Shown one piece after another: positions 1-64,000 of a stretch of 64,000 nt of DNA. The notes beneath the pieces were generated by a model. That model was not told the DNA's origin, ran no database searches, and was given only the letters and a program-made list of their open reading frames with translations. Source of the stretch: Alphaproteobacteria bacterium (GTDB taxonomy: Bacteria; Pseudomonadota; Alphaproteobacteria; UBA828); the NCBI GenBank assembly GCA_965214705.1, contig OZ243972.1, positions 3,328,001-3,392,000 of the forward strand. Reading direction: 5' to 3'. The translations under genes were made by a program, and so were the position numbers. Numbering within the stretch: position 1 is the first letter of the stretch; each line of letters starts with the position of its first letter.

Positions 1-32
1 GGGTGGAGCGGGCGTCGGAGGCGAGGACAGGA

Positions 33-1052
33 ATGGCGACTGCCAGGAAACGGGCCCGGAGTGGGACTGCACCCGCTCGCGAGGCCGCGATGGAGCCGGA
101 GACGCTGCATCGCGCGTTCCGCGACATGCTGCTGCTCCGCCGCTTCGAGGAGAAGGCGAGCCAACTCTATGGCATGGGGCTGATCGGCGGCTTTTGCCAC
201 CTCTATATCGGGCAGGAGGCGGTGGTCACCGGCATCCAATACGCGCTCGGGCCCGGCGATTCGGTCATCACAGGCTATCGCTGCCACGCCCACATGCTGA
301 TCGCGGGCGTTCCGCCCAAGGAGGTCATGGCGGAACTCACCGGGCGTGCTGCCGGCTCCTCCAAGGGCAAGGGCGGCTCGATGCATCTGTTCGCGCCCGA
401 GCGCGGCTTCTACGGCGGCCACGGCATCGTCGGCGCCCAGGTGCCGCTCGGCGTCGGCCTCAGCTTCGCCCACAAGTACCGCGCCTCGGACCGCATCTCC
501 GTCACCTACTTCGGCGACGGTGCTGCCAATCAGGGCCAGGTGTTCGAGGCCTTCAACATGGCGGCGCTCTGGCAGCTCCCCGTCCTCTTCGTGATCGAGA
601 ACAACCAGTACGCCATGGGCACGGCGGTGGAGCGCTCGGCGGCGGTGTCGGAGCTCCACGAGCGCGGCGCGGCCTTCGGCATTCCCGGCGGGCGGGTCGA
701 CGGCATGGACGTAGCGGCGGTCTACCATGCGACGCAGGAGGCCGTCGCGGGCTTGCGGGCGGGCAACGGGCCGCTGCTGCTCGAAATGATGACCTACCGC
801 TACCGCGGCCATTCGATGTCCGACCCAGCCAAGTACCGGAGCCGCGATGAGGTGAGCAAGGTGCGCAAGGAGCGCGATGCCATCGAGCAGGCGCGCCAGG
901 CCCTGATCGACGGCGGCCACGCCGACGAGGACGCCATTAAGGAGATCGACCGGGAGATCAAGGCCATCGTCAACGAGGCCGCCGACTTCGCGCAGGAAGC
1001 GCCGGAGCCCGCGCCGGTCTCCCTCGACGCCGATATCGTGGTCAGCGCCTGA
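33..1052 (+). CDS. pdhA: Pyruvate dehydrogenase E1 alpha subunit
   Basis: GFCHLYIGQEA, TPP-binding GDGAANQGQ..NN and YRGHSMSDP motifs; ATG at 33 follows a purine-rich RBS; first gene of the pdh operon. Confidence 0.96.
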   Translation: MATARKRARSGTAPAREAAMEPETLHRAFRDMLLLRRFEEKASQLYGMGLIGGFCHLYIGQEAVVTGIQYALGPGDSVITGYRCHAHMLIAGVPPKEVMAELTGRAAGSSKGKGGSMHLFAPERGFYGGHGIVGAQVPLGVGLSFAHKYRASDRISVTYFGDGAANQGQVFEAFNMAALWQLPVLFVIENNQYAMGTAVERSAAVSELHERGAAFGIPGGRVDGMDVAAVYHATQEAVAGLRAGNGPLLLEMMTYRYRGHSMSDPAKYRSRDEVSKVRKERDAIEQARQALIDGGHADEDAIKEIDREIKAIVNEAADFAQEAPEPAPVSLDADIVVSA

Positions 1053-1076
1053 GAGCCGCGCAGGACGCCGCCCCAC

Positions 1077-2060
1077 ATGGTTCAGCAGACCGTTCGAGAG
1101 GCGCTCCGCGACGCGATGGCGGAGGAGATGCGGGCCGACCCCGACGTGTTCCTCATGGGCGAGGAGGTGGCGGAATACCAGGGCGCATACAAGGTGAGCC
1201 AAGGGCTGCTCGACGAGTTCGGTGCGGGGCGCGTGATCGACACGCCCATCACCGAGGCCGGGTTCGCCGGCATCGGCGTCGGCGCCGCCATGGGCGGGCT
1301 GAAGCCCATCGTCGAGTTCATGACCTTCAACTTCGCCATGCAGGCGATGGACCATCTGATCAACTCGGCCGCGAAGACGCTCTACATGTCCGGCGGCCTG
1401 CTGCCGGTGCCGGTGGTCTTTCGCGGACCCAACGGCGCCGCCGCAAGGGTCGCGGCGCAGCACTCCCAGTGCTACGCGAGTTGGTTCGCCCACGTGCCCG
1501 GCTGGCGGGTAATTGCGCCCTATTCGGCGGCCGACGCCAAGGGGCTGCTGAAGTCCTGCATCCGCGATCCCAACCCGGCGGTGTTCTTGGAGAACGAGCT
1601 GCTCTACGGCCAGAGCTTCGAGGTGCCCGAAGGCAACGATCACCTGGTGCCCATCGGCCAGGCCGCGGTCGCCCGCGCCGGCAGCGATGTCACCGTAGCC
1701 GCGTTCTCGATCATGGTGGGCCGCGCGCTGGAGGCGGCGGAGACGCTCGCCGCAGAGGGCATCGAGGCCGAAGTCATCGACCTGCGCTCGCTCCGCCCGC
1801 TCGACGGCGCGGCGGTGCTGGCCTCGGTGGAGAAGACCAACCGCCTGGTCACGGTGGAGGAGGGCTGGCCCTTCGCCGGCATCGGCGCCGAGGTCGCCGC
1901 GCTGGTCATGGAGCAGGCGTTCGACATGCTCGACGCGCCGGTCGCGCGGGTCTCGGGCGCCGACCTGCCGATGCCTTACGCCGCCAATCTCGAAGCCGCG
2001 ACCCTGCCGGGCGCGAAAGACATCGCCGACGCCGTCCGCCGCGTCTGCTATCAGGAATAG
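1077..2060 (+). CDS. pdhB: Pyruvate dehydrogenase E1 beta subunit (no N-terminal lipoyl domain)
   Basis: [34 protein letters not shown] and AAQHSQ motifs; operon position. Confidence 0.96.
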
Positions 2061-2069
2061 GGAGACGAC

Positions 2070-3383
2070 ATGCCGATCCAGATTCTCATGCCGGCGCTCT
2101 CGCCGACGATGACCGAGGGCAACGTCGCGAGCTGGCTCAAGAACGAGGGAGACTCGGTCCAGGCCGGCGACATTCTGTGCGAGATCGAGACCGACAAGGC
2201 GACCATGGAGGTGGAGGCCACCGACGAGGGCACGCTTGCCAGGATCGTCGCCCCCGCCGGTACCGAGGCGGTGCCGGTGAACGCGGTCATCGGGCTGATC
2301 CTGGAAGAGGGCGAGGACTCGTCGGCTCTCGAGGGCGCTGAGGCTGCAGCCCCCGCAGCAGCGGCGCCCGCTGCCGCGCCGGCCGAGCCGGCGGCTGAGC
2401 CCGCACCGGCGGCAGCCCCGGCCGCACCAGCGCCCGGTGGCAACGGCGCGACACCGCCTGCGCCCGCGCGCGAGCCCGGCGCACGCATCTTCGCGAGCCC
2501 GCTGGCACGCCGCATGGCCAAGCAGGCCGGCCTCGCGCTGGAGGCCATCGCCGGCACCGGCCCGAACGGGCGAATCGTCAAGGTCGATGTCGAGGCGGCG
2601 ATCGCCGCCGCGGCGGCCGCGCCTGCAGTTGCCGCGCCCGCTCCGGCGGCGGCTGCACCCGTTGCGGCGCCGGTCGCGGCGCCTGCCGCTCCTGCTGCCT
2701 ACCAGGACGCGCCGGCCAGCACCATGCGCAAGGTCATCGCGCAGCGGCTGCAGGAGGCCAAGCGCGAGGTCCCGCACTTCTACCTGACGGTCGACTGCGC
2801 GGTCGATGCGCTGCTGGAGACCCGCGCCCAGCTCAACGAGCGCTCGGACGACTACGCCCTCTCGGTCAACGACTTCGTGATCCGCGCCGCGGCGCTCGCG
2901 CTGCGCAAGGTCCCGGCCGCCAATGCCTCGTGGGTGGACGGCGCGCTCCGGCAATACGCGAGCGCCGATGTCTCGGTGGCCGTTGCCATCGAGGACGGGC
3001 TGGTGACGCCCATCGTGCGCAATGCCGACGGCAAGGGGCTCGCCGAGATTTCGGCCGAGGTGAAGGAGCTCGCCGGGCGCGCCCGCGCCAAGCCCATGGG
3101 GCTCGCGCCGGAGGAGTATCAGGGCGGCACCTTCAGCGTCTCCAACCTCGGCATGTACGGCATCAAGGAGTTCGCGGCGATCATCAACCCGCCGCAGTCG
3201 ATGATCCTCGCCGTCGGCACCGCCGAGCAGCGGCCGGTGGTCAGGGACGGCGCGCTCGCCGTCGCCACCATGATGTCGTGCACGCTCTCGGTCGATCACC
3301 GCGTGGTCGACGGCGCGCTCGGCGCCCGGTTCATGCAGGCGTTCAAGGGCCTGATCGAAGACCCGCTCACCATGCTTCTCTAG
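2070..3383 (+). CDS. pdhC: Dihydrolipoamide acetyltransferase (PDH E2)
   Basis: Lipoyl domain ETDKA, Ala/Pro linker, E3-binding ASPLARR, catalytic DHRVVDG. Confidence 0.96.
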   Translation: MPIQILMPALSPTMTEGNVASWLKNEGDSVQAGDILCEIETDKATMEVEATDEGTLARIVAPAGTEAVPVNAVIGLILEEGEDSSALEGAEAAAPAAAAPAAAPAEPAAEPAPAAAPAAPAPGGNGATPPAPAREPGARIFASPLARRMAKQAGLALEAIAGTGPNGRIVKVDVEAAIAAAAAAPAVAAPAPAAAAPVAAPVAAPAAPAAYQDAPASTMRKVIAQRLQEAKREVPHFYLTVDCAVDALLETRAQLNERSDDYALSVNDFVIRAAALALRKVPAANASWVDGALRQYASADVSVAVAIEDGLVTPIVRNADGKGLAEISAEVKELAGRARAKPMGLAPEEYQGGTFSVSNLGMYGIKEFAAIINPPQSMILAVGTAEQRPVVRDGALAVATMMSCTLSVDHRVVDGALGARFMQAFKGLIEDPLTMLL

Positions 3384-3434
3384 CTTGGGAGGGCCATAAC
3401 GGCCCCCCTCACGCAGACCAGACCGGAGGACATC

Positions 3435-4838
3435 ATGGCCGATCCGTCCTTTGACGTTGTCATCGTCGGCACCGGCCCCGGCGGCTATGTCGCGGCAATC
3501 CGGGCGAGCCAGCTCGGCCTGAAGACCGCCGTGGTCGAGCGCGAGCGGCTCGGCGGCATCTGCCTCAACTGGGGCTGCATCCCGACCAAGGCGCTGCTCC
3601 GGGTCTCGGAGCTGCGCCACACCCTCGGCCGGCTCGGCGACTTCGGCATTACCGTGGGCGACGTCTCGGTCGATATCGAGAAGGTGGTCGCCCATTCCCG
3701 CAAGGTCGCGGACCAGCTCTCCCGCGGCGTGGCCTACCTGATGAAGAAGAACGGCATCGCGGTGATCGAGGGGCATGCCCGGCTGGCCGGCTCCGGCACG
3801 CTCGAGGTGACCAAGGAGGACGGGGCAGTCGAGACCGTCCGCGCGGCCCACATCATTCTCGCCACCGGCGCCAGGGCGCGCGTGTTGCCCGGTATGGAGC
3901 CCGACGGCGAGACGATCTGGACCTACAAGGAGGCGATGGTGCCGCGCGCGCACCCGGCCTCGCTGCTGGTGATCGGCGCCGGCGCCATCGGCATGGAGTT
4001 CGCGAGCTTCTATGCCGACCTCGGCAGCGCCGTCACCGTGGTCGAGATCCTGCCGCGCGTGCTGCCGGTGGAGGACGAGGAAATCTCGGCCGCCGCCCTC
4101 AAGGCATTCGAGGGCCAGGGCATGACCATCCACACCGGCGCGCGGGTGACCAGCCTCGCGGCCAGCGGCGGCGCGGTGCAGGCCGCCATCGAGACCGCGG
4201 ACGGCGAGACCGGGAACGCCACGTTCGATCGCGCGATCCTCGCCGCCGGTATCGTCGGCAACGTCGAGGACGTCGGGCTGGAGGGCACTGGCGTCGTGGT
4301 CGAGAAGGGCCACATCCAGACCGACCCCTGGATGGCGACCGGTGAGCCCGGCGTCTATGCCATCGGCGATGTCACCGGCCCGCCCTGGCTCGCCCACAAG
4401 GCAAGCCACGAGGGCGTGCTCTGCGTGGAGAAGATCGCGGGCGCAGACGGCGTGCACCCGCTGGACACGAGCCGGGTGCCGGCCTGCACCTATTGCCGGC
4501 CCCAGGTCGCCTCGGTCGGGCTCACCGAAGCCGCGGCGAAGGAGGCGGGGCACGCGGTGCGCGTCGGGCGCTTCCCCTTCATCGGCAACGGCAAGGCGAT
4601 CGCGCTGGGCGAGCCCGAAGGCATGGTCAAGACCGTGTTCGACGAGGCGACCGGCGAGCTGCTCGGCGCCCACATGATCGGCACCGAGGTGACCGAGCTG
4701 ATCCAGGGCTACACGGTCGCCCGCTCGCTGGAGTGCACCGAGGCGGACCTTGTCGAGACGATCTTCCCGCACCCCACATTATCCGAGGCGATGCACGAAT
4801 CGGTGCTTGACGCCTATGGGCGCGTCATCCACATCTAG
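3435..4838 (+). CDS. lpdA: Dihydrolipoyl dehydrogenase (E3)
   Basis: GxGPGG FAD site, [11 protein letters not shown] redox disulfide, HPTLSE. Confidence 0.96.
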
Positions 4839-4860
4839 GTGGGAAGCCGAGGAGCCGAGC

Positions 4861-5811
4861 ATGGCTGAGTCGCAGGTCACACCGCTGAAGTCCCGTAGCG
4901 ACCGCGAGCCCAAGCCGCGCTGGCTCCGGGTCAAGGCGCCGACCTCGCCCGAGTACAACGCGACGCGGAAGCTGATGCGCACGCACCGGCTGAACACCGT
5001 GTGCGAGGAGGCGGCGTGCCCCAACATCGGCGAGTGCTGGGCCAAGGGCCACGCGACGGTGATGATCCTGGGCTCGGTCTGTACCCGCGCGTGCGCCTTC
5101 TGCAACATCGCCACCGGTCGGCCCGACCAGCTCGACCCGCACGAGCCGGACGAGCTCGCGCAGGCGGTCGGATCGCTCGGGCTCGACCACGTGGTCATCA
5201 CGTCGGTGGACCGTGACGATCTCGACGACGGCGGCGCCTTCCAGTTCGTGCGCTGTATCGAGCGCCTGCGGGAGACCGCGCCCGAGACCACCATCGAGGT
5301 GCTGACGCCGGACTTCCGCAACAAGCCCGGCGCCATCGAGGCGGTGACGGGTGCGAAGCCCGACGTTTACAACCACAACCTGGAGACCGTGCCGCGCCTC
5401 TACACCCAGGTCAGGCCCGGTGCGCGCTACTACCACTCGCTCCGCCTGCTGGACACGGTGAAGCGCTGCGATCCCTCGATCTTCACCAAGTCCGGCGTCA
5501 TGGTGGGGCTCGGCGAAGAGCGCCGCGAGATCCTCCAGGTGATGGACGACCTGCGCTCGGCGGACGTGGATTTCCTCACCATCGGCCAGTACCTGCGCCC
5601 GACCGAACGCCATCACGAGGTGATGCGCTACGTCACGCCGGACGAGTTCGCCGAGTACGAGCGGCTGGCCTACGCCAAGGGTTTTTTGATGGTCTCGTCC
5701 TCGCCGCTCACGCGCTCCTCCTATCACGCTGGCGACGATTTTCAGACCCTGCGGGCCAACCGCGAGGCCAAGCTCGCCGCCGACGCGGCCGCGTCCCCTT
5801 CTGGCGCCTGA
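4861..5811 (+). CDS. lipA: Lipoyl synthase
   Basis: [12 protein letters not shown] plus CTRACAFC radical-SAM motifs, RSSYHA; ATG at 4861 after GAGGAG. Confidence 0.96.
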
Positions 5812-5822
5812 AGGCGCTCCCA

Positions 5823-6287
5823 ATGCCGCAGCACGTCGAGCGCCGCTTCATGCCCTACAGCTCGGACCAGATGTTCGATCTGGTGGCCGAGGTCGAGTGC
5901 TACCCCGAGTTCCTGCCCTGGTGTCTCGGCACCCGCGTGACCAGGCGCGTGCCCGGCGAGCCCGGCATCGTGGAGGCCGACATGCTGATCGGCTTCATGA
6001 TGCTCCGCGAGCGCTTCGGCTCGCGGATGCAGCTTCACCGCGACGAGTATCGGATCGAGGTGAACCACACCCACGGGCCGTTCCACCACATGGTCAACCG
6101 CTGGCGCTTCGATGAGCGCACTGACGGCTGCGAGGTCGATTTCTTCGTCGATTTCGAGTTCCGCTCCAGGCTTCTGAGGCGGGTCATGAGCGCGCTCTTC
6201 GCCGAGGCCGTGGACCGCATGGTGCGCGCCTTCGAGGTCCGCGCCCGCCAGCTCTACGGCGCGCCGGCGGTGGAAGCGACGGCCTAG
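5823..6287 (+). CDS. ratA: RatA/Coq10 START-domain (polyketide cyclase-like) protein
   Basis: MFDLVAEVECYPEFLPWC and GPFHHMVNRWRF; usual neighbour of lipA. Confidence 0.88.
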   Translation: MPQHVERRFMPYSSDQMFDLVAEVECYPEFLPWCLGTRVTRRVPGEPGIVEADMLIGFMMLRERFGSRMQLHRDEYRIEVNHTHGPFHHMVNRWRFDERTDGCEVDFFVDFEFRSRLLRRVMSALFAEAVDRMVRAFEVRARQLYGAPAVEATA

Positions 6288-6414
6288 GGCGGAGGCTGGC
6301 CGCGGTGAAAAACTCGAAATTACAAAACGAACCCAATTTCGCATAACCATCTTATTTGATTGAATAATTAGCGCCGAAGCCGGCTCTGGATCGGGCGGCG
6401 AGGGGAGGGCAGTC

Positions 6415-7935
6415 ATGGCGATCAAAGCACCCACCACGGACCAGATCGTCGAGGTCGGCGCGCAGCTCGGGATGAGCCTCTCGGAGGACGAGGCCGCCCA
6501 GTATCTCGCGGCGATGCAGCCCATGCTCGCGGGCTACGGCGTTGTGGACTCCATGTCTGACGAACTGCCGGAAGTGAAGTACCCGCGCGTTCCCGGCCAC
6601 CGGCCCACGGGCGACGAGAACCCGCACAACGGCTGGTACTGGAAGACCGCGATCAAGGGCGCAGCGGAGGGCCCGCTCGCCGGCAGGCGGGTCGGCATCA
6701 AGGACAACGTCTGCGTCGCCGGCGTGCCGATGATGAACGGCGCCTCGGTGCTCGAAGGCTACGTGCCGGAGGTGGACGCCACGGTGGTGAGCCGAATCCT
6801 CGATGCGGGCGGCGAGATCGCGGGCAAGACCGCCTGCGAGTACCTGTGCTTCTCCGGCGCGAGCCACACCAATGCCACCGGCAACCCCGTCCACAATCCC
6901 TGGAAGCGGGGCTACACCTCCGGCGGCTCCTCGTCGGGCTCCGGCGCGGTGGTCGCGGCCGGCGACGTGGAGATGGCGATCGGCGGCGACCAGGGCGGCT
7001 CGATCCGCATACCGGCGTCCATGTGCGGCATCGTCGGGCTCAAGCCGACGCACGGCCTCGTGCCCTACACCGGCGTCATGCCCATCGAGCTCACCATCGA
7101 TCACGTCGGCCCCATGACCGACACCGTCGCCAACAACGCGCTGCTGCTGGAGGCGATCGCCGGCAGCGACGGGCTCGACCCGCGCCAGATCGGCGTGCCC
7201 GAAATTCCGGCCTACACGGCCGCGCTCGGCCAGGGCGCAGAGGGGATGACCATCGGCGTCGTGACCGAAGGCTTCGGCCACCCCAACTCGGAGCCCGCCG
7301 TGGACGAGACGGTCCGCGCCGCGATCGCTCAATACGAGGCAATCGGCGCCACCGTGCGCGAGATCAACATCCCGGAGCATCTGGTCAGCGGCGCCGTCTG
7401 GACCCCGATCGGGCTCGAGGGCACGGTCGACTTCATGATCAACGGCAACGGCTTCGGCACGAACTGGAAGGGCCTTTTCGTCACCAGCCTGATCGACCGC
7501 TACGCCCGCTGGCGCGAGCGCGCCGACGAGTTCCCGCACACGCTCAAGTACGCGATCCTGCTCGGCCAATACATGCTGAACCAGTACGGCGGGCGCTACT
7601 ACGGCAAGGCGCAGAACATCGCCCGCCGCATTCGTGCGGCCTACGACCGGGCGCTCGGCGAGTGCGACGTGCTGGTCATGCCGACGCTGCCCATCGTGGC
7701 GACGCCCCTTGCGCCGGCGGACGCGCCGATCGACCTCTACATTCAGCGTGCCCACGAGATGCTGACCAACACCGCCTGCCACAACATCACCGGCCACCCG
7801 GCGCTCACGATTCCATGCGGCCTGAACGACGGCTTGCCGGTCGGCCTCCAGCTGATCGGCAGGCACTTCGACGAAGCGACGATCTACCGCGCCGCCCACG
7901 CCTGGGAGCAGTCCGTGGACTGGAAGACGCTCTGA
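6415..7935 (+). CDS. Amidase signature family enzyme
   Basis: IKDN, GGSSSGS and GGDQGGSIRIPAS (Ser-cisSer-Lys signature). Confidence 0.93.
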   Translation: MAIKAPTTDQIVEVGAQLGMSLSEDEAAQYLAAMQPMLAGYGVVDSMSDELPEVKYPRVPGHRPTGDENPHNGWYWKTAIKGAAEGPLAGRRVGIKDNVCVAGVPMMNGASVLEGYVPEVDATVVSRILDAGGEIAGKTACEYLCFSGASHTNATGNPVHNPWKRGYTSGGSSSGSGAVVAAGDVEMAIGGDQGGSIRIPASMCGIVGLKPTHGLVPYTGVMPIELTIDHVGPMTDTVANNALLLEAIAGSDGLDPRQIGVPEIPAYTAALGQGAEGMTIGVVTEGFGHPNSEPAVDETVRAAIAQYEAIGATVREINIPEHLVSGAVWTPIGLEGTVDFMINGNGFGTNWKGLFVTSLIDRYARWRERADEFPHTLKYAILLGQYMLNQYGGRYYGKAQNIARRIRAAYDRALGECDVLVMPTLPIVATPLAPADAPIDLYIQRAHEMLTNTACHNITGHPALTIPCGLNDGLPVGLQLIGRHFDEATIYRAAHAWEQSVDWKTL

Positions 7936-7967
7936 CCCGGCAGCGGCCATCAAGGGAGAACCACCAC

Positions 7968-8600
7968 ATGAAGCTCTATGAATTTTCGCTCGCGCCCGGC
8001 CCGCGCCGGGTGCGCATGTTCATCGCCGAGAAGGGGATCGAGATTCCCTCCGTCCAGATCAACACCCGCGAGCGGCAGCAGTTCACCGACGAGTACCGCG
8101 CCGTGAACCCCAACTGCGTGGTGCCCACGCTGGTGCTCGACGATGGCACCTGCCTCGGCGAATCGGTGGCGATCTGCCGCTATCTGGAGGAAACCCATCC
8201 CGAGCCCAACCTGATGGGCCGCGACGCCAAGGAGAAGGCGGTCATCGAGATGTGGAACCGGCAGGCGGAGCTGGAGGGCTATCTCGCGGCCGTCGATGCG
8301 CTGCGCAACAGCGCGCCCATGTTCGAGGGTCGCGGGGTGGCCGGCGTGACCGGCGGGGTTCCCCAGATCCCGGCGCTGGCCGAGCGCGGCAGGCAGCTCA
8401 TGGGGCGCTTCTTCGCCAAGCTCGACGGCCGCCTCGCGGAGAGCAGCCATCTCGCCGGCGACAGGTTCTCCATCGCCGACATCACGGCGTTCATAACGAT
8501 CGACTTCTCCAAGCGCGCCGAGATCGAAATTCCCGAGGACTGCGCCAACGTCGCCCGCTGGTTCGCCGAAGTCGGCGAGCGTCCCAGCGCCTCGGCGTAG
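7968..8600 (+). CDS. Glutathione S-transferase family protein
   Basis: MKLYEFSLAPGPRRVRMF, VPTLVLDDG, ESVAICRYLE, FSIADI; ATG at 7968 after GGGAG (the longer ORF-track call is an upstream overextension). Confidence 0.9.
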   Translation: MKLYEFSLAPGPRRVRMFIAEKGIEIPSVQINTRERQQFTDEYRAVNPNCVVPTLVLDDGTCLGESVAICRYLEETHPEPNLMGRDAKEKAVIEMWNRQAELEGYLAAVDALRNSAPMFEGRGVAGVTGGVPQIPALAERGRQLMGRFFAKLDGRLAESSHLAGDRFSIADITAFITIDFSKRAEIEIPEDCANVARWFAEVGERPSASA

Positions 8601-8789
8601 GCGGCTTCAGCCCCGGGCCGTCAGGCCCGGAGCGCGCGACCGCGCGCCGCGCCTAATGGCGCGAAAGCCAAGCGAGCGGAGCGAGCGCCCGGCGCTTGAG
8701 GGAAATGATTAAGCCAGCGCCCGCCGACTGAGGGAAATGAACTGACCGAGGCTTGCCGCCATCGCGCGGCCGCGCTATGAGGCCGGGCG

Positions 8790-9077
8790 ATGGACGTGCG
8801 CATCTACAGGCCGGCGAAGACGGCGACCCAGTCGGGCCGGGCGAAGACCAACCGCTGGGTGCTGGAGCACGCGCCGCGCGGCAACCGCGCGGTAGACAGC
8901 CTGATGGGCTGGACCGGCTCGGACGACACCACCCAGCAGGTCAAGCTGAGCTTCGCGACCAAGCAGCAGGCAATCGCCTACGCCAAGCGCAAGGGCTTCG
9001 CTTACGTCGTGGACGAGCCGCAGTCGCGCCCCATCCGGCCCAAGTCCTACGCCGACAATTTTATTCGCAAGACCTGA
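8790..9077 (+). CDS. ETC complex I subunit (NDUFS4-like)
   Basis: RIYRPAKTATQSG, LMGWTGSDD, PKSYADNF. Confidence 0.9.
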   Translation: MDVRIYRPAKTATQSGRAKTNRWVLEHAPRGNRAVDSLMGWTGSDDTTQQVKLSFATKQQAIAYAKRKGFAYVVDEPQSRPIRPKSYADNFIRKT

Positions 9078-9117
9078 GGCGCCCGCCGCTCAGCCGGCGA
9101 AGTGCATTCCGACCTTT

Positions 9118-9459
9118 CTAACCCAAGAGCACGGACAGCTTTGCGCGCACGTCGCTGACCACTTCCGGCGGCGCCTCGGTCGCGAAACGGGCGTGACGGG
9201 CCCGCCAATCCAGGCTCCTGACTTGGTCGGAAAGGACGACACCAGTCACTCGACCAGCGGCGGGAAGCGCGACTTCGAAGGGATATCCCTTCACCCTGGA
9301 GGTGATGGGGCAGAACAGTCCCATCCCGGTCTTTCCGTTGTAGCTCTGCGGGCTTAACACAAGGGCAGGACGGTGCCCGGCTTGTTCATGTCCGGCTTGG
9401 GGCGAGAACGCGAGCCATACGATATGCCCCGTGTCCGGGACATATTCTGTCTCTACCAT
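9118..9459 (-). CDS. mazF: MazF/PemK endoribonuclease toxin
   Basis: FSPQAGHEQAGHRPALVLS, CPITS, DQVRSLDWRAR; overlaps the antitoxin stop. Confidence 0.93.
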   Translation of the reverse strand: MVETEYVPDTGHIVWLAFSPQAGHEQAGHRPALVLSPQSYNGKTGMGLFCPITSRVKGYPFEVALPAAGRVTGVVLSDQVRSLDWRARHARFATEAPPEVVSDVRAKLSVLLG

Positions 9460-9692
9460 TGCTCATTGCCCTGGGGATCTCCTGTGTCCTGCTCGGGATG
9501 CAGATTGTCGTCGGTAACGCGGCTCAACAGGTCGTCGAGGTCGTACGTTCTCTTCCGCATCACGACTCGATCGCCGTGTGAGGCCATATCAATGACGGAA
9601 CCTTCTGACACTCCCCATTGCTCGGCGATGGCCTTGGGGATGCGCACTGCCAAGCTGCTCCCCCATTTCCGAACATGCTGAGTTGCGCCCAT
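9453..9692 (-). CDS. mazE: MazE AbrB-type antitoxin
   Basis: VRKWGSSLAVRIPK; C-terminal G.PQGNEQW. Confidence 0.92.
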   Translation of the reverse strand: MGATQHVRKWGSSLAVRIPKAIAEQWGVSEGSVIDMASHGDRVVMRKRTYDLDDLLSRVTDDNLHPEQDTGDPQGNEQW

Positions 9693-9708
9693 GAACGATC
9701 CTCCTTGA

Positions 9709-9727
9709 GTATCTACATTATAGATAC
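9709..9727. promoter_or_regulatory. Palindromic operator upstream of mazEF
   Basis: GTATCTA-cattA-TAGATAC perfect 7-bp inverted repeat 16 bp upstream of the mazE start, in an AT-rich patch; resembles mazEF-type autoregulatory operators. Confidence 0.7.
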
Positions 9728-9796
9728 ATTGGGTAGAGGCTGCAATCGGTAGTGCCGGCGTTGGCGCGCAATAGCGCCCGATAATTCAAGCGCTGC

Positions 9797-10714
9797 TCAC
9801 CCCGCGAAGCGGGGCTCCGGAATCCCCCTGATGCCGAGGCCGGTGACCGCGAACAGGCCGCCGGCGAGGAATTGCGGCTTGGCCTCTACCTGGAACATGT
9901 CGTGCACCGCCGGGTGCTGCACGCGGGCCATGGAGGTGACGTAGAGCACGTCGAGGTTGTCGCCGCCGAACATCACGCTGGTAACGTTCTTCACCGGCAT
10001 CCCGATGCGGCGCTCCACCGAGCCGTCCGGCGCATAGCGCACCAGCTCGCCGCCGATCACCTGCGCGTTCCAGAGGCAGCCTTCCTCGTCCACGGTGGAG
10101 CCGTCGGCGACGCCGGCGTCGTCCTTGGTCGAGGCGAACACCCGCTTGTTGGAGAGCGTGCCGGTCTCGATGTCGTAGTCGAAGGCCCAGAACTCCTCCT
10201 GGAAGCTGTCGGCCAGGTAGAAGGTCTTGTCGTCCGGGCTCCAGCATGGGCCGTTGGTGCAGATGATGCCGCCGTCCACCTTGGTGACGCTGAGGTCGGG
10301 GTCGAGCCGCCACAGGCCGCAGATGGTAAGCTCCTCCTTGTCGTCCATGCCGCCGGCGAAGAAGCGCCCGCGCCGGTCGCACTTGCCGTCGTTGAGCCGG
10401 GTGCGCGGCTGCTCGGCGTCGACCTTGGTGATCAGCTCCATCTCCGCCTTGTCGTAGTCGAAGAAGTAGAAGCCGTCGTCGAGCGCCATCACCGCGCCGC
10501 CGCCGGCACGCAGCGCCATCGCGCCGACATCGTGCTCGCCGAGGGTCCAGTTCTCGACCTTGCCCGTGCGCGGGTCCATGCGCCAAAGCTCGGGCTTGCC
10601 GACCCGGCGCCCGGTGCCGTCCACCCAGTAGAGCCGGCCTTCGTCCACGTCCCACACCGGGCCTTCGCCCAGGTGGTTCTCGCAGTCGAGGATGCACTCG
10701 ATCTTGATGCTCAT
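9797..10714 (-). CDS. SMP-30/gluconolactonase/LRE family protein
   Basis: LGEGPVWD, RLNDGKCDRRGRF, NGPCWSPD, DGSTVDEEG. Confidence 0.92.
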   Translation of the reverse strand: MSIKIECILDCENHLGEGPVWDVDEGRLYWVDGTGRRVGKPELWRMDPRTGKVENWTLGEHDVGAMALRAGGGAVMALDDGFYFFDYDKAEMELITKVDAEQPRTRLNDGKCDRRGRFFAGGMDDKEELTICGLWRLDPDLSVTKVDGGIICTNGPCWSPDDKTFYLADSFQEEFWAFDYDIETGTLSNKRVFASTKDDAGVADGSTVDEEGCLWNAQVIGGELVRYAPDGSVERRIGMPVKNVTSVMFGGDNLDVLYVTSMARVQHPAVHDMFQVEAKPQFLAGGLFAVTGLGIRGIPEPRFAG

Positions 10715-10824
10715 ACGCGTCACCCCTTGGTTTGCCCGATGGTGGCGGCGGGTCGCGCCGCGCGCAAGGCCGCACACGTTGTCACCGGGCGGCACGGCCG
10801 CTAAGAGGGGGCGGGGAGGATCGC

Positions 10825-11511
10825 ATGACCGCTCACGACATCGACCTCGCGGCGCTCGGCCGCTACGACACGCCCACCATCTGCAACGCGCTGCTCGCGA
10901 TCGCGCCGCAGGCGGCGGGGCGCTCGACCAAGGCGACGCTCCAGTGCGCCCGCCCCGACCTGCCGCCGATGGTGGGCTTCGCGCGCACCACGCTCTACCG
11001 CACGCTGGAGCCCGGCGGCCTCGACGCCGAGGCTGAGAAGGCGCAGGACCTCGCCTGGTTCGACTACGTTGCTGCCGGGCCTGAGCCCCGCATCGTCGTG
11101 GTGCAGGACGGCGACACGCCCCACGCCGCCACCAACGCCCTCTTCGGCGAGGTGATGAGCTTCATGCACAGCGCGCTCGGCTGCATCGGCCTTATCACCA
11201 ACGGCGCCGTCCGCGACGTGGCCGGCATGACCGAGGGCTTCCAGGTTCTGCACGGCGGCATCCGGCCCAACCGCGCCGACTATCACCGGGTGGATTTCGA
11301 CTGCGAGGTCAACGTCGCCGGGCTCTACGCGCGCACCGACACGCTCATTCATGCCGACGTCAACGGCGCCGTCGTCGTCCCGCCCGAGCTTGTGCCGCAG
11401 ATACTGGAGGCGGCGGTCGCGGTCACCAGGAAGGAGCAGGCGATCATCGACTTCTGCCGCGACCCCGATGTCACGGCCGACAGCTTCAAGCGCTTCTGGC
11501 GTGAAGGCTGA
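10825..11511 (+). CDS. RraA/HMG aldolase family protein
   Basis: DTPTICNAL, FGEVM, TNGAVRD, HADVNG; GGAGG RBS. Confidence 0.85.
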   Translation: MTAHDIDLAALGRYDTPTICNALLAIAPQAAGRSTKATLQCARPDLPPMVGFARTTLYRTLEPGGLDAEAEKAQDLAWFDYVAAGPEPRIVVVQDGDTPHAATNALFGEVMSFMHSALGCIGLITNGAVRDVAGMTEGFQVLHGGIRPNRADYHRVDFDCEVNVAGLYARTDTLIHADVNGAVVVPPELVPQILEAAVAVTRKEQAIIDFCRDPDVTADSFKRFWREG

Positions 11512-11517
11512 CCGCCG

Positions 11518-12258
11518 GTGCGTATCCTCCTCCTGCAGAACCACGACAACTCCGGGCCGGGCTACCTGGAGGAGCCGGCGGCGCGGCGCGGCGTCCGCTT
11601 CGAGGCCTGCATGCCGCACCTCGATGCCGACCACCGGCTGCCCGAGGACGACTCGGGCTACGACGGCTTCCTTCTCATGGGGGGCGCCATGCACGCAGGC
11701 CACGTGGAGGAGCATCCCTGGCTCGAGGACGCGGCGGCGCTGGTGCGGCGCTTTACCGAGGCGGAGAAGCCGGTGCTCGGCGTTTGCCTCGGCTCGCAGA
11801 TCGTCGCGCGCGCCTTCGGCGGGCGCTGCTACGACGTGGATGTGCCCGAGGTGGGCTTCGTGCCGATCCGGCTGACGCAGGCGGCGGAGACCGACCCGCT
11901 GCTCGGCCAGGGTTTCGACAATCCCGTCCACCTCGCCGAGTTCCACAGCCAGACCTTCGACATTCCCGAGGGCGCTACCCGGCTCATGGTGGGCGAGGAG
12001 GTGCCCAACCAGGCCTTCCGCATCGGGGCAGCGACCTATTCCTTCCAGCCCCACTTCGAGGTAACGCCGGAGATGATGACGCACTGGGTCTCGATCTCCG
12101 ACGAGATCGTGCCCACCCACTATCCGACGCTGCCCGACGCGCTGCCGCACCAGCTGCAGCTCCACCACTTCGCCTCGCACGATTTCTGCTACCGCGTGGG
12201 CGACGCTTGGCTCGACCTCATCGCCGCACGGGCGCGACGGGACGGGGCGGGCGGCTGA
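11518..12258 (+). CDS. Type 1 glutamine amidotransferase
   Basis: GVCLGSQ nucleophile elbow, FQPHFE. Confidence 0.88.
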   Translation: MRILLLQNHDNSGPGYLEEPAARRGVRFEACMPHLDADHRLPEDDSGYDGFLLMGGAMHAGHVEEHPWLEDAAALVRRFTEAEKPVLGVCLGSQIVARAFGGRCYDVDVPEVGFVPIRLTQAAETDPLLGQGFDNPVHLAEFHSQTFDIPEGATRLMVGEEVPNQAFRIGAATYSFQPHFEVTPEMMTHWVSISDEIVPTHYPTLPDALPHQLQLHHFASHDFCYRVGDAWLDLIAARARRDGAGG

Positions 12259-12324
12259 CGCTGGTGACCCCTACGGTCTGAGACGGCGGCGCTGCCCTGT
12301 AGAACCTGAGCCCCTACCAAATGT

Positions 12325-12419
12325 CGTCATGCCCGGACTTGATCCGGGCATCTCTCTCAGCAAGGGCCACCCGCCGCCAGGCAAACACGTGGATGGCCGC
12401 AACGAGTGCGGCCATGACG
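12325..12419. repeat. REP/RIME-like paired palindrome element
   Basis: CGTCATGCCCGGACTTGATCCGGGCATC ... GATGGCCGCAACGAGTGCGGCCATGACG: two hairpins in inverted arrangement with CGTCATG/CATGACG ends, typical of alphaproteobacterial intergenic repeats. Confidence 0.75.
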
Positions 12420-12465
12420 TATTCGGGATGCCGTGCATGTGGATAGAAGCTTCTCAAGCGAGACA

Positions 12466-12753
12466 CTAGGCAGCGCTAATGCGCTCAACCTGTATCGTCT
12501 GCTCAAGGTGGCGGGACTGCGCCAGATCGAAGGCCAACTGCATGCCAAGCCATGTCTCCGGCGTCGAGCCGAAGGCCTTCGACAGGCGATAGGCCATCTC
12601 GATGGAGACCGACGCCTTCTCGTTTACCAGATTGGAAAGCGTCTGGCGCCCGACGCCGAGCCGCCTCGCGCCTTCGGTAACGGTGAGACCCAATGGCTTC
12701 AGGCAGTCTTCGCGAACGATGGCACCGGGATGCACGGGGTTCTTCATGGCCAT
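12466..12753 (-). CDS. higA: HigA antitoxin (HTH)
   Basis: MKNPVHPG, SIEMAYRLSKAFGSTPETWLGMQ. Confidence 0.92.
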   Translation of the reverse strand: MAMKNPVHPGAIVREDCLKPLGLTVTEGARRLGVGRQTLSNLVNEKASVSIEMAYRLSKAFGSTPETWLGMQLAFDLAQSRHLEQTIQVERISAA

Positions 12754-12764
12754 CGTAGGGTCTC

Positions 12765-13043
12765 CTAGTGGTAGTCCAGGTAGTCGACATCCGCGGCGTG
12801 TCCGTCTTCGAACCGAAACGTCACCCGCCAGTTGGCGGAGACGGATACGGCATAATGCCTCTGCAGGCGGCCCTTGAGCGGATGAAGCCGAAAGCCAGGA
12901 ATGTCCATTCCCTCGGGACCACGGCTCTGGTCCAGGGCAGTCAGAATTCGCAGAAGTTTCCCGACGTGCTGCTGAGCCACCTTCGCTGAACGATGCTGCT
13001 CGTATAGCTCCTTCAAACCGCGATGCCGAAAGGACCTGATCAC
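12765..13043 (-). CDS. higB: HigB (RelE-like) toxin
   Basis: MIRSFRHRGL, PGFRLHPLKG, VSANWRVTFRF, DYH; toxin-first gene order. Confidence 0.92.
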   Translation of the reverse strand: MIRSFRHRGLKELYEQHRSAKVAQQHVGKLLRILTALDQSRGPEGMDIPGFRLHPLKGRLQRHYAVSVSANWRVTFRFEDGHAADVDYLDYH

Positions 13044-13104
13044 GCGTCATATGTATGGTGTCTATCGACACTAGTCAACTGAACATCGGGCCTATTGCCG
13101 CCGA

Positions 13105-14049
13105 TCATGTGTCCTCCCCGAAATTCGCGTGGGCGAGTGTCGCGGTCCCGAGATCTGCGAGCGCGGATCCAGAGGACTTGAAGAGCGTGATTTCCTGTTC
13201 GTCGCCGCGGCCGGCGACGGTTCCCCGGCAGAGGCCCGTCAGGTCGCCCGCGATCGCCTTCTCCGTCAGCGCGCCGGACTGGATCGGCCCGATGATGTCG
13301 CCGCTCTCCTTCAAGGCTCCTTCCGTATCGATGTAGACGCGCGCGCGGCGCACCGCCGCGTCGTCGGCTTCGCGCATGTGGGGCCTGAAGCTGCCGATCA
13401 GGTCGAGATGCTGTCCAGGCCTGAGCCACGCGCCCGCGATCAGGGGGTTGATTGCCAGCGTTGCACAGCTGATGATGTCGGCGTCCGCGACCGCAGCCTC
13501 GAGATCCGTCGCGGCCGCGGCGCGAAACCCCGCGCCGTTCAGCCTTCGCGCCAGCTTGTCGGCATTCTCCGCATTGATGTTCCAGACCGTGACGTCCTCG
13601 ATCGGACGCACGGCACGAAACGCGTCCGCCAGGTTGGCGGCGACGCATCCGGCGCCGACCACCAGCAGCCGGCGCGCGTCCACGGGCGCCAGATAGCTCG
13701 CCGCCAGTGCGGCGGTAGCGGCGGTGCGCCGGTCGGTGAGCTCGCCGCCATCCAGCGCCGCCAGGTGCCGCCCGGTCTTCGCATCGAAGAGAAGATAAGA
13801 CGAGGACACCGAGGGGATTCCGATGGCCGCGTTGCCCGGATTGACGTTCACGATCTTGACCCCGCCGAGGCCCGCCGGGTTCCACGCGGGCATCAGGAGC
13901 AGCGCCGCGTCCGGCTGCCCGTCGAGCGCGATGGCGTGGTGATGGCGCAAGGGCGCGGCGGCGCCGGCCCGGAACATCTCCCGCAGCGCCTCGATCAGCG
14001 CATCGAACGGCAGCAGGTCTCGGGTCTCTTCGGCACTGAAGACGTGCAT
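13105..14049 (-). CDS. Ornithine cyclodeaminase/mu-crystallin family protein
   Basis: LLLMPAW, LTDRRTAA, GQHLDLIGSF, TLFKSSGSALADL. Confidence 0.9.
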   Translation of the reverse strand: MHVFSAEETRDLLPFDALIEALREMFRAGAAAPLRHHHAIALDGQPDAALLLMPAWNPAGLGGVKIVNVNPGNAAIGIPSVSSSYLLFDAKTGRHLAALDGGELTDRRTAATAALAASYLAPVDARRLLVVGAGCVAANLADAFRAVRPIEDVTVWNINAENADKLARRLNGAGFRAAAATDLEAAVADADIISCATLAINPLIAGAWLRPGQHLDLIGSFRPHMREADDAAVRRARVYIDTEGALKESGDIIGPIQSGALTEKAIAGDLTGLCRGTVAGRGDEQEITLFKSSGSALADLGTATLAHANFGEDT

Positions 14050-14650
14050 GATTACGTTCCTCGATTACGTAGCGGGGCAACGCAGCCTTTCGGGCCGGCG
14101 CTCCCCACCGGCCGGCGTGGCCCTGCGGCGGAAGTCACGTCCGGGATTCTATGACACCGTCCTCGTTGATGCAGCGCGCGGCGCCGGAACCAGGCGGTCC
14201 TCGCCCGCATTTCTCACCACGTTCATGGTCTGCGCGGCGCTGTCCGGCCGACAGGGTAGGAACGGCGCGCAGCGCGATGTGGGGCATCGGGCGAGCGGTT
14301 TGACGCACTCTGTGGGCGGAACAGCGCTGCCCTTCGGGTCGCGCCCAGGCGCCCGCCCGCGTCGTCGCGGGCTTCAACCGTATTCCCCGATACGCCTTTC
14401 GGCCCGCTCCTGGCGGGTCGAACGCCTGGGCGCGACGCAGGTCGTGACTCTGGTGAGAAACCATAGTGACTTACTGCGCCTCCTGTTGTCCTGAGATGCC
14501 TGGAGAGGCTTGGAGGTTCATTTTGTTGTGGTATTGAAATGATCTATCCGGCCTGGAGCGGACTGTAGGTCCCCCGAAGGGTCCTGAGGTTACTTCCATG
14601 TGTTGTAGTAGGTGTTGATTTGATATGCCCCGACATGCCACAATCCATGC

Positions 14651-16244
14651 ATGTCAAACATATCCGGAAAGCGCGTCGCACGCGTCAAGCTCACAATCGC
14701 CAAGCGCGCCATCGACAGCCTCGAGCCCGCCCACAAGCCATGGATCGCATGGGACGATAAGCTCACTGGCTTCGGCGTCCAGGTCCACCCGTCTGGCGCC
14801 AAGTCCTACATCGTCAACTACCGCCCCGGCGCGGGCGGCAGGGCGGCGCCCAACAAGCGCCTCGTCATCGGGCGCTGCGACAGGATGGCGCCGGAGCAGG
14901 CGCGGCGCGAGGCCCACAGGCTGCTCGGCATGGTCGCCGTGGGCGAGGACCCGGCGGCGGCGCGCGCCAGGAGTCGGCGCATGCCGCCCCTCAGGGAGGC
15001 CTTCGAGCAGTACATGGCGTCCAATCCCAAGCGCAGGGCGAGCACGACCGAGAACTACCGCGATCGGTTCGAGCGGCCTCTCTCGGACTGGCTCGGCCGT
15101 TCTCTCGACGCCATCACGCGCAGCGACGTGGAGGATCGATTCAACCGTATTACCGAGAAAGGCTTATCCCTCTGGCTCCGGTTCCCCAACATGTTGTACC
15201 GGCCACCTCGGCGGCGGTATCCGACACGGTCGCAGTTCCTTCCGTGTCTCAATGGGTTGCCCGTAAAGTGCCCAGCGATCCGGCACCCCACATATGGAGA
15301 AGCCGGATGTAAGGGGATAAGCCTTTACCGAGAAACACGGCTGGGCGACCGCCAATCAGTGCATCTCCCTGCTGCGCTCGGTCTATCGCCGGCCCTGCGT
15401 GGACTACGAAGGGCTGGTCAATCCCGTCGATCTCTGGCTGGCTGGCGGGGGCCGGTTCCACCCCAAGCCGCGCCGCAAGATCCCGCCGCCGGCGGAGGTC
15501 CTGCCGTGCTGGCGCAGGGGCATCGAGGCTGTGGTGAGCAACCCGGCTCTTCGGGACGTGTTCTGGTTCGGCATGTACACGGGCATGCGGCTCGGCGAGG
15601 TGCTGCCGCTCAGGTGGGAGCGTGTGAGCCGGGAGGCGCAGGTCTTCCGTGTGGACAACACCAAGACGGGGGCGCCGCTGGAGTTGCCCATCACCCGGCA
15701 GCTCGCAGACATTCTCGATCGTCGGTGGGGCGAGAGCGGTCACCTGAAAGGCGGCTGGGTGTTTCCCTCTGCCGCCAGTCGCACGGGCTACTTCGTGAAG
15801 CTGACGTATTTCTATCGCCGGATCAGCGAGGCCGGTGGCGCGAAGTTCTGGTTCCACGGGATGCGCAACTGCTTCATCACGGTGGCCGAGCGCGAGCTGA
15901 TGCTGCCGCACGCCCTGACCAAGCGTCTGGTGAACCATGCGCCGCCCCGCGACGTCACCGAGGGGTACACCGCCGACTGGACGATCGGGCAGTTGCGCGA
16001 ACCCGCTCAGCGTATCGCGGATCGCATCGAGGCGTTGATGGGAGCTGAGCCCAACTGCGTTGTCGGGGGAATGGAGACGCCGGTTCCTGACCTGAAGGAG
16101 GAGACGGTCCATTCTCGGATGGCGGCTTGCCGCGCGCAACGGCAACGCAGGAAGTCGAGGACGGGTGACAAAGCTCAGGCATCCACAGGCGTCTCCTCGG
16201 CATTGGCGTCCGCCAGCGGGGACCAACCGGCCTCCGCGAAATGA
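14651..16244 (+). pseudogene. Tyrosine integrase with arm-binding domain, disrupted by a MITE
   Basis: N-terminal WDDKLTGFGV and catalytic GMRLGE, HGMR, VNH, EGY; removing 15159-15333 (175 bp) restores one frame (..RITEKHGWATANQCISLLRSVYRR..). Confidence 0.88.
15159..15325. mobile_element. 167-bp MITE with IS1595-family (ISSod11-like) ends
   Basis: TIRs AAGGCTTATCCC/GGGATAAGCCTT; 8-bp TSD TACCGAGA at 15151-15158 and 15326-15333. Confidence 0.85.
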
Positions 16245-16599
16245 TTGCGTGCGGTTTCGTCAGGAAACATGATCAATCGCTCGGAAGTACCGCCCTCATC
16301 GTGGACTCCGCTCTGACGTGCAACGTTGGTTTTCTCCTCGGGCTCGCGCGCCCCGGCGGTACGCGCGGTGAGGATCATCACGAGGCGGGCGGTGCGCTTC
16401 CTGACGCGCGGTGTTGAGTTGCCGGACATGCCTTGATCGGCATCGACTGCGGGTCCTGGACCGGCGCCTCGTCCAGCCGGCTACATTGATGCGAGCATTT
16501 GCACCTCCGTCAGTTCAGCTATCCGCATCCGATGAAGAACAGCGACCAGGGCCACATGCTTTCCTCCTCATCTGTGGCTGGCCGACTCCCTGGCGGATC

Positions 16600-16803
16600 G
16601 AAGACCAGCCAAAGCGGGCCTCTCCCGCCGATGCGCTCCCACGGAACCAGCTTGTCCATCTTCTCAAGGAACAGCTTGCGCCGCGTCCGGCGCTTCTTCA
16701 AGTCGTGCTCCAGTTCCGCAAAGCTTGCCTGTGCCATGACCCGATCATCCAATCCGCGACTCCTGTCGCAAACTGTGGCACACCCGACTTGATCAGACCT
16801 TCC
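16600..16803 (-). pseudogene. IS5-family left end and transposase N-terminal remnant
   Basis: GGAAGGTCTGATCAAGTC end flanked by TTAA; MAQASFAELEHDLKKRRTRRKLFLEKMDKLVPW from 16737; left coordinate approximate. Confidence 0.75.
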
Positions 16804-17189
16804 TTAACCTTTACAGGGCAGGCCAACTCCTATGTCAAAGCTCATTACGACGCCTCCTCGAACGCTGAAGGTCGTCATCAATTACGGAACTTCGAAACAG
16901 GTTGCGACATCTTTGGCCGCATCCGACCAGACCCCCGGAGCCGTTCGAAGGTGTGCATCAACGGAAGCGTCCACAGATGTCTCTAACTTGAGTGGCCAGC
17001 TCCTCGCCTTGAGGTGGCTCCGAAAACAATCGTCATGCCAAGCTGGTCTGCACCTTAAGCGTGACATGGCGACCATGAGGCAAACGAGCCCGAATTTTTT
17101 CGGACCCGGTGGACCAAACTCGGGGCGAGCCCATTCTTCTCTTTGCCACTTATGAAGATGGAGCAATCTGGTGAGGAGCGACCAGCCAG

Positions 17190-18596
17190 TTATATCGGAG
17201 GCCGTCGATCTGCCCAGGGTCGTGCCTGCTCGAAGGCGCGAGCCGCCTGGAGCACGGTTAGTTCGGCGAAGCGCTTGCCCACGATTTGCAGCCCGACCGG
17301 CAGGCCCGCATCGGTGAAGCCGCAGGGCACGGAGGCGGCGGGGTTGCCGCTGAAGTTGAATGGATAGGAAAACTCGGCCCACACGATCCAGTCCCACGGG
17401 TGGGAGGGCCAGTGTTTTGGCTGCTGCCGATCGGCTGGGAATGCCGCCACCGAGACGGTGGGCGTGAGCAGCAGGTCCCACTCCTCGAAGAAGCGGTGCA
17501 CCGCCTCCACATAGGCGAGCTTGCGCGCCCGCATCTTGAGATAATCCGTGCCCGTCATTCCATCTACCGAGCGAATGCAGGCGACAAGGCCGGGGTCCAT
17601 GCGGTCTTCGTAATCGTCAAAGTAGTGACGATAGGCAGCGTTGAGCTGCATGGGCCAAGTGACGCGGACAATCTGGGGCCCGTCGGGGCCGAAAGGCACC
17701 GTGGGGTTGTCGACCGTGCAGCCCAGCGATTGGAATGCTTCGGCCGCGCTCTGCACCAACGCCGCAACCTCGGGATCGACCCGAGCGTGTCCGAGATCGG
17801 GACTGAAGGCGACCTCCAGGCCCGCGATCCCGTCTTCGAGCTGCGCCGGATAGTCGGCGGGCGGGGCCTCCAGACTGGTGTGGTCCCACGGATGGGGGCC
17901 CGCCATCGCCTTGAGCATCAGGGCGGCGTCGGCCACCGTCCGGGTCATCGGCCCCACGTGAGAAATCTGGTCGTTGTTCGGCACCGGCCAGTTGGGCACC
18001 CGGCCAAAGGTTGGTTTGATGCCAAACGTGCCGCAGAAGTGCGAGGGCATACGGATCGAGCCCGCGCCGTCCGAGCCCTGGTGAAGCGGCCCGTAGCCCG
18101 CCGCCGCCGCAGCGGCCGCGCCGGCCGAGGAGGCACCTGCGTTATAGCCGTCCTTCCAGGGGTTGGAGGTGATTCCGGTGGGCGGACTCCAGCTCACCCC
18201 CGTCCAGGCGAACTCCGATATGGTGGTCTTGCCGAGGCTGATGGCGCCGGCCTCCGCCAGCCGGGTCACCACGGGTGCGTCGACGGTCGGCACGTAGCCC
18301 TCCCACGCGTACGAGCCGCGCTCGGTCGGAATTCCCGCAGTCTCGGTCAGGTCCTTGATGGTGACCGGGAGACCGAAGAGCGCGCCATCGGCGCCCCCCT
18401 GCATCAGCGCAGCCTCCGCGTGGCGAGCGCCCTCCCGCGCACGCTCGGCGGTGAGCGCCGCGAAAGCGTTAATGCGAGGCTCGCAGGCCTCGATACGGGC
18501 CAATACGGCGTCGATCAGCTCGACTGGCGAGAGCGCCTTGCTACGGACCAGAGGCGCAAGCTCGGTCGCAGGCGTGAAGCAGAGGTCATCGGTCAC
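17190..18596 (-). CDS. Amidase signature family enzyme
   Basis: IKDL, GASSAGA, GSDGAGSIRMPS; GTG start at 18596 after GAGG. Confidence 0.92.
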   Translation of the reverse strand: MTDDLCFTPATELAPLVRSKALSPVELIDAVLARIEACEPRINAFAALTAERAREGARHAEAALMQGGADGALFGLPVTIKDLTETAGIPTERGSYAWEGYVPTVDAPVVTRLAEAGAISLGKTTISEFAWTGVSWSPPTGITSNPWKDGYNAGASSAGAAAAAAAGYGPLHQGSDGAGSIRMPSHFCGTFGIKPTFGRVPNWPVPNNDQISHVGPMTRTVADAALMLKAMAGPHPWDHTSLEAPPADYPAQLEDGIAGLEVAFSPDLGHARVDPEVAALVQSAAEAFQSLGCTVDNPTVPFGPDGPQIVRVTWPMQLNAAYRHYFDDYEDRMDPGLVACIRSVDGMTGTDYLKMRARKLAYVEAVHRFFEEWDLLLTPTVSVAAFPADRQQPKHWPSHPWDWIVWAEFSYPFNFSGNPAASVPCGFTDAGLPVGLQIVGKRFAELTVLQAARAFEQARPWADRRPPI

Positions 18597-18758
18597 CGGC
18601 GGTTCCTCAGCGGTCGTGGTCTGGTTCAAGGATTATGGCGGCAGCGGTTAACCCTGTCATCTCGCGCCCCAGAGCGACGGAAGAGAATCCGCTGCTCGTG
18701 CTTTGGCCTTGTGTTACTGTGCGAGGAGAGCAGTCGTGACGGACGAGCGGAGGTGAAT

Positions 18759-20078
18759 GTGGAAGATTCACAGGCGATCGTCATCGATACGGACTGGTCA
18801 TACGAAGCCGTTGCGGCAAAACGACGGCAGTTCATGGCTCCCTCGGTCGCCACCTTTACCGCCTATGAGCAGCCCCTCGTGCTCAACCGAGGCGACGGCC
18901 AGTATCTCTGGGATGAAGCGGGCAAGAAGTACCTCGACTGCTTGGCGCAGAACTTAACGATCAGCGTTGGACACAATCATCCGCTGGTCTCGAGCGAGGC
19001 GCGCAAACAGCTCGATTCCATGCAGCATTGCACGACTATGTACTACCACCCCGTGCCCGCTCATTTTGCGGAAGAGCTGGTGGCACGCATGCCCCCCGGG
19101 CACGACTGGGTGGTCCACTTCACGAACAGCGGTGCTGAGGCGGTGGATCTCGCGGTGCTGATGGCACGCGCCCACACGGGAAATTTCGAGATCATCGCGC
19201 TGCGCAACTCGTTCCACGGTCTGCACACGACTGCCATGGCGACGACCGGCATGGCTGTTTGCCGCCAGCCTGTGCCCGTGCCGGCCGGCGTGCTTCACGT
19301 CAGTAATCCCGACCAGTATCGGGGCATGCACGGCGCCACGGTCGAGCCTTATCTCGAGGAAATCGATCGTCTGCTTCAGAGTTCGACCCCAGGAGTGATC
19401 GCGGGCTTCATCGTTGAACCGATTCAGGGCTATGGCGGCGTAATCCCCCTGCCCGAGGGGTATCTCCCGACGGCCTACGAGCGCGCGCGCGCGGCCGGTG
19501 GCGTGTGTATCGTCGATGAAGTACAAACCGGCTTCGCGCGTCTGGGAGAGAACCTCTTCGCCTTCGACGACCACGGCGTGGTCCCCGATATTGTGGTCCT
19601 CGGCAAGGGCATCAGCAACGGGTTTCCGCTCTCGGCCGTGGTCGCCAAGCGTGAAATCGCCGAGGCGATGGCGCAGCGCAAGTTCTTCAATACCTACGCC
19701 GCGAACCCGGTATCCTGCGCCGCCGGACGGGCGGTCCTGCGCGCGATCGACGGCGAGGGCCTCCAAGACAACGCGCGCAAGGTCGGCGAATTGATGATGC
19801 GCGATCTGCGGGCGCTGCAGCAGAAGTACGACATTATCGGCGACGTGCGCGGCAAAGGGCTCATGATCGGTGTCGATCTCGTTCGGGACAGGCGAAGCAA
19901 GGAGCCTGCCGTGACCGAGACCGTACGGGTCTTCGAGCGCACGAAGGAGCTTGGCCTGGTCGTCGGCAAGTCCGGCATCCACGGCAATCTGCTGCGTATC
20001 AGCCCGCCGCTCTGCATTCAGGAAAGCGATGTCGGTTTCTTCACCGAGGTCCTGGATAACAGTTTCGCCGCGCTTTGA
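18759..20078 (+). CDS. Class III PLP aminotransferase (AGXT2/omega-transaminase-like)
   Basis: GDGQYLWD, NSGAEAVD, EPIQGYGG, DEVQTGF, LGKG; GTG start after GGAGG (start approximate). Confidence 0.9.
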   Translation: MEDSQAIVIDTDWSYEAVAAKRRQFMAPSVATFTAYEQPLVLNRGDGQYLWDEAGKKYLDCLAQNLTISVGHNHPLVSSEARKQLDSMQHCTTMYYHPVPAHFAEELVARMPPGHDWVVHFTNSGAEAVDLAVLMARAHTGNFEIIALRNSFHGLHTTAMATTGMAVCRQPVPVPAGVLHVSNPDQYRGMHGATVEPYLEEIDRLLQSSTPGVIAGFIVEPIQGYGGVIPLPEGYLPTAYERARAAGGVCIVDEVQTGFARLGENLFAFDDHGVVPDIVVLGKGISNGFPLSAVVAKREIAEAMAQRKFFNTYAANPVSCAAGRAVLRAIDGEGLQDNARKVGELMMRDLRALQQKYDIIGDVRGKGLMIGVDLVRDRRSKEPAVTETVRVFERTKELGLVVGKSGIHGNLLRISPPLCIQESDVGFFTEVLDNSFAAL

Positions 20079-20320
20079 GCGCGTCGCGCCATATTCCCGC
20101 CGCTCCCGCCCGGTGAGCTTCTTTGTCCTGCGCGCGAAATCCAACACCAAGCTCCGCCGCCTCTACTCCCGCCCTGTCGCGGTCTCATCTGCGATCAGGT
20201 CGTACGTCAACAGCGCGACCGATTATCTGCTGGCACATCGAGTTGTTCTTCAAATGGAGACGCGGTGTCGTCGCAGCGCTCGAGAAAACGCCTCTCTATC
20301 AACTGTTTGACCCAGAGGAC

Positions 20321-20541
20321 CTGGGCGGCGCCGCTTGAGGATTCGCTGCCGGCCGGTCCCGCCGCCGCTTGTCAAGCAAAGGGGTGCGCGATACGTTTTG
20401 ATTGACGGGCCTGCGATCCGAATATTGGGACTCCACACCATCGGATAGACCGCTCCAAAGGCTGCAGTTGACGGTGAGCCGTGTCTGCAGACGCTCGTCG
20501 CGCGCTGGGCGGCGCCGCTTGAGGATTCGCTGCCGGCCGGT
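20321..20541 (+). repeat. Perfect 37-bp direct repeat pair
   Basis: CTGGGCGGCGCCGCTTGAGGATTCGCTGCCGGCCGGT at 20321-20357 and 20505-20541. Confidence 0.9.
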
Positions 20542-20570
20542 GGCACAGCAACGCCCGAAGGGACTCTGAA

Positions 20571-22391
20571 ATGTCGGACCTGTCGGACGGCAATGGCAGC
20601 CAGACCGATCCTTTCCTCATGGCCGTGCTGTCGAGCCGGATCGAGGCGATTATCCGGGAAATGATCAACACGGTGACGAAGGCGAGCCGCTCCGCCGTGA
20701 TCAAGAATGCTCGAGACCTCTCCTGCGGCGTGCTGACCTATGATCACCGTCAACTTTGCGTCGAAGAAGGAATCCCGATCCACATTTCGGCGCTCGATTT
20801 GACCACGCGCGCCGTCACCGATCACTTCAGCGACGTTAAGGAGGGTGATGCCTTTCTCAACAACTGCTCCTACACGGGCGGCACCCATCACGCGGACATC
20901 ACGCTTGTCGTCCCCGTGTTTTGCGACGGAGAGCCCCTATTCTGGGCACTTGCACGCTCGCACCACGCCGACGTCGGCGCGCCCTTGCCGACGACCTATC
21001 TGCCTAACGCGGCGACGATCTACGAGGAGGGGCTGAACTTCCCTTGCATGCGCATCCAGGAGGATTTCGAGGACAAAGAAGACCTCATTCGCTTCTGCAT
21101 GTTCAACATCCGTTGCAACAACATTTGGTACGGCGACTACCGCGCCCAGGTTGGCGCGTGCCGGACCGGCGAGCGGCGGCTCAAGGATCTCGTGGCCAAG
21201 TACGGCAAGGAGACGATCAAGCAGTTCATCGAGGACTGGATGGCCTATGGCGAGCGCCGCATGGTGGCAGAAATCGAGAAGCTACCGGCCGGCACGTGGC
21301 ATTACGAGACGCGCCACGACGAGATCCCAGGTATCTCGCCGGAGGATGGCATCCCGGTTCGGGTCTCCATGTCGGTCGATCCCGACGAAGGCTTCATCAC
21401 GGTCGACGTGCGCGACAACATCGATAACGTTCCGGGTGGAGTGAATCTGTCCGAAGCCTGCGCGGTGGGCTCCTGCCGGATCGGCGTCTACTTCAATCTC
21501 GATCCCTCCCTGCCTCACAATGCCGGGACCGATCGGCGCATCCGCGTGCTGCTGCGCGACGGCGCCGTGGTCGGGCGGCCGACGTATCCTGCCGGCACGT
21601 CCATCGCGACGACCAACGTGAACGAGCGTCTGGTGAACGCGGTTCAGGCCTGCTTCGCGCAGATGGGCGAGCCCTACGGGCTTGCCGAAGGTGCAGTGCA
21701 GCAGCAGGCAGGCGAATCCATGATCTCGGGCGTCGACTCGCTCAACGGCGGCGAGCCCTACGTGAATCAGCTCTTCATCGGCTATGGCGGAGGCCCCGCC
21801 AAGCACGGCACCGATGGCTGGCTCACCTATCTCGGCCCGGTCAACGCAGGCACGATCGTGCTCGACAGCATCGAGATCGACGAAGGCATGTACCCGTTCA
21901 TCGTGGAAACTCGGAAGGTGGCGGTCGACAGCTTGGGGCCCGGCAAATGGAACGGTGCCCCCGGCATGACCGGCACGTTCTGGCCGCTCGCCGACGAGAT
22001 GCTCGTGATCTATTGCAGCGACGGCTGCGTCAATCCGCCAAAGGGCGTTCTGGGCGGCGGCACCGGCGGTGCGGCGCGCAACATGAAGCGGCTGAAGGGC
22101 GGCGAGACGGTCGACCTCCCCGGCTTCCATGAAGAGCTCGTCCAGCCCGGCGAGGCGATCATCTTCGTCAACAATGGTGGCGGTGGTTATGGCGAGCCTA
22201 CGGAGCGGGAGCCGGCGTTGGTCGCCCGCGACGTGAACCGTGGCTGGCTTAGCCTGGAGCGCGCGCAGGCGGTCTATCGCGTGGCACTGGTGATGGCCGA
22301 GAACGGCCTCGAGTACGAGGTCGATCAGATGGGCACCGCAGCGCTCAGGGACGCGGCCGCCGGCACCACATCCGATGCGATAGACGCATGA
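20571..22391 (+). CDS. Hydantoinase B/oxoprolinase family protein
   Basis: ARDLSCG, PIH, GGTHHAD, HHADVG, IYEEG, GGGGYG. Confidence 0.92.
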   Translation: MSDLSDGNGSQTDPFLMAVLSSRIEAIIREMINTVTKASRSAVIKNARDLSCGVLTYDHRQLCVEEGIPIHISALDLTTRAVTDHFSDVKEGDAFLNNCSYTGGTHHADITLVVPVFCDGEPLFWALARSHHADVGAPLPTTYLPNAATIYEEGLNFPCMRIQEDFEDKEDLIRFCMFNIRCNNIWYGDYRAQVGACRTGERRLKDLVAKYGKETIKQFIEDWMAYGERRMVAEIEKLPAGTWHYETRHDEIPGISPEDGIPVRVSMSVDPDEGFITVDVRDNIDNVPGGVNLSEACAVGSCRIGVYFNLDPSLPHNAGTDRRIRVLLRDGAVVGRPTYPAGTSIATTNVNERLVNAVQACFAQMGEPYGLAEGAVQQQAGESMISGVDSLNGGEPYVNQLFIGYGGGPAKHGTDGWLTYLGPVNAGTIVLDSIEIDEGMYPFIVETRKVAVDSLGPGKWNGAPGMTGTFWPLADEMLVIYCSDGCVNPPKGVLGGGTGGAARNMKRLKGGETVDLPGFHEELVQPGEAIIFVNNGGGGYGEPTEREPALVARDVNRGWLSLERAQAVYRVALVMAENGLEYEVDQMGTAALRDAAAGTTSDAIDA

Positions 22392-24463
22392 GCTTCAACG
22401 TCTGTATCGACATCGGCGGCACATTCACCGACTGCGTCGTCTCCGCGCCGGACGGCGAGGCGCACATTTTCAAGGCGCCCTCGACGCCGGATGCCTTCGA
22501 GCAGGGATTCATGACGTCACTGGCGCTCGCCGCCGAGCACTACGGGCTCGGCCTGGAGGCCTTTCTCGAGCAGGTCGACGGCATCGTTCACGGCACGACC
22601 GTCTCCACTAACGCGCTCATCGTCGCCAAGGTGGGCCGAGCAGGCATCATCGTGAACGAAGGCCACCCGCACGTTCTCCTGCTGCGCGAGGGGCCGCGCA
22701 AGCGCTCGTTCGACTGGTCGACCGATTTCCCCGAACCCTTCGTGCCGACGTTTCTGACGCGTGAGGTCGGTGGGCGCATGGATGCACGCGGGCGCGAGAT
22801 CGTTCCGCTCGTGGAGGACGACGTCTCTGCTGCGGTCGCGCATTTCCGGAAGGTCGGTGCGGAGGCGATCGCCGTCTCCCTCCTCTGGTCGATGGTCAAC
22901 GGCGACCACGAGCGGCGCATTCGCGAGATCATCCATGCTGAGTGGCCCGAGGTCTCAGTCACACTCGGCCACGAGCTCAACCCAATCCAGCGCGAGTATC
23001 GGCGCGCGATCTCGACGGCGATCAACGCGTCGCTCCATCCGGTCGTGAGCGCCTACGTGGCCGCGCTGAGCAGCGCCTTGCGGCGTGCAGGTTACGCCCG
23101 TGAACTCCTCATCGCCAACTGTATCGGCGGGATGATGCCGCCGGAGGAGATCATCGACAAACCGATCTTCTCGGTGATGTCCGGGCCGACGCTGGCGCCC
23201 ATCGCCGCCCAGCGACTGACCAACGAGGCGGACGTGATCGTCGTCGATATGGGTGGCACCACCTTCGATGTCTCAGCGGTGCGCGGCGGCCAGCTCGTCG
23301 TCACGCCGGAATCCACCATCGGCGCCGACTTGCTCGGTATCCCAAAGGTCGACGTGCGCTCGATCGGCGCCGGAGGCGGCAGCATCGCCTGGGTCGATGC
23401 CGGTGGGCTTCTGCATGTGGGGCCGCAGAGCGCCGGAGCGAAGCCCGGCCCCGCGTGCTATGGCCAGGGTGGTGCCGAGCCCACCGTGACCGACGCCAAC
23501 GTGGTGCTGGGCCTGGTCAATCCCGACAACTTCCTGGGCGGGCGCATGCCGCTCGATCGGGCGGGGGCAGAGGGCGCGGTCTCGGCCATCGCCCAGGCGC
23601 TGGGGATCGATGCGATTGAGGCGGCCTACGCGATCCATACCTCCTGCACCCACAACATGGTCGGTGCGATCGAGAACATCACAGTCAACGAGGGTATTGA
23701 CCCGCGCGAGAGCTACCTCGTCTGCGGCGGCGGCGCGACACCGAGCCATATCGCGGAGATTGCCGCCGTGCTCGGAATTCGTCGCTTTCTCGTGCCAAGG
23801 CTCGCGGCGGGCCTGAGCGCCTTCGGCGGGCTGGTCTCCGATATTCGCTTCGACGAGCTCGCGACACACCAGACCGACGCGCGCGCCTTCGATTTCGCGG
23901 GCGTCAATGCGGTCCTGGCAGAACTTCGTGCGCGCGGCCAAGCCTTCCTGGATCGCGCTGGCGTGCCGGTGGAGCAACGCCGTCTCGACTATGCCTTCAT
24001 GGGGCGCTACCGCTATCAGTCATGGGATATCGAGGTGCCCATCGCACTCGATGGCGAGGCCATCCGCGAAGAGGACCTGCCCTCGCTTCTGCAGGCCTTC
24101 CACGACATGCACGAGCGGATTTATTCGATCAAGGACGAGCGCGACACCGTCGAGTTCATCACCTGGAAAGTCTCGGCGACCGGCCTCAACACCATTGGCT
24201 CAGACTCGGCTGGGCGGCCCGTGGCCGGCACAGCGGCCGGGGTGGAGGCGACGGAGACGCGGCGGGTCTACGTCCACGAGGCGGGCGGGATCGTCGATCT
24301 GCCGATCTACGACGGACCCGCGCTGCCCGTGGGCGCCAGCCTGTCTGGCCCCTGTATCGTTGAGGAGGAGACCACCAGCCTTTTCCTATTGCCCGGGATG
24401 ACGGCGACGACGACGCCTGCGGACGCATACGCGGTAATGACCGGTGAGGCATCGGTTGGCTGA
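22388..24463 (+). CDS. Hydantoinase A/oxoprolinase family protein
   Basis: DIGGTFTD, HGTTVSTN, DMGGTTFD, GAGGGS, SAGAKPGPACY; ATGA overlap with the B subunit. Confidence 0.92.
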   Translation: MSFNVCIDIGGTFTDCVVSAPDGEAHIFKAPSTPDAFEQGFMTSLALAAEHYGLGLEAFLEQVDGIVHGTTVSTNALIVAKVGRAGIIVNEGHPHVLLLREGPRKRSFDWSTDFPEPFVPTFLTREVGGRMDARGREIVPLVEDDVSAAVAHFRKVGAEAIAVSLLWSMVNGDHERRIREIIHAEWPEVSVTLGHELNPIQREYRRAISTAINASLHPVVSAYVAALSSALRRAGYARELLIANCIGGMMPPEEIIDKPIFSVMSGPTLAPIAAQRLTNEADVIVVDMGGTTFDVSAVRGGQLVVTPESTIGADLLGIPKVDVRSIGAGGGSIAWVDAGGLLHVGPQSAGAKPGPACYGQGGAEPTVTDANVVLGLVNPDNFLGGRMPLDRAGAEGAVSAIAQALGIDAIEAAYAIHTSCTHNMVGAIENITVNEGIDPRESYLVCGGGATPSHIAEIAAVLGIRRFLVPRLAAGLSAFGGLVSDIRFDELATHQTDARAFDFAGVNAVLAELRARGQAFLDRAGVPVEQRRLDYAFMGRYRYQSWDIEVPIALDGEAIREEDLPSLLQAFHDMHERIYSIKDERDTVEFITWKVSATGLNTIGSDSAGRPVAGTAAGVEATETRRVYVHEAGGIVDLPIYDGPALPVGASLSGPCIVEEETTSLFLLPGMTATTTPADAYAVMTGEASVG

Positions 24464-25472
24464 ATCCACGACAGGCAACGCAGACCGGGAACCGGCGCAA
24501 GGAGAGCCACCAACCTCCCAAGCCGTGGAGCAGCGGGCAACACGCACGTGGCTTGGCTGCGACTTGACGCCGGCCGACTGGCGCGTGCCGATCCCTCCCG
24601 CGGTGGTAGAAGAACTCGGAGCCGCGATGGAGCAACCCGACTCCGTGCGCGTGGCGGCCGAGCGCCTGACGCCGGACATGTTCTCGGTAGATGAATGCCG
24701 CGCGCTCATGCTCCGCGTGCGAGAGACTGTCGATACCGGCATCGGCTTCGCGGTGCTCGACAGCCTTCCGCTCGAGAGCTGGACGCTCGAGCAGGCGTCG
24801 CGCGCGTTCTGGCTGCTCGGCTCGCTCGCCGGGAGGCCAGTGGAACAGAGCACCGACGGCCGCAAGCTCTACGAGGTGCGCGACACGGGGCGGCCGCCCG
24901 GAGGCCGCGTGCGCCGCGACAGCACCCGTGTCGCCGTCCCCTTCCATACGGACAACAACTACAACGCGGCGCCGCCCGAGGTCTTCGCGCTGCTTTCGGT
25001 GCGGCCGGGCGTGAGCGGTGGCGAGAGCGCCGTCCTGAGCTTCTACGCGGTGCACGAAGCGCTAGAGCAGCGCGACCCGACGGCGTTGGCTCGCCTCCAC
25101 GAGCCGTATTGCTTCGACCGGCAACAGGAGCATGGGCCGGACGAGTCGCCCTTCTTTACCGCTCCGGTGTTTGCCTGGCACGGCACGCTCCGCGTGCGCT
25201 ACTCGGACGCCCTGATCCCGCGCGGCTATGCGCTGGCGGGCAAGGCGCTCGATGACGCCGGCCAAAGAGCGCTCGACTCCCTCGCCGAGGTTCTTGCCGA
25301 GCCCGCGCTTGCCGTCCATTTCGACCTCACGCCGGGGCAGATCCTTATCCTCAACAACGCGTTCATCGGCCATGCGCGCACGGCCTTCACCGATCATGAC
25401 GATCCGGCCAAGCGACGCCTGATGCTGCGGCTCTGGCTGCGAGACGAGGGCAGCCCTCTCTACGCCGGCTAG
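24456..25472 (+). CDS. TauD/TfdA-family Fe(II)/2-oxoglutarate dioxygenase
   Basis: FHTD HxD motif, GGES, NN..GHARTAF, RLMLRLW; start approximate. Confidence 0.85.
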   Translation: MAESTTGNADREPAQGEPPTSQAVEQRATRTWLGCDLTPADWRVPIPPAVVEELGAAMEQPDSVRVAAERLTPDMFSVDECRALMLRVRETVDTGIGFAVLDSLPLESWTLEQASRAFWLLGSLAGRPVEQSTDGRKLYEVRDTGRPPGGRVRRDSTRVAVPFHTDNNYNAAPPEVFALLSVRPGVSGGESAVLSFYAVHEALEQRDPTALARLHEPYCFDRQQEHGPDESPFFTAPVFAWHGTLRVRYSDALIPRGYALAGKALDDAGQRALDSLAEVLAEPALAVHFDLTPGQILILNNAFIGHARTAFTDHDDPAKRRLMLRLWLRDEGSPLYAG

Positions 25473-25484
25473 CCGCTGTCGACG

Positions 25485-26306
25485 ATGGAAAGCCGTCCGC
25501 GGGGACCGGACACCATGCAACGAAGCGACCAGGATCGCGGCCTCAATCTCTCGCGCTCCGTCGCCAAGGCGCTCGCGGTCCTCGAGTTCGTCGGGCTGAA
25601 CGGCGAGTCCGGCCTCGCGCAGATCGCGGCCGCGACGAAGCTGCCCAAGTCGACGCTGCACCGGCTGATCAACACGCTCGTCGAGGAAGGGTTCCTGCGG
25701 AGGACCGCCTACGGGCAGTACCGCGTCACCGTGAAGCTTTGGCGCATCGGGGCGAGCGCCGTCGACTACGAGTCGGTGCGGGAGTCCGCGCGTGACGTGC
25801 TCGAAGGGCTGGTGCACGCCACCTCGGAGACCGCGCACTATGCCGTCTACGAAGGCGGCTGGGCGGTCTATGTCGAGAAGATCGACGGCGTGCACCCGAT
25901 CCGCGCCTACACGACCGTCGGCGGGCGTTCGCCCGCCTATGCCAGTGCCACCGGGAAGGCGCTTCTGGCTTGGCGCGGGCCGGCAGAGATCGCTGATGTC
26001 GGCGAGAGCGCCGAGCGCTTCACGTCGACGACCCACGTCGGCGCGGAACCACTGCTCGCGCAAGCGGAAGCCATTCGTCGGACGGGCATCGCAATCAATC
26101 GAGGCGAGTGGCGGGCCGACGTCTGGGGCGTGGGCGCCCCAGTCTTCGGCCCGGCGGGCGATGTCGTGGCGGCCATCGGCGTCTCCGGCCCGGCGGCACG
26201 CGTCGAGACCAACCTGGAGCGTTATGTGGCGGCGGTGCGCGAGGCGGCGCAGCGGTTGTCGTCGCTCGACAGCCCTGCCGGGCATATGGCGGAGCGGCGC
26301 GGGTGA
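25485..26306 (+). CDS. IclR family transcriptional regulator
   Basis: SVAKALAVLE, LPKSTLHRL HTH, SATGKALLA. Confidence 0.92.
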   Translation: MESRPRGPDTMQRSDQDRGLNLSRSVAKALAVLEFVGLNGESGLAQIAAATKLPKSTLHRLINTLVEEGFLRRTAYGQYRVTVKLWRIGASAVDYESVRESARDVLEGLVHATSETAHYAVYEGGWAVYVEKIDGVHPIRAYTTVGGRSPAYASATGKALLAWRGPAEIADVGESAERFTSTTHVGAEPLLAQAEAIRRTGIAINRGEWRADVWGVGAPVFGPAGDVVAAIGVSGPAARVETNLERYVAAVREAAQRLSSLDSPAGHMAERRG

Positions 26307-27496
26307 GCGCCCAGCCGCTCAAGGACATCCGGGTTCTCGAATTCGGCCAATTCGTCGCGGCCCCCTACGCGGCCGAGGTCCTGGCTGACCTCGGCGCCGA
26401 GGTGATCAAGGTCGAGCATCCCGATGGCGACGGCATTCGCGGCTGGGGTCCTCATCCGGGTGGCGAGAGCGCCCCCTACATGGCGTTCAATCGGGCCAAG
26501 CGGAGCGTCGCAATCAATTTTCGCAGACCTCATGGCCAGGACATCATCCATCTCCTGTACGACCGCGCGGATGTCGTGATCGAGAACTACCGGCCGGGCG
26601 TGACCGACAAGTACGGCCTCGGACCCAAGGCCGCCCGCGCGCGCAATCCCCGCCTCGTCTACTGCTCGATCTCGGGTTTCGGTCAGCGGGGCGACGGGGC
26701 GGGGCGGCCCGCCTTCGACCTCATCCTGCAAGGCATCACGGGCATGATGGACATGACCGGCGAGGCCGGCCGCGCGCCGGCCAAGGTGCCCGTGCCCATT
26801 GCCGACGGAACTGCGGCCCTGCACGCGACGACGGCGATCCTCGCCGCGCTTCACGAGCGTGAGCGGAGTGGCGAGGGGGCCACCCTCGACGTCTCACTCC
26901 AGGCCTCGACGCTTACATGGATGATGCTCGTCGCCGCCGGCTATTTCGCCGATGGGCGCACACCGGCCCGCCTGGGTTCGGCCCATCCTCTGGCAGCGCC
27001 CTATCAGGCCTTCCGCACCCTCGACGGCTACATCACGATCGCGGCCGGCAACGACCGGCAATGGCAGAAGACCAGCGATGCGCTCGGCCTGGAGGCGGAT
27101 GGGGACCCGCGCTTTGCGAGCAGCAGCGACCGGGCCCGCAATCAGGAAGAGCTCCGCCGCCTCGTCGAGGAGCGGCTCACGACCCGCCCGAGCGCAGCGT
27201 GGCTGCAGGCTCTCAACGAGGCCGGCGTGCCATGCGGTCCGATTCACGGCCTTGCCGAGGCTCTGGAGGATCCCTCCGTGGTGACGCGTGGCCTCGTTGG
27301 TGAGTTCACCCATCCCAAGGCGGGCCGCGTGCGGACCATCGGCAATCCCATCGCCTTCGAGGAGCCCAACCCGCCGCCGGTCCGCTCGCCATTACTCGGC
27401 GAGCACACGGTGGAGGTGCTGGCCGAGCTCGGCTTTGCCCAAGTTGGCACTTTTTCCGACCAGCCGAGCCTGTTCGAGCCAGTTTTGCGGCGCTGA
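26303..27496 (+). CDS. CaiB/BaiF family III CoA-transferase
   Basis: AAPYAAEVLADLGAEVIKVE, NRAKRS, ENYRPG, SGFG; GTGA overlap with IclR. Confidence 0.92.
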   Translation: MSAQPLKDIRVLEFGQFVAAPYAAEVLADLGAEVIKVEHPDGDGIRGWGPHPGGESAPYMAFNRAKRSVAINFRRPHGQDIIHLLYDRADVVIENYRPGVTDKYGLGPKAARARNPRLVYCSISGFGQRGDGAGRPAFDLILQGITGMMDMTGEAGRAPAKVPVPIADGTAALHATTAILAALHERERSGEGATLDVSLQASTLTWMMLVAAGYFADGRTPARLGSAHPLAAPYQAFRTLDGYITIAAGNDRQWQKTSDALGLEADGDPRFASSSDRARNQEELRRLVEERLTTRPSAAWLQALNEAGVPCGPIHGLAEALEDPSVVTRGLVGEFTHPKAGRVRTIGNPIAFEEPNPPPVRSPLLGEHTVEVLAELGFAQVGTFSDQPSLFEPVLRR

Positions 27497-27660
27497 ACCA
27501 CTAGATGTTGGGGTTGGAGGACACCTGAGACCCACATTTGCCATTCGTGGTCCTGGAAGCCAATTGTGGGGCCAGGACTTTGGAGTTGAGTCGATATCCC
27601 TCTTGCCAGATGCCGCGAACGCCGTGTATGCGAAACAGGCATCGCAGAAACGGCGCCGCC

Positions 27661-27696
27661 ATGTACATCAAGGCAACCAGGACACACACCGACAAG
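27661..27696 (+). pseudogene. First 12 codons of an IS1634 transposase, split by the integrative element
   Basis: MYIKATRTHTDK continues in frame at 63610 through the shared CACACCGACAAG. Confidence 0.72.
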
Positions 27697-27817
27697 CGCA
27701 CCTTCGGTTCTAATGTACTGACATAGCGTTGCTTTTCCCTCCTGTTCTTGGCCGACAAGGGCGAATTCGATCGCCGTTTTCGCCCCGGCTGCAACAGGAA
27801 GTGCAGGAGGAGAATCC

Positions 27818-28939
27818 ATGGCAACGCTTCGTCTCCACCAAGGCCGCGTCGATGCGCTCAAGCCTCGTAAGTCTGCATACGACATCCGAGACCGGGAACT
27901 CAAGGGCTTCGGCGTCAGGGTTCTGCCCTCGGGCGCCAGGCGCTACTTCATCCATAGCCAGCACGATGGCCGACGGGTCTGGAAGATGCTCGGCAAGGGC
28001 GAGGCCATCGGCGTGGACGAGGCCCGCGAACGGGCCCAGGCCATACTGGCCTCAATACGGGCTGGAAACGACGACGAGACTGCGGCGGTGCCTGACACCC
28101 CGTTCGAGACAGTCGCCGACGAAGTCTTCCGCCGCTACGCCCGGAACTGGAAGCCGTCGACGCTCAAGGTCAACCAGGGCTACTACCGCAAGCAGATCCT
28201 GCCTTGGTTCGAGGGACGTCCGATCACCGGCATCACCGCCCGCGACGTTCAGCAGTGGTTCGCATCTCTCCACGAGACCCCCGTAGCTGCGGACCGCTCG
28301 GCCCCCGTCCTGTCCGTCATCATGCGCCAGGCCGAGGTCTACGGCTACCGGCCCGAGGGGACAAACCCTTGCGCGGGCATCAAGCGATACCGGCGCCAGG
28401 GGCGCGAGCGCTTCCTCTCGACGGCCGAAGTCAGCCGGCTGGGCTCGGTGCTGGCGAGCCATGAGGCGGGCCACCCGCAGGCTGTGGCGATCATTCGGCT
28501 GCTGCTGCTCACCGGATGCCGCAAGGGCGAGATCGTATCCTTGAAGTGGCGCGACTACCGCGAGGGCAAGCTGTTCCTCCCCGATAGCAAGGTCGGGCCG
28601 CGCACGGTCTGGCTCTCCTCCCCCGCGCGCGCCATCCTCGACGGCCTGCCTCGCACTGCCGTCTGGGTCTTCCCCTCGCCAAGGAACGGCCTCCTGCATG
28701 CAGCGTCGGTTGGCAGCGTCTGGCATCGTGTGAGGGAAGAAGCTGACCTGCACGATGTCCGCCTTCACGATCTCCGACATACGCATGCCAGCATCGCGCT
28801 GGCGCAGGGCGAGACGGTGCTGACCATCGGCCGGCTTCTCGGACACCGCAATCCGGCGACGACGCTGAAGTACATCCACCTGTCCGACGCCATGGTGCGC
28901 GAGGCGGTGGACGTTGTCGGCGCAGCCCTCGAGGGTTGA
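27818..28939 (+). CDS. Tyrosine recombinase A (arm-binding domain plus catalytic domain)
   Basis: RDRELKGFGVRV, TGCRKGE, HDLRH, LGH, LKY. Confidence 0.93.
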   Translation: MATLRLHQGRVDALKPRKSAYDIRDRELKGFGVRVLPSGARRYFIHSQHDGRRVWKMLGKGEAIGVDEARERAQAILASIRAGNDDETAAVPDTPFETVADEVFRRYARNWKPSTLKVNQGYYRKQILPWFEGRPITGITARDVQQWFASLHETPVAADRSAPVLSVIMRQAEVYGYRPEGTNPCAGIKRYRRQGRERFLSTAEVSRLGSVLASHEAGHPQAVAIIRLLLLTGCRKGEIVSLKWRDYREGKLFLPDSKVGPRTVWLSSPARAILDGLPRTAVWVFPSPRNGLLHAASVGSVWHRVREEADLHDVRLHDLRHTHASIALAQGETVLTIGRLLGHRNPATTLKYIHLSDAMVREAVDVVGAALEG

Positions 28940-28942
28940 TCC

Positions 28943-30085
28943 GTGGCCGTGAAGAGGAGGCGTCTGACTGACGCAAGTATCGCGAAGCTGACGCCGGCGG
29001 CCCGCGAGTATACCGTTTGGGACACGCGCCATGCGGGTCTCGGCGTTCGGGTGCGGCCGTCGGGGCACCGGGGCTTCGTATACTGGCGGAAGGGCGAGGA
29101 CAGTGCGCGCAGGATCACGCTCGGGCCTGCGTCGTTGATGAAGATCGAGGAGGCGCGCAGCCAGTGCGTCTCCATCGAGAGCGGCGCACGATCCGGCCAG
29201 GCGCGGCGCGACAAGGTGCCCACCTTCGAGGAATTTGTCGCGGGTCCGGGGCGGACGTGTTTCGAGCGGGGCAAGCCGTCGACGCGGAAAGTCTTTGCCA
29301 GGATCGTCTCCGTGCGACTGCTGCCCGCCTTCGGCTCGTTGCCGCTGGACCGGATCACCCGCGCCGATGTGACCCGCTGGTTCGACGAATGCAGCCGGAC
29401 CACGCCGGGCGCGGCCAACAAGGCGTTGAACCTGCTCAGCCGGGTTCTCAATCATGCGATCGTCTGCGGCCATATCCAGGCGAACCCCGCGCGTGGCATC
29501 AAGCGGAACCCCGGTGCCAAGCTCACCCGCTTCTTGTCGCGCGAGGAAGTCCGCCGACTTCATCACGCCCTGGATCGCCACGATCACGCGCGGCCGTCGC
29601 GCGCGCGACAGGCGGACGTCATCCGTCTTCTCTTGCTCACCGGCTGCCGGAAGAGCGAAATCCTGACTCTGCGCTGGCAGGACGTGGACGGGGACACGCT
29701 CAATCTGATCGATGCGAAGACCGGGCCGCGGCGGGTTTTTCTGAACGTGCAGGCTCGTGCCATTCTGGAGCGCCAGTCGCGCTCGGAGAGCGCCTACGTC
29801 TTCCCTGCGCCGTCGAACCCCGGTCGTCCTCTTTCGCATCACCTACCGCTCTGGCATTCTGTGCGAAGGGAAGCCGGGATCGAGGATGTGCGGATTCACG
29901 ACCTCAGACACACGTTCGCCAGCCATGCAGTCCTGCGAGGCATCCCGCTGCCGGTCGTCTCCCGCCTGCTTGGCCACAAGAGACCAAGCATGACACTGCG
30001 TTATGCCCACGTGGGTGATCGGGAAACCGAGGCAGCGGCCGAACGCATCGGTGCGGCCATCGCGCGGGCGTTGAGTGATCGGTAA
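28943..30085 (+). CDS. Tyrosine recombinase B (C-terminal tip replaced by an IS66 end)
   Basis: WDTRHAGLGVRV, TGCRKSE, HDLRH, LGH, LRY; the stop codon lies within GTAAGCG. Confidence 0.92.
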   Translation: MAVKRRRLTDASIAKLTPAAREYTVWDTRHAGLGVRVRPSGHRGFVYWRKGEDSARRITLGPASLMKIEEARSQCVSIESGARSGQARRDKVPTFEEFVAGPGRTCFERGKPSTRKVFARIVSVRLLPAFGSLPLDRITRADVTRWFDECSRTTPGAANKALNLLSRVLNHAIVCGHIQANPARGIKRNPGAKLTRFLSREEVRRLHHALDRHDHARPSRARQADVIRLLLLTGCRKSEILTLRWQDVDGDTLNLIDAKTGPRRVFLNVQARAILERQSRSESAYVFPAPSNPGRPLSHHLPLWHSVRREAGIEDVRIHDLRHTFASHAVLRGIPLPVVSRLLGHKRPSMTLRYAHVGDRETEAAAERIGAAIARALSDR

Positions 30086-30142
30086 GCGGTACGCGGACAC
30101 CATACCGGAATCTGGGTTGACTACGACGGGGACTTGTTGAGG
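30082..30142. mobile_element. Isolated IS66-family end remnant
   Basis: 61 bp with about 5 mismatches to the IS66 end at 39028 (GTAAGCGGTACGC..CCGGAATCTGG..). Confidence 0.8.
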
Positions 30143-30199
30143 CCAGCGCCGCAACGGTTAAGTTTGCGCCGATTTCCGGGCATTTTCACGGAAACAAGA

Positions 30200-30411
30200 G
30201 GCTCATTTCGTGAAACGTAGGCATCCCAGACTGTCGCCAGCAGCGGGGTACGCTTGTTTCGCGCCGGCAGGGGTTGAACCAACAGCTTTTTCGGGGCTTT
30301 ATGAGGCTTCCCATGCGTCGATCCAGGCAACCGCAGAGAAAGGCACCCATAAGCTAACCGCCCGTTATTACTGGATTTTTCCGTTCATGCCTACATTTCA
30401 CGAAATGAGCC
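30200..30411. mobile_element. 212-bp MITE (GGC ends, 8-bp TSD; IS1595-like)
   Basis: 25-bp TIRs GGCTCATTTCGTGAAACGTAGGCAT / ATGCCTACATTTCACGAAATGAGCC (1 mismatch); flanks AAACAAGA / AAACAAAA. Confidence 0.82.
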
Positions 30412-30418
30412 AAACAAA

Positions 30419-33400
30419 ATGGTGATGACGGCGGTTGAGGCGTATTTCGCCGATCTGCGGCGGGTGCGCGCATCGGGCGGGGCGACCGGGGAGCGGTCGC
30501 TCTACGCCCCGCTCGCGAACCTGTTGAACGCCGTCGGCGTGACGCTCAAGCCGAAAGTGTTCTGCGTCGGGGAACTCGCCGACCAAGGCGTCGGCCATCC
30601 CGATTTCGGCCTTTACGCAGCGAAACAGGTTCAGAAGGGCCGGCCGCGCGAGGGGCAGACGCCGGAGGGCGGCGTGGTTGAAGTCAAGGCTGCCGGAGAC
30701 GACGCCTGGCTCACGGCTTCGGGCGATCAGGTCAGCCGTTACTGGGGCCGCTATCGACTGGTGTTGGTGACCAACACACGCGACTTCGTGCTGGTAGGCG
30801 AGGATGCGGCGGGCCGCCCGGCGCGGCTGGAGACGTTCCGACTGGCGGACAGCGTGGACAGCTTCCACCGCAAGTTGGAGAAGCCTCGCGCGTTCGCCGG
30901 AGAAGTCGGCGCGGGTCTTGCCGAATATCTCGCCCGCGCGCTGTCGCATCGTGCGGCGCTTGCCGAGCCGAAGGACCTGGCGTGGCTGCTCGCCTCCTAC
31001 GCCCGCGACGGGCTCGCGCGTGTCGAGGCGGCGGGCGACGCGCCGCAGCTTGCGGCGGTGCGCAAGGCGCTCGAAGAAGCGCTCGGCGTCCGCTTCGAGG
31101 GCGAGCGGGGCGCGCGGTTCTTCCGCTCGACGCTGGTGCAGACGCTGTTCTACGGCGTCTTCTCCGCCTGGGTGTTGTGGGCGCGGCAACTGTCACCGCC
31201 GATGGACGCATTCGACTGGCGCACGGCGGTCTGGCATCTGCGCGCGCCGGTGCTACGGGCCTTGTTCCAGCAACTGTCCGATCCCGGACGATTGCAACCG
31301 CTCGGGCTGGTCGAAGTACTCGACTGGGCCTCCGCCGCACTCGACCGAGTGGACCGTGCCGCCTTCTTCGCTCGCTTCGCCGAGGGCGAGGCGGTGCCCT
31401 ACTTCTACGAGCCGTTTCTCGAAGCCTTCGACCCCGGCCTGCGCAAGCAGCTCGGGGTGTGGTACACGCCGACGGAAGTGGTCCGCTACATGGTCGCCCG
31501 CGTGGACCGTGCATTGAAAGATGACCTCGACATCGCCGACGGGCTGGCGGCAGAGAACGTCTACGTGCTCGATCCCTGCTGCGGGACCGGGGCCTATCTC
31601 GCCGAAGTGCTGCGCCGCATCGCCGCCAATCTCAAGGGCCGGGGCCTGGGCGCGCTCGCTGGGGCGCGGGTGAAGCAGGCGGCGACAGAACGCGTGTTCG
31701 GCTTCGAGATCATGCCCGCGCCTTTCGTGGTGGCGCATCTGCAAGTCGGGCTCACCATGCAGGACCTCGACACGCCGCTGGTCGATGATGGAGATGAACG
31801 TGCCGGCGTCTTCCTTACCAACGCGCTCACCGGCTGGGAGCCGCGCACAACCAAGCCGCTGCCCTTCCCCGAGCTTGAGCAGGAGCGCGACCGGGCGGAG
31901 CGAGTGAAGCAGGAGACGCCGGTCCTCGTGATCCTCGGCAACCCACCCTACAACGGCTTCGCCGGCATGGCGGTGGACGAGGAGCGAGAGCTGTCCGAAG
32001 CCTACCGTTCGACGAAGCGGGTGCGCCGTCCCGAGGGCCAGGGGCTGAACGATCTCTACGTGCGCTTCTTCCGCATGGCGGAGCGGCGCATCGCCGAGAA
32101 GACGGGCCGGGGCGTGGTCTGCTTCATCTCCAACTATTCCTGGCTCGACGGGCTGTCGTTCACGGGAATGCGCGAGCGTTACCTCGAAGCGTTCGACGCG
32201 GTGCGGATCGACTGTCTGAACGGCGACAAGTACAAGACCGGCAAGGTCGCGCCGGACGGCTCGCCGGATCCCAGCATCTTCTCGACCGAGGGCGATCCGG
32301 TGGGCATCCAGGTCGGCACCGCCATCGCAACCATGGTGCGCAAGGCCGATCACGCGCCAGGCCGGGCGGTCGGTTTCCGCCACCTGTGGGGACAGGCCAA
32401 GCCTGCCGAACTGACAGCGACGGCGGAAACGGAGCCGAGCGTGCTCTACGACACGATCGAGCCGGTGCTGCCGCTCGGCTTGCCGTTCGCGCGGACGGCG
32501 GTGAGCGAGAACTGGTTCGACTGGCCGGCCCTGCCCGATCTGTTTCCGGTGTCGTTTCCGGGGGTGAAGACCAGCCGCGACGGGTTTCTGGTCGATACCG
32601 ACCTCGACCGGCTCAAGAAGCGTATCGGTGACTACTTCGATCCGGCCTTGAACCACGAGGAAATCGCGCAGCGCTATCCGGGCGTCATGAAGACCACGGC
32701 ACGGTTCGATGCCCGTGCGGTGCGCGATGCGCTGCTCGCGCGTGGCGGGCCGGATGAGGCCGGGTTCTTCCGCTTCGCTTACCGGCCCTTCGACAACCGA
32801 TGGCTCTACTGGGAGGCGGATGGCGGGCTGCTTGATCGTCCGCGCGCCGACTACCGGCCGCACGTGTTCGAGGGGAATCTGTGGCTTGAGGCACGGGAAC
32901 GAGAAGCCAAGGAAGACTTTTCGCGTGGTACCGTGGTCCGGCATCTCGCTGATAACTTCGGTAACGGGCTGTCGAGTTTCTTTCCCACACGGCTCCGCGA
33001 CGACGGTCTTGGAAGCGATGGCGGCGGGGCGTACCGCGCCAATCTTTCGGGGTCGGCACGTCGCTACCTCGAACGCCTTGGACTCGGTGTCGAGGACCTG
33101 TTTCATCATGTCATTGCCGTCCTCCACGATACCGCTTATCGCGAGGACAATGCCGGGGCGCTGCGCATGGAGTGGCCGCGCATCCCGCTCCCAGCTTGGC
33201 CCGATGGTACCGACATTGGTGCGGTGGAAGCGCTCGCCGCGTCCGCCGCGCGCGGTCGCGAACTCGCGGCCCTGCTCGACTCCGAAACGCCGGTGCCGGG
33301 TCTCACCGAACCGCCCTTGCGTCCCGAGATCGCCGCCATCGCAGTCCCGGCCACCACCGACGGCCGCAACATGACCGGCGACGACTTCCTGGTGACGGCA

Positions 33401-33730
33401 GGTTGGGGCCACTTCGGGACAGGCGAGGCAGTGATGCCCGGCCAGGGCCGCGCCGTCGAACGCCCTTACACGCCGGATGAGCGCACCGCTCTGGGCGATG
33501 CCTTGACCGCGCTGGGCGGCGAAACCACCTTCGATGTGTACCTGAACGCCAACGCCTACTGGCGCAACGTCCCCGCCGCCGTCTGGACCTACAAGCTGGG
33601 CGGCTACCAAGTCCTCAAGAAATGGCTCTCTTACCGCGAACGCGCTATCCTCGGCCGCCCGCTGAAGCCCGAGGAAGTCCAGTACTTCGCCGAAACGGGG
33701 CGGCGTATCGCGTCGATCCTGCTGATGTAG
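30419..33730 (+). CDS. Single-chain REase-N6-adenine MTase with type ISP-like C-terminal specificity domain
   Basis: N-terminal PD..EVK nuclease motif, VLDPCCGTG (motif I), GNPPY (motif IV), YRPFD and KLGGYQVLKKWLSYR; no helicase motifs. Confidence 0.85.
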   Translation: MVMTAVEAYFADLRRVRASGGATGERSLYAPLANLLNAVGVTLKPKVFCVGELADQGVGHPDFGLYAAKQVQKGRPREGQTPEGGVVEVKAAGDDAWLTASGDQVSRYWGRYRLVLVTNTRDFVLVGEDAAGRPARLETFRLADSVDSFHRKLEKPRAFAGEVGAGLAEYLARALSHRAALAEPKDLAWLLASYARDGLARVEAAGDAPQLAAVRKALEEALGVRFEGERGARFFRSTLVQTLFYGVFSAWVLWARQLSPPMDAFDWRTAVWHLRAPVLRALFQQLSDPGRLQPLGLVEVLDWASAALDRVDRAAFFARFAEGEAVPYFYEPFLEAFDPGLRKQLGVWYTPTEVVRYMVARVDRALKDDLDIADGLAAENVYVLDPCCGTGAYLAEVLRRIAANLKGRGLGALAGARVKQAATERVFGFEIMPAPFVVAHLQVGLTMQDLDTPLVDDGDERAGVFLTNALTGWEPRTTKPLPFPELEQERDRAERVKQETPVLVILGNPPYNGFAGMAVDEERELSEAYRSTKRVRRPEGQGLNDLYVRFFRMAERRIAEKTGRGVVCFISNYSWLDGLSFTGMRERYLEAFDAVRIDCLNGDKYKTGKVAPDGSPDPSIFSTEGDPVGIQVGTAIATMVRKADHAPGRAVGFRHLWGQAKPAELTATAETEPSVLYDTIEPVLPLGLPFARTAVSENWFDWPALPDLFPVSFPGVKTSRDGFLVDTDLDRLKKRIGDYFDPALNHEEIAQRYPGVMKTTARFDARAVRDALLARGGPDEAGFFRFAYRPFDNRWLYWEADGGLLDRPRADYRPHVFEGNLWLEAREREAKEDFSRGTVVRHLADNFGNGLSSFFPTRLRDDGLGSDGGGAYRANLSGSARRYLERLGLGVEDLFHHVIAVLHDTAYREDNAGALRMEWPRIPLPAWPDGTDIGAVEALAASAARGRELAALLDSETPVPGLTEPPLRPEIAAIAVPATTDGRNMTGDDFLVTAGWGHFGTGEAVMPGQGRAVERPYTPDERTALGDALTALGGETTFDVYLNANAYWRNVPAAVWTYKLGGYQVLKKWLSYRERAILGRPLKPEEVQYFAETGRRIASILLM

Positions 33731-33745
33731 TCTAGGAAATCATCC

Positions 33746-34603
33746 GTGACTTTGAATAGATCAAAACAACACCACTACATTCCTGTAATGCTGATCAAAA
33801 ACTTCTGTGAGAACGGTCAAGTATGGGTGTGTCACAAGAATGAGAAGCGTATTTTCAAAGTATCGCCAAACAATATATTCAAAGAGAATAATTCATACGC
33901 CAGCTATGACCTAGATAATTTTCAAGTTAAATCTGACAAACACGAAGTAACTCTTTCAGGAATTGAAAGTGACGCTGCACCAGTTGTCCGGAAAATCATA
34001 GCGCATTCACGATGCAATGAACATCCCAAGCTCTCCTTGTCAGAGAGGCGTGTTTGGAAGGCGTTCTACTGCGCTTCCTGCCGGAGGACACCGGAGTTCG
34101 CGCGGAAATTGTTGAATCTTGATGGATTTGACGATGTCTTTCACTTGGTATGTGAGCAGTTGCTCCATCAGACTGGAATAGATTGCCCGGACAAAGAGGT
34201 TCTTGCACGGGAGGTCGCGCTCAGACCCGCAAAGGATGTTGTGAAGCAAAACACCAAGGCCCGCTTCGCCTCTGGAGATCATCCCCGCCTTAAAGCGCAC
34301 GTTGAGCGTTTCTCCCGTGAAACCGGCTTGATGATTTCTGTCATTCGCCGGCCAAACAGAAGCTTCGTTATTGGCAGCCATGGCATCTCCATCGTTCCAC
34401 GAGGCAAGGCGATTGGCGGTTGGCTTCCCATTGCGCATGATGTCGCAGTGACACCTACCGCGTATGCTGATAGGGAGATTCTACTTGCGCTAGATAACGA
34501 CCACGATCAAATCATTAGAGCGGTCAATAGAGCCTCCTTTCAGAGCTCCCAATTCGTCGCCGCAATATCCGAATCCTTGATCAGGTCACTTATGAATCGG
34601 TAA
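33746..34603 (+). CDS. DUF4238-like protein
   Basis: KQHHYIP..IKNF N-terminal motif and ..IESDAAPVVRKI; visibly lower GC than its neighbours. Confidence 0.75.
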   Translation: MTLNRSKQHHYIPVMLIKNFCENGQVWVCHKNEKRIFKVSPNNIFKENNSYASYDLDNFQVKSDKHEVTLSGIESDAAPVVRKIIAHSRCNEHPKLSLSERRVWKAFYCASCRRTPEFARKLLNLDGFDDVFHLVCEQLLHQTGIDCPDKEVLAREVALRPAKDVVKQNTKARFASGDHPRLKAHVERFSRETGLMISVIRRPNRSFVIGSHGISIVPRGKAIGGWLPIAHDVAVTPTAYADREILLALDNDHDQIIRAVNRASFQSSQFVAAISESLIRSLMNR

Positions 34604-34629
34604 CTGCGACAAAGACTCATTGGAAACGT

Positions 34630-34812
34630 CCGTACCCCGGCTTTCATCCCCTCCGCGATGATACATCCCACTCGCTCCGCCGCTTTCACGAGGTGGTCGT
34701 CGGCGAAATGGGCGTGGGCCGCCGTGGTCCGGTGCTGCCAATGCCCGTGCAGTTTACCGACCAAGGGGGAGATTTTCGCCGAACATCACGGCTTGGCTGG
34801 CCGCTGTGTGAC
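34630..34812 (-). pseudogene. C-terminal remnant of a tyrosine integrase
   Basis: HTAASQAVMFGENLPLVGKLHGHWQHRTTAAHAHFADDHLVKAAERVG; catalytic Tyr replaced by His. Confidence 0.7.
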
Positions 34813-34900
34813 GGTTGTCAGAGATGCCGGCCACGACATACTCACTCAAGGCGCACGCGTGACCTGCGAGGTGACGGAGGGACGGCGCGGTCGGTGGTGT
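34808..34900 (+). pseudogene. Remnant of the first cold-shock domain of a two-CSD gene
   Basis: VTVVRDAGHDILTQGARVTCEVTEGRRG; continues at 53549. Confidence 0.65.
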
Positions 34901-35260
34901 GCGAAGATCTTGAAACCGGCTTGGTGTGCTGAACGATCTGACTAGGGTTGCTCATTCTCCTGCATAAGAGACTATTATAACGTCATTTTATGCCTGTGGC
35001 AAGGATAATCGAAAGAGGCTAGTTCAGTGCATTAGGGAGTGTTTGAATGGTATCTTTAGTTGCATTCAGGGAAGTAGGATGTATATCTGCTGAATGATGC
35101 ATGAGCGGTGGTAGTCGGGTCAAACGGAGATCATGAGCGATCGTGGATCAAGGATAGCGAGAGAAGTCATTCGGGATATTGTAGGATCATAAATCAGTCT
35201 AGCACAGGATTATGATACCTTGTGTATTCGGCTTCGAGCATCGTCCGGGGGAGGTCTGCG

Positions 35261-35385
35261 ATGAGCGGGAATGCGAGCGGGCACCGTCAGCGAGCGGTGA
35301 TGGCGTCGGATACGGAGTGGGAGATAATCGGCCGGGTGGCGAAACGGCGCAGCATGGACCGCTCGCGCTACCTGACATGGCGGAA
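35261..35385 (+). pseudogene. Truncated RHH/MobC-like gene (copy A)
   Basis: HRQRAVMASDTEWEIIGRVAKRRSMDRSRYL, homologous to the copies at 49762 and 63215; fused by deletion to the traA remnant. Confidence 0.7.
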
Positions 35386-38300
35386 TCCATGGCGTCAGAC
35401 ACCGGCCACGGGTTGCCGGAAGAGGCGGTGGCGTTGAAGGTCGAGACGCTGCTGGATCGGAACTATCCGCTGAGCCAGGAGCAGTCGCTGGCGATCAGGC
35501 ACGCCACCGCGAAGGGCGGACGCGTGGCGGTGATCGAAGGCGCTGCGGGCTCGGGCAAGACCACGACGCTCCGTCCCATCACCGACCTGCACAGGGAGCA
35601 CGGCTACGAGATCGTGCCGACGGCAGTCGCCTGGCGGACGGCGGTGGCGCTCGGCGACGACTGCGACGCCCGCCCCTACTGCGTGGACAAGCTGCTGAAG
35701 CTCGCCGCCAAGGGACAGCTGGAGATCGGCCGAAACACCTTGATCGTGGTGGACGAGGCGGGGATGCTGTCCACCCGGCAGGCGCACCACATCCTCCAGC
35801 TCTCCGAGCGCCACGGGGCGAAGGTGGTGTTCGCTGGCGACACCCGTCAGCAGCAGCCCGTGGAGGCTGGGCCGGGTCTGAGACTCATCCGCGACGTCGC
35901 CGGCAGCGTCCGCGTCGACCGCATCCGGCGCCAGAAGGCGGACCTCGAGGACGTGCTGGTTCAGGTGCGTGGGGAGACGCCGGAGCACGCCCGCTTCCGG
36001 GCCGGGCTGACCTCGCGGGAGGAGCGCGATGCCATCCTTGCCGACTACGAGGCGATGGAGAAGAAACCCCTGTTCACGCCCTGGCAGGTGGCGGCCTCGG
36101 AGGCGCTCAGGGACGGCGACGCGGAACAGGCGATCGAGGCATGGCACCTCCGGGGCCGGCTTCATCTCTGCTACGACGAGGAGAAGACGCTCAAGCGTCT
36201 CGTGGACGACTGGGCGCGGCACATGGGGGCCGAGCCCGAAAAATCCGCCGTGGTGCTCGCGCGCACGCGCGCCGAGGCCCGGGCGCTCTCGTGGCTGATG
36301 CGGGAGCGGGTGCTTGCCCGAACGCCGGAAGCGAAGCGCGCCGTCATCGAAGTGAGTCGGGACCTGGACGGGCGGGTAACGGAGCCGCTGGAGATCGCCG
36401 TCGGCGACCGCCTCCGCATCGGCGCCACGCAGTGGGAGAAGCAGCTCTTCAACGGCACCGTGGTCACGGTGGAGGATCTGGAGGTGCGCCACGGGGAGCA
36501 CGCGGCGGTCTCACGCAAGGTCCGGAACCGGCAGGCCGGCGGGCGTGAGAGTCGCGGCCCGGAGGCAGGTGAGAAACGGCTTGAAGCGGGCCGTGCAAGG
36601 GAAGGGTTCGAAAGGAATGCGGAAAACGTGCCATCGGTGTTCATCACGGCGTGTACCGACGATGGGCGCAGGGTCTCGTTCCGGCACGACGAGATCCGTG
36701 ACTTCCACGACAACATCCGCCTCGACTACGGCTATGCCATGACCATCGCGTCCGCCCAGGGGATCACGGTCGACCGGGCCTTCCTCCTGATCGACGAGCG
36801 GCCCTCCCGCGAGACCGTCTATCCCGCCGCGACCCGCCATCGCGAGGGGATCGACGTCTACGTAAACCGCGCGCCCATCGTCTTCGACATCGCAGAGCAC
36901 CGGCCCGAGGACGAGGCGGACATGCCCGTCACAGACAGCGATGTGCGGGCGTATCTGGCGGAGCGATGGTCGCGCTCCCAGCCCAAGGAAGCGGCGCTCG
37001 ATTACATCGCGGACGGCGCATGGCGGGACGCGAGAGAAAGTGCTCAGCTCGCGGCACGGCCTGGAACGCAGCCCGGAGCGCAGCTCGGGCGGGGCGGCAA
37101 CGGGAACGGGGAAAGCCGGTCGCGGAATGCGGCGCGCGGCGGTCCCGGCGAACGGCAGGGAGACGCGGCAACGGCGCAGCGGCGGCGAACGACAACGCCA
37201 TCGTGCGAATCGCCCGCGAAATCCGCCACGCGGTCAACGGCTGGCGTCACGGTGCGGCCGTCGACGCCTTCGCGGCGGAGAGCACCGAGGTCATGGCGGC
37301 ATGGGACGAGCTTCGCAAGCGCGCACGCGCCGAGGGCGAGGCGGTGGCGCTCAGCCCCGCCTTCCGCGAGACCCTCGACCGTCACCGCGCGCTGATGAAG
37401 CAGGCCGCGTCCTTCCGCTCCCGGCCGCAGGTGTTCGAACGCCTGCTCGCCGACCGCGCCGGCATCGGCGAAGCCGAAATCGCGGAGCTTCGCGATCTGC
37501 ACTCGCGCGCCGGCAGGTATCGGCGCTCTGTCACGGCCAGGGCCGCTCACCGGGCGCGGCAGGACGCGCAGCGCCAAGACGCGCAGCGCCAGGACGCACC
37601 GCGCGAAGAAGCGGGGGTCGTCGCAGCCGAGGCTGTCGCAGCCGGGATCGCCGCCCCTGCCGCCGGGCCCGCTCCCGAAGAGTCCCTGCCGCCGAAGACC
37701 TCGGAAGCCCTCGCGCCCGTCCTGGAGCGCGATGCCCCGCCCGATTGGCGCGCGCTCTACAGGGAGCTGCAACACGACTGGAACGATCTTGTCCAGCGCG
37801 CCGAAGAACCCGATTTTCCGCTACCCCTGATAGACGGGTACGACGCGCTGATCCGCCGCGTCCGCGCGCTCGCCGATAATCCGGGCCTCTCGCAGCGCGC
37901 TCGCAGCGTGATCGACGGGCTCCTCGATTACCATGACGACGAGACCGTCGCCCGCGAGATCGCCGAGGGTTCAGGGCGAATTTATTGTCCGCCGGTCGAG
38001 CCGGTTGAGCTGAAGTCGGAGCTGACCATTCTGTTCTCGATGTGGCAGTGTGCCGCTCATGGCGACGCTGCCGGTTCCGGATTCGTCCATTGATCTGCGC
38101 GCGGTCACGGTGCGCCCGACCTGGGGCGCGCGGGAGCACCGGCGCTGGGACCGGCTGGTTGAGGAGCACCACTATCTGGCGTTCCACGGCGTCATCGGCA
38201 AGGGCCTGCGCCATGTCGCGGTGCACGGCGAGACTTGGCTCGCACTGATCGGCTGGCAGCCTGGCGCGTTCAAGCTGGGCGCGCGGGATCGCTGGATCGG

Positions 38301-39107
38301 GTGGTCGGCGGAGCAGCAGTTCCGGCGCCTGCATCTGATCGCCAACAACTCGCGTTTTGTCATTCTGACGCCTGAGCGGGTGCCGAACCTGGCCTCCCGT
38401 GTGCTGGGGCTGAGCCTGCGGCGGCTGTCGCAGGACATGCAGGCGGCGCACGGATATCCGGCTCTTCTGGCGGAGACGTTTGTGGACGTCTCGCGCTTCG
38501 CCGGCACCTGCTACCGCGCGTCGAATTGGCGCTCGCTGGGGCTGACGCGCGGCTTTGCCCGTGAGCCCGGAGGGGCGGCGCGCTGGCGTCACCACGGCCA
38601 GCCCAAGGAGGTCTTCGTGTTCGAACTGACAGACGGCGCGCCTGAGGCGCTGAGCCGGGTCGAGATGCCGGCAAACTGGAGCGCTGAGCAGCACACCGAG
38701 CCGATGGCCGCGCCCCGGCTGCGCAGCCTGTTCGAGTGTCTGGGCGAGGTGCCGGAGTACCGCCATGCCCGGGGCAAGCGCTATGAGCTCAATACCATTC
38801 TGACGCTTGCCACAGCCGCGCGGCTTGCCGGCTACCGGGGGGTGAACGCATTCGCCCAGTTCGCCGCCCTGCTCTCCCAGGAGCAGCTCAAGGCGGTGGG
38901 CGCCTTCTGGAGCCCGTCCAGGCAGCGCTACACCGCGCCCGCGATCACCACCTTCCACAACGTCCTTGCCGCGCTGCCGCCGGAGACCCTGGACAACGCC
39001 ATCGGCCAGTGGACCGGTCAGCACAACGTAAGCGGTACGCAGACCCCATACCGGAATCTGGCTTGACTACGACGGGGATTTCTTGAGGAGCGCCGTGAGC
39101 GCGCGAG

Positions 39108-40823
39108 TCATTTTGCCTCGGGCTGGAAGTTCCACGGCAGAAGCTCCTGGATGCCCGACTGCGGGTGGCCCTTGGCGATCTTCTCGAGCGTGCTCCGCAT
39201 CCAGGCGTAGGGCTCGACGCCGTTCATCTTGCAGGTCTCGATCAGCGAGGCGATGCGGGCCCAGGCTTGCGCACCCTCGTCGTTGCCGGCGAAGAGCGCG
39301 TTCTTGGCGGTGAGCTTCAGCGGCCGGATTCGGTTTTCCACCAGGTTCGAGTCGATCTCGACACGACCGTCGTGCAGGAACTCCAGCAGCCCGTCCCACT
39401 GGTTGGCGATATAGGTCAGCTTCTCGCCGAGACGCGAGCGCGGTGAGACGCGCGAGCGCTGCTCGTCGAGCCAGACACCGAAGGTGTTCACGATCGGCGC
39501 CGACTCCTCCCAACGGATCGCGCGGCGCTCCGCCGGCGGCTTGCCCCGGATCTTCTTCTCGATCGCATAGAGCTTCGCGATCCGATTCAGACCGGCCAGC
39601 GCGATCGGCGATGCGCTCGAGTCGTATACCTCTTTCAGCTTCCGTCTTACATGCGCCCAACAGAGGGCCCGCGTCACAGGGCCTTCCGCCCGGTCCGGCC
39701 GCGCCAGGATGTTGTGGCCCGAGTAGCCGTCGAGCTGCACCGTCCCCGAAAAGCCCTCCATAAGCTCGGCGCCATACTTGCCGCCGCGGCCGGGCGCATA
39801 GCGATAGACGACGCCCGGCGGGTCCGTGCCGCTCCAGTGGCGCTCGTCACGCACAAGGGTCCACATGTAGCCCGTCTTCGTCTTGCCCCGGCCCGGGTCG
39901 AGAACGCGGATCGTGGTCTCGTCCAGACCCAGGTGATCCGACTTCTTCAGCTCATCCTCCAGGCAAGCGACCACGGGGCGCAGGTGAAACGACGCCTGGC
40001 CCACCCACGTCGCCAGCGTCGCACGGTGAACCTCGATCCCCGAGCGCTCGTAGATCTGCGACTGGCGATAGAGCGGGCAATGATCGCCGTACTTCGCGAT
40101 CAGCACCTGCGCCAGAAGAGCCTCGGTGGGAAGGCCGCCCTCGACCAGAGCGGCCGGCGCCGGCGACTGCACCACCCCGCCCCCCTTGCACTTGTTGCAG
40201 GCGTAGCGGGGGCGCACGGTCTCGATGACGGTGAACTTCGCCGGCTCATAGTCCAGCCGCTCGCTGCGGTCCTCGCCGATCTTCGTCATCTCGCCGCAGC
40301 CGCAGGGGCACATGATCGTGTCCGGCTCGATCACCTCCTCGCGCCGGTCGACCTGGGGCCCGAAGCGCACCCCGCTGCGCGACCCCCGGGAAGAGCGCCG
40401 CCGGCGCTTGCCGCCAGCCCCCTCGTCCTGCTCCTGGTCATCTGCCTCGGGCCGACCGCCGGCTTCAGCGATCGCCGCCCAAAACTCCTCGAACGTAAGC
40501 TGGCGCTCGTCCTCGCCGAGCTTCTCGGAGCGCGGACCGAACAGCGCCTTCCTGAGCTCCTTGTTGAGATGCTCAAGCCGGCTGATCTGCTCCGCGCTCT
40601 GCGCGTTCTCGGCCTCCAGCCGTGCCGCCCGCGCTTCCGCCGTCTGCCTCGCCGCCTCCGCCGCGCCGCGTGCCTGCTCCGCTTCGCATAGGGCTGCTTC
40701 CGTCGCCCGGCGCGCCGCGCGCTCGTCGTCAAGCTCCGCATGCAGGGCCGCCAGCGCCGCCGAAACCACCGCAGGCGACGGCGAACCGGCGCTGCTGAGG
40801 GGTGAGGGCGTGACCTTCGGCAT
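39108..40823 (-). CDS. tnpC: IS66 transposase TnpC
   Basis: LFGPRSEK, Zn finger, PLYRQ, DETT, DGYSG, CWAHVRRK, SNLVENRIR. Confidence 0.93.
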   Translation of the reverse strand: MPKVTPSPLSSAGSPSPAVVSAALAALHAELDDERAARRATEAALCEAEQARGAAEAARQTAEARAARLEAENAQSAEQISRLEHLNKELRKALFGPRSEKLGEDERQLTFEEFWAAIAEAGGRPEADDQEQDEGAGGKRRRRSSRGSRSGVRFGPQVDRREEVIEPDTIMCPCGCGEMTKIGEDRSERLDYEPAKFTVIETVRPRYACNKCKGGGVVQSPAPAALVEGGLPTEALLAQVLIAKYGDHCPLYRQSQIYERSGIEVHRATLATWVGQASFHLRPVVACLEDELKKSDHLGLDETTIRVLDPGRGKTKTGYMWTLVRDERHWSGTDPPGVVYRYAPGRGGKYGAELMEGFSGTVQLDGYSGHNILARPDRAEGPVTRALCWAHVRRKLKEVYDSSASPIALAGLNRIAKLYAIEKKIRGKPPAERRAIRWEESAPIVNTFGVWLDEQRSRVSPRSRLGEKLTYIANQWDGLLEFLHDGRVEIDSNLVENRIRPLKLTAKNALFAGNDEGAQAWARIASLIETCKMNGVEPYAWMRSTLEKIAKGHPQSGIQELLPWNFQPEAK

Positions 40824-40916
40824 GGGCCACCCCTTAATCCGATTCGCCAATGCATGACCAGGGAAAAGTGCAGGCGGGACCGCGACCGAAATCTGCGGCC
40901 CCGCCTGCGTGCCGCC

Positions 40917-41267
40917 TCACTCCGCCGCCAGCGGGCGGCGAACCGGGCGGGCCTTCACCCGGCGCCAGTCCAGACCCTCGAAGAGGGCCTCGAACTGGCC
41001 CTTCGTAAGGCGCATCACACCATCCTCGATCCGAGGCCAGGCGAAGCGGCCCTGCTCCAGACGCTTGTAGGTCATCACCAGACCGCTGCCGTCCCACGCA
41101 AGGAGCTTGAGCCTGTCGCCGCGGCGCGAGCGGAAGATCACGATCACCCCGGAATAGATATCGAGGTCCAGCTCCCCCGCCGCCGTCGCCGCAAGCGCGT
41201 CGTGGCCGCGACGAAAATCAACCGGCCGCGTCGCCAACACGATGCGAAGCGAGGGGGCCGCGATCAT
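40917..41267 (-). CDS. tnpB: IS66 accessory protein TnpB
   Basis: PVDFRRGHD, RLKLLAWDGSG, KRLEQGRF. Confidence 0.93.
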   Translation of the reverse strand: MIAAPSLRIVLATRPVDFRRGHDALAATAAGELDLDIYSGVIVIFRSRRGDRLKLLAWDGSGLVMTYKRLEQGRFAWPRIEDGVMRLTKGQFEALFEGLDWRRVKARPVRRPLAAE

Positions 41268-41719
41268 GACGACGCCCGGCCCAGGCCCGAGGCCACCGCA
41301 ACAATCCGATCGACCGCGCTCTCCACCGGAAGGCGAACGACCACGCCTAGCGCCTCGATCGCCACCGTCCGCTCGGACGTCACGCTATCAACCACCACGG
41401 GAACAAATGGCGGTGCAGAGCCACCAATCCGAGCGCCCGGAAGAGTTCCCTCCCGCGCGCGCCGCCGCCACTTGGTCAGGGTCGTATCGCTGACGCCATG
41501 GCGGCGCGCGACCGCCGCAACCGAAGAGCCCGGCTCAAAGCTCTCCGAGACAATCCGCGCCTTCTCATCGTCCGGCCAGCGTCGCATGGGGGCCGGCTCA
41601 GACGGAGCCGGGGCGGCTCCCTCAGAAGCTGGGATCTCAACCGAAGCAACAGCGACACCGTCGCCAGATGCCAAAATCGAATCTGTCATCGCGATCTCTC
41701 CTGTGTGGCTCGTGGTCAA
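41264..41719 (-). CDS. tnpA: IS66 accessory protein TnpA
   Basis: RRWPDDEKARIVSES, VAAVARRHG HTH. Confidence 0.9.
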   Translation of the reverse strand: MTTSHTGEIAMTDSILASGDGVAVASVEIPASEGAAPAPSEPAPMRRWPDDEKARIVSESFEPGSSVAAVARRHGVSDTTLTKWRRRAREGTLPGARIGGSAPPFVPVVVDSVTSERTVAIEALGVVVRLPVESAVDRIVAVASGLGRASS

Positions 41720-41934
41720 GGCGGAGAGTCAGCCCCGAAATCAGATCCGCTGGAAGTATGGGGGCCCGATACCGCTTACAGCACAACAGCGCGCACGTGC
41801 CCGTCGCCATGGACGGGAAGGACCTGCGCGGCGCGTCCGCGCAGACCGAAGACGGGCGGCGGATGATGGTCGCAGCGGTGGAGCATGACACCGGCGTCGT
41901 CCTCGGGCAGGTCGAGGTCGACGCCAAGAGCAAC

Positions 41935-43600
41935 GTAACTGCCCAGGTCGCTTACTGAGGTGATTCCGGTGTTGGGGAGTTCTTGCCCGGTAGGCTCACG
42001 CGCACTTGACGGTGGCGATGAGCCGATCCGATGGGCTCATCAGGGCTTCGATGATGTTCCAGCCCTGCTTTCTGGCGGTGGTGATCACGCTGCGCAGGAT
42101 GGCGAAGTTCTCGGCCCCCTTTGCGGATCGGAAGCCGCCGGAGATCTTCTGGCGCAGCTTCATCATCCGCAGGTCGCGCTCGGCCTCGTTGTTGGTGAAC
42201 GCCACTTCGGGGTCGGTCAGGAAGCGGAGAACCGCGCATTTTCGATCGCGCAGGCGCAGGGCGAGGTTGTGGCCGATCCGCCGCTTCCTGCGTCCTCGCT
42301 TTCCGGGCTTGGGAGGCGAGAGCGGCGGCTGGCTCTCGTGGAAGGCCAGCGCCTCGGCAATGATCTCGTCGTAGCGGCGCTCGATCAGCGCCACAAGCCT
42401 CGCCGGAACGGCGATATCCTTGTCCTGCGCGATCCGGGCGGCGCGATTGGCCCGGCGCAGGAGCTGCTGCATGCGTCCGGCCCAGCCTTCCCCTTCGATG
42501 TCCACCAGCGCCTGCAACTCCCGCAGGTGGTGGGCGTTGCACAAGCCGTGCTCCACCCCCTCCAACGTGAAGTACGGCTTCCAGTGATCGTGAACGACGA
42601 TGCCGGAAACACCCGAGAGCAGGTCGCCGCGCCTGGCGCTGACCCGGAATGCCGCCAGATGCGGCGTGCAGATCACATGGAGCCACTGCGTCTGCCCGCC
42701 AATCCGGAACCCGGTCTCGTCGAGGTGCTTCACCCGCGCCGTGCCCGCCGCAAGCTCCTGTATGTGGGTGGCAACTCCCCGCAGCCGATCGGCCGCCCTG
42801 TCGCTCATCGCCGCCAGTGTCGCAGCCGTCACCGGCGCGCCGAACAGCTCGGCCATCACCTGCGACAGCCGGTCCTCCGGCAGGAAGTGGGCGTGCTGAA
42901 GGTAGACCGCCACGCCGGCAATGCGCGACCCGTACTGCACCGGCGCCGACACCCCCTCGGGGAACGCTGCACGGGTCAGCGTGCCGCAATGCCCGCAGCA
43001 CTTGGCATGCGCCCGGTGCTCGGTCACCTCCAGCGCATGCGCCTCGGGCAGGTCGAAGACCTGGCGGGCGTGCGACACCCCTGCCGTGGCCGCCGCCGAC
43101 AGGGACGAACCGCATCCCTCGCAGGCAGCCGGAACGTGGTTCTCCACCCGGTCCGGGTGATCCGTGCGGCGCAACGTCTCGCCCTTGTGGCCGGGCTGAC
43201 CGCCCGGCTTGCGCCCCGATTTGCCCCGCTGGCTTTGGGTTCGCCGCTTGGCCCTCGGCTTCTTCAACCCATCGCTCGACGGCGGCCTGGCGCTGTTGCG
43301 ACTGCTCAGTCCGAGACGGCGTTCCAACTCCTCGATACGCTCGACAAGACGCGTGTCTTGTTCCTCCAGCCGCGCAATCTGCTGCCGAAGCCAGGCGTTC
43401 TCCTCCTCCAGGCGAGCGATCTTCTGCTCGGAACTTTCGGGCTGTGCCCCCGTCGAAGGGCCGCGCGGCGACTCGGGATTGGTCATGTCGTTGTTGATTC
43501 ATTTTCCGAAACTCCCGTCAAGCCCTTCGCGTCAATTCCGAGCGAACCGCACCTCAACTCACTGGTCCAAAATGACAAATCAGACAACCTGGGCAGTTAC
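41935..43600 (-). mobile_element. IS66-family single-ORF element (ISBst12-like), 1666 bp
   Basis: TIR GTAACTGCCCAGGT; 8-bp TSD AGAGCAAC. Confidence 0.93.
41996..43486 (-). CDS. IS66 (ISBst12-type) transposase
   Basis: NSARPPSSD, GGQPGHKG, HLDETG, HDHWKPY, CNAHHLREL, TNNEAERDLR. Confidence 0.92.
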   Translation of the reverse strand: MTNPESPRGPSTGAQPESSEQKIARLEEENAWLRQQIARLEEQDTRLVERIEELERRLGLSSRNSARPPSSDGLKKPRAKRRTQSQRGKSGRKPGGQPGHKGETLRRTDHPDRVENHVPAACEGCGSSLSAAATAGVSHARQVFDLPEAHALEVTEHRAHAKCCGHCGTLTRAAFPEGVSAPVQYGSRIAGVAVYLQHAHFLPEDRLSQVMAELFGAPVTAATLAAMSDRAADRLRGVATHIQELAAGTARVKHLDETGFRIGGQTQWLHVICTPHLAAFRVSARRGDLLSGVSGIVVHDHWKPYFTLEGVEHGLCNAHHLRELQALVDIEGEGWAGRMQQLLRRANRAARIAQDKDIAVPARLVALIERRYDEIIAEALAFHESQPPLSPPKPGKRGRRKRRIGHNLALRLRDRKCAVLRFLTDPEVAFTNNEAERDLRMMKLRQKISGGFRSAKGAENFAILRSVITTARKQGWNIIEALMSPSDRLIATVKCA

Positions 43601-44107
43601 AGAGCAACGAAATCCCGGCCGTGCGCGAACTCTCCGGCGGTCTCGACCTCACGGGCCGGATCGTCACCATGGATGCCATGCACGCCCTGCACGAGACCGC
43701 GCGCTGCCTCCTTGGGCGCCGTGCCGACTACGTGGTCAGCGCCGTCAAGGACAACCAGGAGACCATCCTCGAAGACCTCAAGGCGATCGACTTCAGCGAT
43801 GCGGCCTGGCACGAAACCGTCGACAAGGGCCATGGCCGCATCGAGCGCCGGCGCTGCGCCGTCGTCGACCTCTCCGCTGCCGAGTGGGACGGCTACGCCA
43901 ACCTTCACGGGCGGCGCCAGGCGATGTGCATCGAACGTGAGCGCGAGATACTCAAAACCGGCAAGCGCAGCATCGAGGTGACCTGGAGCCTGACCTCGCT
44001 TGGCGCAGAGCGGGCCGGACCCGAGGAGCTGCTCGATCTGGTGCGCAGTAAGCGGTATCGGGCCCCCATACTTCCAGCGGATCTGATTTCGGGGCTGACT
44101 CTCCGCC

Positions 44108-44563
44108 TTGACCACGAGCCACACAGGAGAGATCGCGATGACAGATTCGATTTTGGCATCTGGCGACGGTGTCGCTGTTGCTTCGGTTGAGATCCCAGCT
44201 TCTGAGGGAGCCGCCCCGGCTCCGTCTGAGCCGGCCCCCATGCGACGCTGGCCGGACGATGAGAAGGCGCGGATTGTCTCGGAGAGCTTTGAGCCGGGCT
44301 CTTCGGTTGCGGCGGTCGCGCGCCGCCATGGCGTCAGCGATACGACCCTGACCAAGTGGCGGCGGCGCGCGCGGGAGGGAACTCTTCCGGGCGCTCGGAT
44401 TGGTGGCTCTGCACCGCCATTTGTTCCCGTGGTGGTTGATAGCGTGACGTCCGAGCGGACGGTGGCGATCGAGGCGCTAGGCGTGGTCGTTCGCCTTCCG
44501 GTGGAGAGCGCGGTCGATCGGATTGTTGCGGTGGCCTCGGGCCTGGGCCGGGCGTCGTCATGA
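44108..44563 (+). CDS. tnpA: IS66 TnpA
   Basis: Identical translation to 41264-41719. Confidence 0.9.
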   Translation: MTTSHTGEIAMTDSILASGDGVAVASVEIPASEGAAPAPSEPAPMRRWPDDEKARIVSESFEPGSSVAAVARRHGVSDTTLTKWRRRAREGTLPGARIGGSAPPFVPVVVDSVTSERTVAIEALGVVVRLPVESAVDRIVAVASGLGRASS

Positions 44564-44910
44564 TCGCGGCCCCCTCGCTTCGCATCGTGTTGGCGACGCG
44601 GCCGGTTGATTTTCGTCGCGGCCACGACGCGCTTGCGGCGACGGCGGCGGGGGAGCTGGACCTCGATATCTATTCCGGGGTGATCGTGATCTTCCGCTCG
44701 CGCCGCGGCGACAGGCTCAAGCTCCTTGCGTGGGACGGCAGCGGTCTGGTGATGACCTACAAGCGTCTGGAGCAGGGCCGCTTCGCCTGGCCTCGGATCG
44801 AGGATGGTGTGATGCGCCTTACGAAGGGCCAGTTCGAGGCCCTCTTCGAGGGTCTGGACTGGCGCCGGGTGAAGGCCCGCCCGGTTCGCCGCCCGCTGGC
44901 GGCGGAGTGA
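44560..44910 (+). CDS. tnpB: IS66 TnpB
   Basis: Identical translation to 40917-41267. Confidence 0.93.
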   Translation: MIAAPSLRIVLATRPVDFRRGHDALAATAAGELDLDIYSGVIVIFRSRRGDRLKLLAWDGSGLVMTYKRLEQGRFAWPRIEDGVMRLTKGQFEALFEGLDWRRVKARPVRRPLAAE

Positions 44911-45003
44911 GGCGGCACGCAGGCGGGGCCGCAGATTTCGGTCGCGGTCCCGCCTGCACTTTTCCCTGGTCATGCATTGGCGAATCGGATTAAGGGGTGG
45001 CCC

Positions 45004-46719
45004 ATGCCGAAGGTCACGCCCTCACCCCTCAGCAGCGCCGGTTCGCCGTCGCCTGCGGTGGTTTCGGCGGCGCTGGCGGCCCTGCATGCGGAGCTTGACG
45101 ACGAGCGCGCGGCGCGCCGGGCGACGGAAGCAGCCCTATGCGAAGCGGAGCAGGCACGCGGCGCGGCGGAGGCGGCGAGGCAGACGGCGGAAGCGCGGGC
45201 GGCACGGCTGGAGGCCGAGAACGCGCAGAGCGCGGAGCAGATCAGCCGGCTTGAGCATCTCAACAAGGAGCTCAGGAAGGCGCTGTTCGGTCCGCGCTCC
45301 GAGAAGCTCGGCGAGGACGAGCGCCAGCTTACGTTCGAGGAGTTTTGGGCGGCGATCGCTGAAGCCGGCGGTCGGCCCGAGGCAGATGACCAGGAGCAGG
45401 ACGAGGGGGCTGGCGGCAAGCGCCGGCGGCGCTCTTCCCGGGGGTCGCGCAGCGGGGTGCGCTTCGGGCCCCAGGTCGACCGGCGCGAGGAGGTGATCGA
45501 GCCGGACACGATCATGTGCCCCTGCGGCTGCGGCGAGATGACGAAGATCGGCGAGGACCGCAGCGAGCGGCTGGACTATGAGCCGGCGAAGTTCACCGTC
45601 ATCGAGACCGTGCGCCCCCGCTACGCCTGCAACAAGTGCAAGGGGGGCGGGGTGGTGCAGTCGCCGGCGCCGGCCGCTCTGGTCGAGGGCGGCCTTCCCA
45701 CCGAGGCTCTTCTGGCGCAGGTGCTGATCGCGAAGTACGGCGATCATTGCCCGCTCTATCGCCAGTCGCAGATCTACGAGCGCTCGGGGATCGAGGTTCA
45801 CCGTGCGACGCTGGCGACGTGGGTGGGCCAGGCGTCGTTTCACCTGCGCCCCGTGGTCGCTTGCCTGGAGGATGAGCTGAAGAAGTCGGATCACCTGGGT
45901 CTGGACGAGACCACGATCCGCGTTCTCGACCCGGGCCGGGGCAAGACGAAGACGGGCTACATGTGGACCCTTGTGCGTGACGAGCGCCACTGGAGCGGCA
46001 CGGACCCGCCGGGCGTCGTCTATCGCTATGCGCCCGGCCGCGGCGGCAAGTATGGCGCCGAGCTTATGGAGGGCTTTTCGGGGACGGTGCAGCTCGACGG
46101 CTACTCGGGCCACAACATCCTGGCGCGGCCGGACCGGGCGGAAGGCCCTGTGACGCGGGCCCTCTGTTGGGCGCATGTAAGACGGAAGCTGAAAGAGGTA
46201 TACGACTCGAGCGCATCGCCGATCGCGCTGGCCGGTCTGAATCGGATCGCGAAGCTCTATGCGATCGAGAAGAAGATCCGGGGCAAGCCGCCGGCGGAGC
46301 GCCGCGCGATCCGTTGGGAGGAGTCGGCGCCGATCGTGAACACCTTCGGTGTCTGGCTCGACGAGCAGCGCTCGCGCGTCTCACCGCGCTCGCGTCTCGG
46401 CGAGAAGCTGACCTATATCGCCAACCAGTGGGACGGGCTGCTGGAGTTCCTGCACGACGGTCGTGTCGAGATCGACTCGAACCTGGTGGAAAACCGAATC
46501 CGGCCGCTGAAGCTCACCGCCAAGAACGCGCTCTTCGCCGGCAACGACGAGGGTGCGCAAGCCTGGGCCCGCATCGCCTCGCTGATCGAGACCTGCAAGA
46601 TGAACGGCGTCGAGCCCTACGCCTGGATGCGGAGCACGCTCGAGAAGATCGCCAAGGGCCACCCGCAGTCGGGCATCCAGGAGCTTCTGCCGTGGAACTT
46701 CCAGCCCGAGGCAAAATGA
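45004..46719 (+). CDS. tnpC: IS66 transposase TnpC
   Basis: Identical translation to copy A. Confidence 0.93.
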   Translation: MPKVTPSPLSSAGSPSPAVVSAALAALHAELDDERAARRATEAALCEAEQARGAAEAARQTAEARAARLEAENAQSAEQISRLEHLNKELRKALFGPRSEKLGEDERQLTFEEFWAAIAEAGGRPEADDQEQDEGAGGKRRRRSSRGSRSGVRFGPQVDRREEVIEPDTIMCPCGCGEMTKIGEDRSERLDYEPAKFTVIETVRPRYACNKCKGGGVVQSPAPAALVEGGLPTEALLAQVLIAKYGDHCPLYRQSQIYERSGIEVHRATLATWVGQASFHLRPVVACLEDELKKSDHLGLDETTIRVLDPGRGKTKTGYMWTLVRDERHWSGTDPPGVVYRYAPGRGGKYGAELMEGFSGTVQLDGYSGHNILARPDRAEGPVTRALCWAHVRRKLKEVYDSSASPIALAGLNRIAKLYAIEKKIRGKPPAERRAIRWEESAPIVNTFGVWLDEQRSRVSPRSRLGEKLTYIANQWDGLLEFLHDGRVEIDSNLVENRIRPLKLTAKNALFAGNDEGAQAWARIASLIETCKMNGVEPYAWMRSTLEKIAKGHPQSGIQELLPWNFQPEAK

Positions 46720-47594
46720 CTCGCGCGCTCACGGCGCTCCTCAAGAAATCCCCGTCGTAGTCAAGCCAGATTCCGGTATGGGGTCTGCGTACCGCTTACG
46801 GTGCGCAACCACTGGCACATCGAGAACCGGCTCCACTATGTGCGTGACTTCACCTACGACGAAGACCGTTGCCGGGCATACGTGCGACACCTGCCCAGAA
46901 ATCTGGCCTGCTTGAGCAATGCGGCCATCGCCATCGTGCGCTACGACGGCCGCTTCCGCTACATACCCGAGGCCAACCGGCACTACGCCGCCCGCGCCCA
47001 GGAGGCCCTCGACGCGATCATGATCGCGCCCATCGGCTGATACCGCCCCCCACCGACACGCATGCACGTGCCGCAGGGCGGCGCGGCGAAACCGCTCCGC
47101 CCGTCCAGGCCGAAAACGCCGCCCGACCGCTTCGAGCAACCACCGTGACGTCGGTCAGGCAGGCTCGGGGCTCCCCCAAACCACCAGCAGCGCGCGCGAT
47201 CTCACTCATCCCGAGCCCGCAGCGCGACTAAAAATTGTTCCTGGCCGAGGGTTATCTGGCGGCGGCGGAACAGCACGTAGAGGCGTACAGGGTGCTCGAA
47301 CGTCATGCCGGCGAGCGCGGCGTTCCCGTTGCCCGTCCCGACGCCTGGCCCCGGTGGCGCGAAACGGCCGAGCTGTTGGCGGACACCGGCAATGCCGTCC
47401 TCGCCAACGACGAGAGGTACGGCGCATATCTCGACGCGATCGCCGCCGGAAAGCCGCGCGCTCGCTTGACGGTCGAGCAGCTGCGCAACCGGCTCGACGA
47501 GAATCGCACGCGTGCGGCGAAGCCAGAGGCGCCGGTGACCCGGCGCGAGCCAAAGCCGGGGGAGCACGTGGGATTCGCGCACCTCAGGAGATCG

Positions 47595-47933
47595 ATGATG
47601 ATCGAGAAAGCGGCCAGTGCGGCGAAGGGTAGCGCGCTTCGCCAGCGGATGATGGATCAGATGCGCATTGCCAATCTGGCCGAGAGCACGCAGAGCGCCT
47701 ACATCTTCGAGATCGACCGGCTGGCCAGGCACTACGGCGCTTCGCCGGCCGGTCTGGACGGCGAGCAGCTGCGCGGCTTTATCCTGACGCTGATCGACCG
47801 GGGTCTCAGCCCGTCTTCGACCAACTCCACGCTCGCGGCCTTCAGGTTTCTCTATGTCGAGACGCTGGGCTGCCCCGAACGCGTGGCCGGGCTACGCAAT
47901 CGCAAGAAGCCGCAGGCGCTGCCGCGCCACATA
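47595..47933 (+). pseudogene. N-terminal SAM-like part of a site-specific integrase
   Basis: LRQRMMDQMRIANLAESTQSAY..AFRFLY..RKKPQALP, cut off by IS-end remnants. Confidence 0.75.
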
Positions 47934-47975
47934 TGTGGGGTGCCGGATCGCTGGACACTTTACGGGCAATCCATT

Positions 47976-48090
47976 GTAAGCGGTACCCAGATCGCCTACT
48001 GGAATCTGGATTGGCCGACTTCGACTTCGCTGGCTCGCCGGTCAACCAGCCCCTGATTCCGGAACTCGCTACGGGCGGCTTCCTCGAACC
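47976..48090 (+). pseudogene. IS66-like end fused to an IS21 IstB remnant
   Basis: GTAAGCGGTACCCAGA..GGAATCTGG followed by DFDFAGSPVNQPLIPELATGGFL. Confidence 0.6.
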
Positions 48091-48262
48091 TCTGCGCGAG
48101 GCAGCCCCGTCGCTCGCGCCCGGGACGACCCCCACGATCGCTTATGGGTCGGCAAGGAAAACAATATTGGAATCTCCCATCCCCACAGACGAAATCGAGG
48201 AGAACCGCCCTCGCAGTGAACGTCGCTGTTCCTGCGAAAACATGGAAGCAGGGGATGAGACC

Positions 48263-48448
48263 ATGAGGATTGCATCCGTTCTTCGGAGGCTCCGAAAGTG
48301 GCATGAAGACAGCCTTACAAGGAAAACGCTCTCTCGCTTGAGCGATCGCGACCTCGCCGACATCGGCCTCTTGCGGAGCGACGTCGATCCGGGATTGATC
48401 GGCGATGCCGAGCGCGCAAGACGGAACCGCTGGTACGGCGAATGGTAA
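48263..48448 (+). CDS. DUF1127 (YjiS-like) small protein
   Basis: TRKTLSRLSDRDLADIGLLRSDV. Confidence 0.85.
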   Translation: MRIASVLRRLRKWHEDSLTRKTLSRLSDRDLADIGLLRSDVDPGLIGDAERARRNRWYGEW

Positions 48449-48587
48449 CTTGAGGGCGACAGAGCCACTTGCAGAATTCCGCATTTGAGCGGGATTTTGC
48501 CGCCGTGGCGGTCAGATTGTCCTGGAAATCGGGACCGCTCTCTGTTCCTGTCGGGTTTCGGACAACGTCGACGGAGAGGGCGGCCCC

Positions 48588-48815
48588 ATGTCGCTGGGAC
48601 AGACACTATCCGGATTCTGGCATCACATTCAAGCGGGTCTTTTCCCGTGGCTTGAGGAGGAGCTCGGGCCGCTCGGCGAGAGGTACCGGCGCTTCGTCAC
48701 CGTGCTTGAGCTTGCGCGGGTCGAGAGCTTCCTTCCCCATTTCCATGGCCTGCCCGGTCGGCCGGTCGAGGATCGGGCGGCCTTGGCCCGCGCCTTCATC
48801 GCCAAGGCGGCGTGG
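48588..48815 (+). pseudogene. Transposase N-terminal remnant (IS1182/IS5-like)
   Basis: IQAGLFPWLEEELGPL..GRPVEDRAALARAFIAKA, then homology appears to break off. Confidence 0.7.
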
Positions 48816-49245
48816 TCCTTAGTTCGATATTACTGGAGTGCGTCAGGTAGTGGAGTGGATCGTTTTCTCTCCTGCATCACTAGTGTCCCAACGTTTTCGA
48901 AGCTGGTGCGGTTAACAGATTGATATTCGTTCGAGAAATCCTGTTCAAGGGAGTCACCGACTTGAGATCGTAGCGCCGGGGGTGTAATTCTCGTATGGCG
49001 ATGATTGACTCTGCTTGATCCATGAGTTCCTGCGGTGCGGAGCATCCTCACCTCCCGGTCACGCCCACTGTCGTGACAAAATCCTGCCCTGGAACGGGCG
49101 ATTGTCACGAAACTACGATTTCGCCTGTTTGCCTCGACCCATGAACCGCGTTGTATCAATGGCTTACGATTGCCATACGAGAACTACACCCAGCGCCGGT
49201 CCGGCACGCTTTTCCTGTCCAACATGTATCAGGAGAGGATGGCCG

Positions 49246-49371
49246 ATGTATTCCGGCAAGCTGGTCTTCGCGCAAATCATGGAACACCTACCCTGGCACA
49301 GTTTCCGTCGCTGCGTGGCCCGTTACAACGGAAACCGCAAGATCAAGTCGTTCACCTGCGCGGATCAGTGA
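49246..49371 (+). pseudogene. IS4 (DUF4372-type) transposase remnant cut by an IS3-like IR
   Basis: MYSGKLVFAQIMEHLP..KSFTCADQ, then TGAGGTGGCCCCGGAAAATCGGACAG. Confidence 0.75.
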
Positions 49372-49761
49372 GGTGGCCCCGGAAAATCGGACAGCGATGG
49401 TGTGCACTTACATTAGCGAATATCTGGCGAGCGCACCGTGACGTAGGGTTGCAGTTTCCTCCTGTATGTTGGTTATCATACAGTGGGTTATGGTTGACGT
49501 CAAGAACGGTTGGGCCGAGCCTGGAGAACACATTGGCTGATCTTGTGTCACTGGGTCGTTGCATTCGGGGAAACAGGTTGTGGAGTTTTCCGTGGAGCGC
49601 TGGTATGGTCTTGGCATCCAATGTGGCTCGCTATGTAAGGACATAATAGAGACATAGGATCGTGGCTATGATGAATTCCATAGGAATATCATGACACAGT
49701 CTACGTCGTCATGCAGCTGCGTGTCGCAGTCTCCACAGGCCTTGCCGGACGGATGGCCGCG

Positions 49762-49938
49762 ATGAGGGAGGACGCCGGCGGACGCCGCCAGCGCGCGGTG
49801 ATGGCGACCGATGCGGAGTGGGAGCGAGTCGGCCGGGCGGCGGCGGCGAGCGGCATGGACCTGTCGCGCTTCGTGATCCATCGCGCCCTGGACCGGGACC
49901 CTCTGCCGCCGGAGGCGCCTTCGACGTGCTCTTTGTAG
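49762..49938 (+). pseudogene. Truncated RHH/MobC-like gene (copy B)
   Basis: RRQRAVMATDAEWERVGRAAAASGMDLSRFVIHRALDRDPLP; matches the N-terminal half of 62817-63215. Confidence 0.72.
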
Positions 49939-49974
49939 CCTCCAGCCCGCGGTGCCCCGGCTTGCCGCATTGCC

Positions 49975-50847
49975 TCACTCCGTTTCAACCTCGATCAGCA
50001 GCCGACAGTGGTCGCTTGGTCCCCATTCGTGGGGCCTGTTGAGCGCGCACACCGTTACCCTCTCATGGAACCCGCGCGAGGCGATGGCATAGTCGAACTG
50101 GCGGTTGGCCTCTTCCGGAGGGCGCCCGTTCCGTACCCACGTCGGCACGTTCTTCGTATCCGCCGGCACATCGGGTTGAGGCCCGGGAGGCTGCCATCCG
50201 TCCGGCGCCTGCGGGCCCAGGAACTCAAGGCCCAGCGTCGCCACCCGGTCCCAGAACGCCTTCTCGCGCTCGGGCAGCGCCAGGGTATTGCCCGTCGCGC
50301 CATAGATCATGTTCAGATCGCCCGCCGCGAGAATGCGGTGTCGGGACGGATCCTCGTGGCCGATGAAGGCCGAGATGTCGGAGAGGATGCGATGCGCGGA
50401 CACGTCGGGCGCGCCGACCCGCCACGGCGTGCCTGTCGACGGGTGAGGCTTCATGTACCGCGCATACATGGAGACCGCGATGAACGCGTCCTCCTTCGGC
50501 CGGCCGCGCGGCGTCACGCTGGCGGCTGCGACGGTTCCGATGCCGCTCACGGCAATGTCATGCTCGCCCAACTCGCTGATCGGCGGGACCGCCCTGAACC
50601 ATTCGACCTCCACCCGGTCGGACAGCTGCACGACGAGCGGCCAGCGGTCATAGAGCGGGCGGCCTTCGTATTGCTCGTGCCTCCAGAACTCGTCGCTCCC
50701 GCATGGAACGGGATGGGCCAGATCGGGGGGCGGATTCCCTGCCTCCTGCAACAGCGCGACATCGGCTTCGCCCCGGCGCGCCATCTCGACCAGCACGTGC
50801 CACGGCGGCCATTTCTTGAAGATATTCCAACTCACGACCCTGATCAT
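49975..50847 (-). CDS. Endonuclease/exonuclease/phosphatase family protein
   Basis: VVSWNI, ALLQEA, AGDLN, FDY, SDHC. Confidence 0.88.
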   Translation of the reverse strand: MIRVVSWNIFKKWPPWHVLVEMARRGEADVALLQEAGNPPPDLAHPVPCGSDEFWRHEQYEGRPLYDRWPLVVQLSDRVEVEWFRAVPPISELGEHDIAVSGIGTVAAASVTPRGRPKEDAFIAVSMYARYMKPHPSTGTPWRVGAPDVSAHRILSDISAFIGHEDPSRHRILAAGDLNMIYGATGNTLALPEREKAFWDRVATLGLEFLGPQAPDGWQPPGPQPDVPADTKNVPTWVRNGRPPEEANRQFDYAIASRGFHERVTVCALNRPHEWGPSDHCRLLIEVETE

Positions 50848-51139
50848 TCGGCCAAGCCCCTTCGTGCGAATGGAGGCGCTCCATGTTCAGCCACGCGCGC
50901 GGAGCGCACTATGCGGCGCTCGCTCGGTCGTTACACTGCGTTTCACGGTCGCGCTGGTGTGGCCTTTGCCTCTCCAGGACGCAGCACCTCGATCAGCACC
51001 GACGCCAGTTCGGTACGCTTTACGCCGAACCGAAATCCTGAGTCAGGCATTTTCCGCCATGAATTGTTTGCCTCTCTTCGTGCCTTGGTTCACTTCCGTC
51101 AGCCATCTATAGTGCATCCATCCGGTTATTGGCGCGCGG

Positions 51140-52300
51140 TCAGCTGGTGGTGGAGTTGGCCGTACCGGCCAACGCCCGCGCGATGGCCGTGCCGATGCGT
51201 TCAGCCGCCGCTTCAGTCTCCTTGTCGCTCACATGAGCGTAGCGCATGGTCATGCTCGGCCGCCTGTGACCCAGCAGGCGGGAGACGACGGGCAACGGGA
51301 TGCCTTGAAGGACGGCGTGGCTTGCGAACGTGTGACGGAGGTCATGAAGGCGTACATCCTCGATCCTGGCTTCTCTACGCACCAAGTACCAGAGCGGCAG
51401 GTGATGCGAAAGCGGCCGCCTGGAATCCGTCGGCGAGGGGAAGACATATACGCACCCGGTTCGCGTCTGCCGCTCCAGGATGGCGCGCGCCGGCGCACTC
51501 AGAAAGACCCGTCTCGGTCCGGTCTTGGCGTCGGCGAGATTGAGCGTGTCTGCGTCCACGTCCTGCCAGCGCAGCGTCAGGATTTCGCTCTTCCGGCAGC
51601 CGGTCAGCAGCAGAAGGCGGATGACATCCGCTTGCCGCGCCCACGAAGGCCGTGCGCCGGCATAGCAGTCCAGCGCACGGTGGAGACGGCGCACTTCATC
51701 GCGGGACAAGAAGCGAGTGAGCTTCGGGCGGGGGTTCCGCTTGATGCCACGTGCAGGGTTTGTCTGGAGATGGTCGCAAACGATCGCATGGTTCAGGATC
51801 CGGCGGAGAAGGCTCAACGCCTTGTTGGCCGCGCCCGGCGCGGTCCGGCTGTATTCGTCGAACCAGCGGCTCACGCCGGCACGGGTGATCCGATCCAGAG
51901 GCAGCGATCCGAAGACCGGGAGCAAGCGCGCGTCGACGATCCGGCTCGCTTTCTTCCGTGTGGACGGTTTGCCTCTGTCGAAACACGCCCGTCCCGGACC
52001 CGCAGCGAAGTCGCCGAAGGTCGGCACCGCTCCGCGTTCCGGACTGCCGGACCGCGCTCCGGTCTCGATGGCGAGGCACTTGGCGCGCGCCTCCTCGACG
52101 CCCGTCAGCGCCGCAGGTCCCAGCGTGATCCTGCGCGCGCCGTCCTCGCCCCTCCGGCAATAGACGAAGCTGCGGTGCCCCGACGGCCGCACCCGCACGC
52201 CGAGACCCGTCTGGCGCGTGTCCCAGACGGTGTATTCGCGGGCCGCCGGCGTCAGCCGGGCCACGTTGGCGTCGGTCAGACGCCGCCTCTTCGCGGCCAT
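51140..52300 (-). CDS. Tyrosine recombinase B (paralog of 28943)
   Basis: Full R-K-H-R-H-Y catalytic set; colinear with 28943-30085. Confidence 0.93.
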   Translation of the reverse strand: MAAKRRRLTDANVARLTPAAREYTVWDTRQTGLGVRVRPSGHRSFVYCRRGEDGARRITLGPAALTGVEEARAKCLAIETGARSGSPERGAVPTFGDFAAGPGRACFDRGKPSTRKKASRIVDARLLPVFGSLPLDRITRAGVSRWFDEYSRTAPGAANKALSLLRRILNHAIVCDHLQTNPARGIKRNPRPKLTRFLSRDEVRRLHRALDCYAGARPSWARQADVIRLLLLTGCRKSEILTLRWQDVDADTLNLADAKTGPRRVFLSAPARAILERQTRTGCVYVFPSPTDSRRPLSHHLPLWYLVRREARIEDVRLHDLRHTFASHAVLQGIPLPVVSRLLGHRRPSMTMRYAHVSDKETEAAAERIGTAIARALAGTANSTTS

Positions 52301-52303
52301 GCG

Positions 52304-53428
52304 TCAGCCCTCAAGGACGGCGCCGACGGTATCGGCCGCCTCGCGCACCATGGCGTCGGCGAGGTGGGTGTACTTTAGGGTCGTTGCCGGATCGCGGTGT
52401 CCGAGCAGGCGGCCGATGATCAGCACCGTCTCGCCCTGCGCCAGCGCCATGCTGGCGTAGGTATGGCGCAAATCGTGAAGTCGGACGTCGCACAAGTCTG
52501 CCTCGGCTCTGATGCGTTGCCAGGCCTGGTCGAGTGCCTTCGTGGTCAGGCAACTGTCGGTTTGCGGCGAGGGAAAGACCCAGACCGCGCTGCGGGGCAG
52601 GCTGTCGAGAACCTCGCGCGCGGCGGACGAGAGCCAGACCGTGCGCGGCCCGGACTTGCTGTCGCGCAGGAACAGCTTGCCCTCTCGGTAGTCGCGCCAT
52701 TCGAGGGTGACGATCTCGCCCTTGCGGCATCCGGTGAGCAGCAGCAGCCGTATGATCGCCGCGGCCTGCGGCCGGCCGGCCTTATGGCGTGCCAGAACCT
52801 TGCCCAGCCGGCGCATCTCCGCCGCCGACAGGAAGCGCTCCCGCCCCTGGCGCCGGTATCGTCTGATGCCCGCGCACGGATTGGTGCCCTCTGGCCGGTA
52901 GCCGTAGACCTCGGCCTGGCGCATGATGACCGACAGGACGGGAGCCGAGCGGTCGGCAGTCACCGGGGTCTCGTGAAGGGATGCGAACCACTGCCGGACG
53001 TCGCTCACGGCGATACCGGCGATCGGTCGGCCTTCGAACCAGGGCAGGATCTGGTTGCGGTAATAGCGCCGGTTGACGTTGAGCGTAGACGGCTTCCAGT
53101 TTCGTGCGTAGCGCCGGAACACTTCGTCGGCGACCGTCTCGAACAGTGTGTCCTGCGGCGCGGCGGCTTGGTCGTCGTCTCCCCTGCGGATCGCGGCCAA
53201 GAGGGCCCTGGCCCGGTCGCGGGCCTCGTCCGTGCCGATGGCACCGGCCTGGCCCACGATCTTCCAGACCCGTCGGCCCTGGTGTTGGCTGTGAATGAAG
53301 TACCGCTTGGCGCCCGAGGGCAGGACCCTGACGCCGAATCCCTTGAGTTCTCGGTCGCGAACGTCGTAGGCGGCCTTTCGGGGCTTGAGCGTGTTGACAC
53401 GGCGTTCGTTGAGGCGAAGCGTAGCCAT
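52304..53428 (-). CDS. Tyrosine recombinase A (paralog of 27818)
   Basis: MATLRL start after GGAGG; full catalytic set. Confidence 0.93.
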   Translation of the reverse strand: MATLRLNERRVNTLKPRKAAYDVRDRELKGFGVRVLPSGAKRYFIHSQHQGRRVWKIVGQAGAIGTDEARDRARALLAAIRRGDDDQAAAPQDTLFETVADEVFRRYARNWKPSTLNVNRRYYRNQILPWFEGRPIAGIAVSDVRQWFASLHETPVTADRSAPVLSVIMRQAEVYGYRPEGTNPCAGIRRYRRQGRERFLSAAEMRRLGKVLARHKAGRPQAAAIIRLLLLTGCRKGEIVTLEWRDYREGKLFLRDSKSGPRTVWLSSAAREVLDSLPRSAVWVFPSPQTDSCLTTKALDQAWQRIRAEADLCDVRLHDLRHTYASMALAQGETVLIIGRLLGHRDPATTLKYTHLADAMVREAADTVGAVLEG

Positions 53429-53557
53429 CGATTTTCCTCCTTCGCTCCGTTGCAGCCGGGGCAAAACGCAGGGCGATTCCGCGCTTTCCGGCCAATGCAG
53501 GAGGAAATAAGCAACGCTATGTCAGTATGTTAGCACCGCAGGTGCGCCCGGTGGTGT

Positions 53558-53816
53558 CTTCCATCTTGCCGTCGATGTCACGACCGCCATGGCCGATCCT
53601 GGGGGTGGCGCCGGGCCGGGGTATGAGCGGCGGGAGCGCGGCCGGAGCCGCGACGGGGCGGGCGGCGCGCTCGAAGAGTGTCGCGGCGTCGTGAAGTTCT
53701 ACAACGCGGCCAAGGGCTACGGCTTCGTGGTTCCCGACGGCGGCCGGGACGTGCTCGTGCACGAGAGCGTGCTGAACCGGGCGGGCCTGGAGCCGGGGCA
53801 GCGCGTGAGCGTCATG
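53558..53816 (+). pseudogene. Linker and second cold-shock domain of the split two-CSD gene
   Basis: AVDVTTAMAD..GVVKFYNAAKGYGFVVPDGGRDVLVH (RNP1/RNP2 motifs); truncated by IS ends. Confidence 0.8.
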
Positions 53817-53837
53817 CCCGAGTTTGACAGCATCTGG

Positions 53838-54622
53838 CCCGGATTTCTCACGAGAGGGCTGCGATGGGTGTTTGGTTTGCTTCGGGTGGTTTCTGGTTGG
53901 CCTGGCTGCGCCTTCCGGGCGAAGGCGCAGCGGTAGCGGTGGCGCCGGGGGCGCGGTTGAAGTCGGAGCGGGTTCTTCGTTGTTGGCGGGAGGGTGGCGG
54001 GGTTCTGGGTGTCAGGTCAGGTGAATAATCGGGCGTGGGCGCGCGTGAACGCGGGCGCGTGGGGTGCGCCTGTTGCCATGGCAATGCGGATGCACCGGGT
54101 GCTGATGCGGACCTGGGCGCCGATCTTCAGCAGCTTGAGGCGGATCGAGCCGCAGGTGGCGCGGGCGAGGCGGGTGCCGGCGAGCGCGATGCGTCTCAGC
54201 GCGGCCAGCAGCACGTAAGCCATGGCGGCGAACCAGAGGCGGAGTTGGTTGGCGCGCATGGTCTGAGCCGAGGTGCGGTCTGCGAAGAGGTCGAGCTGGC
54301 ACTCCTTGATGCGGTTCTCCATGTCGGCGCGTGCGCAGTAGAGTTGCTCGTAGAGCTCCCGCCGCCCGATGGCGGCCGCGCTCAGCGAGGTGACGACGAA
54401 GCGGGGGTTGGCGCCGGCCGGGAGCCACTCCGCCTTGCCGACGACGCGGCGCCGCACGCGACTAGGTCTTGCGCGTGCGGTAGCGGAACTCGGTGAACAG
54501 GCGCGCCGTCTGGCCGCTCTCCCGCGCGCGCCTCGGCCAGGTCCATGGCCGGTTGCAGGCGGTCCGTGAGGCGCGGGTTGCGCCCGAGCCCGAAGACGTA
54601 GTCCACGCCGTTCGCCTCGCAC
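53838..54622 (-). pseudogene. IS1380-family C-terminal remnant
   Basis: DYVFGL, VVGKAE, NPRFVVT, YCARADMENRIKE, ANQLRL; frameshifted; end CCCGGATTTCTCAC. Confidence 0.85.
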
Positions 54623-54625
54623 TAG

Positions 54626-56656
54626 CCCGACTTCCGCAACTCGGGGGTTATGAGGGTGCTAACCCATTGATTCTCCGTGATCGGACCCCCAAAGGTCGGC
54701 ACTACAGAGCGCCGAACGGAGGGGCGGTCCGTGCGCAGTCAGGCGGAGAACCGCGGCCCGGGCTGTTGCGGCAGGGTCATGCCGATACCCGGAACAAGTC
54801 CGGGCAGGTGCAGTAGAAGCTCGTGCTCCTTGTTCGGCCGGGTGTGGCGCGGCAGGATCAAGTGCCGGCCGTCGGTGGTCGGCAGGTGGACGTCCACCAT
54901 CTGGATGGTGGCGAACGCCTCGATGATGGCGCGGGGCGTCAGCCCGTTGGCGCGCGGGCGGGCGAGGTTCTTCAGCGTGACCAGCAGGCAGTAGGCAATG
55001 AAGGAGACGAAGATGTGCGCCTCGATCCGCTTCTCGCGCTGATGGAAGATGGGACGGATGGCGAGGTCGTGCTTGAGCTCCTTGAACGCCTGCTCGATCT
55101 CGATCAACTGCATGTACAGGTGCCAGAGCGTGGCGGGGTCTTCGGCGGTCATGTTGGATCGCAAGAGGTAGCGGCCCTCTCGGCGGCGCACGCGGCGTAG
55201 CCGGTCGCGCCGCAGGCGGAATGAGAAGCCGTCGGCGGCGAGTTCCTTGTCGGTCTCGGGCACGCGGATGCCGACCAGGTTCCAGGCCCGGCCCACCTCC
55301 TTCCTGGCGGCGCCGAGCTTGAGCATCAGTTGATCTCGGCTGTTGGACTGCCCTTGCAGCTCGCGCAACCGGTGCCACAGCTTCTTGAGCCGCCGCCGAC
55401 GCATGCCGCGTTCCTTCAGCTGCCGCCCCTCGCTGCGCACCAGGACGTAGAGTTCGCCGTCTTCGACCAGCAGCTTGACGTTCACGGACTGGCGCACCTC
55501 CTGCCAGGGCAGATCCAGGAATGCCTTCTCCAGCCGCGTCAGCCGCCCCTTCGGCGTGCCCACCAGATAGCGCACCGGCGCCTCACCCGCGCGCATTGCC
55601 GCCAGCGTCTCCTCGGTAGGGATGCCACGGTCCATGATCCAGATCCGGTCGGAGCGGCCGTATTGCCGTTCGATCTTCTCGAGGAACCCCGCCAGCGTGG
55701 TCTGGTCGGCGGTATTCCCCGGCATCACCTCGTAGGCCAGCGGGAAGCCCTCGGGCGTCACGATCAGCGCGATCACCACCTGCACGCAGTCAGGCCGCTT
55801 GTCCCGGCTGTAGCCGAAGCGGCGCTTGTCCTCGAACGGCGGGTCGCTCTCGAAGTACGTGCTGGTCAGATCATACAGCAGGACATCGAAGCGCGCGTCG
55901 AACAGCGCCGCCCAGCGGCCGCGCAGGAACGAGAAGAAGTCCTGCTTGTGCTCCAGCAGCTTGTCGAGGCAGCGATACAGTGTGTCGTCGGCGACCGCCC
56001 GGTCGCTGCCCAGCAGATCGCGCAACGCGCTGTGCTCGTACCAGTGACGGTGAAGACGCCACTCGCTGCCCGGATCGATCAGCCGGTAGCAGGCCTGGAT
56101 CTTCAGGATGTCCAGCCACCTCGTGCCTTGCCGGCTCGGCGGCAGGCGCGGACCCCAGAAGCGGTCCAGATCAAGACGGTCCCACAACGCCAAGGCCAGC
56201 CAGCACGCCCCCCACTGGCGCGGGTCGTGAAGCGCCACCTCCGAGACGTTGATCTTGACCACTTCGCAGTTCAGCGCCGGCGCCTCCCGATCCTCGGGAA
56301 AGAGCGCCATCTGACGCGACCCCGACTTGCCCTCCACCACCTCGATCGAGCGGCACCACGCCGCGCGCTGATTGTCGTTGATCTCGCCGAGATAGAGAAC
56401 GTGGCGCTGAACGACCCGGCCGCCGCGGACCCGGACGTTCTCCACCACGCTCCAGTAGCGGTGCTCCTTGCCGTCTTTGAAGCGTCTCTTGCAGCGCACG
56501 AACATGGTCGAATCGTCCGCCGCCGCGGCACCCCGATCAAGGGGGTAGGTCGGCACTACACGCGGTTCTGGAAGGGCAAAGCCCGGAAATCCGCCACTTT
56601 CCGGGCCGAAAAACCGTCAAATTGGCCGAATCGCGTGCCGAGTTGCGGAAGTCGGG
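54626..56656 (-). mobile_element. IS1634-family element
   Basis: 19-bp perfect TIR CCCGACTTCCGCAACTCGG; no matching TSD. Confidence 0.9.
54739..56505 (-). CDS. IS1634 transposase
   Basis: MFVRCKRRFKDGKEHRYWSVVE, YDLTSTYFE, GYSRDKRPD, MDRG, IEQAFKELK. Confidence 0.92.
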   Translation of the reverse strand: MFVRCKRRFKDGKEHRYWSVVENVRVRGGRVVQRHVLYLGEINDNQRAAWCRSIEVVEGKSGSRQMALFPEDREAPALNCEVVKINVSEVALHDPRQWGACWLALALWDRLDLDRFWGPRLPPSRQGTRWLDILKIQACYRLIDPGSEWRLHRHWYEHSALRDLLGSDRAVADDTLYRCLDKLLEHKQDFFSFLRGRWAALFDARFDVLLYDLTSTYFESDPPFEDKRRFGYSRDKRPDCVQVVIALIVTPEGFPLAYEVMPGNTADQTTLAGFLEKIERQYGRSDRIWIMDRGIPTEETLAAMRAGEAPVRYLVGTPKGRLTRLEKAFLDLPWQEVRQSVNVKLLVEDGELYVLVRSEGRQLKERGMRRRRLKKLWHRLRELQGQSNSRDQLMLKLGAARKEVGRAWNLVGIRVPETDKELAADGFSFRLRRDRLRRVRRREGRYLLRSNMTAEDPATLWHLYMQLIEIEQAFKELKHDLAIRPIFHQREKRIEAHIFVSFIAYCLLVTLKNLARPRANGLTPRAIIEAFATIQMVDVHLPTTDGRHLILPRHTRPNKEHELLLHLPGLVPGIGMTLPQQPGPRFSA

Positions 56657-56912
56657 ATAGGGCGGTTTTCGGCCGACAATCCCACGATCACGCGGCAGCG
56701 GAGGGGCCCCCCGACTGCCGGCCGGGCACCGCCTCCGCCGGATAGACCGCCCCCACCCCGGTACGGGTCGACCGGAAGCGCGAGCCCGGCGCTCGCCGCC
56801 CTCACGGACGCACGGGCGACGGCACGGGCTACCGCCAAGCCGATGTCGCGGATATGATCGCCTGCCGGTGCCGCCCAGCGCTCCGGCTACCCTGACCATC
56901 GAGCAAGCGGGC

Positions 56913-59648
56913 ATGGCGTCGAGGAAGCACAGCCGCAAGGGGCGCAGGCGCAAGCGGCCTGGCAAGGTCACCGCCGTCCAGCAGCTGAATCAGGCCCGTC
57001 GGCGGCTGGCCAGCGGGGACGCCCGCGGCGCCCTCGATCTCCTGAAGCGGGTGCCGGACGGGGAGCACGACCCGGCAGGCAAGGCGTGCCTGCATTTCTG
57101 CGCTCTGACGCAGCGGGCCCGTCAACTGGCACGGCGGGGCCAGAAGAAGGAGGCGGCCGCCATGCGCGCGCGGGCCGCCGAGCAGCGGTCATCCATCCCT
57201 GCCGGGGCGCTGGGGGAGGAGGACCTGATGAGCTACCTCCGCCATCTTGATCCTGGCGAGGCGGTCGCAACCTACGCGGGATACATGAAGGAGAGATCGC
57301 CGATCGCCGGGGCTGAGCGCCTGCTCGCCGACAGGCTAGTGACCCGGCGGTGCTGGGCGAGTCTGGACGCGCTCGACGCGAGCCATGCGCTTCGCCGCGA
57401 CGCGGACCACGTCATGCGCGGCCTCGACGCGATGGACGCGGGAGAGTGGGAGCGTGCGGCGGATCTGCTGCGCGGGCTGCACCGGCGCTCGCCGTTCGCG
57501 GCCTGGCGCGTGTTCTGCAAGGCGATGGCGTGTTTCGGTGCCGGCGACGACGAGGGCCTGCGCCGTGCGGCGGACCTTCTGCCCGGGGAGTTCGCGCTTG
57601 CCGGCATCGTCGCCGAGTTGCGGCGGGCTGGCGGGGGCGGGGGCAAGGGCGGCTCTTCCAGGGTTCAGCGGGCCCTGGGAACGGACGGCGCGACGGTCTC
57701 GGAGCTGGGCGAGGAGTTGCGCCAGGCTCTTCGCAGGAACGAGCGCGAGCGGGTCATCGAGCGACTGATGAGCCGCCTGGCCGATGCACTCAGCCCCGAC
57801 GATCCCCTGCCGGCGCTTGTCGATCTGGTGCAGATTGCGGGCTTGGCCACCGCGCGCAGCCACCTCTCCATGGGCGCAGTGGAGCGGCTGGCACAGCACC
57901 TTCTGCCGGCCAGGCGGGTTCCGGGCCTGATCTCCAGGATCGGGTTGGTTCTTCAGCAGGCCTCCCTGGGCGCATGGAACCCCGGTGCGGCGGGATCCCT
58001 GCTGGGCCGCCTTCGCGAGGAGTTCCCCCGGTCCGGGGATCATGGTCTGGTTCGGGGCCGCGTATACGAGGCGCTGGCGAGGATCGGACATCGGAGCGTG
58101 CAGCCGGAGCTGCTGCCGGCCCCGAAGGTGCGGGAGCTGATCCTGCTTCTCGATGGGCGGTCCTTCGAGGCCGGGACGGTGTTTGCCGATCTGATGCAGG
58201 AGAGCCTGCTGGCCGATCCCGGCAACCGCGACGGCTATCGCTTCCTGGCGGAGCTGTTGCGGGGCCGCAGGCAGGACAGGAACCGTCTGCGGCGGGTGCT
58301 GGAGGACACGGCGTCCCGATTTCCCGAGGATGCTGAGCCCTGGCTTGAGTTGACCGAGCTTCACTACGCCGGCAATGCGTACCGGCGGGCGGAGGAGGCT
58401 CTTGCCGAGGCCCGGCGGCGCGCTCCGCATGACGAGCGCATCGTCGGCCTGCAGGCGGTGGGCTTCCTCAAGTCATCGGACCAGAGCCGCAAGAGCGGAC
58501 GGTTCGAGCTGGCGGCCCGGGATTTGCAGCGGGCCGAGGCGCTGGGGGGCTCCCGGCTGACAGACATCGTGCCGGTGAAGAGGCTTCTGCTGGACCTGGT
58601 GTCGTCGGGCGGGGATGCCGCCGCGGTCGTGGTTCCCCGTCTTTCCGCCCTGCCTCCTGCCGGGCAGATCAGGACCCTGGCGCTGCTGCTTCACGAGCTG
58701 GAAGCGAACAGCACCGTCAGGAACGTCACGCCCGAGATGACGCATGCCGTGCGAGGCCTTCTGGCTCTCAGGGCGCCCATGATCGATGACATCGATGGGG
58801 AGGAGGCGGCCGGTCTTCTGGCTCCCCTCCCAGGGGATTTTCGGATCCTCTATGGCCGCCTTCATGTCGCGCCGGTCCTGGCCGACTTCTGGGGCGCGAT
58901 CATGCGCGGGCAGCGGGACGACGGTCTGCTGGATGTCTTCGACATTCTGCTGGACTGCGGCGGCCGGGCTGCCGTGCGGGCCGAGATCGGGCTTCGCCTA
59001 GCCGGAACGAGCAAGGCGGAGCGGGATCCGTTGCTGCTCCTGTACCTTGCGGCGATCCGCTACCAGGAAGGCGACGACGACGATTCCCGGCGCTTCTTTG
59101 AGGCGCTGGAATCGGCAGCCCCGTCCGAGCGCGAGCGCCTGCGGGTGGGAGCCGGGCGGCTTGCCCGGGTCAGCGCGGGCATCCTGCGCGAAGCGCTTCA
59201 CACGTTCGACTTCGGGCTTCTGGACCCGCCCGAGCCGCTGTTCGGGGGCGACGCTCCGGGACCGCTCTCGAGCCTTCTGGACGAGATCCTGGGACCCGAG
59301 GAAGAGCCGTCCGGAGAAGAACCGTCTCTCGACGCGTTCCTGGATGCTCTGAGGGTCGGCCTGCAGGCGGGATTGCCGGGCCAGCCCTGCCAGACCTCGT
59401 TGTTCGACGACGACGAGGCGGCACGTGAGCTGGAGACGCTGGAAGGCTTGATCGACCGGCACTGGCTTCGCGGGGTTCCCTCTCCGCTGCTGAGGGAGGT
59501 GGCGGAGGTGGCGAGAGCGGAGCCTGGGATTCGGCACAACCTGGACCGCAGCGCCCGCACGTGCGAGGAGTCGGGGCTTCGCGACGGGCTGAGCCGGGAG
59601 GCGCGTATCTTCCTCTTTCCCCGCAAGCAGGGTCGCCGGAGGGCGTAG
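56913..59648 (+). CDS. Large helical/TPR-like repeat protein
   Basis: About 911 aa, Ala/Leu/Arg-rich helices; TPR-like RFPEDAEPWLEL..AEEALAEARRRAPHD; basic N-terminus; first gene of the operon. Confidence 0.7.
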   Translation: MASRKHSRKGRRRKRPGKVTAVQQLNQARRRLASGDARGALDLLKRVPDGEHDPAGKACLHFCALTQRARQLARRGQKKEAAAMRARAAEQRSSIPAGALGEEDLMSYLRHLDPGEAVATYAGYMKERSPIAGAERLLADRLVTRRCWASLDALDASHALRRDADHVMRGLDAMDAGEWERAADLLRGLHRRSPFAAWRVFCKAMACFGAGDDEGLRRAADLLPGEFALAGIVAELRRAGGGGGKGGSSRVQRALGTDGATVSELGEELRQALRRNERERVIERLMSRLADALSPDDPLPALVDLVQIAGLATARSHLSMGAVERLAQHLLPARRVPGLISRIGLVLQQASLGAWNPGAAGSLLGRLREEFPRSGDHGLVRGRVYEALARIGHRSVQPELLPAPKVRELILLLDGRSFEAGTVFADLMQESLLADPGNRDGYRFLAELLRGRRQDRNRLRRVLEDTASRFPEDAEPWLELTELHYAGNAYRRAEEALAEARRRAPHDERIVGLQAVGFLKSSDQSRKSGRFELAARDLQRAEALGGSRLTDIVPVKRLLLDLVSSGGDAAAVVVPRLSALPPAGQIRTLALLLHELEANSTVRNVTPEMTHAVRGLLALRAPMIDDIDGEEAAGLLAPLPGDFRILYGRLHVAPVLADFWGAIMRGQRDDGLLDVFDILLDCGGRAAVRAEIGLRLAGTSKAERDPLLLLYLAAIRYQEGDDDDSRRFFEALESAAPSERERLRVGAGRLARVSAGILREALHTFDFGLLDPPEPLFGGDAPGPLSSLLDEILGPEEEPSGEEPSLDAFLDALRVGLQAGLPGQPCQTSLFDDDEAARELETLEGLIDRHWLRGVPSPLLREVAEVARAEPGIRHNLDRSARTCEESGLRDGLSREARIFLFPRKQGRRRA

Positions 59649-59651
59649 GCG

Positions 59652-59957
59652 ATGCTGGCTCACTATCTTGCTCTGGGGCTTTCCCCCTCCGCCTCGCGGG
59701 AGGAGGTTCGCCGGCGCTACCTCGAGCTGATCCGGGCGCATCCGCCGAGCCGGGAGCCGGCGTACAGCGAGCGGATCGTGGCCGCCTACGAAGCCCTGAA
59801 GGACGATCGCTCGCGCGTGGAGACGGCGATGTTCGGGATGTCCCGGCATGGCGATTTCGAGCTGGCTCTGGACGCGCTGGTGCAGGCGCGGCCGCGCGGG
59901 CGTGCCACCCCGGGCCTGCAGGCGCTGATTGCGGCGGAAGGCGCAGAGGATGAGTGA
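59652..59957 (+). CDS. Small J-domain-like protein (HPP instead of HPD)
   Basis: HYLALGLSPSASREEVRRRYLELIRAHPP..IVAAYEALKD. Confidence 0.85.
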   Translation: MLAHYLALGLSPSASREEVRRRYLELIRAHPPSREPAYSERIVAAYEALKDDRSRVETAMFGMSRHGDFELALDALVQARPRGRATPGLQALIAAEGAEDE

Positions 59958-60617
59958 GCCTGACGGCGACTGGAAGCGCCGCGCCCTTGAGGATTTCGGG
60001 CACTGGCTCGACGAACTGGAGGAGGAGGACAGCGGCGACGGCGGGACCGGTATAGCGCCGGAGCCAGATTTGCGCGACTTGTTCGCCGAGCTTGCGGCGC
60101 TGCGCCAGGAGGTCCGGCTGCAAAACCGCGAGCAGTCGAAGGCGGGCCGGGAGCTTGCCCAGGCGGCGGCACGCTACGACGGCGCTGCGGCGTTGATGAA
60201 GCGCCGCGAGGACGATCTTGCGGCATTCGAGACGCGGGTCTCGCGCGAGGCCGAGAACCGCTGCCTGCGCTCTGTTCTCGAGGTGCGCGATGCCCTGGTC
60301 CGGGGCTTGGAGGCAGGGACGGCGCTGCGCGAACGCCCCGGCTTGTTCCGCCGCCCGCCGCGGGGTATGCGCGGCGTCGCCGAGGGCTACGAGATCGCAC
60401 TCAGGCGTTTCGACCGGATGCTGTCCGGGTTCGGGGTCGAGCGCCTGCGGACCGCAGGCCAGCCGTTCGATGCGCGCACCATGCACGCGGCGGAGGTCCG
60501 CCGGGTCGCGGGGGTCGGGAGCGGCATGGTGGTCGAGGAGCTGCTCAGCGGCTACACCCGGGGCGGCGACATTCTGCGCCTCGCCGAGGTGGCCGTGAAC
60601 CGCAACGAGAGGCAGGA

Positions 60618-60621
<4 letters not shown>
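59950..60621 (+). CDS. grpE: GrpE-like nucleotide exchange factor
   Basis: Coiled coil, then GQPFDARTMHAA, VVEELLSGY, LRLAEVAV. Confidence 0.87.
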
Positions 60622-62396
<1,775 letters not shown>

Positions 62397-62400
62397 GCCG

Positions 62401-62760
62401 GTGCTCCGCTGCCCGACCTGCGGCGCCGGGGGGATCGAGGGCCCGACATGCCACCGCTGCCGGACCGACCTGCGCCAGGTGCTGGCCGTCGAGCGGGCCG
62501 CTGCGCAGTGCCGGCGGCGGGCGGCGGCCGCGCTGGCAAGCGGCTGCGGCGACCGGGCGCGCGCCCTTGCGGACAGGGCCTGCGCACTCCACCGCTGCCA
62601 TGCGTCCGTTTCCCTGCGCGCCGCGGCCGCGCTCGTCGATGGCGAGTTCGGCTTGGCCCTCCGTCTGTGGCGGGAGGTCCGAAGCGGGCCGCCGGACAAC
62701 CCCGCTCCGGCGAACGCACGCGCTTCTATCGCTCCCTCGCCCGCCGTTCCACGAAACTGA
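62401..62760 (+). CDS. Zn-ribbon (CxxC..CxxC) plus TPR-like small protein
   Basis: RCPTCGAGGIEGPTCHRCRTDL followed by Ala-rich helices; starts 4 bp after the Hsp70 stop. Confidence 0.72.
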   Translation: MLRCPTCGAGGIEGPTCHRCRTDLRQVLAVERAAAQCRRRAAAALASGCGDRARALADRACALHRCHASVSLRAAAALVDGEFGLALRLWREVRSGPPDNPAPANARASIAPSPAVPRN

Positions 62761-62816
62761 GTGCCGCGCAGGCGATGAGTCCGGAGCGGGATACCCCCTC
62801 CCGCGATGCGGCTTCG

Positions 62817-63215
62817 TCAATGATCGCAAGCAGGCGCGATGGCACCGAGAGCTGCCCAGCGCGTGGGACGGCTCACCGATCCCTTGCTCCGAAGGGCGTA
62901 TACGAGAGGCGATCGTGCGCTCGGCCGCGAGAGGGCATCCTCCCAGGCATCGACGGCATCGCCAAGCGCGTTCCAGCGCTCCTCCAGCCCCATGTCGGCC
63001 ATGCGCTGTTGCTCGATCCTGGCGAGCAGCAGAAGCTCGCGCACCGTGCGGCGCAGAACGCTATCCGGCAGCGGGTCCGGCGCGCTCGCCCTGTGCACGA
63101 TGTAGCGCGAGAGATCCATGCCCGCGTCGGCAGCGAGTTCGCGAATGCGCGCCCATTCGCTTGCTGTCGTCATCACCGCGTGCTGTGTGCGGCGCTCCGT
63201 CGGCCGGCGGCTCAT
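62817..63215 (-). CDS. RHH/MobC-like DNA-binding protein (longest copy, C)
   Basis: TQHAVMTTASEWARIRELAADAGMDLSRYIVHRA fits a beta-helix-helix pattern; two paralogs in the window. Confidence 0.72.
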   Translation of the reverse strand: MSRRPTERRTQHAVMTTASEWARIRELAADAGMDLSRYIVHRASAPDPLPDSVLRRTVRELLLLARIEQQRMADMGLEERWNALGDAVDAWEDALSRPSARSPLVYALRSKGSVSRPTRWAALGAIAPACDH

Positions 63216-63597
63216 GAGGGCACCCCGGGGACGGTGCAATACTGCGTGACCAACCTCGAAGGACCCGCGTGCGTGCCGCAACTACCTACATAACACCATA
63301 TAATACAGTTACGACTTGCCCATCCGCATACGTCATGAGAACCCACCGCCTTACGCCCTCTAGGAACGCGAATATCCATCGTGTGTTTCTCCGCACAGAC
63401 AGACTCGCAACCACTGACATATGCCTTCACTTCCCAGATTGCAACTGATCGGTTCGCGGCGCAAAATTTTATATCAGATAAAAGCCGCCACAATCCTCTT
63501 GTGAAACGACCCAATCACCTGTAATATACTACATATGCAGGAGAGAAAGCGACCCACTCCACTACCTGACATACCCCAACAATATCAAGTTTAGGAC

Positions 63598-64000
63598 CAC
63601 ACCGACAAGGCCGGCCAGCCGGTCCGAAGCCATCGCCTCGTGCTCGCCCAGCGCGTCGGCGACAAGGTGCGCCACAGGACGCTGCTCAATCTCGGCACCG
63701 ACTATCCGGTGCCGCGCGAGAAGTGGAAGGCCGTCACCGAACTCGCCGAGGCGCTGCTTCACGGCAAGCCGCCGCTGTTCGAGGGCGAGGCGGATGTGCG
63801 GGCCGCAGCCGAGGACATCGTCGCCAAGCTCAGGGCCAGGGGGTTCCGCGTCGAGGCGATGCAGGAAGAGGCGCGCAAGCCCGACATCGCCACCGTCGAC
63901 CTCGATACCCTGGAGCACGAGAACCCGCGCACGGTCGGCTGCGAGCGCCTGTGCCTCAAGGCCCTCGACGCCCTCGGCTTCGCCGAAATCCTCCACGGCC
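63598..64000 (+). pseudogene. Body of the IS1634 transposase lacking its start (runs off the window)
   Basis: HRLVLAQRVGDKVRHRTLLNLG..TVDLDTLEHENPRTVGCERL; frame open to the window end; its start codon lies at 27661. Confidence 0.82.

Follow-up and report, generated by a model that had tools for sequence, protein, structure and literature searches.

The segment at 27697-63597 of the 64-kb stretch of DNA analysed here (the window) is probably a decayed member of a family of integrative mobilizable elements that is present in many copies. It lies between two direct repeats within an insertion sequence (IS) of the IS1634 family. The family layout was observed in the source genome (38 left ends, 32 right ends), in each of the 18 genomes of the genus that were searched, and in other Alphaproteobacteria.

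Boundaries, ends and recurrence

The window contains exactly two copies of the 12-mer CACACCGACAAG, at 27685-27696 (window count and left-flank comparison) and at 63598-63609 (window count), both on the + strand; the 12-mer was absent from all 100 dinucleotide-preserving shuffles of the window (expectation 0). The first-pass annotation had read these copies as the bounds of an integrative element inside an IS1634 gene and had suggested a search for uninterrupted copies of the IS. Whole-genome blastn returned about 40 uninterrupted copies at 99.5 to 100% identity; for the left piece, about 37 genome copies at 98.5 to 100% identity match up to 27696. The intact copies aligned with the left piece through window base 27696 and with the right piece starting at 63593, and a three-way alignment of both junctions with one of them, L013, confirmed that it holds the 12-mer once. 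Since some 40 intact copies have CACACCGACAAG once, the flanking pieces are halves of one IS, and both the boundaries and their IS1634 context were confirmed. The 5' part (27438-27696, + strand; placed by genome copies and the L013 alignment) consists of the IS left end and transposase codons 1 to 12, with the gene start at 27662; the 3' part (63610-64000, + strand) belongs to a transposase gene that runs about 1.5 kb beyond the window end. The lengths of the pieces (259 + 1914 - 12 = 2161 bp) agree with those of intact copies (2161 to 2163 bp). The intact transposase begins MYIKATRTHTDKAGQPVRSH and matches NCBIfam NF033559 (IS1634 family transposase) with 257.5 bits (cut-off 100). The window copy is inserted in codons 8 to 12 of this gene, and precise excision of 27697-63597 would be predicted to restore it.

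The left end of the element (27697-27817, + strand) begins CGCACCTTCGGTTCTAA, and the same start was found at 38 places in the genome. Its consensus, CGCACCT.CGGT.CTAA, contains the palindrome GCACC-TNC-GGTGC, and a subterminal inverted repeat (CTGACATAGCGTTGCTTTTCCCTCCTG) lies at about 27718-27744. The exact left-end pattern was detected 33 times in the source genome, compared to 0 times for a reversed control. At the other extremity, a non-coding module (63282-63597, + strand), present at 12 further places with 68 to 93% identity, carries the inverted-repeat partner at about 63538-63555 (CAGGAGAGAAAGCGACCC) and terminates in TTTAGGAC. The subterminal repeats of the two ends are inverted copies of each other and covary between subfamilies.

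Adjacent to this module is an inward-pointing gene (62817-63281, - strand; probable start ATG at 63215). Its open reading frame (ORF) matched the Pfam NikA-like RHH model with 21.6 bits, below the cut-off of 27 (2.4e-4), and its paralogues gave an equally weak match. A fold search with this gene returned nothing at E ≤ 0.001, the best local match being a fragment of NikA. The tentative RHH assignment is based on sub-threshold Pfam matches. The gene had 30 tblastn matches in the genome; conservation among right ends is limited to residues 1 to 113 and does not extend to the C terminus. An RHH gene and a conserved non-coding module had been described inside the right end, and right ends number 32 in the genome.

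The first-pass annotation had further proposed testing whether homologous integrase pairs come with these end motifs and with an RHH gene at the far end, and such recurrence was observed. About 40 int1-int2 pairs were found in the source genome by tblastn. The left end was seen at 9/10 loci of other species in the genus, and its start also at 33 loci of other Alphaproteobacteria. Full-length int1 and int2 were present at 15 of 27 external alphaproteobacterial loci; at the remaining 12, either the sequence breaks off or the second gene is incomplete. An orthologous integrase pair (42% and 40% identity) is carried by the Shewanella oneidensis MR-1 megaplasmid. For 14 of the 38 left ends in the source genome, no right end was assigned.

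Mobilization module and interior of the island

In two small intact siblings, E7 and E8, we observed the gene order NikA-like RHH gene, small ORF and relaxase-helicase (1598 or 1592 aa). The 1598-aa protein of E7 matched Pfam TrwC (4.5e-75) and NCBIfam MobF (257.8 bits, cut-off 100). The MobF relaxase-helicase that these siblings encode behind their RHH gene places the family among the integrative mobilizable elements (IMEs), and the earlier description of an integrative element stands, extended to mobilizable. The RHH gene and the right-end non-coding module belong to this conjugative mobilization module. The non-coding module may hold attR arm sites, oriT and a promoter, the oriT role being suggested by the gene order in the siblings. 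In the window, a conjugative relaxase fragment (35212-37395, + strand) matched Pfam AAA_30 (2.5e-43) and NCBIfam TraA_Ti (3.4e-63, covering model positions 331 to 516 only), and no relaxase domain was found in it with Pfam or NCBIfam. It groups with sibling relaxase-helicases of 1592 to 1813 aa. By these domain matches, only a helicase fragment of the relaxase remains in the window copy, the relaxase domain being lost; transfer of this copy, if possible at all, would require a relaxase provided in trans.

The 35.9-kb island had been taken for one element; its bounding by the repeat was upheld, and it proved not to be one clean unit. It is a composite with four IS, one extra right-end remnant, an inverted 4.1-kb second copy and other fragments. 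After the integrase genes comes a 70-bp IS66 terminus remnant (30082-30151, no strand assigned; about 42 genome copies), 90% identical to 39028-39095, the end of an IS66 copy. Two cargo genes follow on the + strand, encoding a 1103-aa type IIG restriction enzyme-methyltransferase (30419-33730; PADLOC REase_MTase_IIG 1.1e-85; Pfam Type_ISP_C 2e-36, also N6_Mtase) and, according to a domain search, a DUF4238 protein (33746-34603). Beyond the relaxase fragment, a DruA-like / DDE_Tnp_1_assoc ORF (38050-39066, + strand) is interrupted at 39019 by an IS66 insertion; an unbroken version is found at C3:2073056-2074902. This IS66-family IS (39019-41778, - strand; Pfam DDE_Tnp_IS66 and TnpB_IS66) and a second, IS66-related IS of the DUF6444 type (41927-43600, - strand) are later insertions, since contigs of three other runs span across them, joining 39018 to 41779 and 41926 to 43601. 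Another copy of the first (44040-46806, + strand) is inverted relative to it and 99.8% identical to 39027-41789.

A lone right-end remnant of the R1 type lies at 48814-48885 (- strand; C1:3376814), followed by a second family copy, element B, recognized by its domains and end motifs (49404-53546, - strand, inverted). Element B comprises an R2-type right end (49404-49470), an RHH fragment (49783-49908, + strand), an Exo_endo_phos gene (49975-50847), int2 (51140-52300), int1 (52304-53464) and a left end (53465-53546). Its junction cores, ACACC-ACCGG and ACACC-ATCGC, are not identical, and its integrase region shares 97.6% identity with the element at C2:610228-640507. A domain search identified a cold-shock-domain protein gene at 53589-53936 (+ strand). 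A different IS1634-family IS occupies 54623-56659 (- strand; transposase 54739-56556, NCBIfam NF033559 2.5e-90) and has 99% identical copies elsewhere in the genome. Finally, a four-gene cargo block (56822-62944, + strand), with two more genome copies at 97% identity, encodes a TPR protein (56868-59648), a J-domain protein (59652-59957), a GrpE-like protein (59929-60621) and an Hsp70/DnaK-like protein (60618-62396). The window copy is old and decayed.

Such an interior raises the alternative that the 35.9 kb never moved as a unit: two members could have entered the same IS site successively, accreting in tandem at the retained core, and a later internal deletion or rearrangement could have spared only one end of each, left in one and right in the other. 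The lone right-end remnant and the inverted second copy would fit this history, and tandem insertion would yield an equally perfect repeat. Moreover, right ends of three types were found at the same IS site (R1 in the window, R4 at C1:597586 and R2-like at C3:1420737). With its clade-1 left end and R1-type right end, the window copy is the sole clade-1 case among eight R1 pairs, six of which have clade-2 left ends and one an unclassed left end. However, left clades and right types are mixed over the 24 left-right pairs (clade 2 occurs with R2 five times), so that the clade-1/R1 combination is not in itself abnormal. In addition, tblastn found no clade-2 integrase remnant inside the window, and the inverted orientation of the nested copy is not an outcome of tandem accretion at a directional core. 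We consider successive insertion unlikely and prefer a single decayed element.

The integrase pair

The two adjacent tyrosine recombinases described at the left end, each with an arm-binding domain and a full catalytic set, were corroborated by Pfam domains, conserved residues and recurrence of the pair. The genes int1 (27818-28939, + strand, 373 aa) and int2 (28943-30085, + strand, 380 aa; also placed by a tree) both match Arm-DNA-bind_3, Phage_int_SAM_3 and Phage_integrase; for int1 the E-values are 1e-16 (Phage_integrase) and 8e-9 (Arm-DNA-bind_3), and its PDB matches are a P2-like integrase and XerD. Int2 is 38% identical to Int1, and its gene starts 3 nt past the int1 stop. The catalytic R, K, H-x-x-R, H and Y are intact in 35/35 Int1 orthologues, and the R-K-H-R-H-Y set in 34/35 Int2 orthologues. 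In a quick tree, Int1 and Int2 formed two separate clades (support 99.8), which are mutually closest and are kept from Alpha- to Gammaproteobacteria. NCBIfam XerC/XerD models gave only 57 to 70 bits on the window integrases, against cut-offs of 330 to 335.

We infer that Int1 and Int2 act as a hetero-oligomer. Somewhat less probable even than successive insertion is that the two do not cooperate, one being the integrase and the other having a separate job (relaxase-like, resolvase-like or in directionality) or being a passenger from a nested insertion. No excisionase gene was recognized among the genes of the window element, and a tyrosine recombinase does serve as the relaxase of plasmid pCW3, as described in PMC5704250. 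On the other hand, complete siblings are already equipped with a canonical MobF relaxase, and both integrases preserve the arm-binding domain and catalytic residues. The int1-int2 order is constant, with a 3-nt gap in 32/34 pairs, and a passenger gene would not be so conserved as these sister clades are from Alpha- to Gammaproteobacteria.

Target recognition and related systems

Left ends were gathered with a regular expression on the left end alone. At bases -11 to -7, 35 of the 38 left ends have ACACC, two have ACACG and one has neither, and the five bases after ACACC (N5) recur at the right junction. The "low-specificity" insertion of the first-pass annotation is contradicted by this motif at a fixed distance and by the N5 common to both junctions. 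The left repeat of the window can be read as C / ACACC (conserved) / GACAA (variable N5) / G. Three closely related copies occupy the identical site in three IS copies. Sibling E7 (C2:554447-569962) has CGCCAGGTGT on either side, and a paralogous stretch at about C2:488224, an independent empty site for E7, has CGCCATGTGT once.

Comparison of N5 in the 24 pairs revealed 12 identical pairs, 8 with one difference and 4 with two. All eight single differences are at n1 or n2, as is a ninth from another species (G005:C4, TACAT versus AACAT, at n1); if differences were spread evenly over five bases, the chance of 9/9 would be (2/5)^9, or about 3e-4. With all nine single mismatches confined to n1 and n2, an 8-bp overlap whose outer triplets are required to match is suggested. 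The four two-mismatch pairs, element B included, have n3 or n5 among their differing positions and may each be an accidental pairing (probability about 10% by our arithmetic). That the repeat is instead a target-site duplication from transposase-like or replicative insertion is very improbable: ten bases, five of them site-variable, do flank at least 12 elements whose ends bear transposon-like inverted repeats, but the conserved gene set lacks a transposase (only those of nested IS are present), ACACC at 35/38 sites is expected of a recombination core and not of staggered cutting in arbitrary sequence, and the 9/9 differences at n1/n2 fit a mid-overlap heteroduplex, whereas a filled-in duplication would have identical sides.

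These properties, which we attribute to conservative recombination, are partly shared with known systems. Lambda Int, P4/SXT-type integrases, IntDOT of CTnDOT and Tn916 likewise have an arm-binding N-terminal domain, with attP arm sites on both sides of the core and a weakly conserved attB. Homology is sensed beside the cleavage sites, three bases per side being tested in the strand-swapping model of lambda Int, and part of the overlap may differ in CTnDOT. These systems use one integrase and a tRNA or unique gene as target, whereas our family has two integrases, a 5-bp motif with an element-carried address and a high copy number within the genome. XerC and XerD are two paralogous tyrosine recombinases that each take one half-site and one strand pair; unlike Int1 and Int2, they lack arm-binding domains and are chromosomal housekeeping proteins acting at dif.

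In SEs, too, the left end encodes two catalytic tyrosine recombinases and the termini carry imperfect inverted repeats; a short spacer by the end motif moves between sites, and the target is specific, with a few selected sites per genome. They differ in having tfp between the integrases and an adjoining srap, neither of which was found in our family, in one ordinary and one large integrase (both are about 375 aa here), and in being reported as non-mobilizable and only in Gammaproteobacteria. Their 6 bp at attL and attR differ by origin (fingerprint and footprint), whereas N5 is identical in 12/24 of our pairs. Tn554 has a 630-aa TnpB plus TnpC, unlike our family. More than one tyrosine recombinase is likewise encoded together at one element end by Tn554 (tnpA, tnpB, tnpC), by the RIT elements and by the GInts with ginA-D (PMC10214605 Table 1). 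RIT elements have three recombinases and GInts four genes against two integrases here, and all three systems lack a distal MobF relaxase module.

The first-pass annotation had compared the layout with RIT elements, Tn554 and SEs and found no match, but two-integrase mobilizable elements were known before in Prevotella: MTnPi1, MTnPi2 and MTnPi3 of Prevotella intermedia are "Tyr duo" IMEs (PMC5704250, PMC4755523). They similarly combine two tandem tyrosine recombinase genes with a relaxase, and occur in several near-identical copies per genome with flanking att repeats. Their target, TTAC NNNNN AA, is also a short fixed motif with five free bases, albeit AT-rich, unlike ours. They further differ in their hosts (Bacteroidota, not Alphaproteobacteria), a primase-family gene and another relaxase.

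A complete family member starts with CGCACCT.CGGT.CTAA and the subterminal repeat, followed by Int1, Int2 and variable cargo; from the right end inward, it has the non-coding module with the inverted partner of that repeat, the RHH accessory gene, a small ORF and the MobF relaxase-helicase. Integration would proceed by conservative site-specific recombination between the joined element ends and a target of ACACC plus five bases. Two imperfect inverted half-sites, putatively (T)AG(G/T)(A/G)C(C)AC and RCGCACCT, would flank the 8-bp overlap ACC-n1n2-n3n4n5, in which the fixed ACC and n3n4n5 would have to match between element and target and the central n1n2 would be exempt. In a model borrowed from XerC/XerD, each paralogue would bind one half-site and exchange one strand pair; overlap length and the assignment of proteins to half-sites are deduced here from sequence patterns. 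The assembled contigs examined yielded neither a circular form nor an empty-site read, and no transfer was seen. The window copy may still excise, since its ends and both integrases are intact and its repeat is perfect, and the family may be active at present. The element would bring part of its own address along, and a multi-copy IS containing that address would offer repeated landing sites, so that a site-specific element would be able to multiply within one genome.

Insertion site and the tandem integrase pair

The window, C1:3328001-3392000 of the source genome, contains two copies of the 12-mer CACACCGACAAG, one at 27685-27696 and the other at 63598-63609; no match was obtained in any of 100 shuffles. 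A blastn search of both junction stretches against the source genome (7.9 Mb, three contigs) identified about 40 uninterrupted copies of one IS with 99.5 to 100% identity, which align to the left stretch up to base 27696 and to the right stretch from base 63593. In a three-way alignment, the 12-mer was present once in the intact IS copy L013 and once at each window junction. Since about 40 intact copies match both stretches and carry the 12-mer once, the two flanking pieces are parts of one IS. The first-pass annotation had taken them for halves of one IS1634 gene, and this was confirmed; an origin from two different elements is refuted by the same intact copies. The transposase of the intact IS opens with MYIKATRTHTDKAGQPVRSH, and that of L013 belongs to the IS1634 family (NF033559, 257.5 bits versus a cut-off of 100). 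Deletion of 27697-63608 would be predicted to rebuild this transposase gene. The repeat can be parsed as C (the end of the right terminus, present in the IS too), ACACC, GACAA and G, the terminal G being a chance match to the first purine of the element. The window copy has its own recombinases (two integrases) and att repeats (the 12-bp repeat), with intact empty sites elsewhere in the genome; an empty site was also found for the sibling element E7 (C2:554447-569962). The genome is very repeat-rich: the target IS is present in about 40 copies and a 94%-identical variant in more than 20, IS66 accounts for about 30, and several further families have 20 to 90 copies.

Two tandem arm-type tyrosine integrases, Int1 (27818-28939) and Int2 (28943-30085), lie at the left end and are 38% identical to each other over their full length. 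Among 34 such pairs and a Shewanella pair, the catalytic residues R, K, H-x-x-R, H and Y were found in 35/35 Int1 and 34/35 Int2 proteins. The gap between the genes was 3 nt in 32 of the 34 pairs, with nothing between them, and a quick tree separated all Int1 from all Int2 proteins with a split support of 99.8. Int1 and Int2 thus descend from an old duplication and have been kept together, rather than belonging to two elements that are neighbours by chance. Using tblastn, we detected about 40 int1-int2 pairs in the genome, one clade being 72 to 100% and another 54 to 62% identical to the proteins of the window, as well as a third kind of adjacent integrase pair with 37 to 41% identity. Both genes of this third kind are best matched by Int1 (37 to 41%), and it is found at about 20 loci of the source genome, for example at C1:469820-472184, C1:1821911-1824183 and C2:33008-35311; it may represent another family of two-integrase elements, one with different ends.

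Recurrence of the ends and of the integrase pair

The expectation that the same end motifs would accompany homologous integrase pairs was borne out. Blast searches with the two termini of the element as queries (its first 134 bp and its last 148 bp) returned 35 left and 13 right ends in the genome. Queries made from the terminal 90 bp of twelve different right ends raised the number of right ends to 32, and a regular expression restricted to the left end gave 38 sites. Every left end begins with CGCACCT.CGGT.CTAA, and its flank at positions -11 to -7 reads ACACC in 35 of 38 cases, ACACG in two and neither in one. Matches to Int1 were present in all 18 same-genus genomes searched (4 to 57 per genome), and 9 of 10 loci from such genomes showed the same left end behind ACACC.

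In an even sample of 401 genomes from the class, three contained the exact left-end pattern, namely the source genome (33 sites) and two other alphaproteobacterial genomes, G323 (10 sites) and G029 (one site); a reversed control pattern gave no site. A scan of species genomes yielded at least 33 sites in the appropriate context, distributed over Paracoccaceae, Rhodobacteraceae, Defluviicoccus, Rhodospirillales and alphaproteobacterial MAGs. These sites were kept for their ACACC or CTGA context from at least 102 stretches and were thus chosen by the feature itself, so that they give no frequency; we estimate that most stretches matching the 15-base pattern in 596 Gb are due to chance. At the external alphaproteobacterial loci, both integrases were full length and in the same order in 15 of 27 cases, the remaining 12 having a sequence end or a partial second integrase gene. 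Plasmids carried distant relatives only (18 records, all below 60% identity). On the Shewanella oneidensis MR-1 megaplasmid, an Int1-like gene (42%) is directly followed by an Int2-like gene (40%). These two genes (5830-8498) share a 4-bp overlap, an ACACC located 167 bp upstream of them is followed by CCCCAAGGG in place of the alphaproteobacterial left-end motif, and no relaxase was detected in the 5 kb downstream of the pair.

Mobilization module, relatives and composition of the window copy

Clustering of the ORFs of twelve repeat-bounded elements recovered the integrases in 12/12 and the gene annotated as RHH in 8/12. The next ORF family, common to 6/12, comprised a 727-aa fragment of the window copy and proteins of about 1600 to 1800 aa. 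E7 (15.5 kb) and E8 (13.9 kb) are the smallest of the twelve; read inward from the right end, both have a NikA-like RHH gene, then a small ORF and then a gene for a protein of 1598 aa (E7) or 1592 aa (E8). The E7 protein contains a TrwC relaxase domain (4.5e-75) and an AAA_30 helicase domain, and it passes the curated MobF model with 257.8 bits versus a cut-off of 100. No T4SS or coupling-protein gene was found among the called ORFs of E7 and E8. Of this relaxase-helicase, the window copy retains the helicase fragment only. The relaxase module of the siblings indicates that the family consists of integrative mobilizable elements (IMEs) and that the relaxase domain of the window copy was lost. 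Judging from the sibling gene order, the right-end noncoding module probably holds oriT.

The distal gene itself recurs as had been proposed, while its RHH label is weak: four paralogues scored 21.6 to 24.2 bits with the Pfam NikA-like model, below its cut-off of 27. A phmmer search against PDB sequences returned nothing at an E value of ≤1. An AF2 model built from an alignment of 15 paralogues (pLDDT 81.6) contained helices only; Foldseek returned nothing for it at an E value of ≤0.001, and the best local match was an N-terminal NikA fragment (2ba3; 29 columns, rmsd 0.7). The gene is a candidate for an RHH or NikA-like relaxosome accessory protein. A role as excisionase was also considered, and the relaxosome role is favored by the order RHH gene, small ORF, relaxase gene in the siblings; the protein may nonetheless serve in both relaxosome and excision.

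Tyrosine-recombinase transposons of prokaryotes are grouped, in a passage of PMC10214605, into ICEs/IMEs, SEs, GInts, RITs and Tn554 relatives. The family has a gene set unlike those of SE, RIT, GInt and Tn554, in agreement with the first-pass view that the layout matches none of RIT, Tn554 and SE. An SE carries intA-tfp-intB and srap at its left end, whereas here int1 and int2 are 3 nt apart and the next conserved genes lie at the other end; RITs have three tyrosine recombinase genes in a row, whereas two were found in all 34 pairs. Members of the Tn554 family encode tnpA, a large tnpB and tnpC and lack a flanking repeat. In contrast, both integrases are here of about 375 aa, there is no third small gene and a repeat flanks the element. 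The further suggestion of a new kind of element by its layout was not upheld, since a tyrosine-integrase duo in an IME has a precedent: an excerpt of a 2017 review (PMC5704250) describes an IME class "Tyr duo", comprising MTnPi1-3 of Prevotella intermedia, with targets written TTAC NNNNN AA. The family likewise has two tandem tyrosine recombinase genes in an IME. According to a portion of PMC4755523, which also mentions Tn1806, MTnPi elements are amplified in the genome and their two tandem integrase genes lack significant homology. MTnPi was compared by description only; because its integrases are mutually unrelated, while Int1 and Int2 are 38% identical, common descent with MTnPi is unlikely. 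According to the same excerpt of PMC5704250, a MobF relaxase was encoded by none of the canonical IMEs known. Among the papers covered by our literature search, there was no description of a family with paralogous arm-type integrases, a MobF module, an ACACC core and an alphaproteobacterial host.

The content of the window copy was determined from Pfam, PADLOC and NCBIfam scans. Besides the integrases, it includes a type IIG restriction-methylase and a DUF4238 gene as cargo, the 727-aa protein (matching the helicase part of conjugative relaxases only) and a DruA-like ORF. At 39019-46806 lie two inverted IS66-family IS copies with a third IS66-related IS between them, together with pieces of a DruA-like gene, whose region is uninterrupted at C3:2073056-2074902. 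Further content comprises a zone of repeat fragments, a second integrase pair on the minus strand (51140-53464), a cold-shock-domain gene, a further IS1634-family IS, a TPR/J-domain/GrpE/Hsp70 block (56822-62944), the inward-pointing gene with the weak NikA-like RHH match and a noncoding right end of about 320 bp. The four-gene block (a 926-aa TPR protein, a J-domain protein and GrpE-like and Hsp70-like proteins) is present in three genome copies with 97% identity, the other two (C1:2968941-2975060 and C3:1312034-1317803) adjoining an unrelated integrase with 26% identity to Int2; the block had no PADLOC match above noise.

Public runs were compared as assembled Logan contigs only, over window positions 26001-46000. 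Contigs of three other runs bridge 39018 to 41779 and 41926 to 43601, i.e., without two of the three IS66-type IS, indicating that both were late arrivals in the cargo. Loose ends of intact IS were seen at 27696, as expected from 40 IS copies. Contigs of run X7, from another organism, match from 27686 (ACACCGACAAG onward) behind a different flank, ...GCGATCAACT, which would be the same 10-base core outside the IS context.

The second integrase pair is part of element B, an inverted family member nested at 49404-53546. Besides both integrases, element B carries an RHH fragment and an Exo_endo_phos gene, and its right end is of the R2 type. Two bases differ between its cores, and its flanks are not contiguous parts of one target. 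A solitary right-end remnant is present at 48814-48885. The window copy is a decayed, composite family member. It may have arrived as one unit, or it may be the product of two successive insertions of family members at a single site. For the 35.9-kb two-integrase element as first proposed, the repeat, the IS halves, the integrase pair and the recurring ends thus all stood, while its interpretation held only in part. As far as sequence comparison can tell, this is a genuine feature, an IME that carries a duo of tyrosine integrases.

Reassortment of ends and choice of target

We listed, for each left end, the right ends downstream on the same strand and obtained 24 pairs; 14 left ends had no assigned right end. 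Right-end types (R1 to R4) and left-end clades (1 to 3) are reassorted over these pairs: clade 1 is combined with R2 (seven pairs), R4 (two) and R1 (one, the window copy), clade 2 with R1 (six) and R2 (five), and clade 3 with R3 (two), one further R1 right end being paired with a left end that the script placed in no clade. The left end contains a subterminal repeat at about 27718-27744, of which an inverted copy lies 40 to 60 bp inside the right end, and the two change together between subfamilies, as in CTGACATAGCGTTGC...CCTCCTG with CAGGAGG...GCAACCCTGCGTCAG or CTGATTCGATTGCAATGGTCTTCC with GGAAAACCATCGCATATCGTGTCAG. These repeats are putative arm-type sites for the N-terminal domains of the integrases. 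At the right junction of the sibling element E6 (C1:360400-360470), the core ACACCACCCGCG is followed, directly outside the right end, by a tandem array of at least six copies of the 12-mer GACACCACCCGC. The right end of the C3:2722266 element (C3:2760600-2760700) runs into tandem CATGTTTTGTCT units ending in TGTC|ACACC, which may be reiterated terminal motifs.

At the junctions, ACACC is followed by five variable bases, n1 to n5 (N5). Two intact targets, the multi-copy repeat GATGTCGAACACCACCCTGCGGTTGC and a paralogue of the E7 target, carry these ten bases once, indicating that they occur once before insertion. The left and right N5 were identical in 12 pairs and differed at one base in eight and at two in four. 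All eight single differences were at the first or second base, as was a ninth, in G005, a genome of another species (C4; TACAT versus AACAT); for 9/9 at the first two of five bases, we calculate a chance of about 3e-4 under an even spread. Strict right-end patterns gave four R2-type and no R1-type ends in the genomes G004, G005 and G323, and with so few right ends the mismatch rule was replicated only once outside the source genome. At the left junction, N5 is followed by G or A, a base that need not match the right junction, indicating that junction identity ends at n5. ACC-N5 is flanked by imperfect inverted repeats, formed on one side by (T)AGGACCAC or TAGTGCAC of the right terminus and on the other by RCGCACCT (reverse complement AGGTGCGY) of the left terminus.

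The simplest reading of the 24 pairs and the one pair from another species would be a classical core, in which an 8-bp overlap, ACC-n1n2-n3n4n5, lies between two half-sites. At each cleavage site, the three adjacent bases would have to pair with the partner, and the central two might differ, in which case attL would be unlike attR. This model is patterned on strand swapping as described for lambda Int and on CTnDOT, which tolerates heterology in part. The overlap may instead be 6 or 7 bp, with homology needed on the right side only.

The earlier notion of low specificity was not sustained, given ACACC in 35/38 left flanks and the use of one IS position by related elements. Indeed, three closely related left ends (93 to 97% nucleotide identity) are located at the same position of three IS copies, where three right junctions of different types were also found, and another multi-copy repeat, ...AATACACCTTAACTCAGCCGCC, was used as a target at least four times. 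These data argue that the insertion site is chosen by sequence and is not random, the 40-copy IS being an address offered many times. Returning to the 8-bp overlap, we put forward tentatively, as a possibility somewhat short of an even chance, a widespread alphaproteobacterial MobF-mobilizable family with a two-subunit Int1/Int2 recombinase, in which protein contacts would fix ACACC only, n3 to n5 would be recognized through base pairing with the copy that the element carries and the central two bases would be free.

If our reading of the family is right, it is a group of mobile elements that is abundant yet undescribed, with 38 left ends in one 7.9-Mb genome, members in 18/18 genus genomes searched, a scattered presence in other Alphaproteobacteria and an integrase pair that reaches Shewanella. 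It joins two features said to be unusual for IMEs, tandem tyrosine integrases and a MobF relaxase, and it would move restriction-modification and other cargo and inactivate IS copies. For genome annotation, the left-end motif with ACACC gives the exact limits of islands whose extent is otherwise difficult to define. The tolerated repeat differences lead to a directly testable rule of target choice, which could help in the design of integrases with a DNA address of few bases. Should the tentative model of target reading be true, the element's own DNA would make its target reprogrammable, and the family would be a natural system that reveals strand-swapping homology sensing in genome sequence alone. 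It would also explain the free reassortment of integrase and mobilization modules and why a site-specific element behaves like a transposon, with dozens of copies per genome and a preferential colonization of IS.

Follow-up and report, generated by a model that had tools for sequence, protein, structure and literature searches.

A repeated five-gene cassette combining a divergent Hsp70 and GrpE with an HPD-less J-like protein and a large TPR-like scaffold in bacteria

Introduction

When an Hsp70 gene is found away from the housekeeping chaperone set of its genome, packed together with genes for a very large TPR-like protein and a small Zn-ribbon protein, the question arises whether it is a spare copy of DnaK or part of a machine of its own. 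To our knowledge, understanding of bacterial Hsp70 proteins is limited to DnaK and HscA and, less fully, HscC. Passages of a 2026 review describe the other bacterial DnaK derivatives as largely unexplored 'dark matter' (PMC13580251).

One such gene lies in the stretch of 64,000 nucleotides of contig OZ243972.1 analysed here (the window), as the fourth of five genes that encode, in order, a TPR-like helical-repeat scaffold, a J-like protein, GrpE, Hsp70 and a Zn-ribbon protein. An initial annotation of the window, made from the DNA sequence alone, proposed a private chaperone machine acting on the TPR-like protein. A description of this five-gene cassette was not found in the literature, and it appears to be undescribed.

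Gene organization and repeat copies

Open reading frame calls place the five genes, all intact and tightly packed, on the plus strand at 56913-62760 of the window (Table 1), with a 3-nt gap, a 29-nt overlap, a 4-nt overlap and a 4-nt gap between them in gene order. Frames, starts and spacing confirm the five coupled intact genes of the initial annotation, and the cassette is a set of five translationally coupled genes. Its copies in the genome are under purifying selection (dN/dS 0.18-0.54, with zero stop codons). Neither a sigma-70-like promoter nor an Rfam match was found in the leader region, and the presence of cassette contigs in an RNA library, a type of library that can contain DNA, hints at expression. 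The canonical grpE-dnaK-dnaJ set sits elsewhere in the genome (C1:183358-187275, with the housekeeping grpE at C1:186808-187275), and, as had been observed at the outset, no full-length dnaJ stands beside the operon.

Table 1. Positions of the cassette genes, the ends of the repeat unit and neighbouring features in the window
Feature	Position	Strand	Remark
Shared non-coding leader of repeat unit	56822-56912	+	Left edge of 6.1-kb repeat
TPR-like helical-repeat scaffold, 911 aa	56913-59648	+	ATG start at 56913
J-like protein, 101 aa	59652-59957	+	Pfam DnaJ
GrpE, 230 aa	59929-60621	+	Pfam GrpE
Hsp70, 592 aa	60618-62396	+	Pfam HSP70
Zn-ribbon protein, 119 aa	62401-62760	+	GTG start, gives VLRCPTCG
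Shared tail of repeat unit	62761-62944	+	blastn match to other copies stops at 62944
NikA-like ORF	62817-63281	-	
Type ISP restriction-modification gene	30419-33730		
DUF4238 gene	33746-34603		
Tandem tyrosine integrases	27818-30085 and 51140-53464		
DDE transposase	54739-56556		
IS66			Two copies in the window context

The cassette is carried on a 6.1-kb unit that is present in three copies in this genome at about 97-99.96% identity. By blastn, the window unit (56822-62944) has a second copy at C1:2968941-2975060 (97.0%) and a third at C3:1312034-1317803 (96.9%) together with 1320554-1320913 (98.1%). The match to the other two copies starts at 56822, upstream of which the flanks diverge, and 12 further bases to the left of the unit edge are common to copies 2 and 3. 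These two copies are 99.96% identical over 7.8 kb, and past the equivalent of 62944 they extend by another 1.65 kb that takes in a convergent gene for a 429-aa tyrosine integrase; in the window copy, a different repeated element, which encodes a NikA-like protein, interrupts the unit at 62944. A search of the unit ends for terminal direct or inverted repeats of at least 9 bp gave none, and no tRNA lies close by. A Vicinamibacterales assembly contains six cassette copies on a 6.2-kb repeat unit, and the units are sharp-edged in both of these unrelated genomes.

The operon had been assigned to one integrative element together with restriction-modification and DUF4238 genes, amid cargo that was mostly decayed. 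The Type ISP gene, the DUF4238 gene and the integrases are indeed in the window, and decay is evident in two examples, at 47235-48056, where the N-terminal part of an integrase is left, and at 38050-39066, where a DruA piece is fused to a transposase-associated domain. A single shared element is not borne out, because the operon lies beyond the second integrase pair and the transposase and has a 6.1-kb repeat of its own.

Distribution and co-occurrence

All five genes occur in the same order in 58 of the 65 related loci with at least 3.3 kb of room. In the converse search, starting from the C-terminal motif of the Hsp70, the Zn-ribbon gene comes next in 6/6 true metagenome hits, and both of the two hits with room hold the five genes. 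The synteny search that the initial annotation had suggested therefore returns a co-inherited unit, and the failure of the scaffold and Zn-ribbon genes to co-occur with this Hsp70, which it had named as speaking against the idea, was seen in neither direction.

The related loci come from uncultured bacteria, with eight phylum labels among their record titles, and within the main group the Hsp70 proteins are 62-94% identical. Presence is patchy: of 49 genomes in the order to which the window belongs, 4 carry the cassette. Two sequencing runs, X13 and X8, labelled 'sponge metagenome' and 'coral metagenome', contain close relatives across the whole window (30/30 bins). Among the 75 loci, a sample set by whatever was sequenced, any one neighbour beside the cassette is common to at most 11. 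The nearest neighbours differ from locus to locus and are largely metabolic, and the most frequent family accounts for 7/65 of them upstream and 4/57 downstream. A few have a link to defence or mobility (HicB, Cas1, a Type I restriction subunit, NYN and Macro). Neither the plasmid records (72,556) nor the phage records (50,697) nor the IMG/VR contigs contain a relative of the scaffold.

Properties of the encoded proteins

The cassette Hsp70 is a member of its superfamily (PF00012, 464.3 bits against a cut-off of 20.6). Residues D8, K70, E171, D194, T199 and D201, as well as R167 and Q378 (J-contact), L391 and D393, are kept in 60/60 cassette Hsp70s, and with them the residues of the ATPase, the interdomain linker and the J-contact are intact. 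The substrate pocket residues are changed, a loop carries an 8-residue insertion and the protein has 592 aa versus 648 aa for the genome's own DnaK, in agreement with the divergent substrate domain and short lid described earlier. It is 38.6% identical to that DnaK and falls in a separate clade in a quick tree. Assignment to canonical DnaK was rejected on NCBIfam scores below both cut-offs (NF001413, 490.4 versus 648; TIGR02350, 483.9 versus 822.55), and HscA on a score of 390.9 versus 708.55 (TIGR01991) and the absence of isc genes from the cassette; the proposal of a specialised, non-housekeeping Hsp70 holds up. HscC was likewise set aside, at 35.6% identity, with a cassette clade that excludes HscC, itself long-branched in the quick tree, and with a GrpE of the cassette's own. 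The extreme C-terminus carries a motif in 60 of 64 complete frames, EILFYLE in 46 and close variants in 14. The accompanying GrpE belongs to its Pfam family (PF01025, 66.6 bits, cut-off 25.8) and scores below every NCBIfam GrpE equivalog cut-off (best 33.7 versus 231), which by sequence makes it a putative divergent nucleotide-exchange factor.

The 911-aa protein matches Pfam TPR_19 (28.1 bits, cut-off 25) at residues 476-530 only. Its AlphaFold2 model (pLDDT 84.5) contains an all-alpha solenoid (20-770), a disordered stretch (774-832) and a helical C-domain (832-901), and Foldseek counted 75 PDB matches at E<=0.001, the listed ones being scaffolds of the TPR or helical-repeat type, among them Ski3, Ctr9, Naa15 and IFT-A. 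The predicted fold places the protein in the TPR/helical-repeat scaffold class, and no enzymatic effector domain was found in the model or by Foldseek. The family comprises 211 representatives at E<=1e-30, more distant members included. A MAS.K start is common to the homologues, and the basic N- and C-terminal tails are conserved, the C-terminal one having a hydrophobic core followed by arginines, a composition typical of DnaK-binding peptides.

The Zn-ribbon protein has a CPTC...CxRC pattern, its C4, C7, C17 and C20 being invariant in 30 sequences. In the AlphaFold2 model (pLDDT 87.4), four helices come after the ribbon and pair into two TPR-like hairpins. It has no Pfam, NCBIfam or PADLOC family match, and Foldseek returned only small TPR domains at non-significant values (best E 0.14).

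The J-like protein passes the Pfam DnaJ cut-off by a bare 0.1 bit (PF00226, 27.9 versus 27.8, residues 4-55), and it lacks the hallmark of a functional J-domain, HPD between helices II and III. HPP replaces HPD in the window protein, its C-terminal half is conserved, and HPD is present in none of 71 relatives, whose loop tripeptides are HPP (32), HRP (25), YPP (3), NPP (3), FTP (2) and six single variants. One relative aligns as HQD beside a 3-residue insertion, and its raw sequence reads HRV. According to passages of a review, altering H or D of HPD removed ATPase stimulation in all systems tested (PMC8215388); by this rule, the J-like protein may have no part in driving the Hsp70 cycle. With the aspartate of HPD missing from the loop, ATPase activation probably proceeds in a non-canonical way or under the control of the scaffold or a client.

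A link between the chaperone genes and the TPR-like protein finds support in a predicted complex. The J-like protein and the scaffold gave an ipSAE of 0.76, a model confidence rather than a binding measurement, against 0.00 for the best of three controls; the ipSAE mark is reached by 58/80 solved complexes and 2/110 mismatched pairs, counts that hold roughly here, where our own alignments were used. In the predicted complex, J-like residues 52-98 dock on scaffold residues 143-435, with at least 92% of the contacts shared between runs and a pLDDT of 85 or more for the partners. Conserved positions are not significantly enriched in the predicted scaffold interface (26/68 versus 224/826, Fisher p 0.07; p 0.30 within residues 140-440). 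A single natural TPR-J fusion among 3759 candidates (P0055) adds a weak hint. The original idea of a machine tied to the TPR-like protein thereby gains a predicted point of attachment.

Comparison with known Hsp70 systems

The cassette can be classed as a variant of the specialised Hsp70 systems, HscA/HscB and HscC/DjlC. HscA is a dedicated Hsp70 for Fe-S cluster assembly that works without GrpE, and HscB has HPD and a non-J part that binds one defined partner. As at the E. coli locus, the cassette sets a specialised Hsp70 gene beside its own small J-type adaptor, and as HscB binds one partner through its non-J part, the C-terminal half of the J-like protein is predicted to sit on the scaffold. 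Unlike the HscA system, the cassette lacks an isc context, falls far short of the HscA cut-off and has a 911-aa TPR solenoid as partner in place of IscU. HscC, with DjlB and DjlC, offers a further parallel, being an accessory, sporadic Hsp70 with private J-proteins, and its E. coli locus encodes the helical-repeat Sel1/TPR-like proteins YbeQ and YbeT. However, the hscC locus is without GrpE, Zn-ribbon protein and 900-aa scaffold, DjlB and DjlC are long J-proteins compared with the 101-aa J-like protein, and the cassette Hsp70 stands apart from HscC in identity and in the tree. In the review passages cited above, the sporadic occurrence of HscC is taken to suggest horizontal transfer (PMC8215388).

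Eukaryotic Hsp70 with its TPR co-chaperones (Hop, CHIP, Tom70, Sgt2) resembles the cassette in joining an Hsp70 with a conserved extreme C-terminus to TPR proteins, and eukaryotic TPR domains superpose, non-significantly, on the helical part of the Zn-ribbon protein. The cassette differs in its EILFYLE rather than EEVD tail, in having two TPR-like hairpins rather than three repeats, and in its bacterial-type genes with GrpE; an EEVD-type Hsp70/TPR-clamp pair was rejected on this tail and on the four helices of the small protein. HPD-less J-like proteins such as mitochondrial Pam16/Tim16 act as J-fold tethers or regulators and not as ATPase activators. The cassette protein recalls Pam16 as a J-fold protein without the catalytic HPD, a likeness of fold and motif, but Pam16 pairs with a true J-protein, Pam18, whereas the cassette has no second J-protein.

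The GAP1-N2 GTPase-centric systems, reported mainly in actinobacteria and firmicutes in the main-text passages of Kaur et al. 2020 (PMC7159879), also gather HSP70, GrpE, J and TPR modules in an accessory cluster. They are set apart, as far as those passages describe them, by a GTPase and an FNIII protein that are absent from the cassette and its conserved neighbours, with no GTPase or FNIII Pfam match in the five proteins and none among the shared neighbours.

Alternative explanations

One alternative is that the cassette is simply another DnaK system for general use, which adds to the stress capacity of the cell. This would fit an Hsp70 and a GrpE that are both complete and accompanied by a J-like protein, and the intact ATPase and linker residues, but it is highly improbable in view of the sub-cut-off equivalog scores, the low identity to the genome's own DnaK and separate clade, the remodelled substrate pocket, the absence of HPD and of DnaJ client-binding domains, and the strict linkage to the scaffold and Zn-ribbon genes. 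DnaK, DnaJ and GrpE activate replication or recombination proteins of lambda and P1, and the cassette might in the same way be a helper module with which a mobile element activates its own such proteins in a new host. The sharp repeat edges in two unrelated genomes, the near-identity of copies 2 and 3 including their convergent integrase, and the IS-rich context speak for such a helper. Yet the cassette has no integrase, transposase or replication gene as a constant neighbour from locus to locus, the unit ends have neither terminal repeats nor a nearby tRNA, and the plasmid, phage and IMG/VR searches gave no scaffold relative, and we judge this role very unlikely.

An anti-phage or conflict system, in which the TPR scaffold would sense a foreign protein and the Hsp70 cycle would set the threshold of the response or execute it, matches the sensor or switch in defence that was first suggested. 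The window copy lies in a mobile-element-rich region near the Type ISP and DUF4238 genes, the cassette is accessory, patchy and multi-copy, its neighbours elsewhere include the few defence-related or mobile families listed above, and a precedent is given by the paper already cited (PMC7159879), in whose passages HSP70 and GrpE, with DnaJ- or TPR-fused proteins, belong to predicted conflict systems centred on a GAP1-N2 GTPase. Against this, PADLOC-DB 2.0.0 gives no family for four of the cassette proteins and a sole weak row for the Hsp70 (PDC-M61B, 16.6 bits, E 6e-4, no stretch passing alone), none of the five proteins, the scaffold among them, has a recognisable effector or toxin domain, the GTPase is missing, and the nearest neighbours are heterogeneous and mostly metabolic, at most 7/65 upstream and 4/57 downstream per family. 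Several near-identical copies in one genome are, moreover, unusual for defence systems, and the suggestion of a defence role, quite unlikely on these grounds, is not sustained. Only slightly better placed, and still unlikely, is a host-interaction factor of marine-invertebrate symbionts, with the eukaryote-like TPR protein as the active agent that the private Hsp70 set folds, holds or hands over. It would accord with the 30/30 bins covered by sponge- and coral-labelled runs, the eight phylum labels and the 62-94% Hsp70 identity within the main group, the conserved basic scaffold tails, which resemble nuclear-localisation signals, and the recurrence of TPR and ankyrin proteins as a theme in titles and abstracts of sponge-symbiont papers, but there is no signal peptide, secretion system or conserved neighbour linked to the cassette, the loci were sampled from whatever was sequenced, and the scaffold family extends to more distant members.

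Proposed mechanism and significance

The reading that we favour, with confidence somewhat above even, is that the cassette encodes a dedicated and self-contained Hsp70 machine, spread horizontally and organised around a large TPR platform, and that this machine is accessory to the DnaK system rather than a copy of it. In this machine, the C-terminal half of the J-like protein would sit on the concave N-terminal half of the scaffold, as modelled, leaving the J-like helices free to recruit the cassette Hsp70, whose R167 and Q378 are intact. The divergent GrpE would, judging from its family, reset the Hsp70, which with its remodelled pocket may act on a scaffold-held protein or on the scaffold's own tails. 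Eukaryotic TPR co-chaperones read EEVD, and by analogy the Zn-ribbon/TPR-like protein might be a further co-factor that reads the EILFYLE tail, a speculative step; analogy is also what suggests roles for the Hsp70 tail and the scaffold tails. In the cell, the machine may serve stress tolerance, host interaction, conflict or the maintenance of an element. A fuller picture, possible but doubtful as a whole, is of a chaperone hub in which the TPR platform would permanently bear an HPD-less J-like tether, the private Hsp70 and GrpE would work on captured proteins and the Zn-ribbon protein would read the tail, a bacterial counterpart of eukaryotic Hsp70/TPR networks that would move as a 6-kb unit between phyla with sponge and coral hosts in common and be kept for remodelling foreign proteins of host or phage or for protecting the symbiont.

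The cassette is a clean test case for the specialised Hsp70s, with five genes and no further conserved partner needed. It offers a predicted adaptor-platform interface, a J-like protein that breaks the HPD rule and a tail motif on the Hsp70 that could be a docking signal. A selectable function, open to transplantation and assay, is suggested by its spread across phyla, its repetition within genomes and its occurrence in metagenomes labelled as sponge and coral. If it is true that the HPD-less J-like protein drives or gates the Hsp70 cycle, a textbook rule of Hsp70 biology would change.

Results

Composition and linkage of the cassette

The five genes of the cassette follow one another at spacings of +3, -29, -4 and +4 nt, and third-position GC is high in their open reading frames (ORFs; 0.83-0.90 for the first four genes). 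Four of the five products have Pfam matches (one TPR_19 stretch, DnaJ, GrpE and HSP70), that of the J-like protein narrowly passing the 27.8-bit cut-off at 27.9 bits; for the Zn-ribbon protein, Pfam, NCBIfam and PADLOC offered no family. The ORFs, spacings and Pfam results therefore bear out the initial annotation, which had described tightly coupled genes for TPR-like, J-like, GrpE, Hsp70 and Zn-ribbon proteins. The GTG start of the Zn-ribbon gene lies two residues ahead of the first CxxC, a start position that recurs in relatives. Scans of the cassette region returned no promoter-like sites, terminator-like sites or Rfam RNA families.

Features of the window, with positions in nucleotides
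Feature	Position	Strand	Remarks
Tandem tyrosine integrase pair	27818-30085	+	Arm-DNA-bind_3 + Phage_integrase
Type ISP restriction-modification enzyme, then DUF4238 directly	30419-34603		enzyme of 1103 aa
ORF with partial Druantia DruA and DDE_Tnp_1-associated domain	38050-39066		DruA profile 48-220 of 297
IS66-family element, 2.75 kb	39027-41779 and 44048-46799		two inverted copies
Repeat of ~350 bp	48462-48810		no ORF assigned
Tandem tyrosine integrase pair	51140-53464	-	Arm-DNA-bind_3 + Phage_integrase
Scaffold (TPR-like)	56913-59648	+	911 aa; ATG at 56913; homologues begin MAS.K as well
J-like protein	59652-59957	+	101 aa
GrpE	59929-60621	+	230 aa
Hsp70	60618-62396	+	592 aa
Zn-ribbon protein	62401-62760	+	119 aa; GTG start
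Edge of another repeat	63593-64000		runs off window end

The scaffold family accounted for 182 matches among 8000 scored candidates, and in a full profile search 397 cluster representatives passed E<=1e-10, with 211 still passing at E<=1e-30. Scanning one genome per species yielded 75 loci (L numbers), 65 of them with at least 3.3 kb of downstream sequence, and in 58 of these 65 the five genes stand in the same order, the synteny for which a search had been proposed beforehand. The seven exceptions are two very distant Desulfamplus loci with a short scaffold match, two fragments, one locus where the Zn-ribbon gene is matched in part, one where it could not be detected, and L030, a Vicinamibacterales MAG in which a full-length scaffold is followed by 9 kb where the other four genes were not detected, the sole scaffold-only locus of this kind among the 65. 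A converse search from the Hsp70 tail peptide found seven metagenome stretches, one being a chance match; the Zn-ribbon gene lies directly 3' of the Hsp70 gene in all six others, and both loci with upstream room hold all five genes. No further conserved gene was found beside the cassette, the commonest flanking cluster occurring in at most 11 of the 75 loci, and the closest genuine neighbours vary between loci, metabolic genes predominating (top Pfam family at 7 of 65 loci upstream and 4 of 57 downstream). Separately, a Desulfobacterales MAG (L084:2078-2701) has a short scaffold-like TPR stretch followed directly by a Zn-ribbon homologue, with J-like, GrpE and Hsp70 genes not detected; this would be a remnant or else a minimal relative of two genes.

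Eight phylum labels occur across the record titles and the tree (Pseudomonadota, Acidobacteriota, Latescibacterota, Spirochaetota, Binatota, Chloroflexota, Thermodesulfobacteriota and Bacillota); a pair of these labels may be binning artefacts because their rows are almost identical to those of another phylum. Of 49 genomes from the order to which the window belongs, some of them incomplete, 4 have the scaffold, and all four belong to one genus (3 of its 20 other species, 0 of 28 genomes elsewhere).

Mobility and surroundings

The cassette is mobile. The unit at 56822-62944 recurs at ~97% identity on contigs C1 (copy 2, 2968941-2975060) and C3 (copy 3, 1312034-1317803 plus 1320554-1320913). 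Over 5.8 kb, copies 2 and 3 match each other at 99.96% identity, and they extend together through a convergent 429-aa tyrosine integrase, past a 2.75-kb insertion sequence in one of them. This insertion, a copy of the window's IS66-family element, splits the Zn-ribbon gene of copy 3, and the matches flanking it overlap by 10 bases (62585-62594). The window copy, cut at 62944 by another repeat encoding a NikA-like protein, has no stop codons when compared with copy 2, at a dN/dS of 0.18-0.54. One Vicinamibacterales assembly carries six copies, one degraded, with a common 6.2-kb unit. No tRNA was found at the copy 2 and copy 3 loci, no direct or inverted repeats of at least 9 bp at the ends of the 7.8-kb unit, and no scaffold relatives in plasmid, phage and IMG/VR collections.

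From 27.8 kb on, the window is dense with mobile and defence-type genes, among them a TraI-like helicase, two IS66 copies and a DDE transposase. The initial annotation had placed the cassette inside an integrative element together with the restriction-modification and DUF4238 genes; both genes are indeed present in the region, but membership of the same element is only putative, the cassette lying to the right of these two as well as of the integrases, helicase, IS66 copies and transposase. The DUF4238 match is limited to positions 1-111 of a 281-position profile. The ~2.4-kb integrase pair recurs at more than 10 sites in the genome with ~80-97% identity and looks like a family of tandem-integrase elements. 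Dozens of near-identical copies of the IS66-family element (99-100%) are spread over all three contigs, as are about 30 copies of the ~350-bp repeat (99% identity), possibly a miniature mobile element. Copies of the repeat at the window's end fall into two sets, one of more than 40 at 99.8% identity and another at ~89%, and the DruA-containing ORF is probably a fragment or a fusion made by transposition.

An Hsp70 distinct from the housekeeping protein

The genome (7.9 Mb, three contigs) carries a canonical grpE-dnaK-dnaJ cluster at C1:183358-187275, and the cassette is an extra system beside it. Its Hsp70 shares 38.6% identity with the genome's own DnaK; for the E. coli proteins the figures are 36.9% (DnaK), 38.2% (HscA) and 35.6% (HscC). 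It scores under the NCBIfam cut-offs for DnaK and HscA. A quick maximum-likelihood tree, with HscC and HscA on long branches, sets 60 cassette Hsp70s apart as a separate clade; clade, identity and score thus agree with the earlier proposal that this is not the housekeeping DnaK. The ATPase residues, R151, R167, Q378, linker residues L391 and D393, and P419 are retained in all 60. Altered are the J-contact residues E206 and D477 and the substrate-pocket residues M404, S427, A429 and T437, and a substrate-domain loop has an 8-residue insertion.

A near-invariant C-terminal motif is found in 60 of 64 complete Hsp70 frames, reading EILFYLE in 46; the other four comprise one with the motif plus two residues and three aberrant frames (L044, L075 and L078). 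Some cassette copies are decaying, since the Hsp70 match is broken or shortened in several Vicinamibacterales loci (L044, L048, L066, L075 and L078), for example covering query 14-509 only or with the frame ending in unrelated residues. At L078 the scaffold gene has an insertion too.

The J-like protein and its predicted docking

To judge by its sequence, the J-like protein departs from the HPD rule: HPD is absent from all 71 relatives in the loop that follows helix II, where HPP (32) and HRP (25) occur along with other variants. According to a review, no system tested kept ATPase stimulation once the H or D of this motif was changed, and the HPD aspartate bonds to DnaK R167 and Q378 (PMC8215388). 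Both of these contact residues are present in the cassette Hsp70. Residues 55-98, which form the C-terminal half of the J-like protein, are well conserved.

A complex of scaffold residues 18-911 with the J-like protein was predicted alongside three controls and scored 0.76 (ipSAE), the best control reaching 0.00. Of 80 solved complexes, 58 attain that mark according to the tool's own statement, as do 2 of 110 mismatched pairs, a benchmark only roughly valid here because our own alignments were used as input. Contact agreement between runs was at least 92% and partner pLDDT at least 85. In the prediction, the J-like protein contacts scaffold residues 143-435 through its residues 52-98, with the HPP loop and most J-like helices outside the interface; the model supports a putative binding of the J-like protein to the scaffold. 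Conservation was not significantly enriched at interface positions relative to the rest of the scaffold (p 0.07). Fusion forms of the J-like protein among 3759 candidates were one TPR-J fusion (protein P0055) and one 178-aa protein; the natural fusion is a weak hint of a scaffold/J-like link, such forms being too few for independent support.

Scaffold and Zn-ribbon models

The AlphaFold2 model of the scaffold (58-row alignment, mean pLDDT 84.5, pTM 0.55) comprises an all-helical solenoid (20-770), a disordered stretch (774-832) and a small helical domain (832-901); both termini are strongly basic and conserved. Foldseek against the PDB returned solely helical-repeat scaffolds, such as Ski3, Ctr9, Naa15, IFT-A and TTC7, and all matches in a protein-atlas search were 'hypothetical' or TPR clusters. 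As modelled, the scaffold is a platform; an enzymatic or effector domain was considered and rejected on the AlphaFold2 model and these PDB matches. A subclass with representatives of 780-800 aa (L074, L080-L082) aligns at positions 1-780 alone and so is without the disordered linker and C-terminal helical domain; in its Bryobacterales loci the five-gene cassette is still present.

The Zn-ribbon model (pLDDT 87.4) shows a four-cysteine knuckle followed by four helices, and the cysteines are invariant in 30 sequences. Its fold search gave nothing at E<=0.001, and a likeness to small TPR co-chaperone domains, the top matches, was discarded, as E values of 0.14 or above count as no evidence.

Occurrence in public sequencing runs

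Part of the window is contained in 20 of the 23 public runs listed (X numbers). Of four runs aligned along the window, those labelled sponge metagenome (X13) and coral metagenome (X8) have contigs in all 30 bins, most contigs being 85%-99% alike; the habitat evidence omits runs with small shares (X14, X15, X19 and others). In X20, an RNA library made from the X8 sample, contigs fall on the scaffold gene, the scaffold/J junction, the J/GrpE overlap, GrpE and Hsp70, a weak hint that a close relative of the cassette is transcribed, DNA carry-over being possible. These contigs cannot rank expression, and gaps such as 62175-63300 are not taken as absence of transcription.

Discussion

Observed here are the genes of the cassette, their conservation and linkage, the number of copies, the patchy distribution and the states of the motifs. 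The interpretation that fits best is a dedicated, self-sufficient Hsp70 machine that is built on a TPR platform and passes from genome to genome as one unit. The J-like protein is predicted to dock on the scaffold, from where its free helices would recruit the cassette Hsp70; this in turn would act on the tails of the scaffold itself or on a client held by the platform, and GrpE would reset it. More speculatively, the Zn-ribbon protein might read the EILFYLE tail of the Hsp70.

Several other roles deserve weighing. Interaction with a host is unlikely; relatives of the window occur in sponge- and coral-labelled runs. Defence seems a somewhat poorer candidate: mobile and defence-type genes crowd part of the window, and across loci the neighbours of the cassette are mostly metabolic. 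Poorer again is maintenance of the carrying element, a role to be set beside the multiple copies per genome and the lack of scaffold relatives in the plasmid and phage collections. Finally, a plain second DnaK, with which the retained ATPase residues would be compatible, is very improbable for a protein of a separate clade with an altered substrate pocket.

A dedicated Hsp70 machine would work most like the specialised Hsp70 systems. HscA/HscB-IscU offers a model for an adaptor delivering one partner, and among bacterial systems the closest analogue is HscC/DjlB/DjlC, whose locus in E. coli likewise has genes for Sel1 helical-repeat proteins; by scores, identities and tree, the cassette belongs to neither. 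In the hscC neighbourhood of E. coli K-12 (L089, 676000-690000) a Sel1-repeat/DUF1266/J-protein triplet occurs twice (ybeQ-ybeR-djlB and ybeT-ybeU-djlC), a pairing of helical-repeat and J-proteins reminiscent of the cassette. The cassette also brings to mind eukaryotic Hsp70-TPR co-chaperone pairs, but it lacks EEVD. The predicted GAP1-N2 GTPase conflict systems share an HSP70/GrpE/DnaJ-TPR theme (PMC7159879), whereas the cassette has no GTPase. Full-text literature searches yielded no description of such a cassette, nor did searches aimed at J-domain reviews and at eukaryotic-like proteins of sponge symbionts; the supplementary neighbourhood tables to PMC7159879 may hold HSP70 clusters related to it. 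Bacterial DnaK derivatives beyond HscA and HscC are largely unexplored, according to a 2026 review (PMC13580251).
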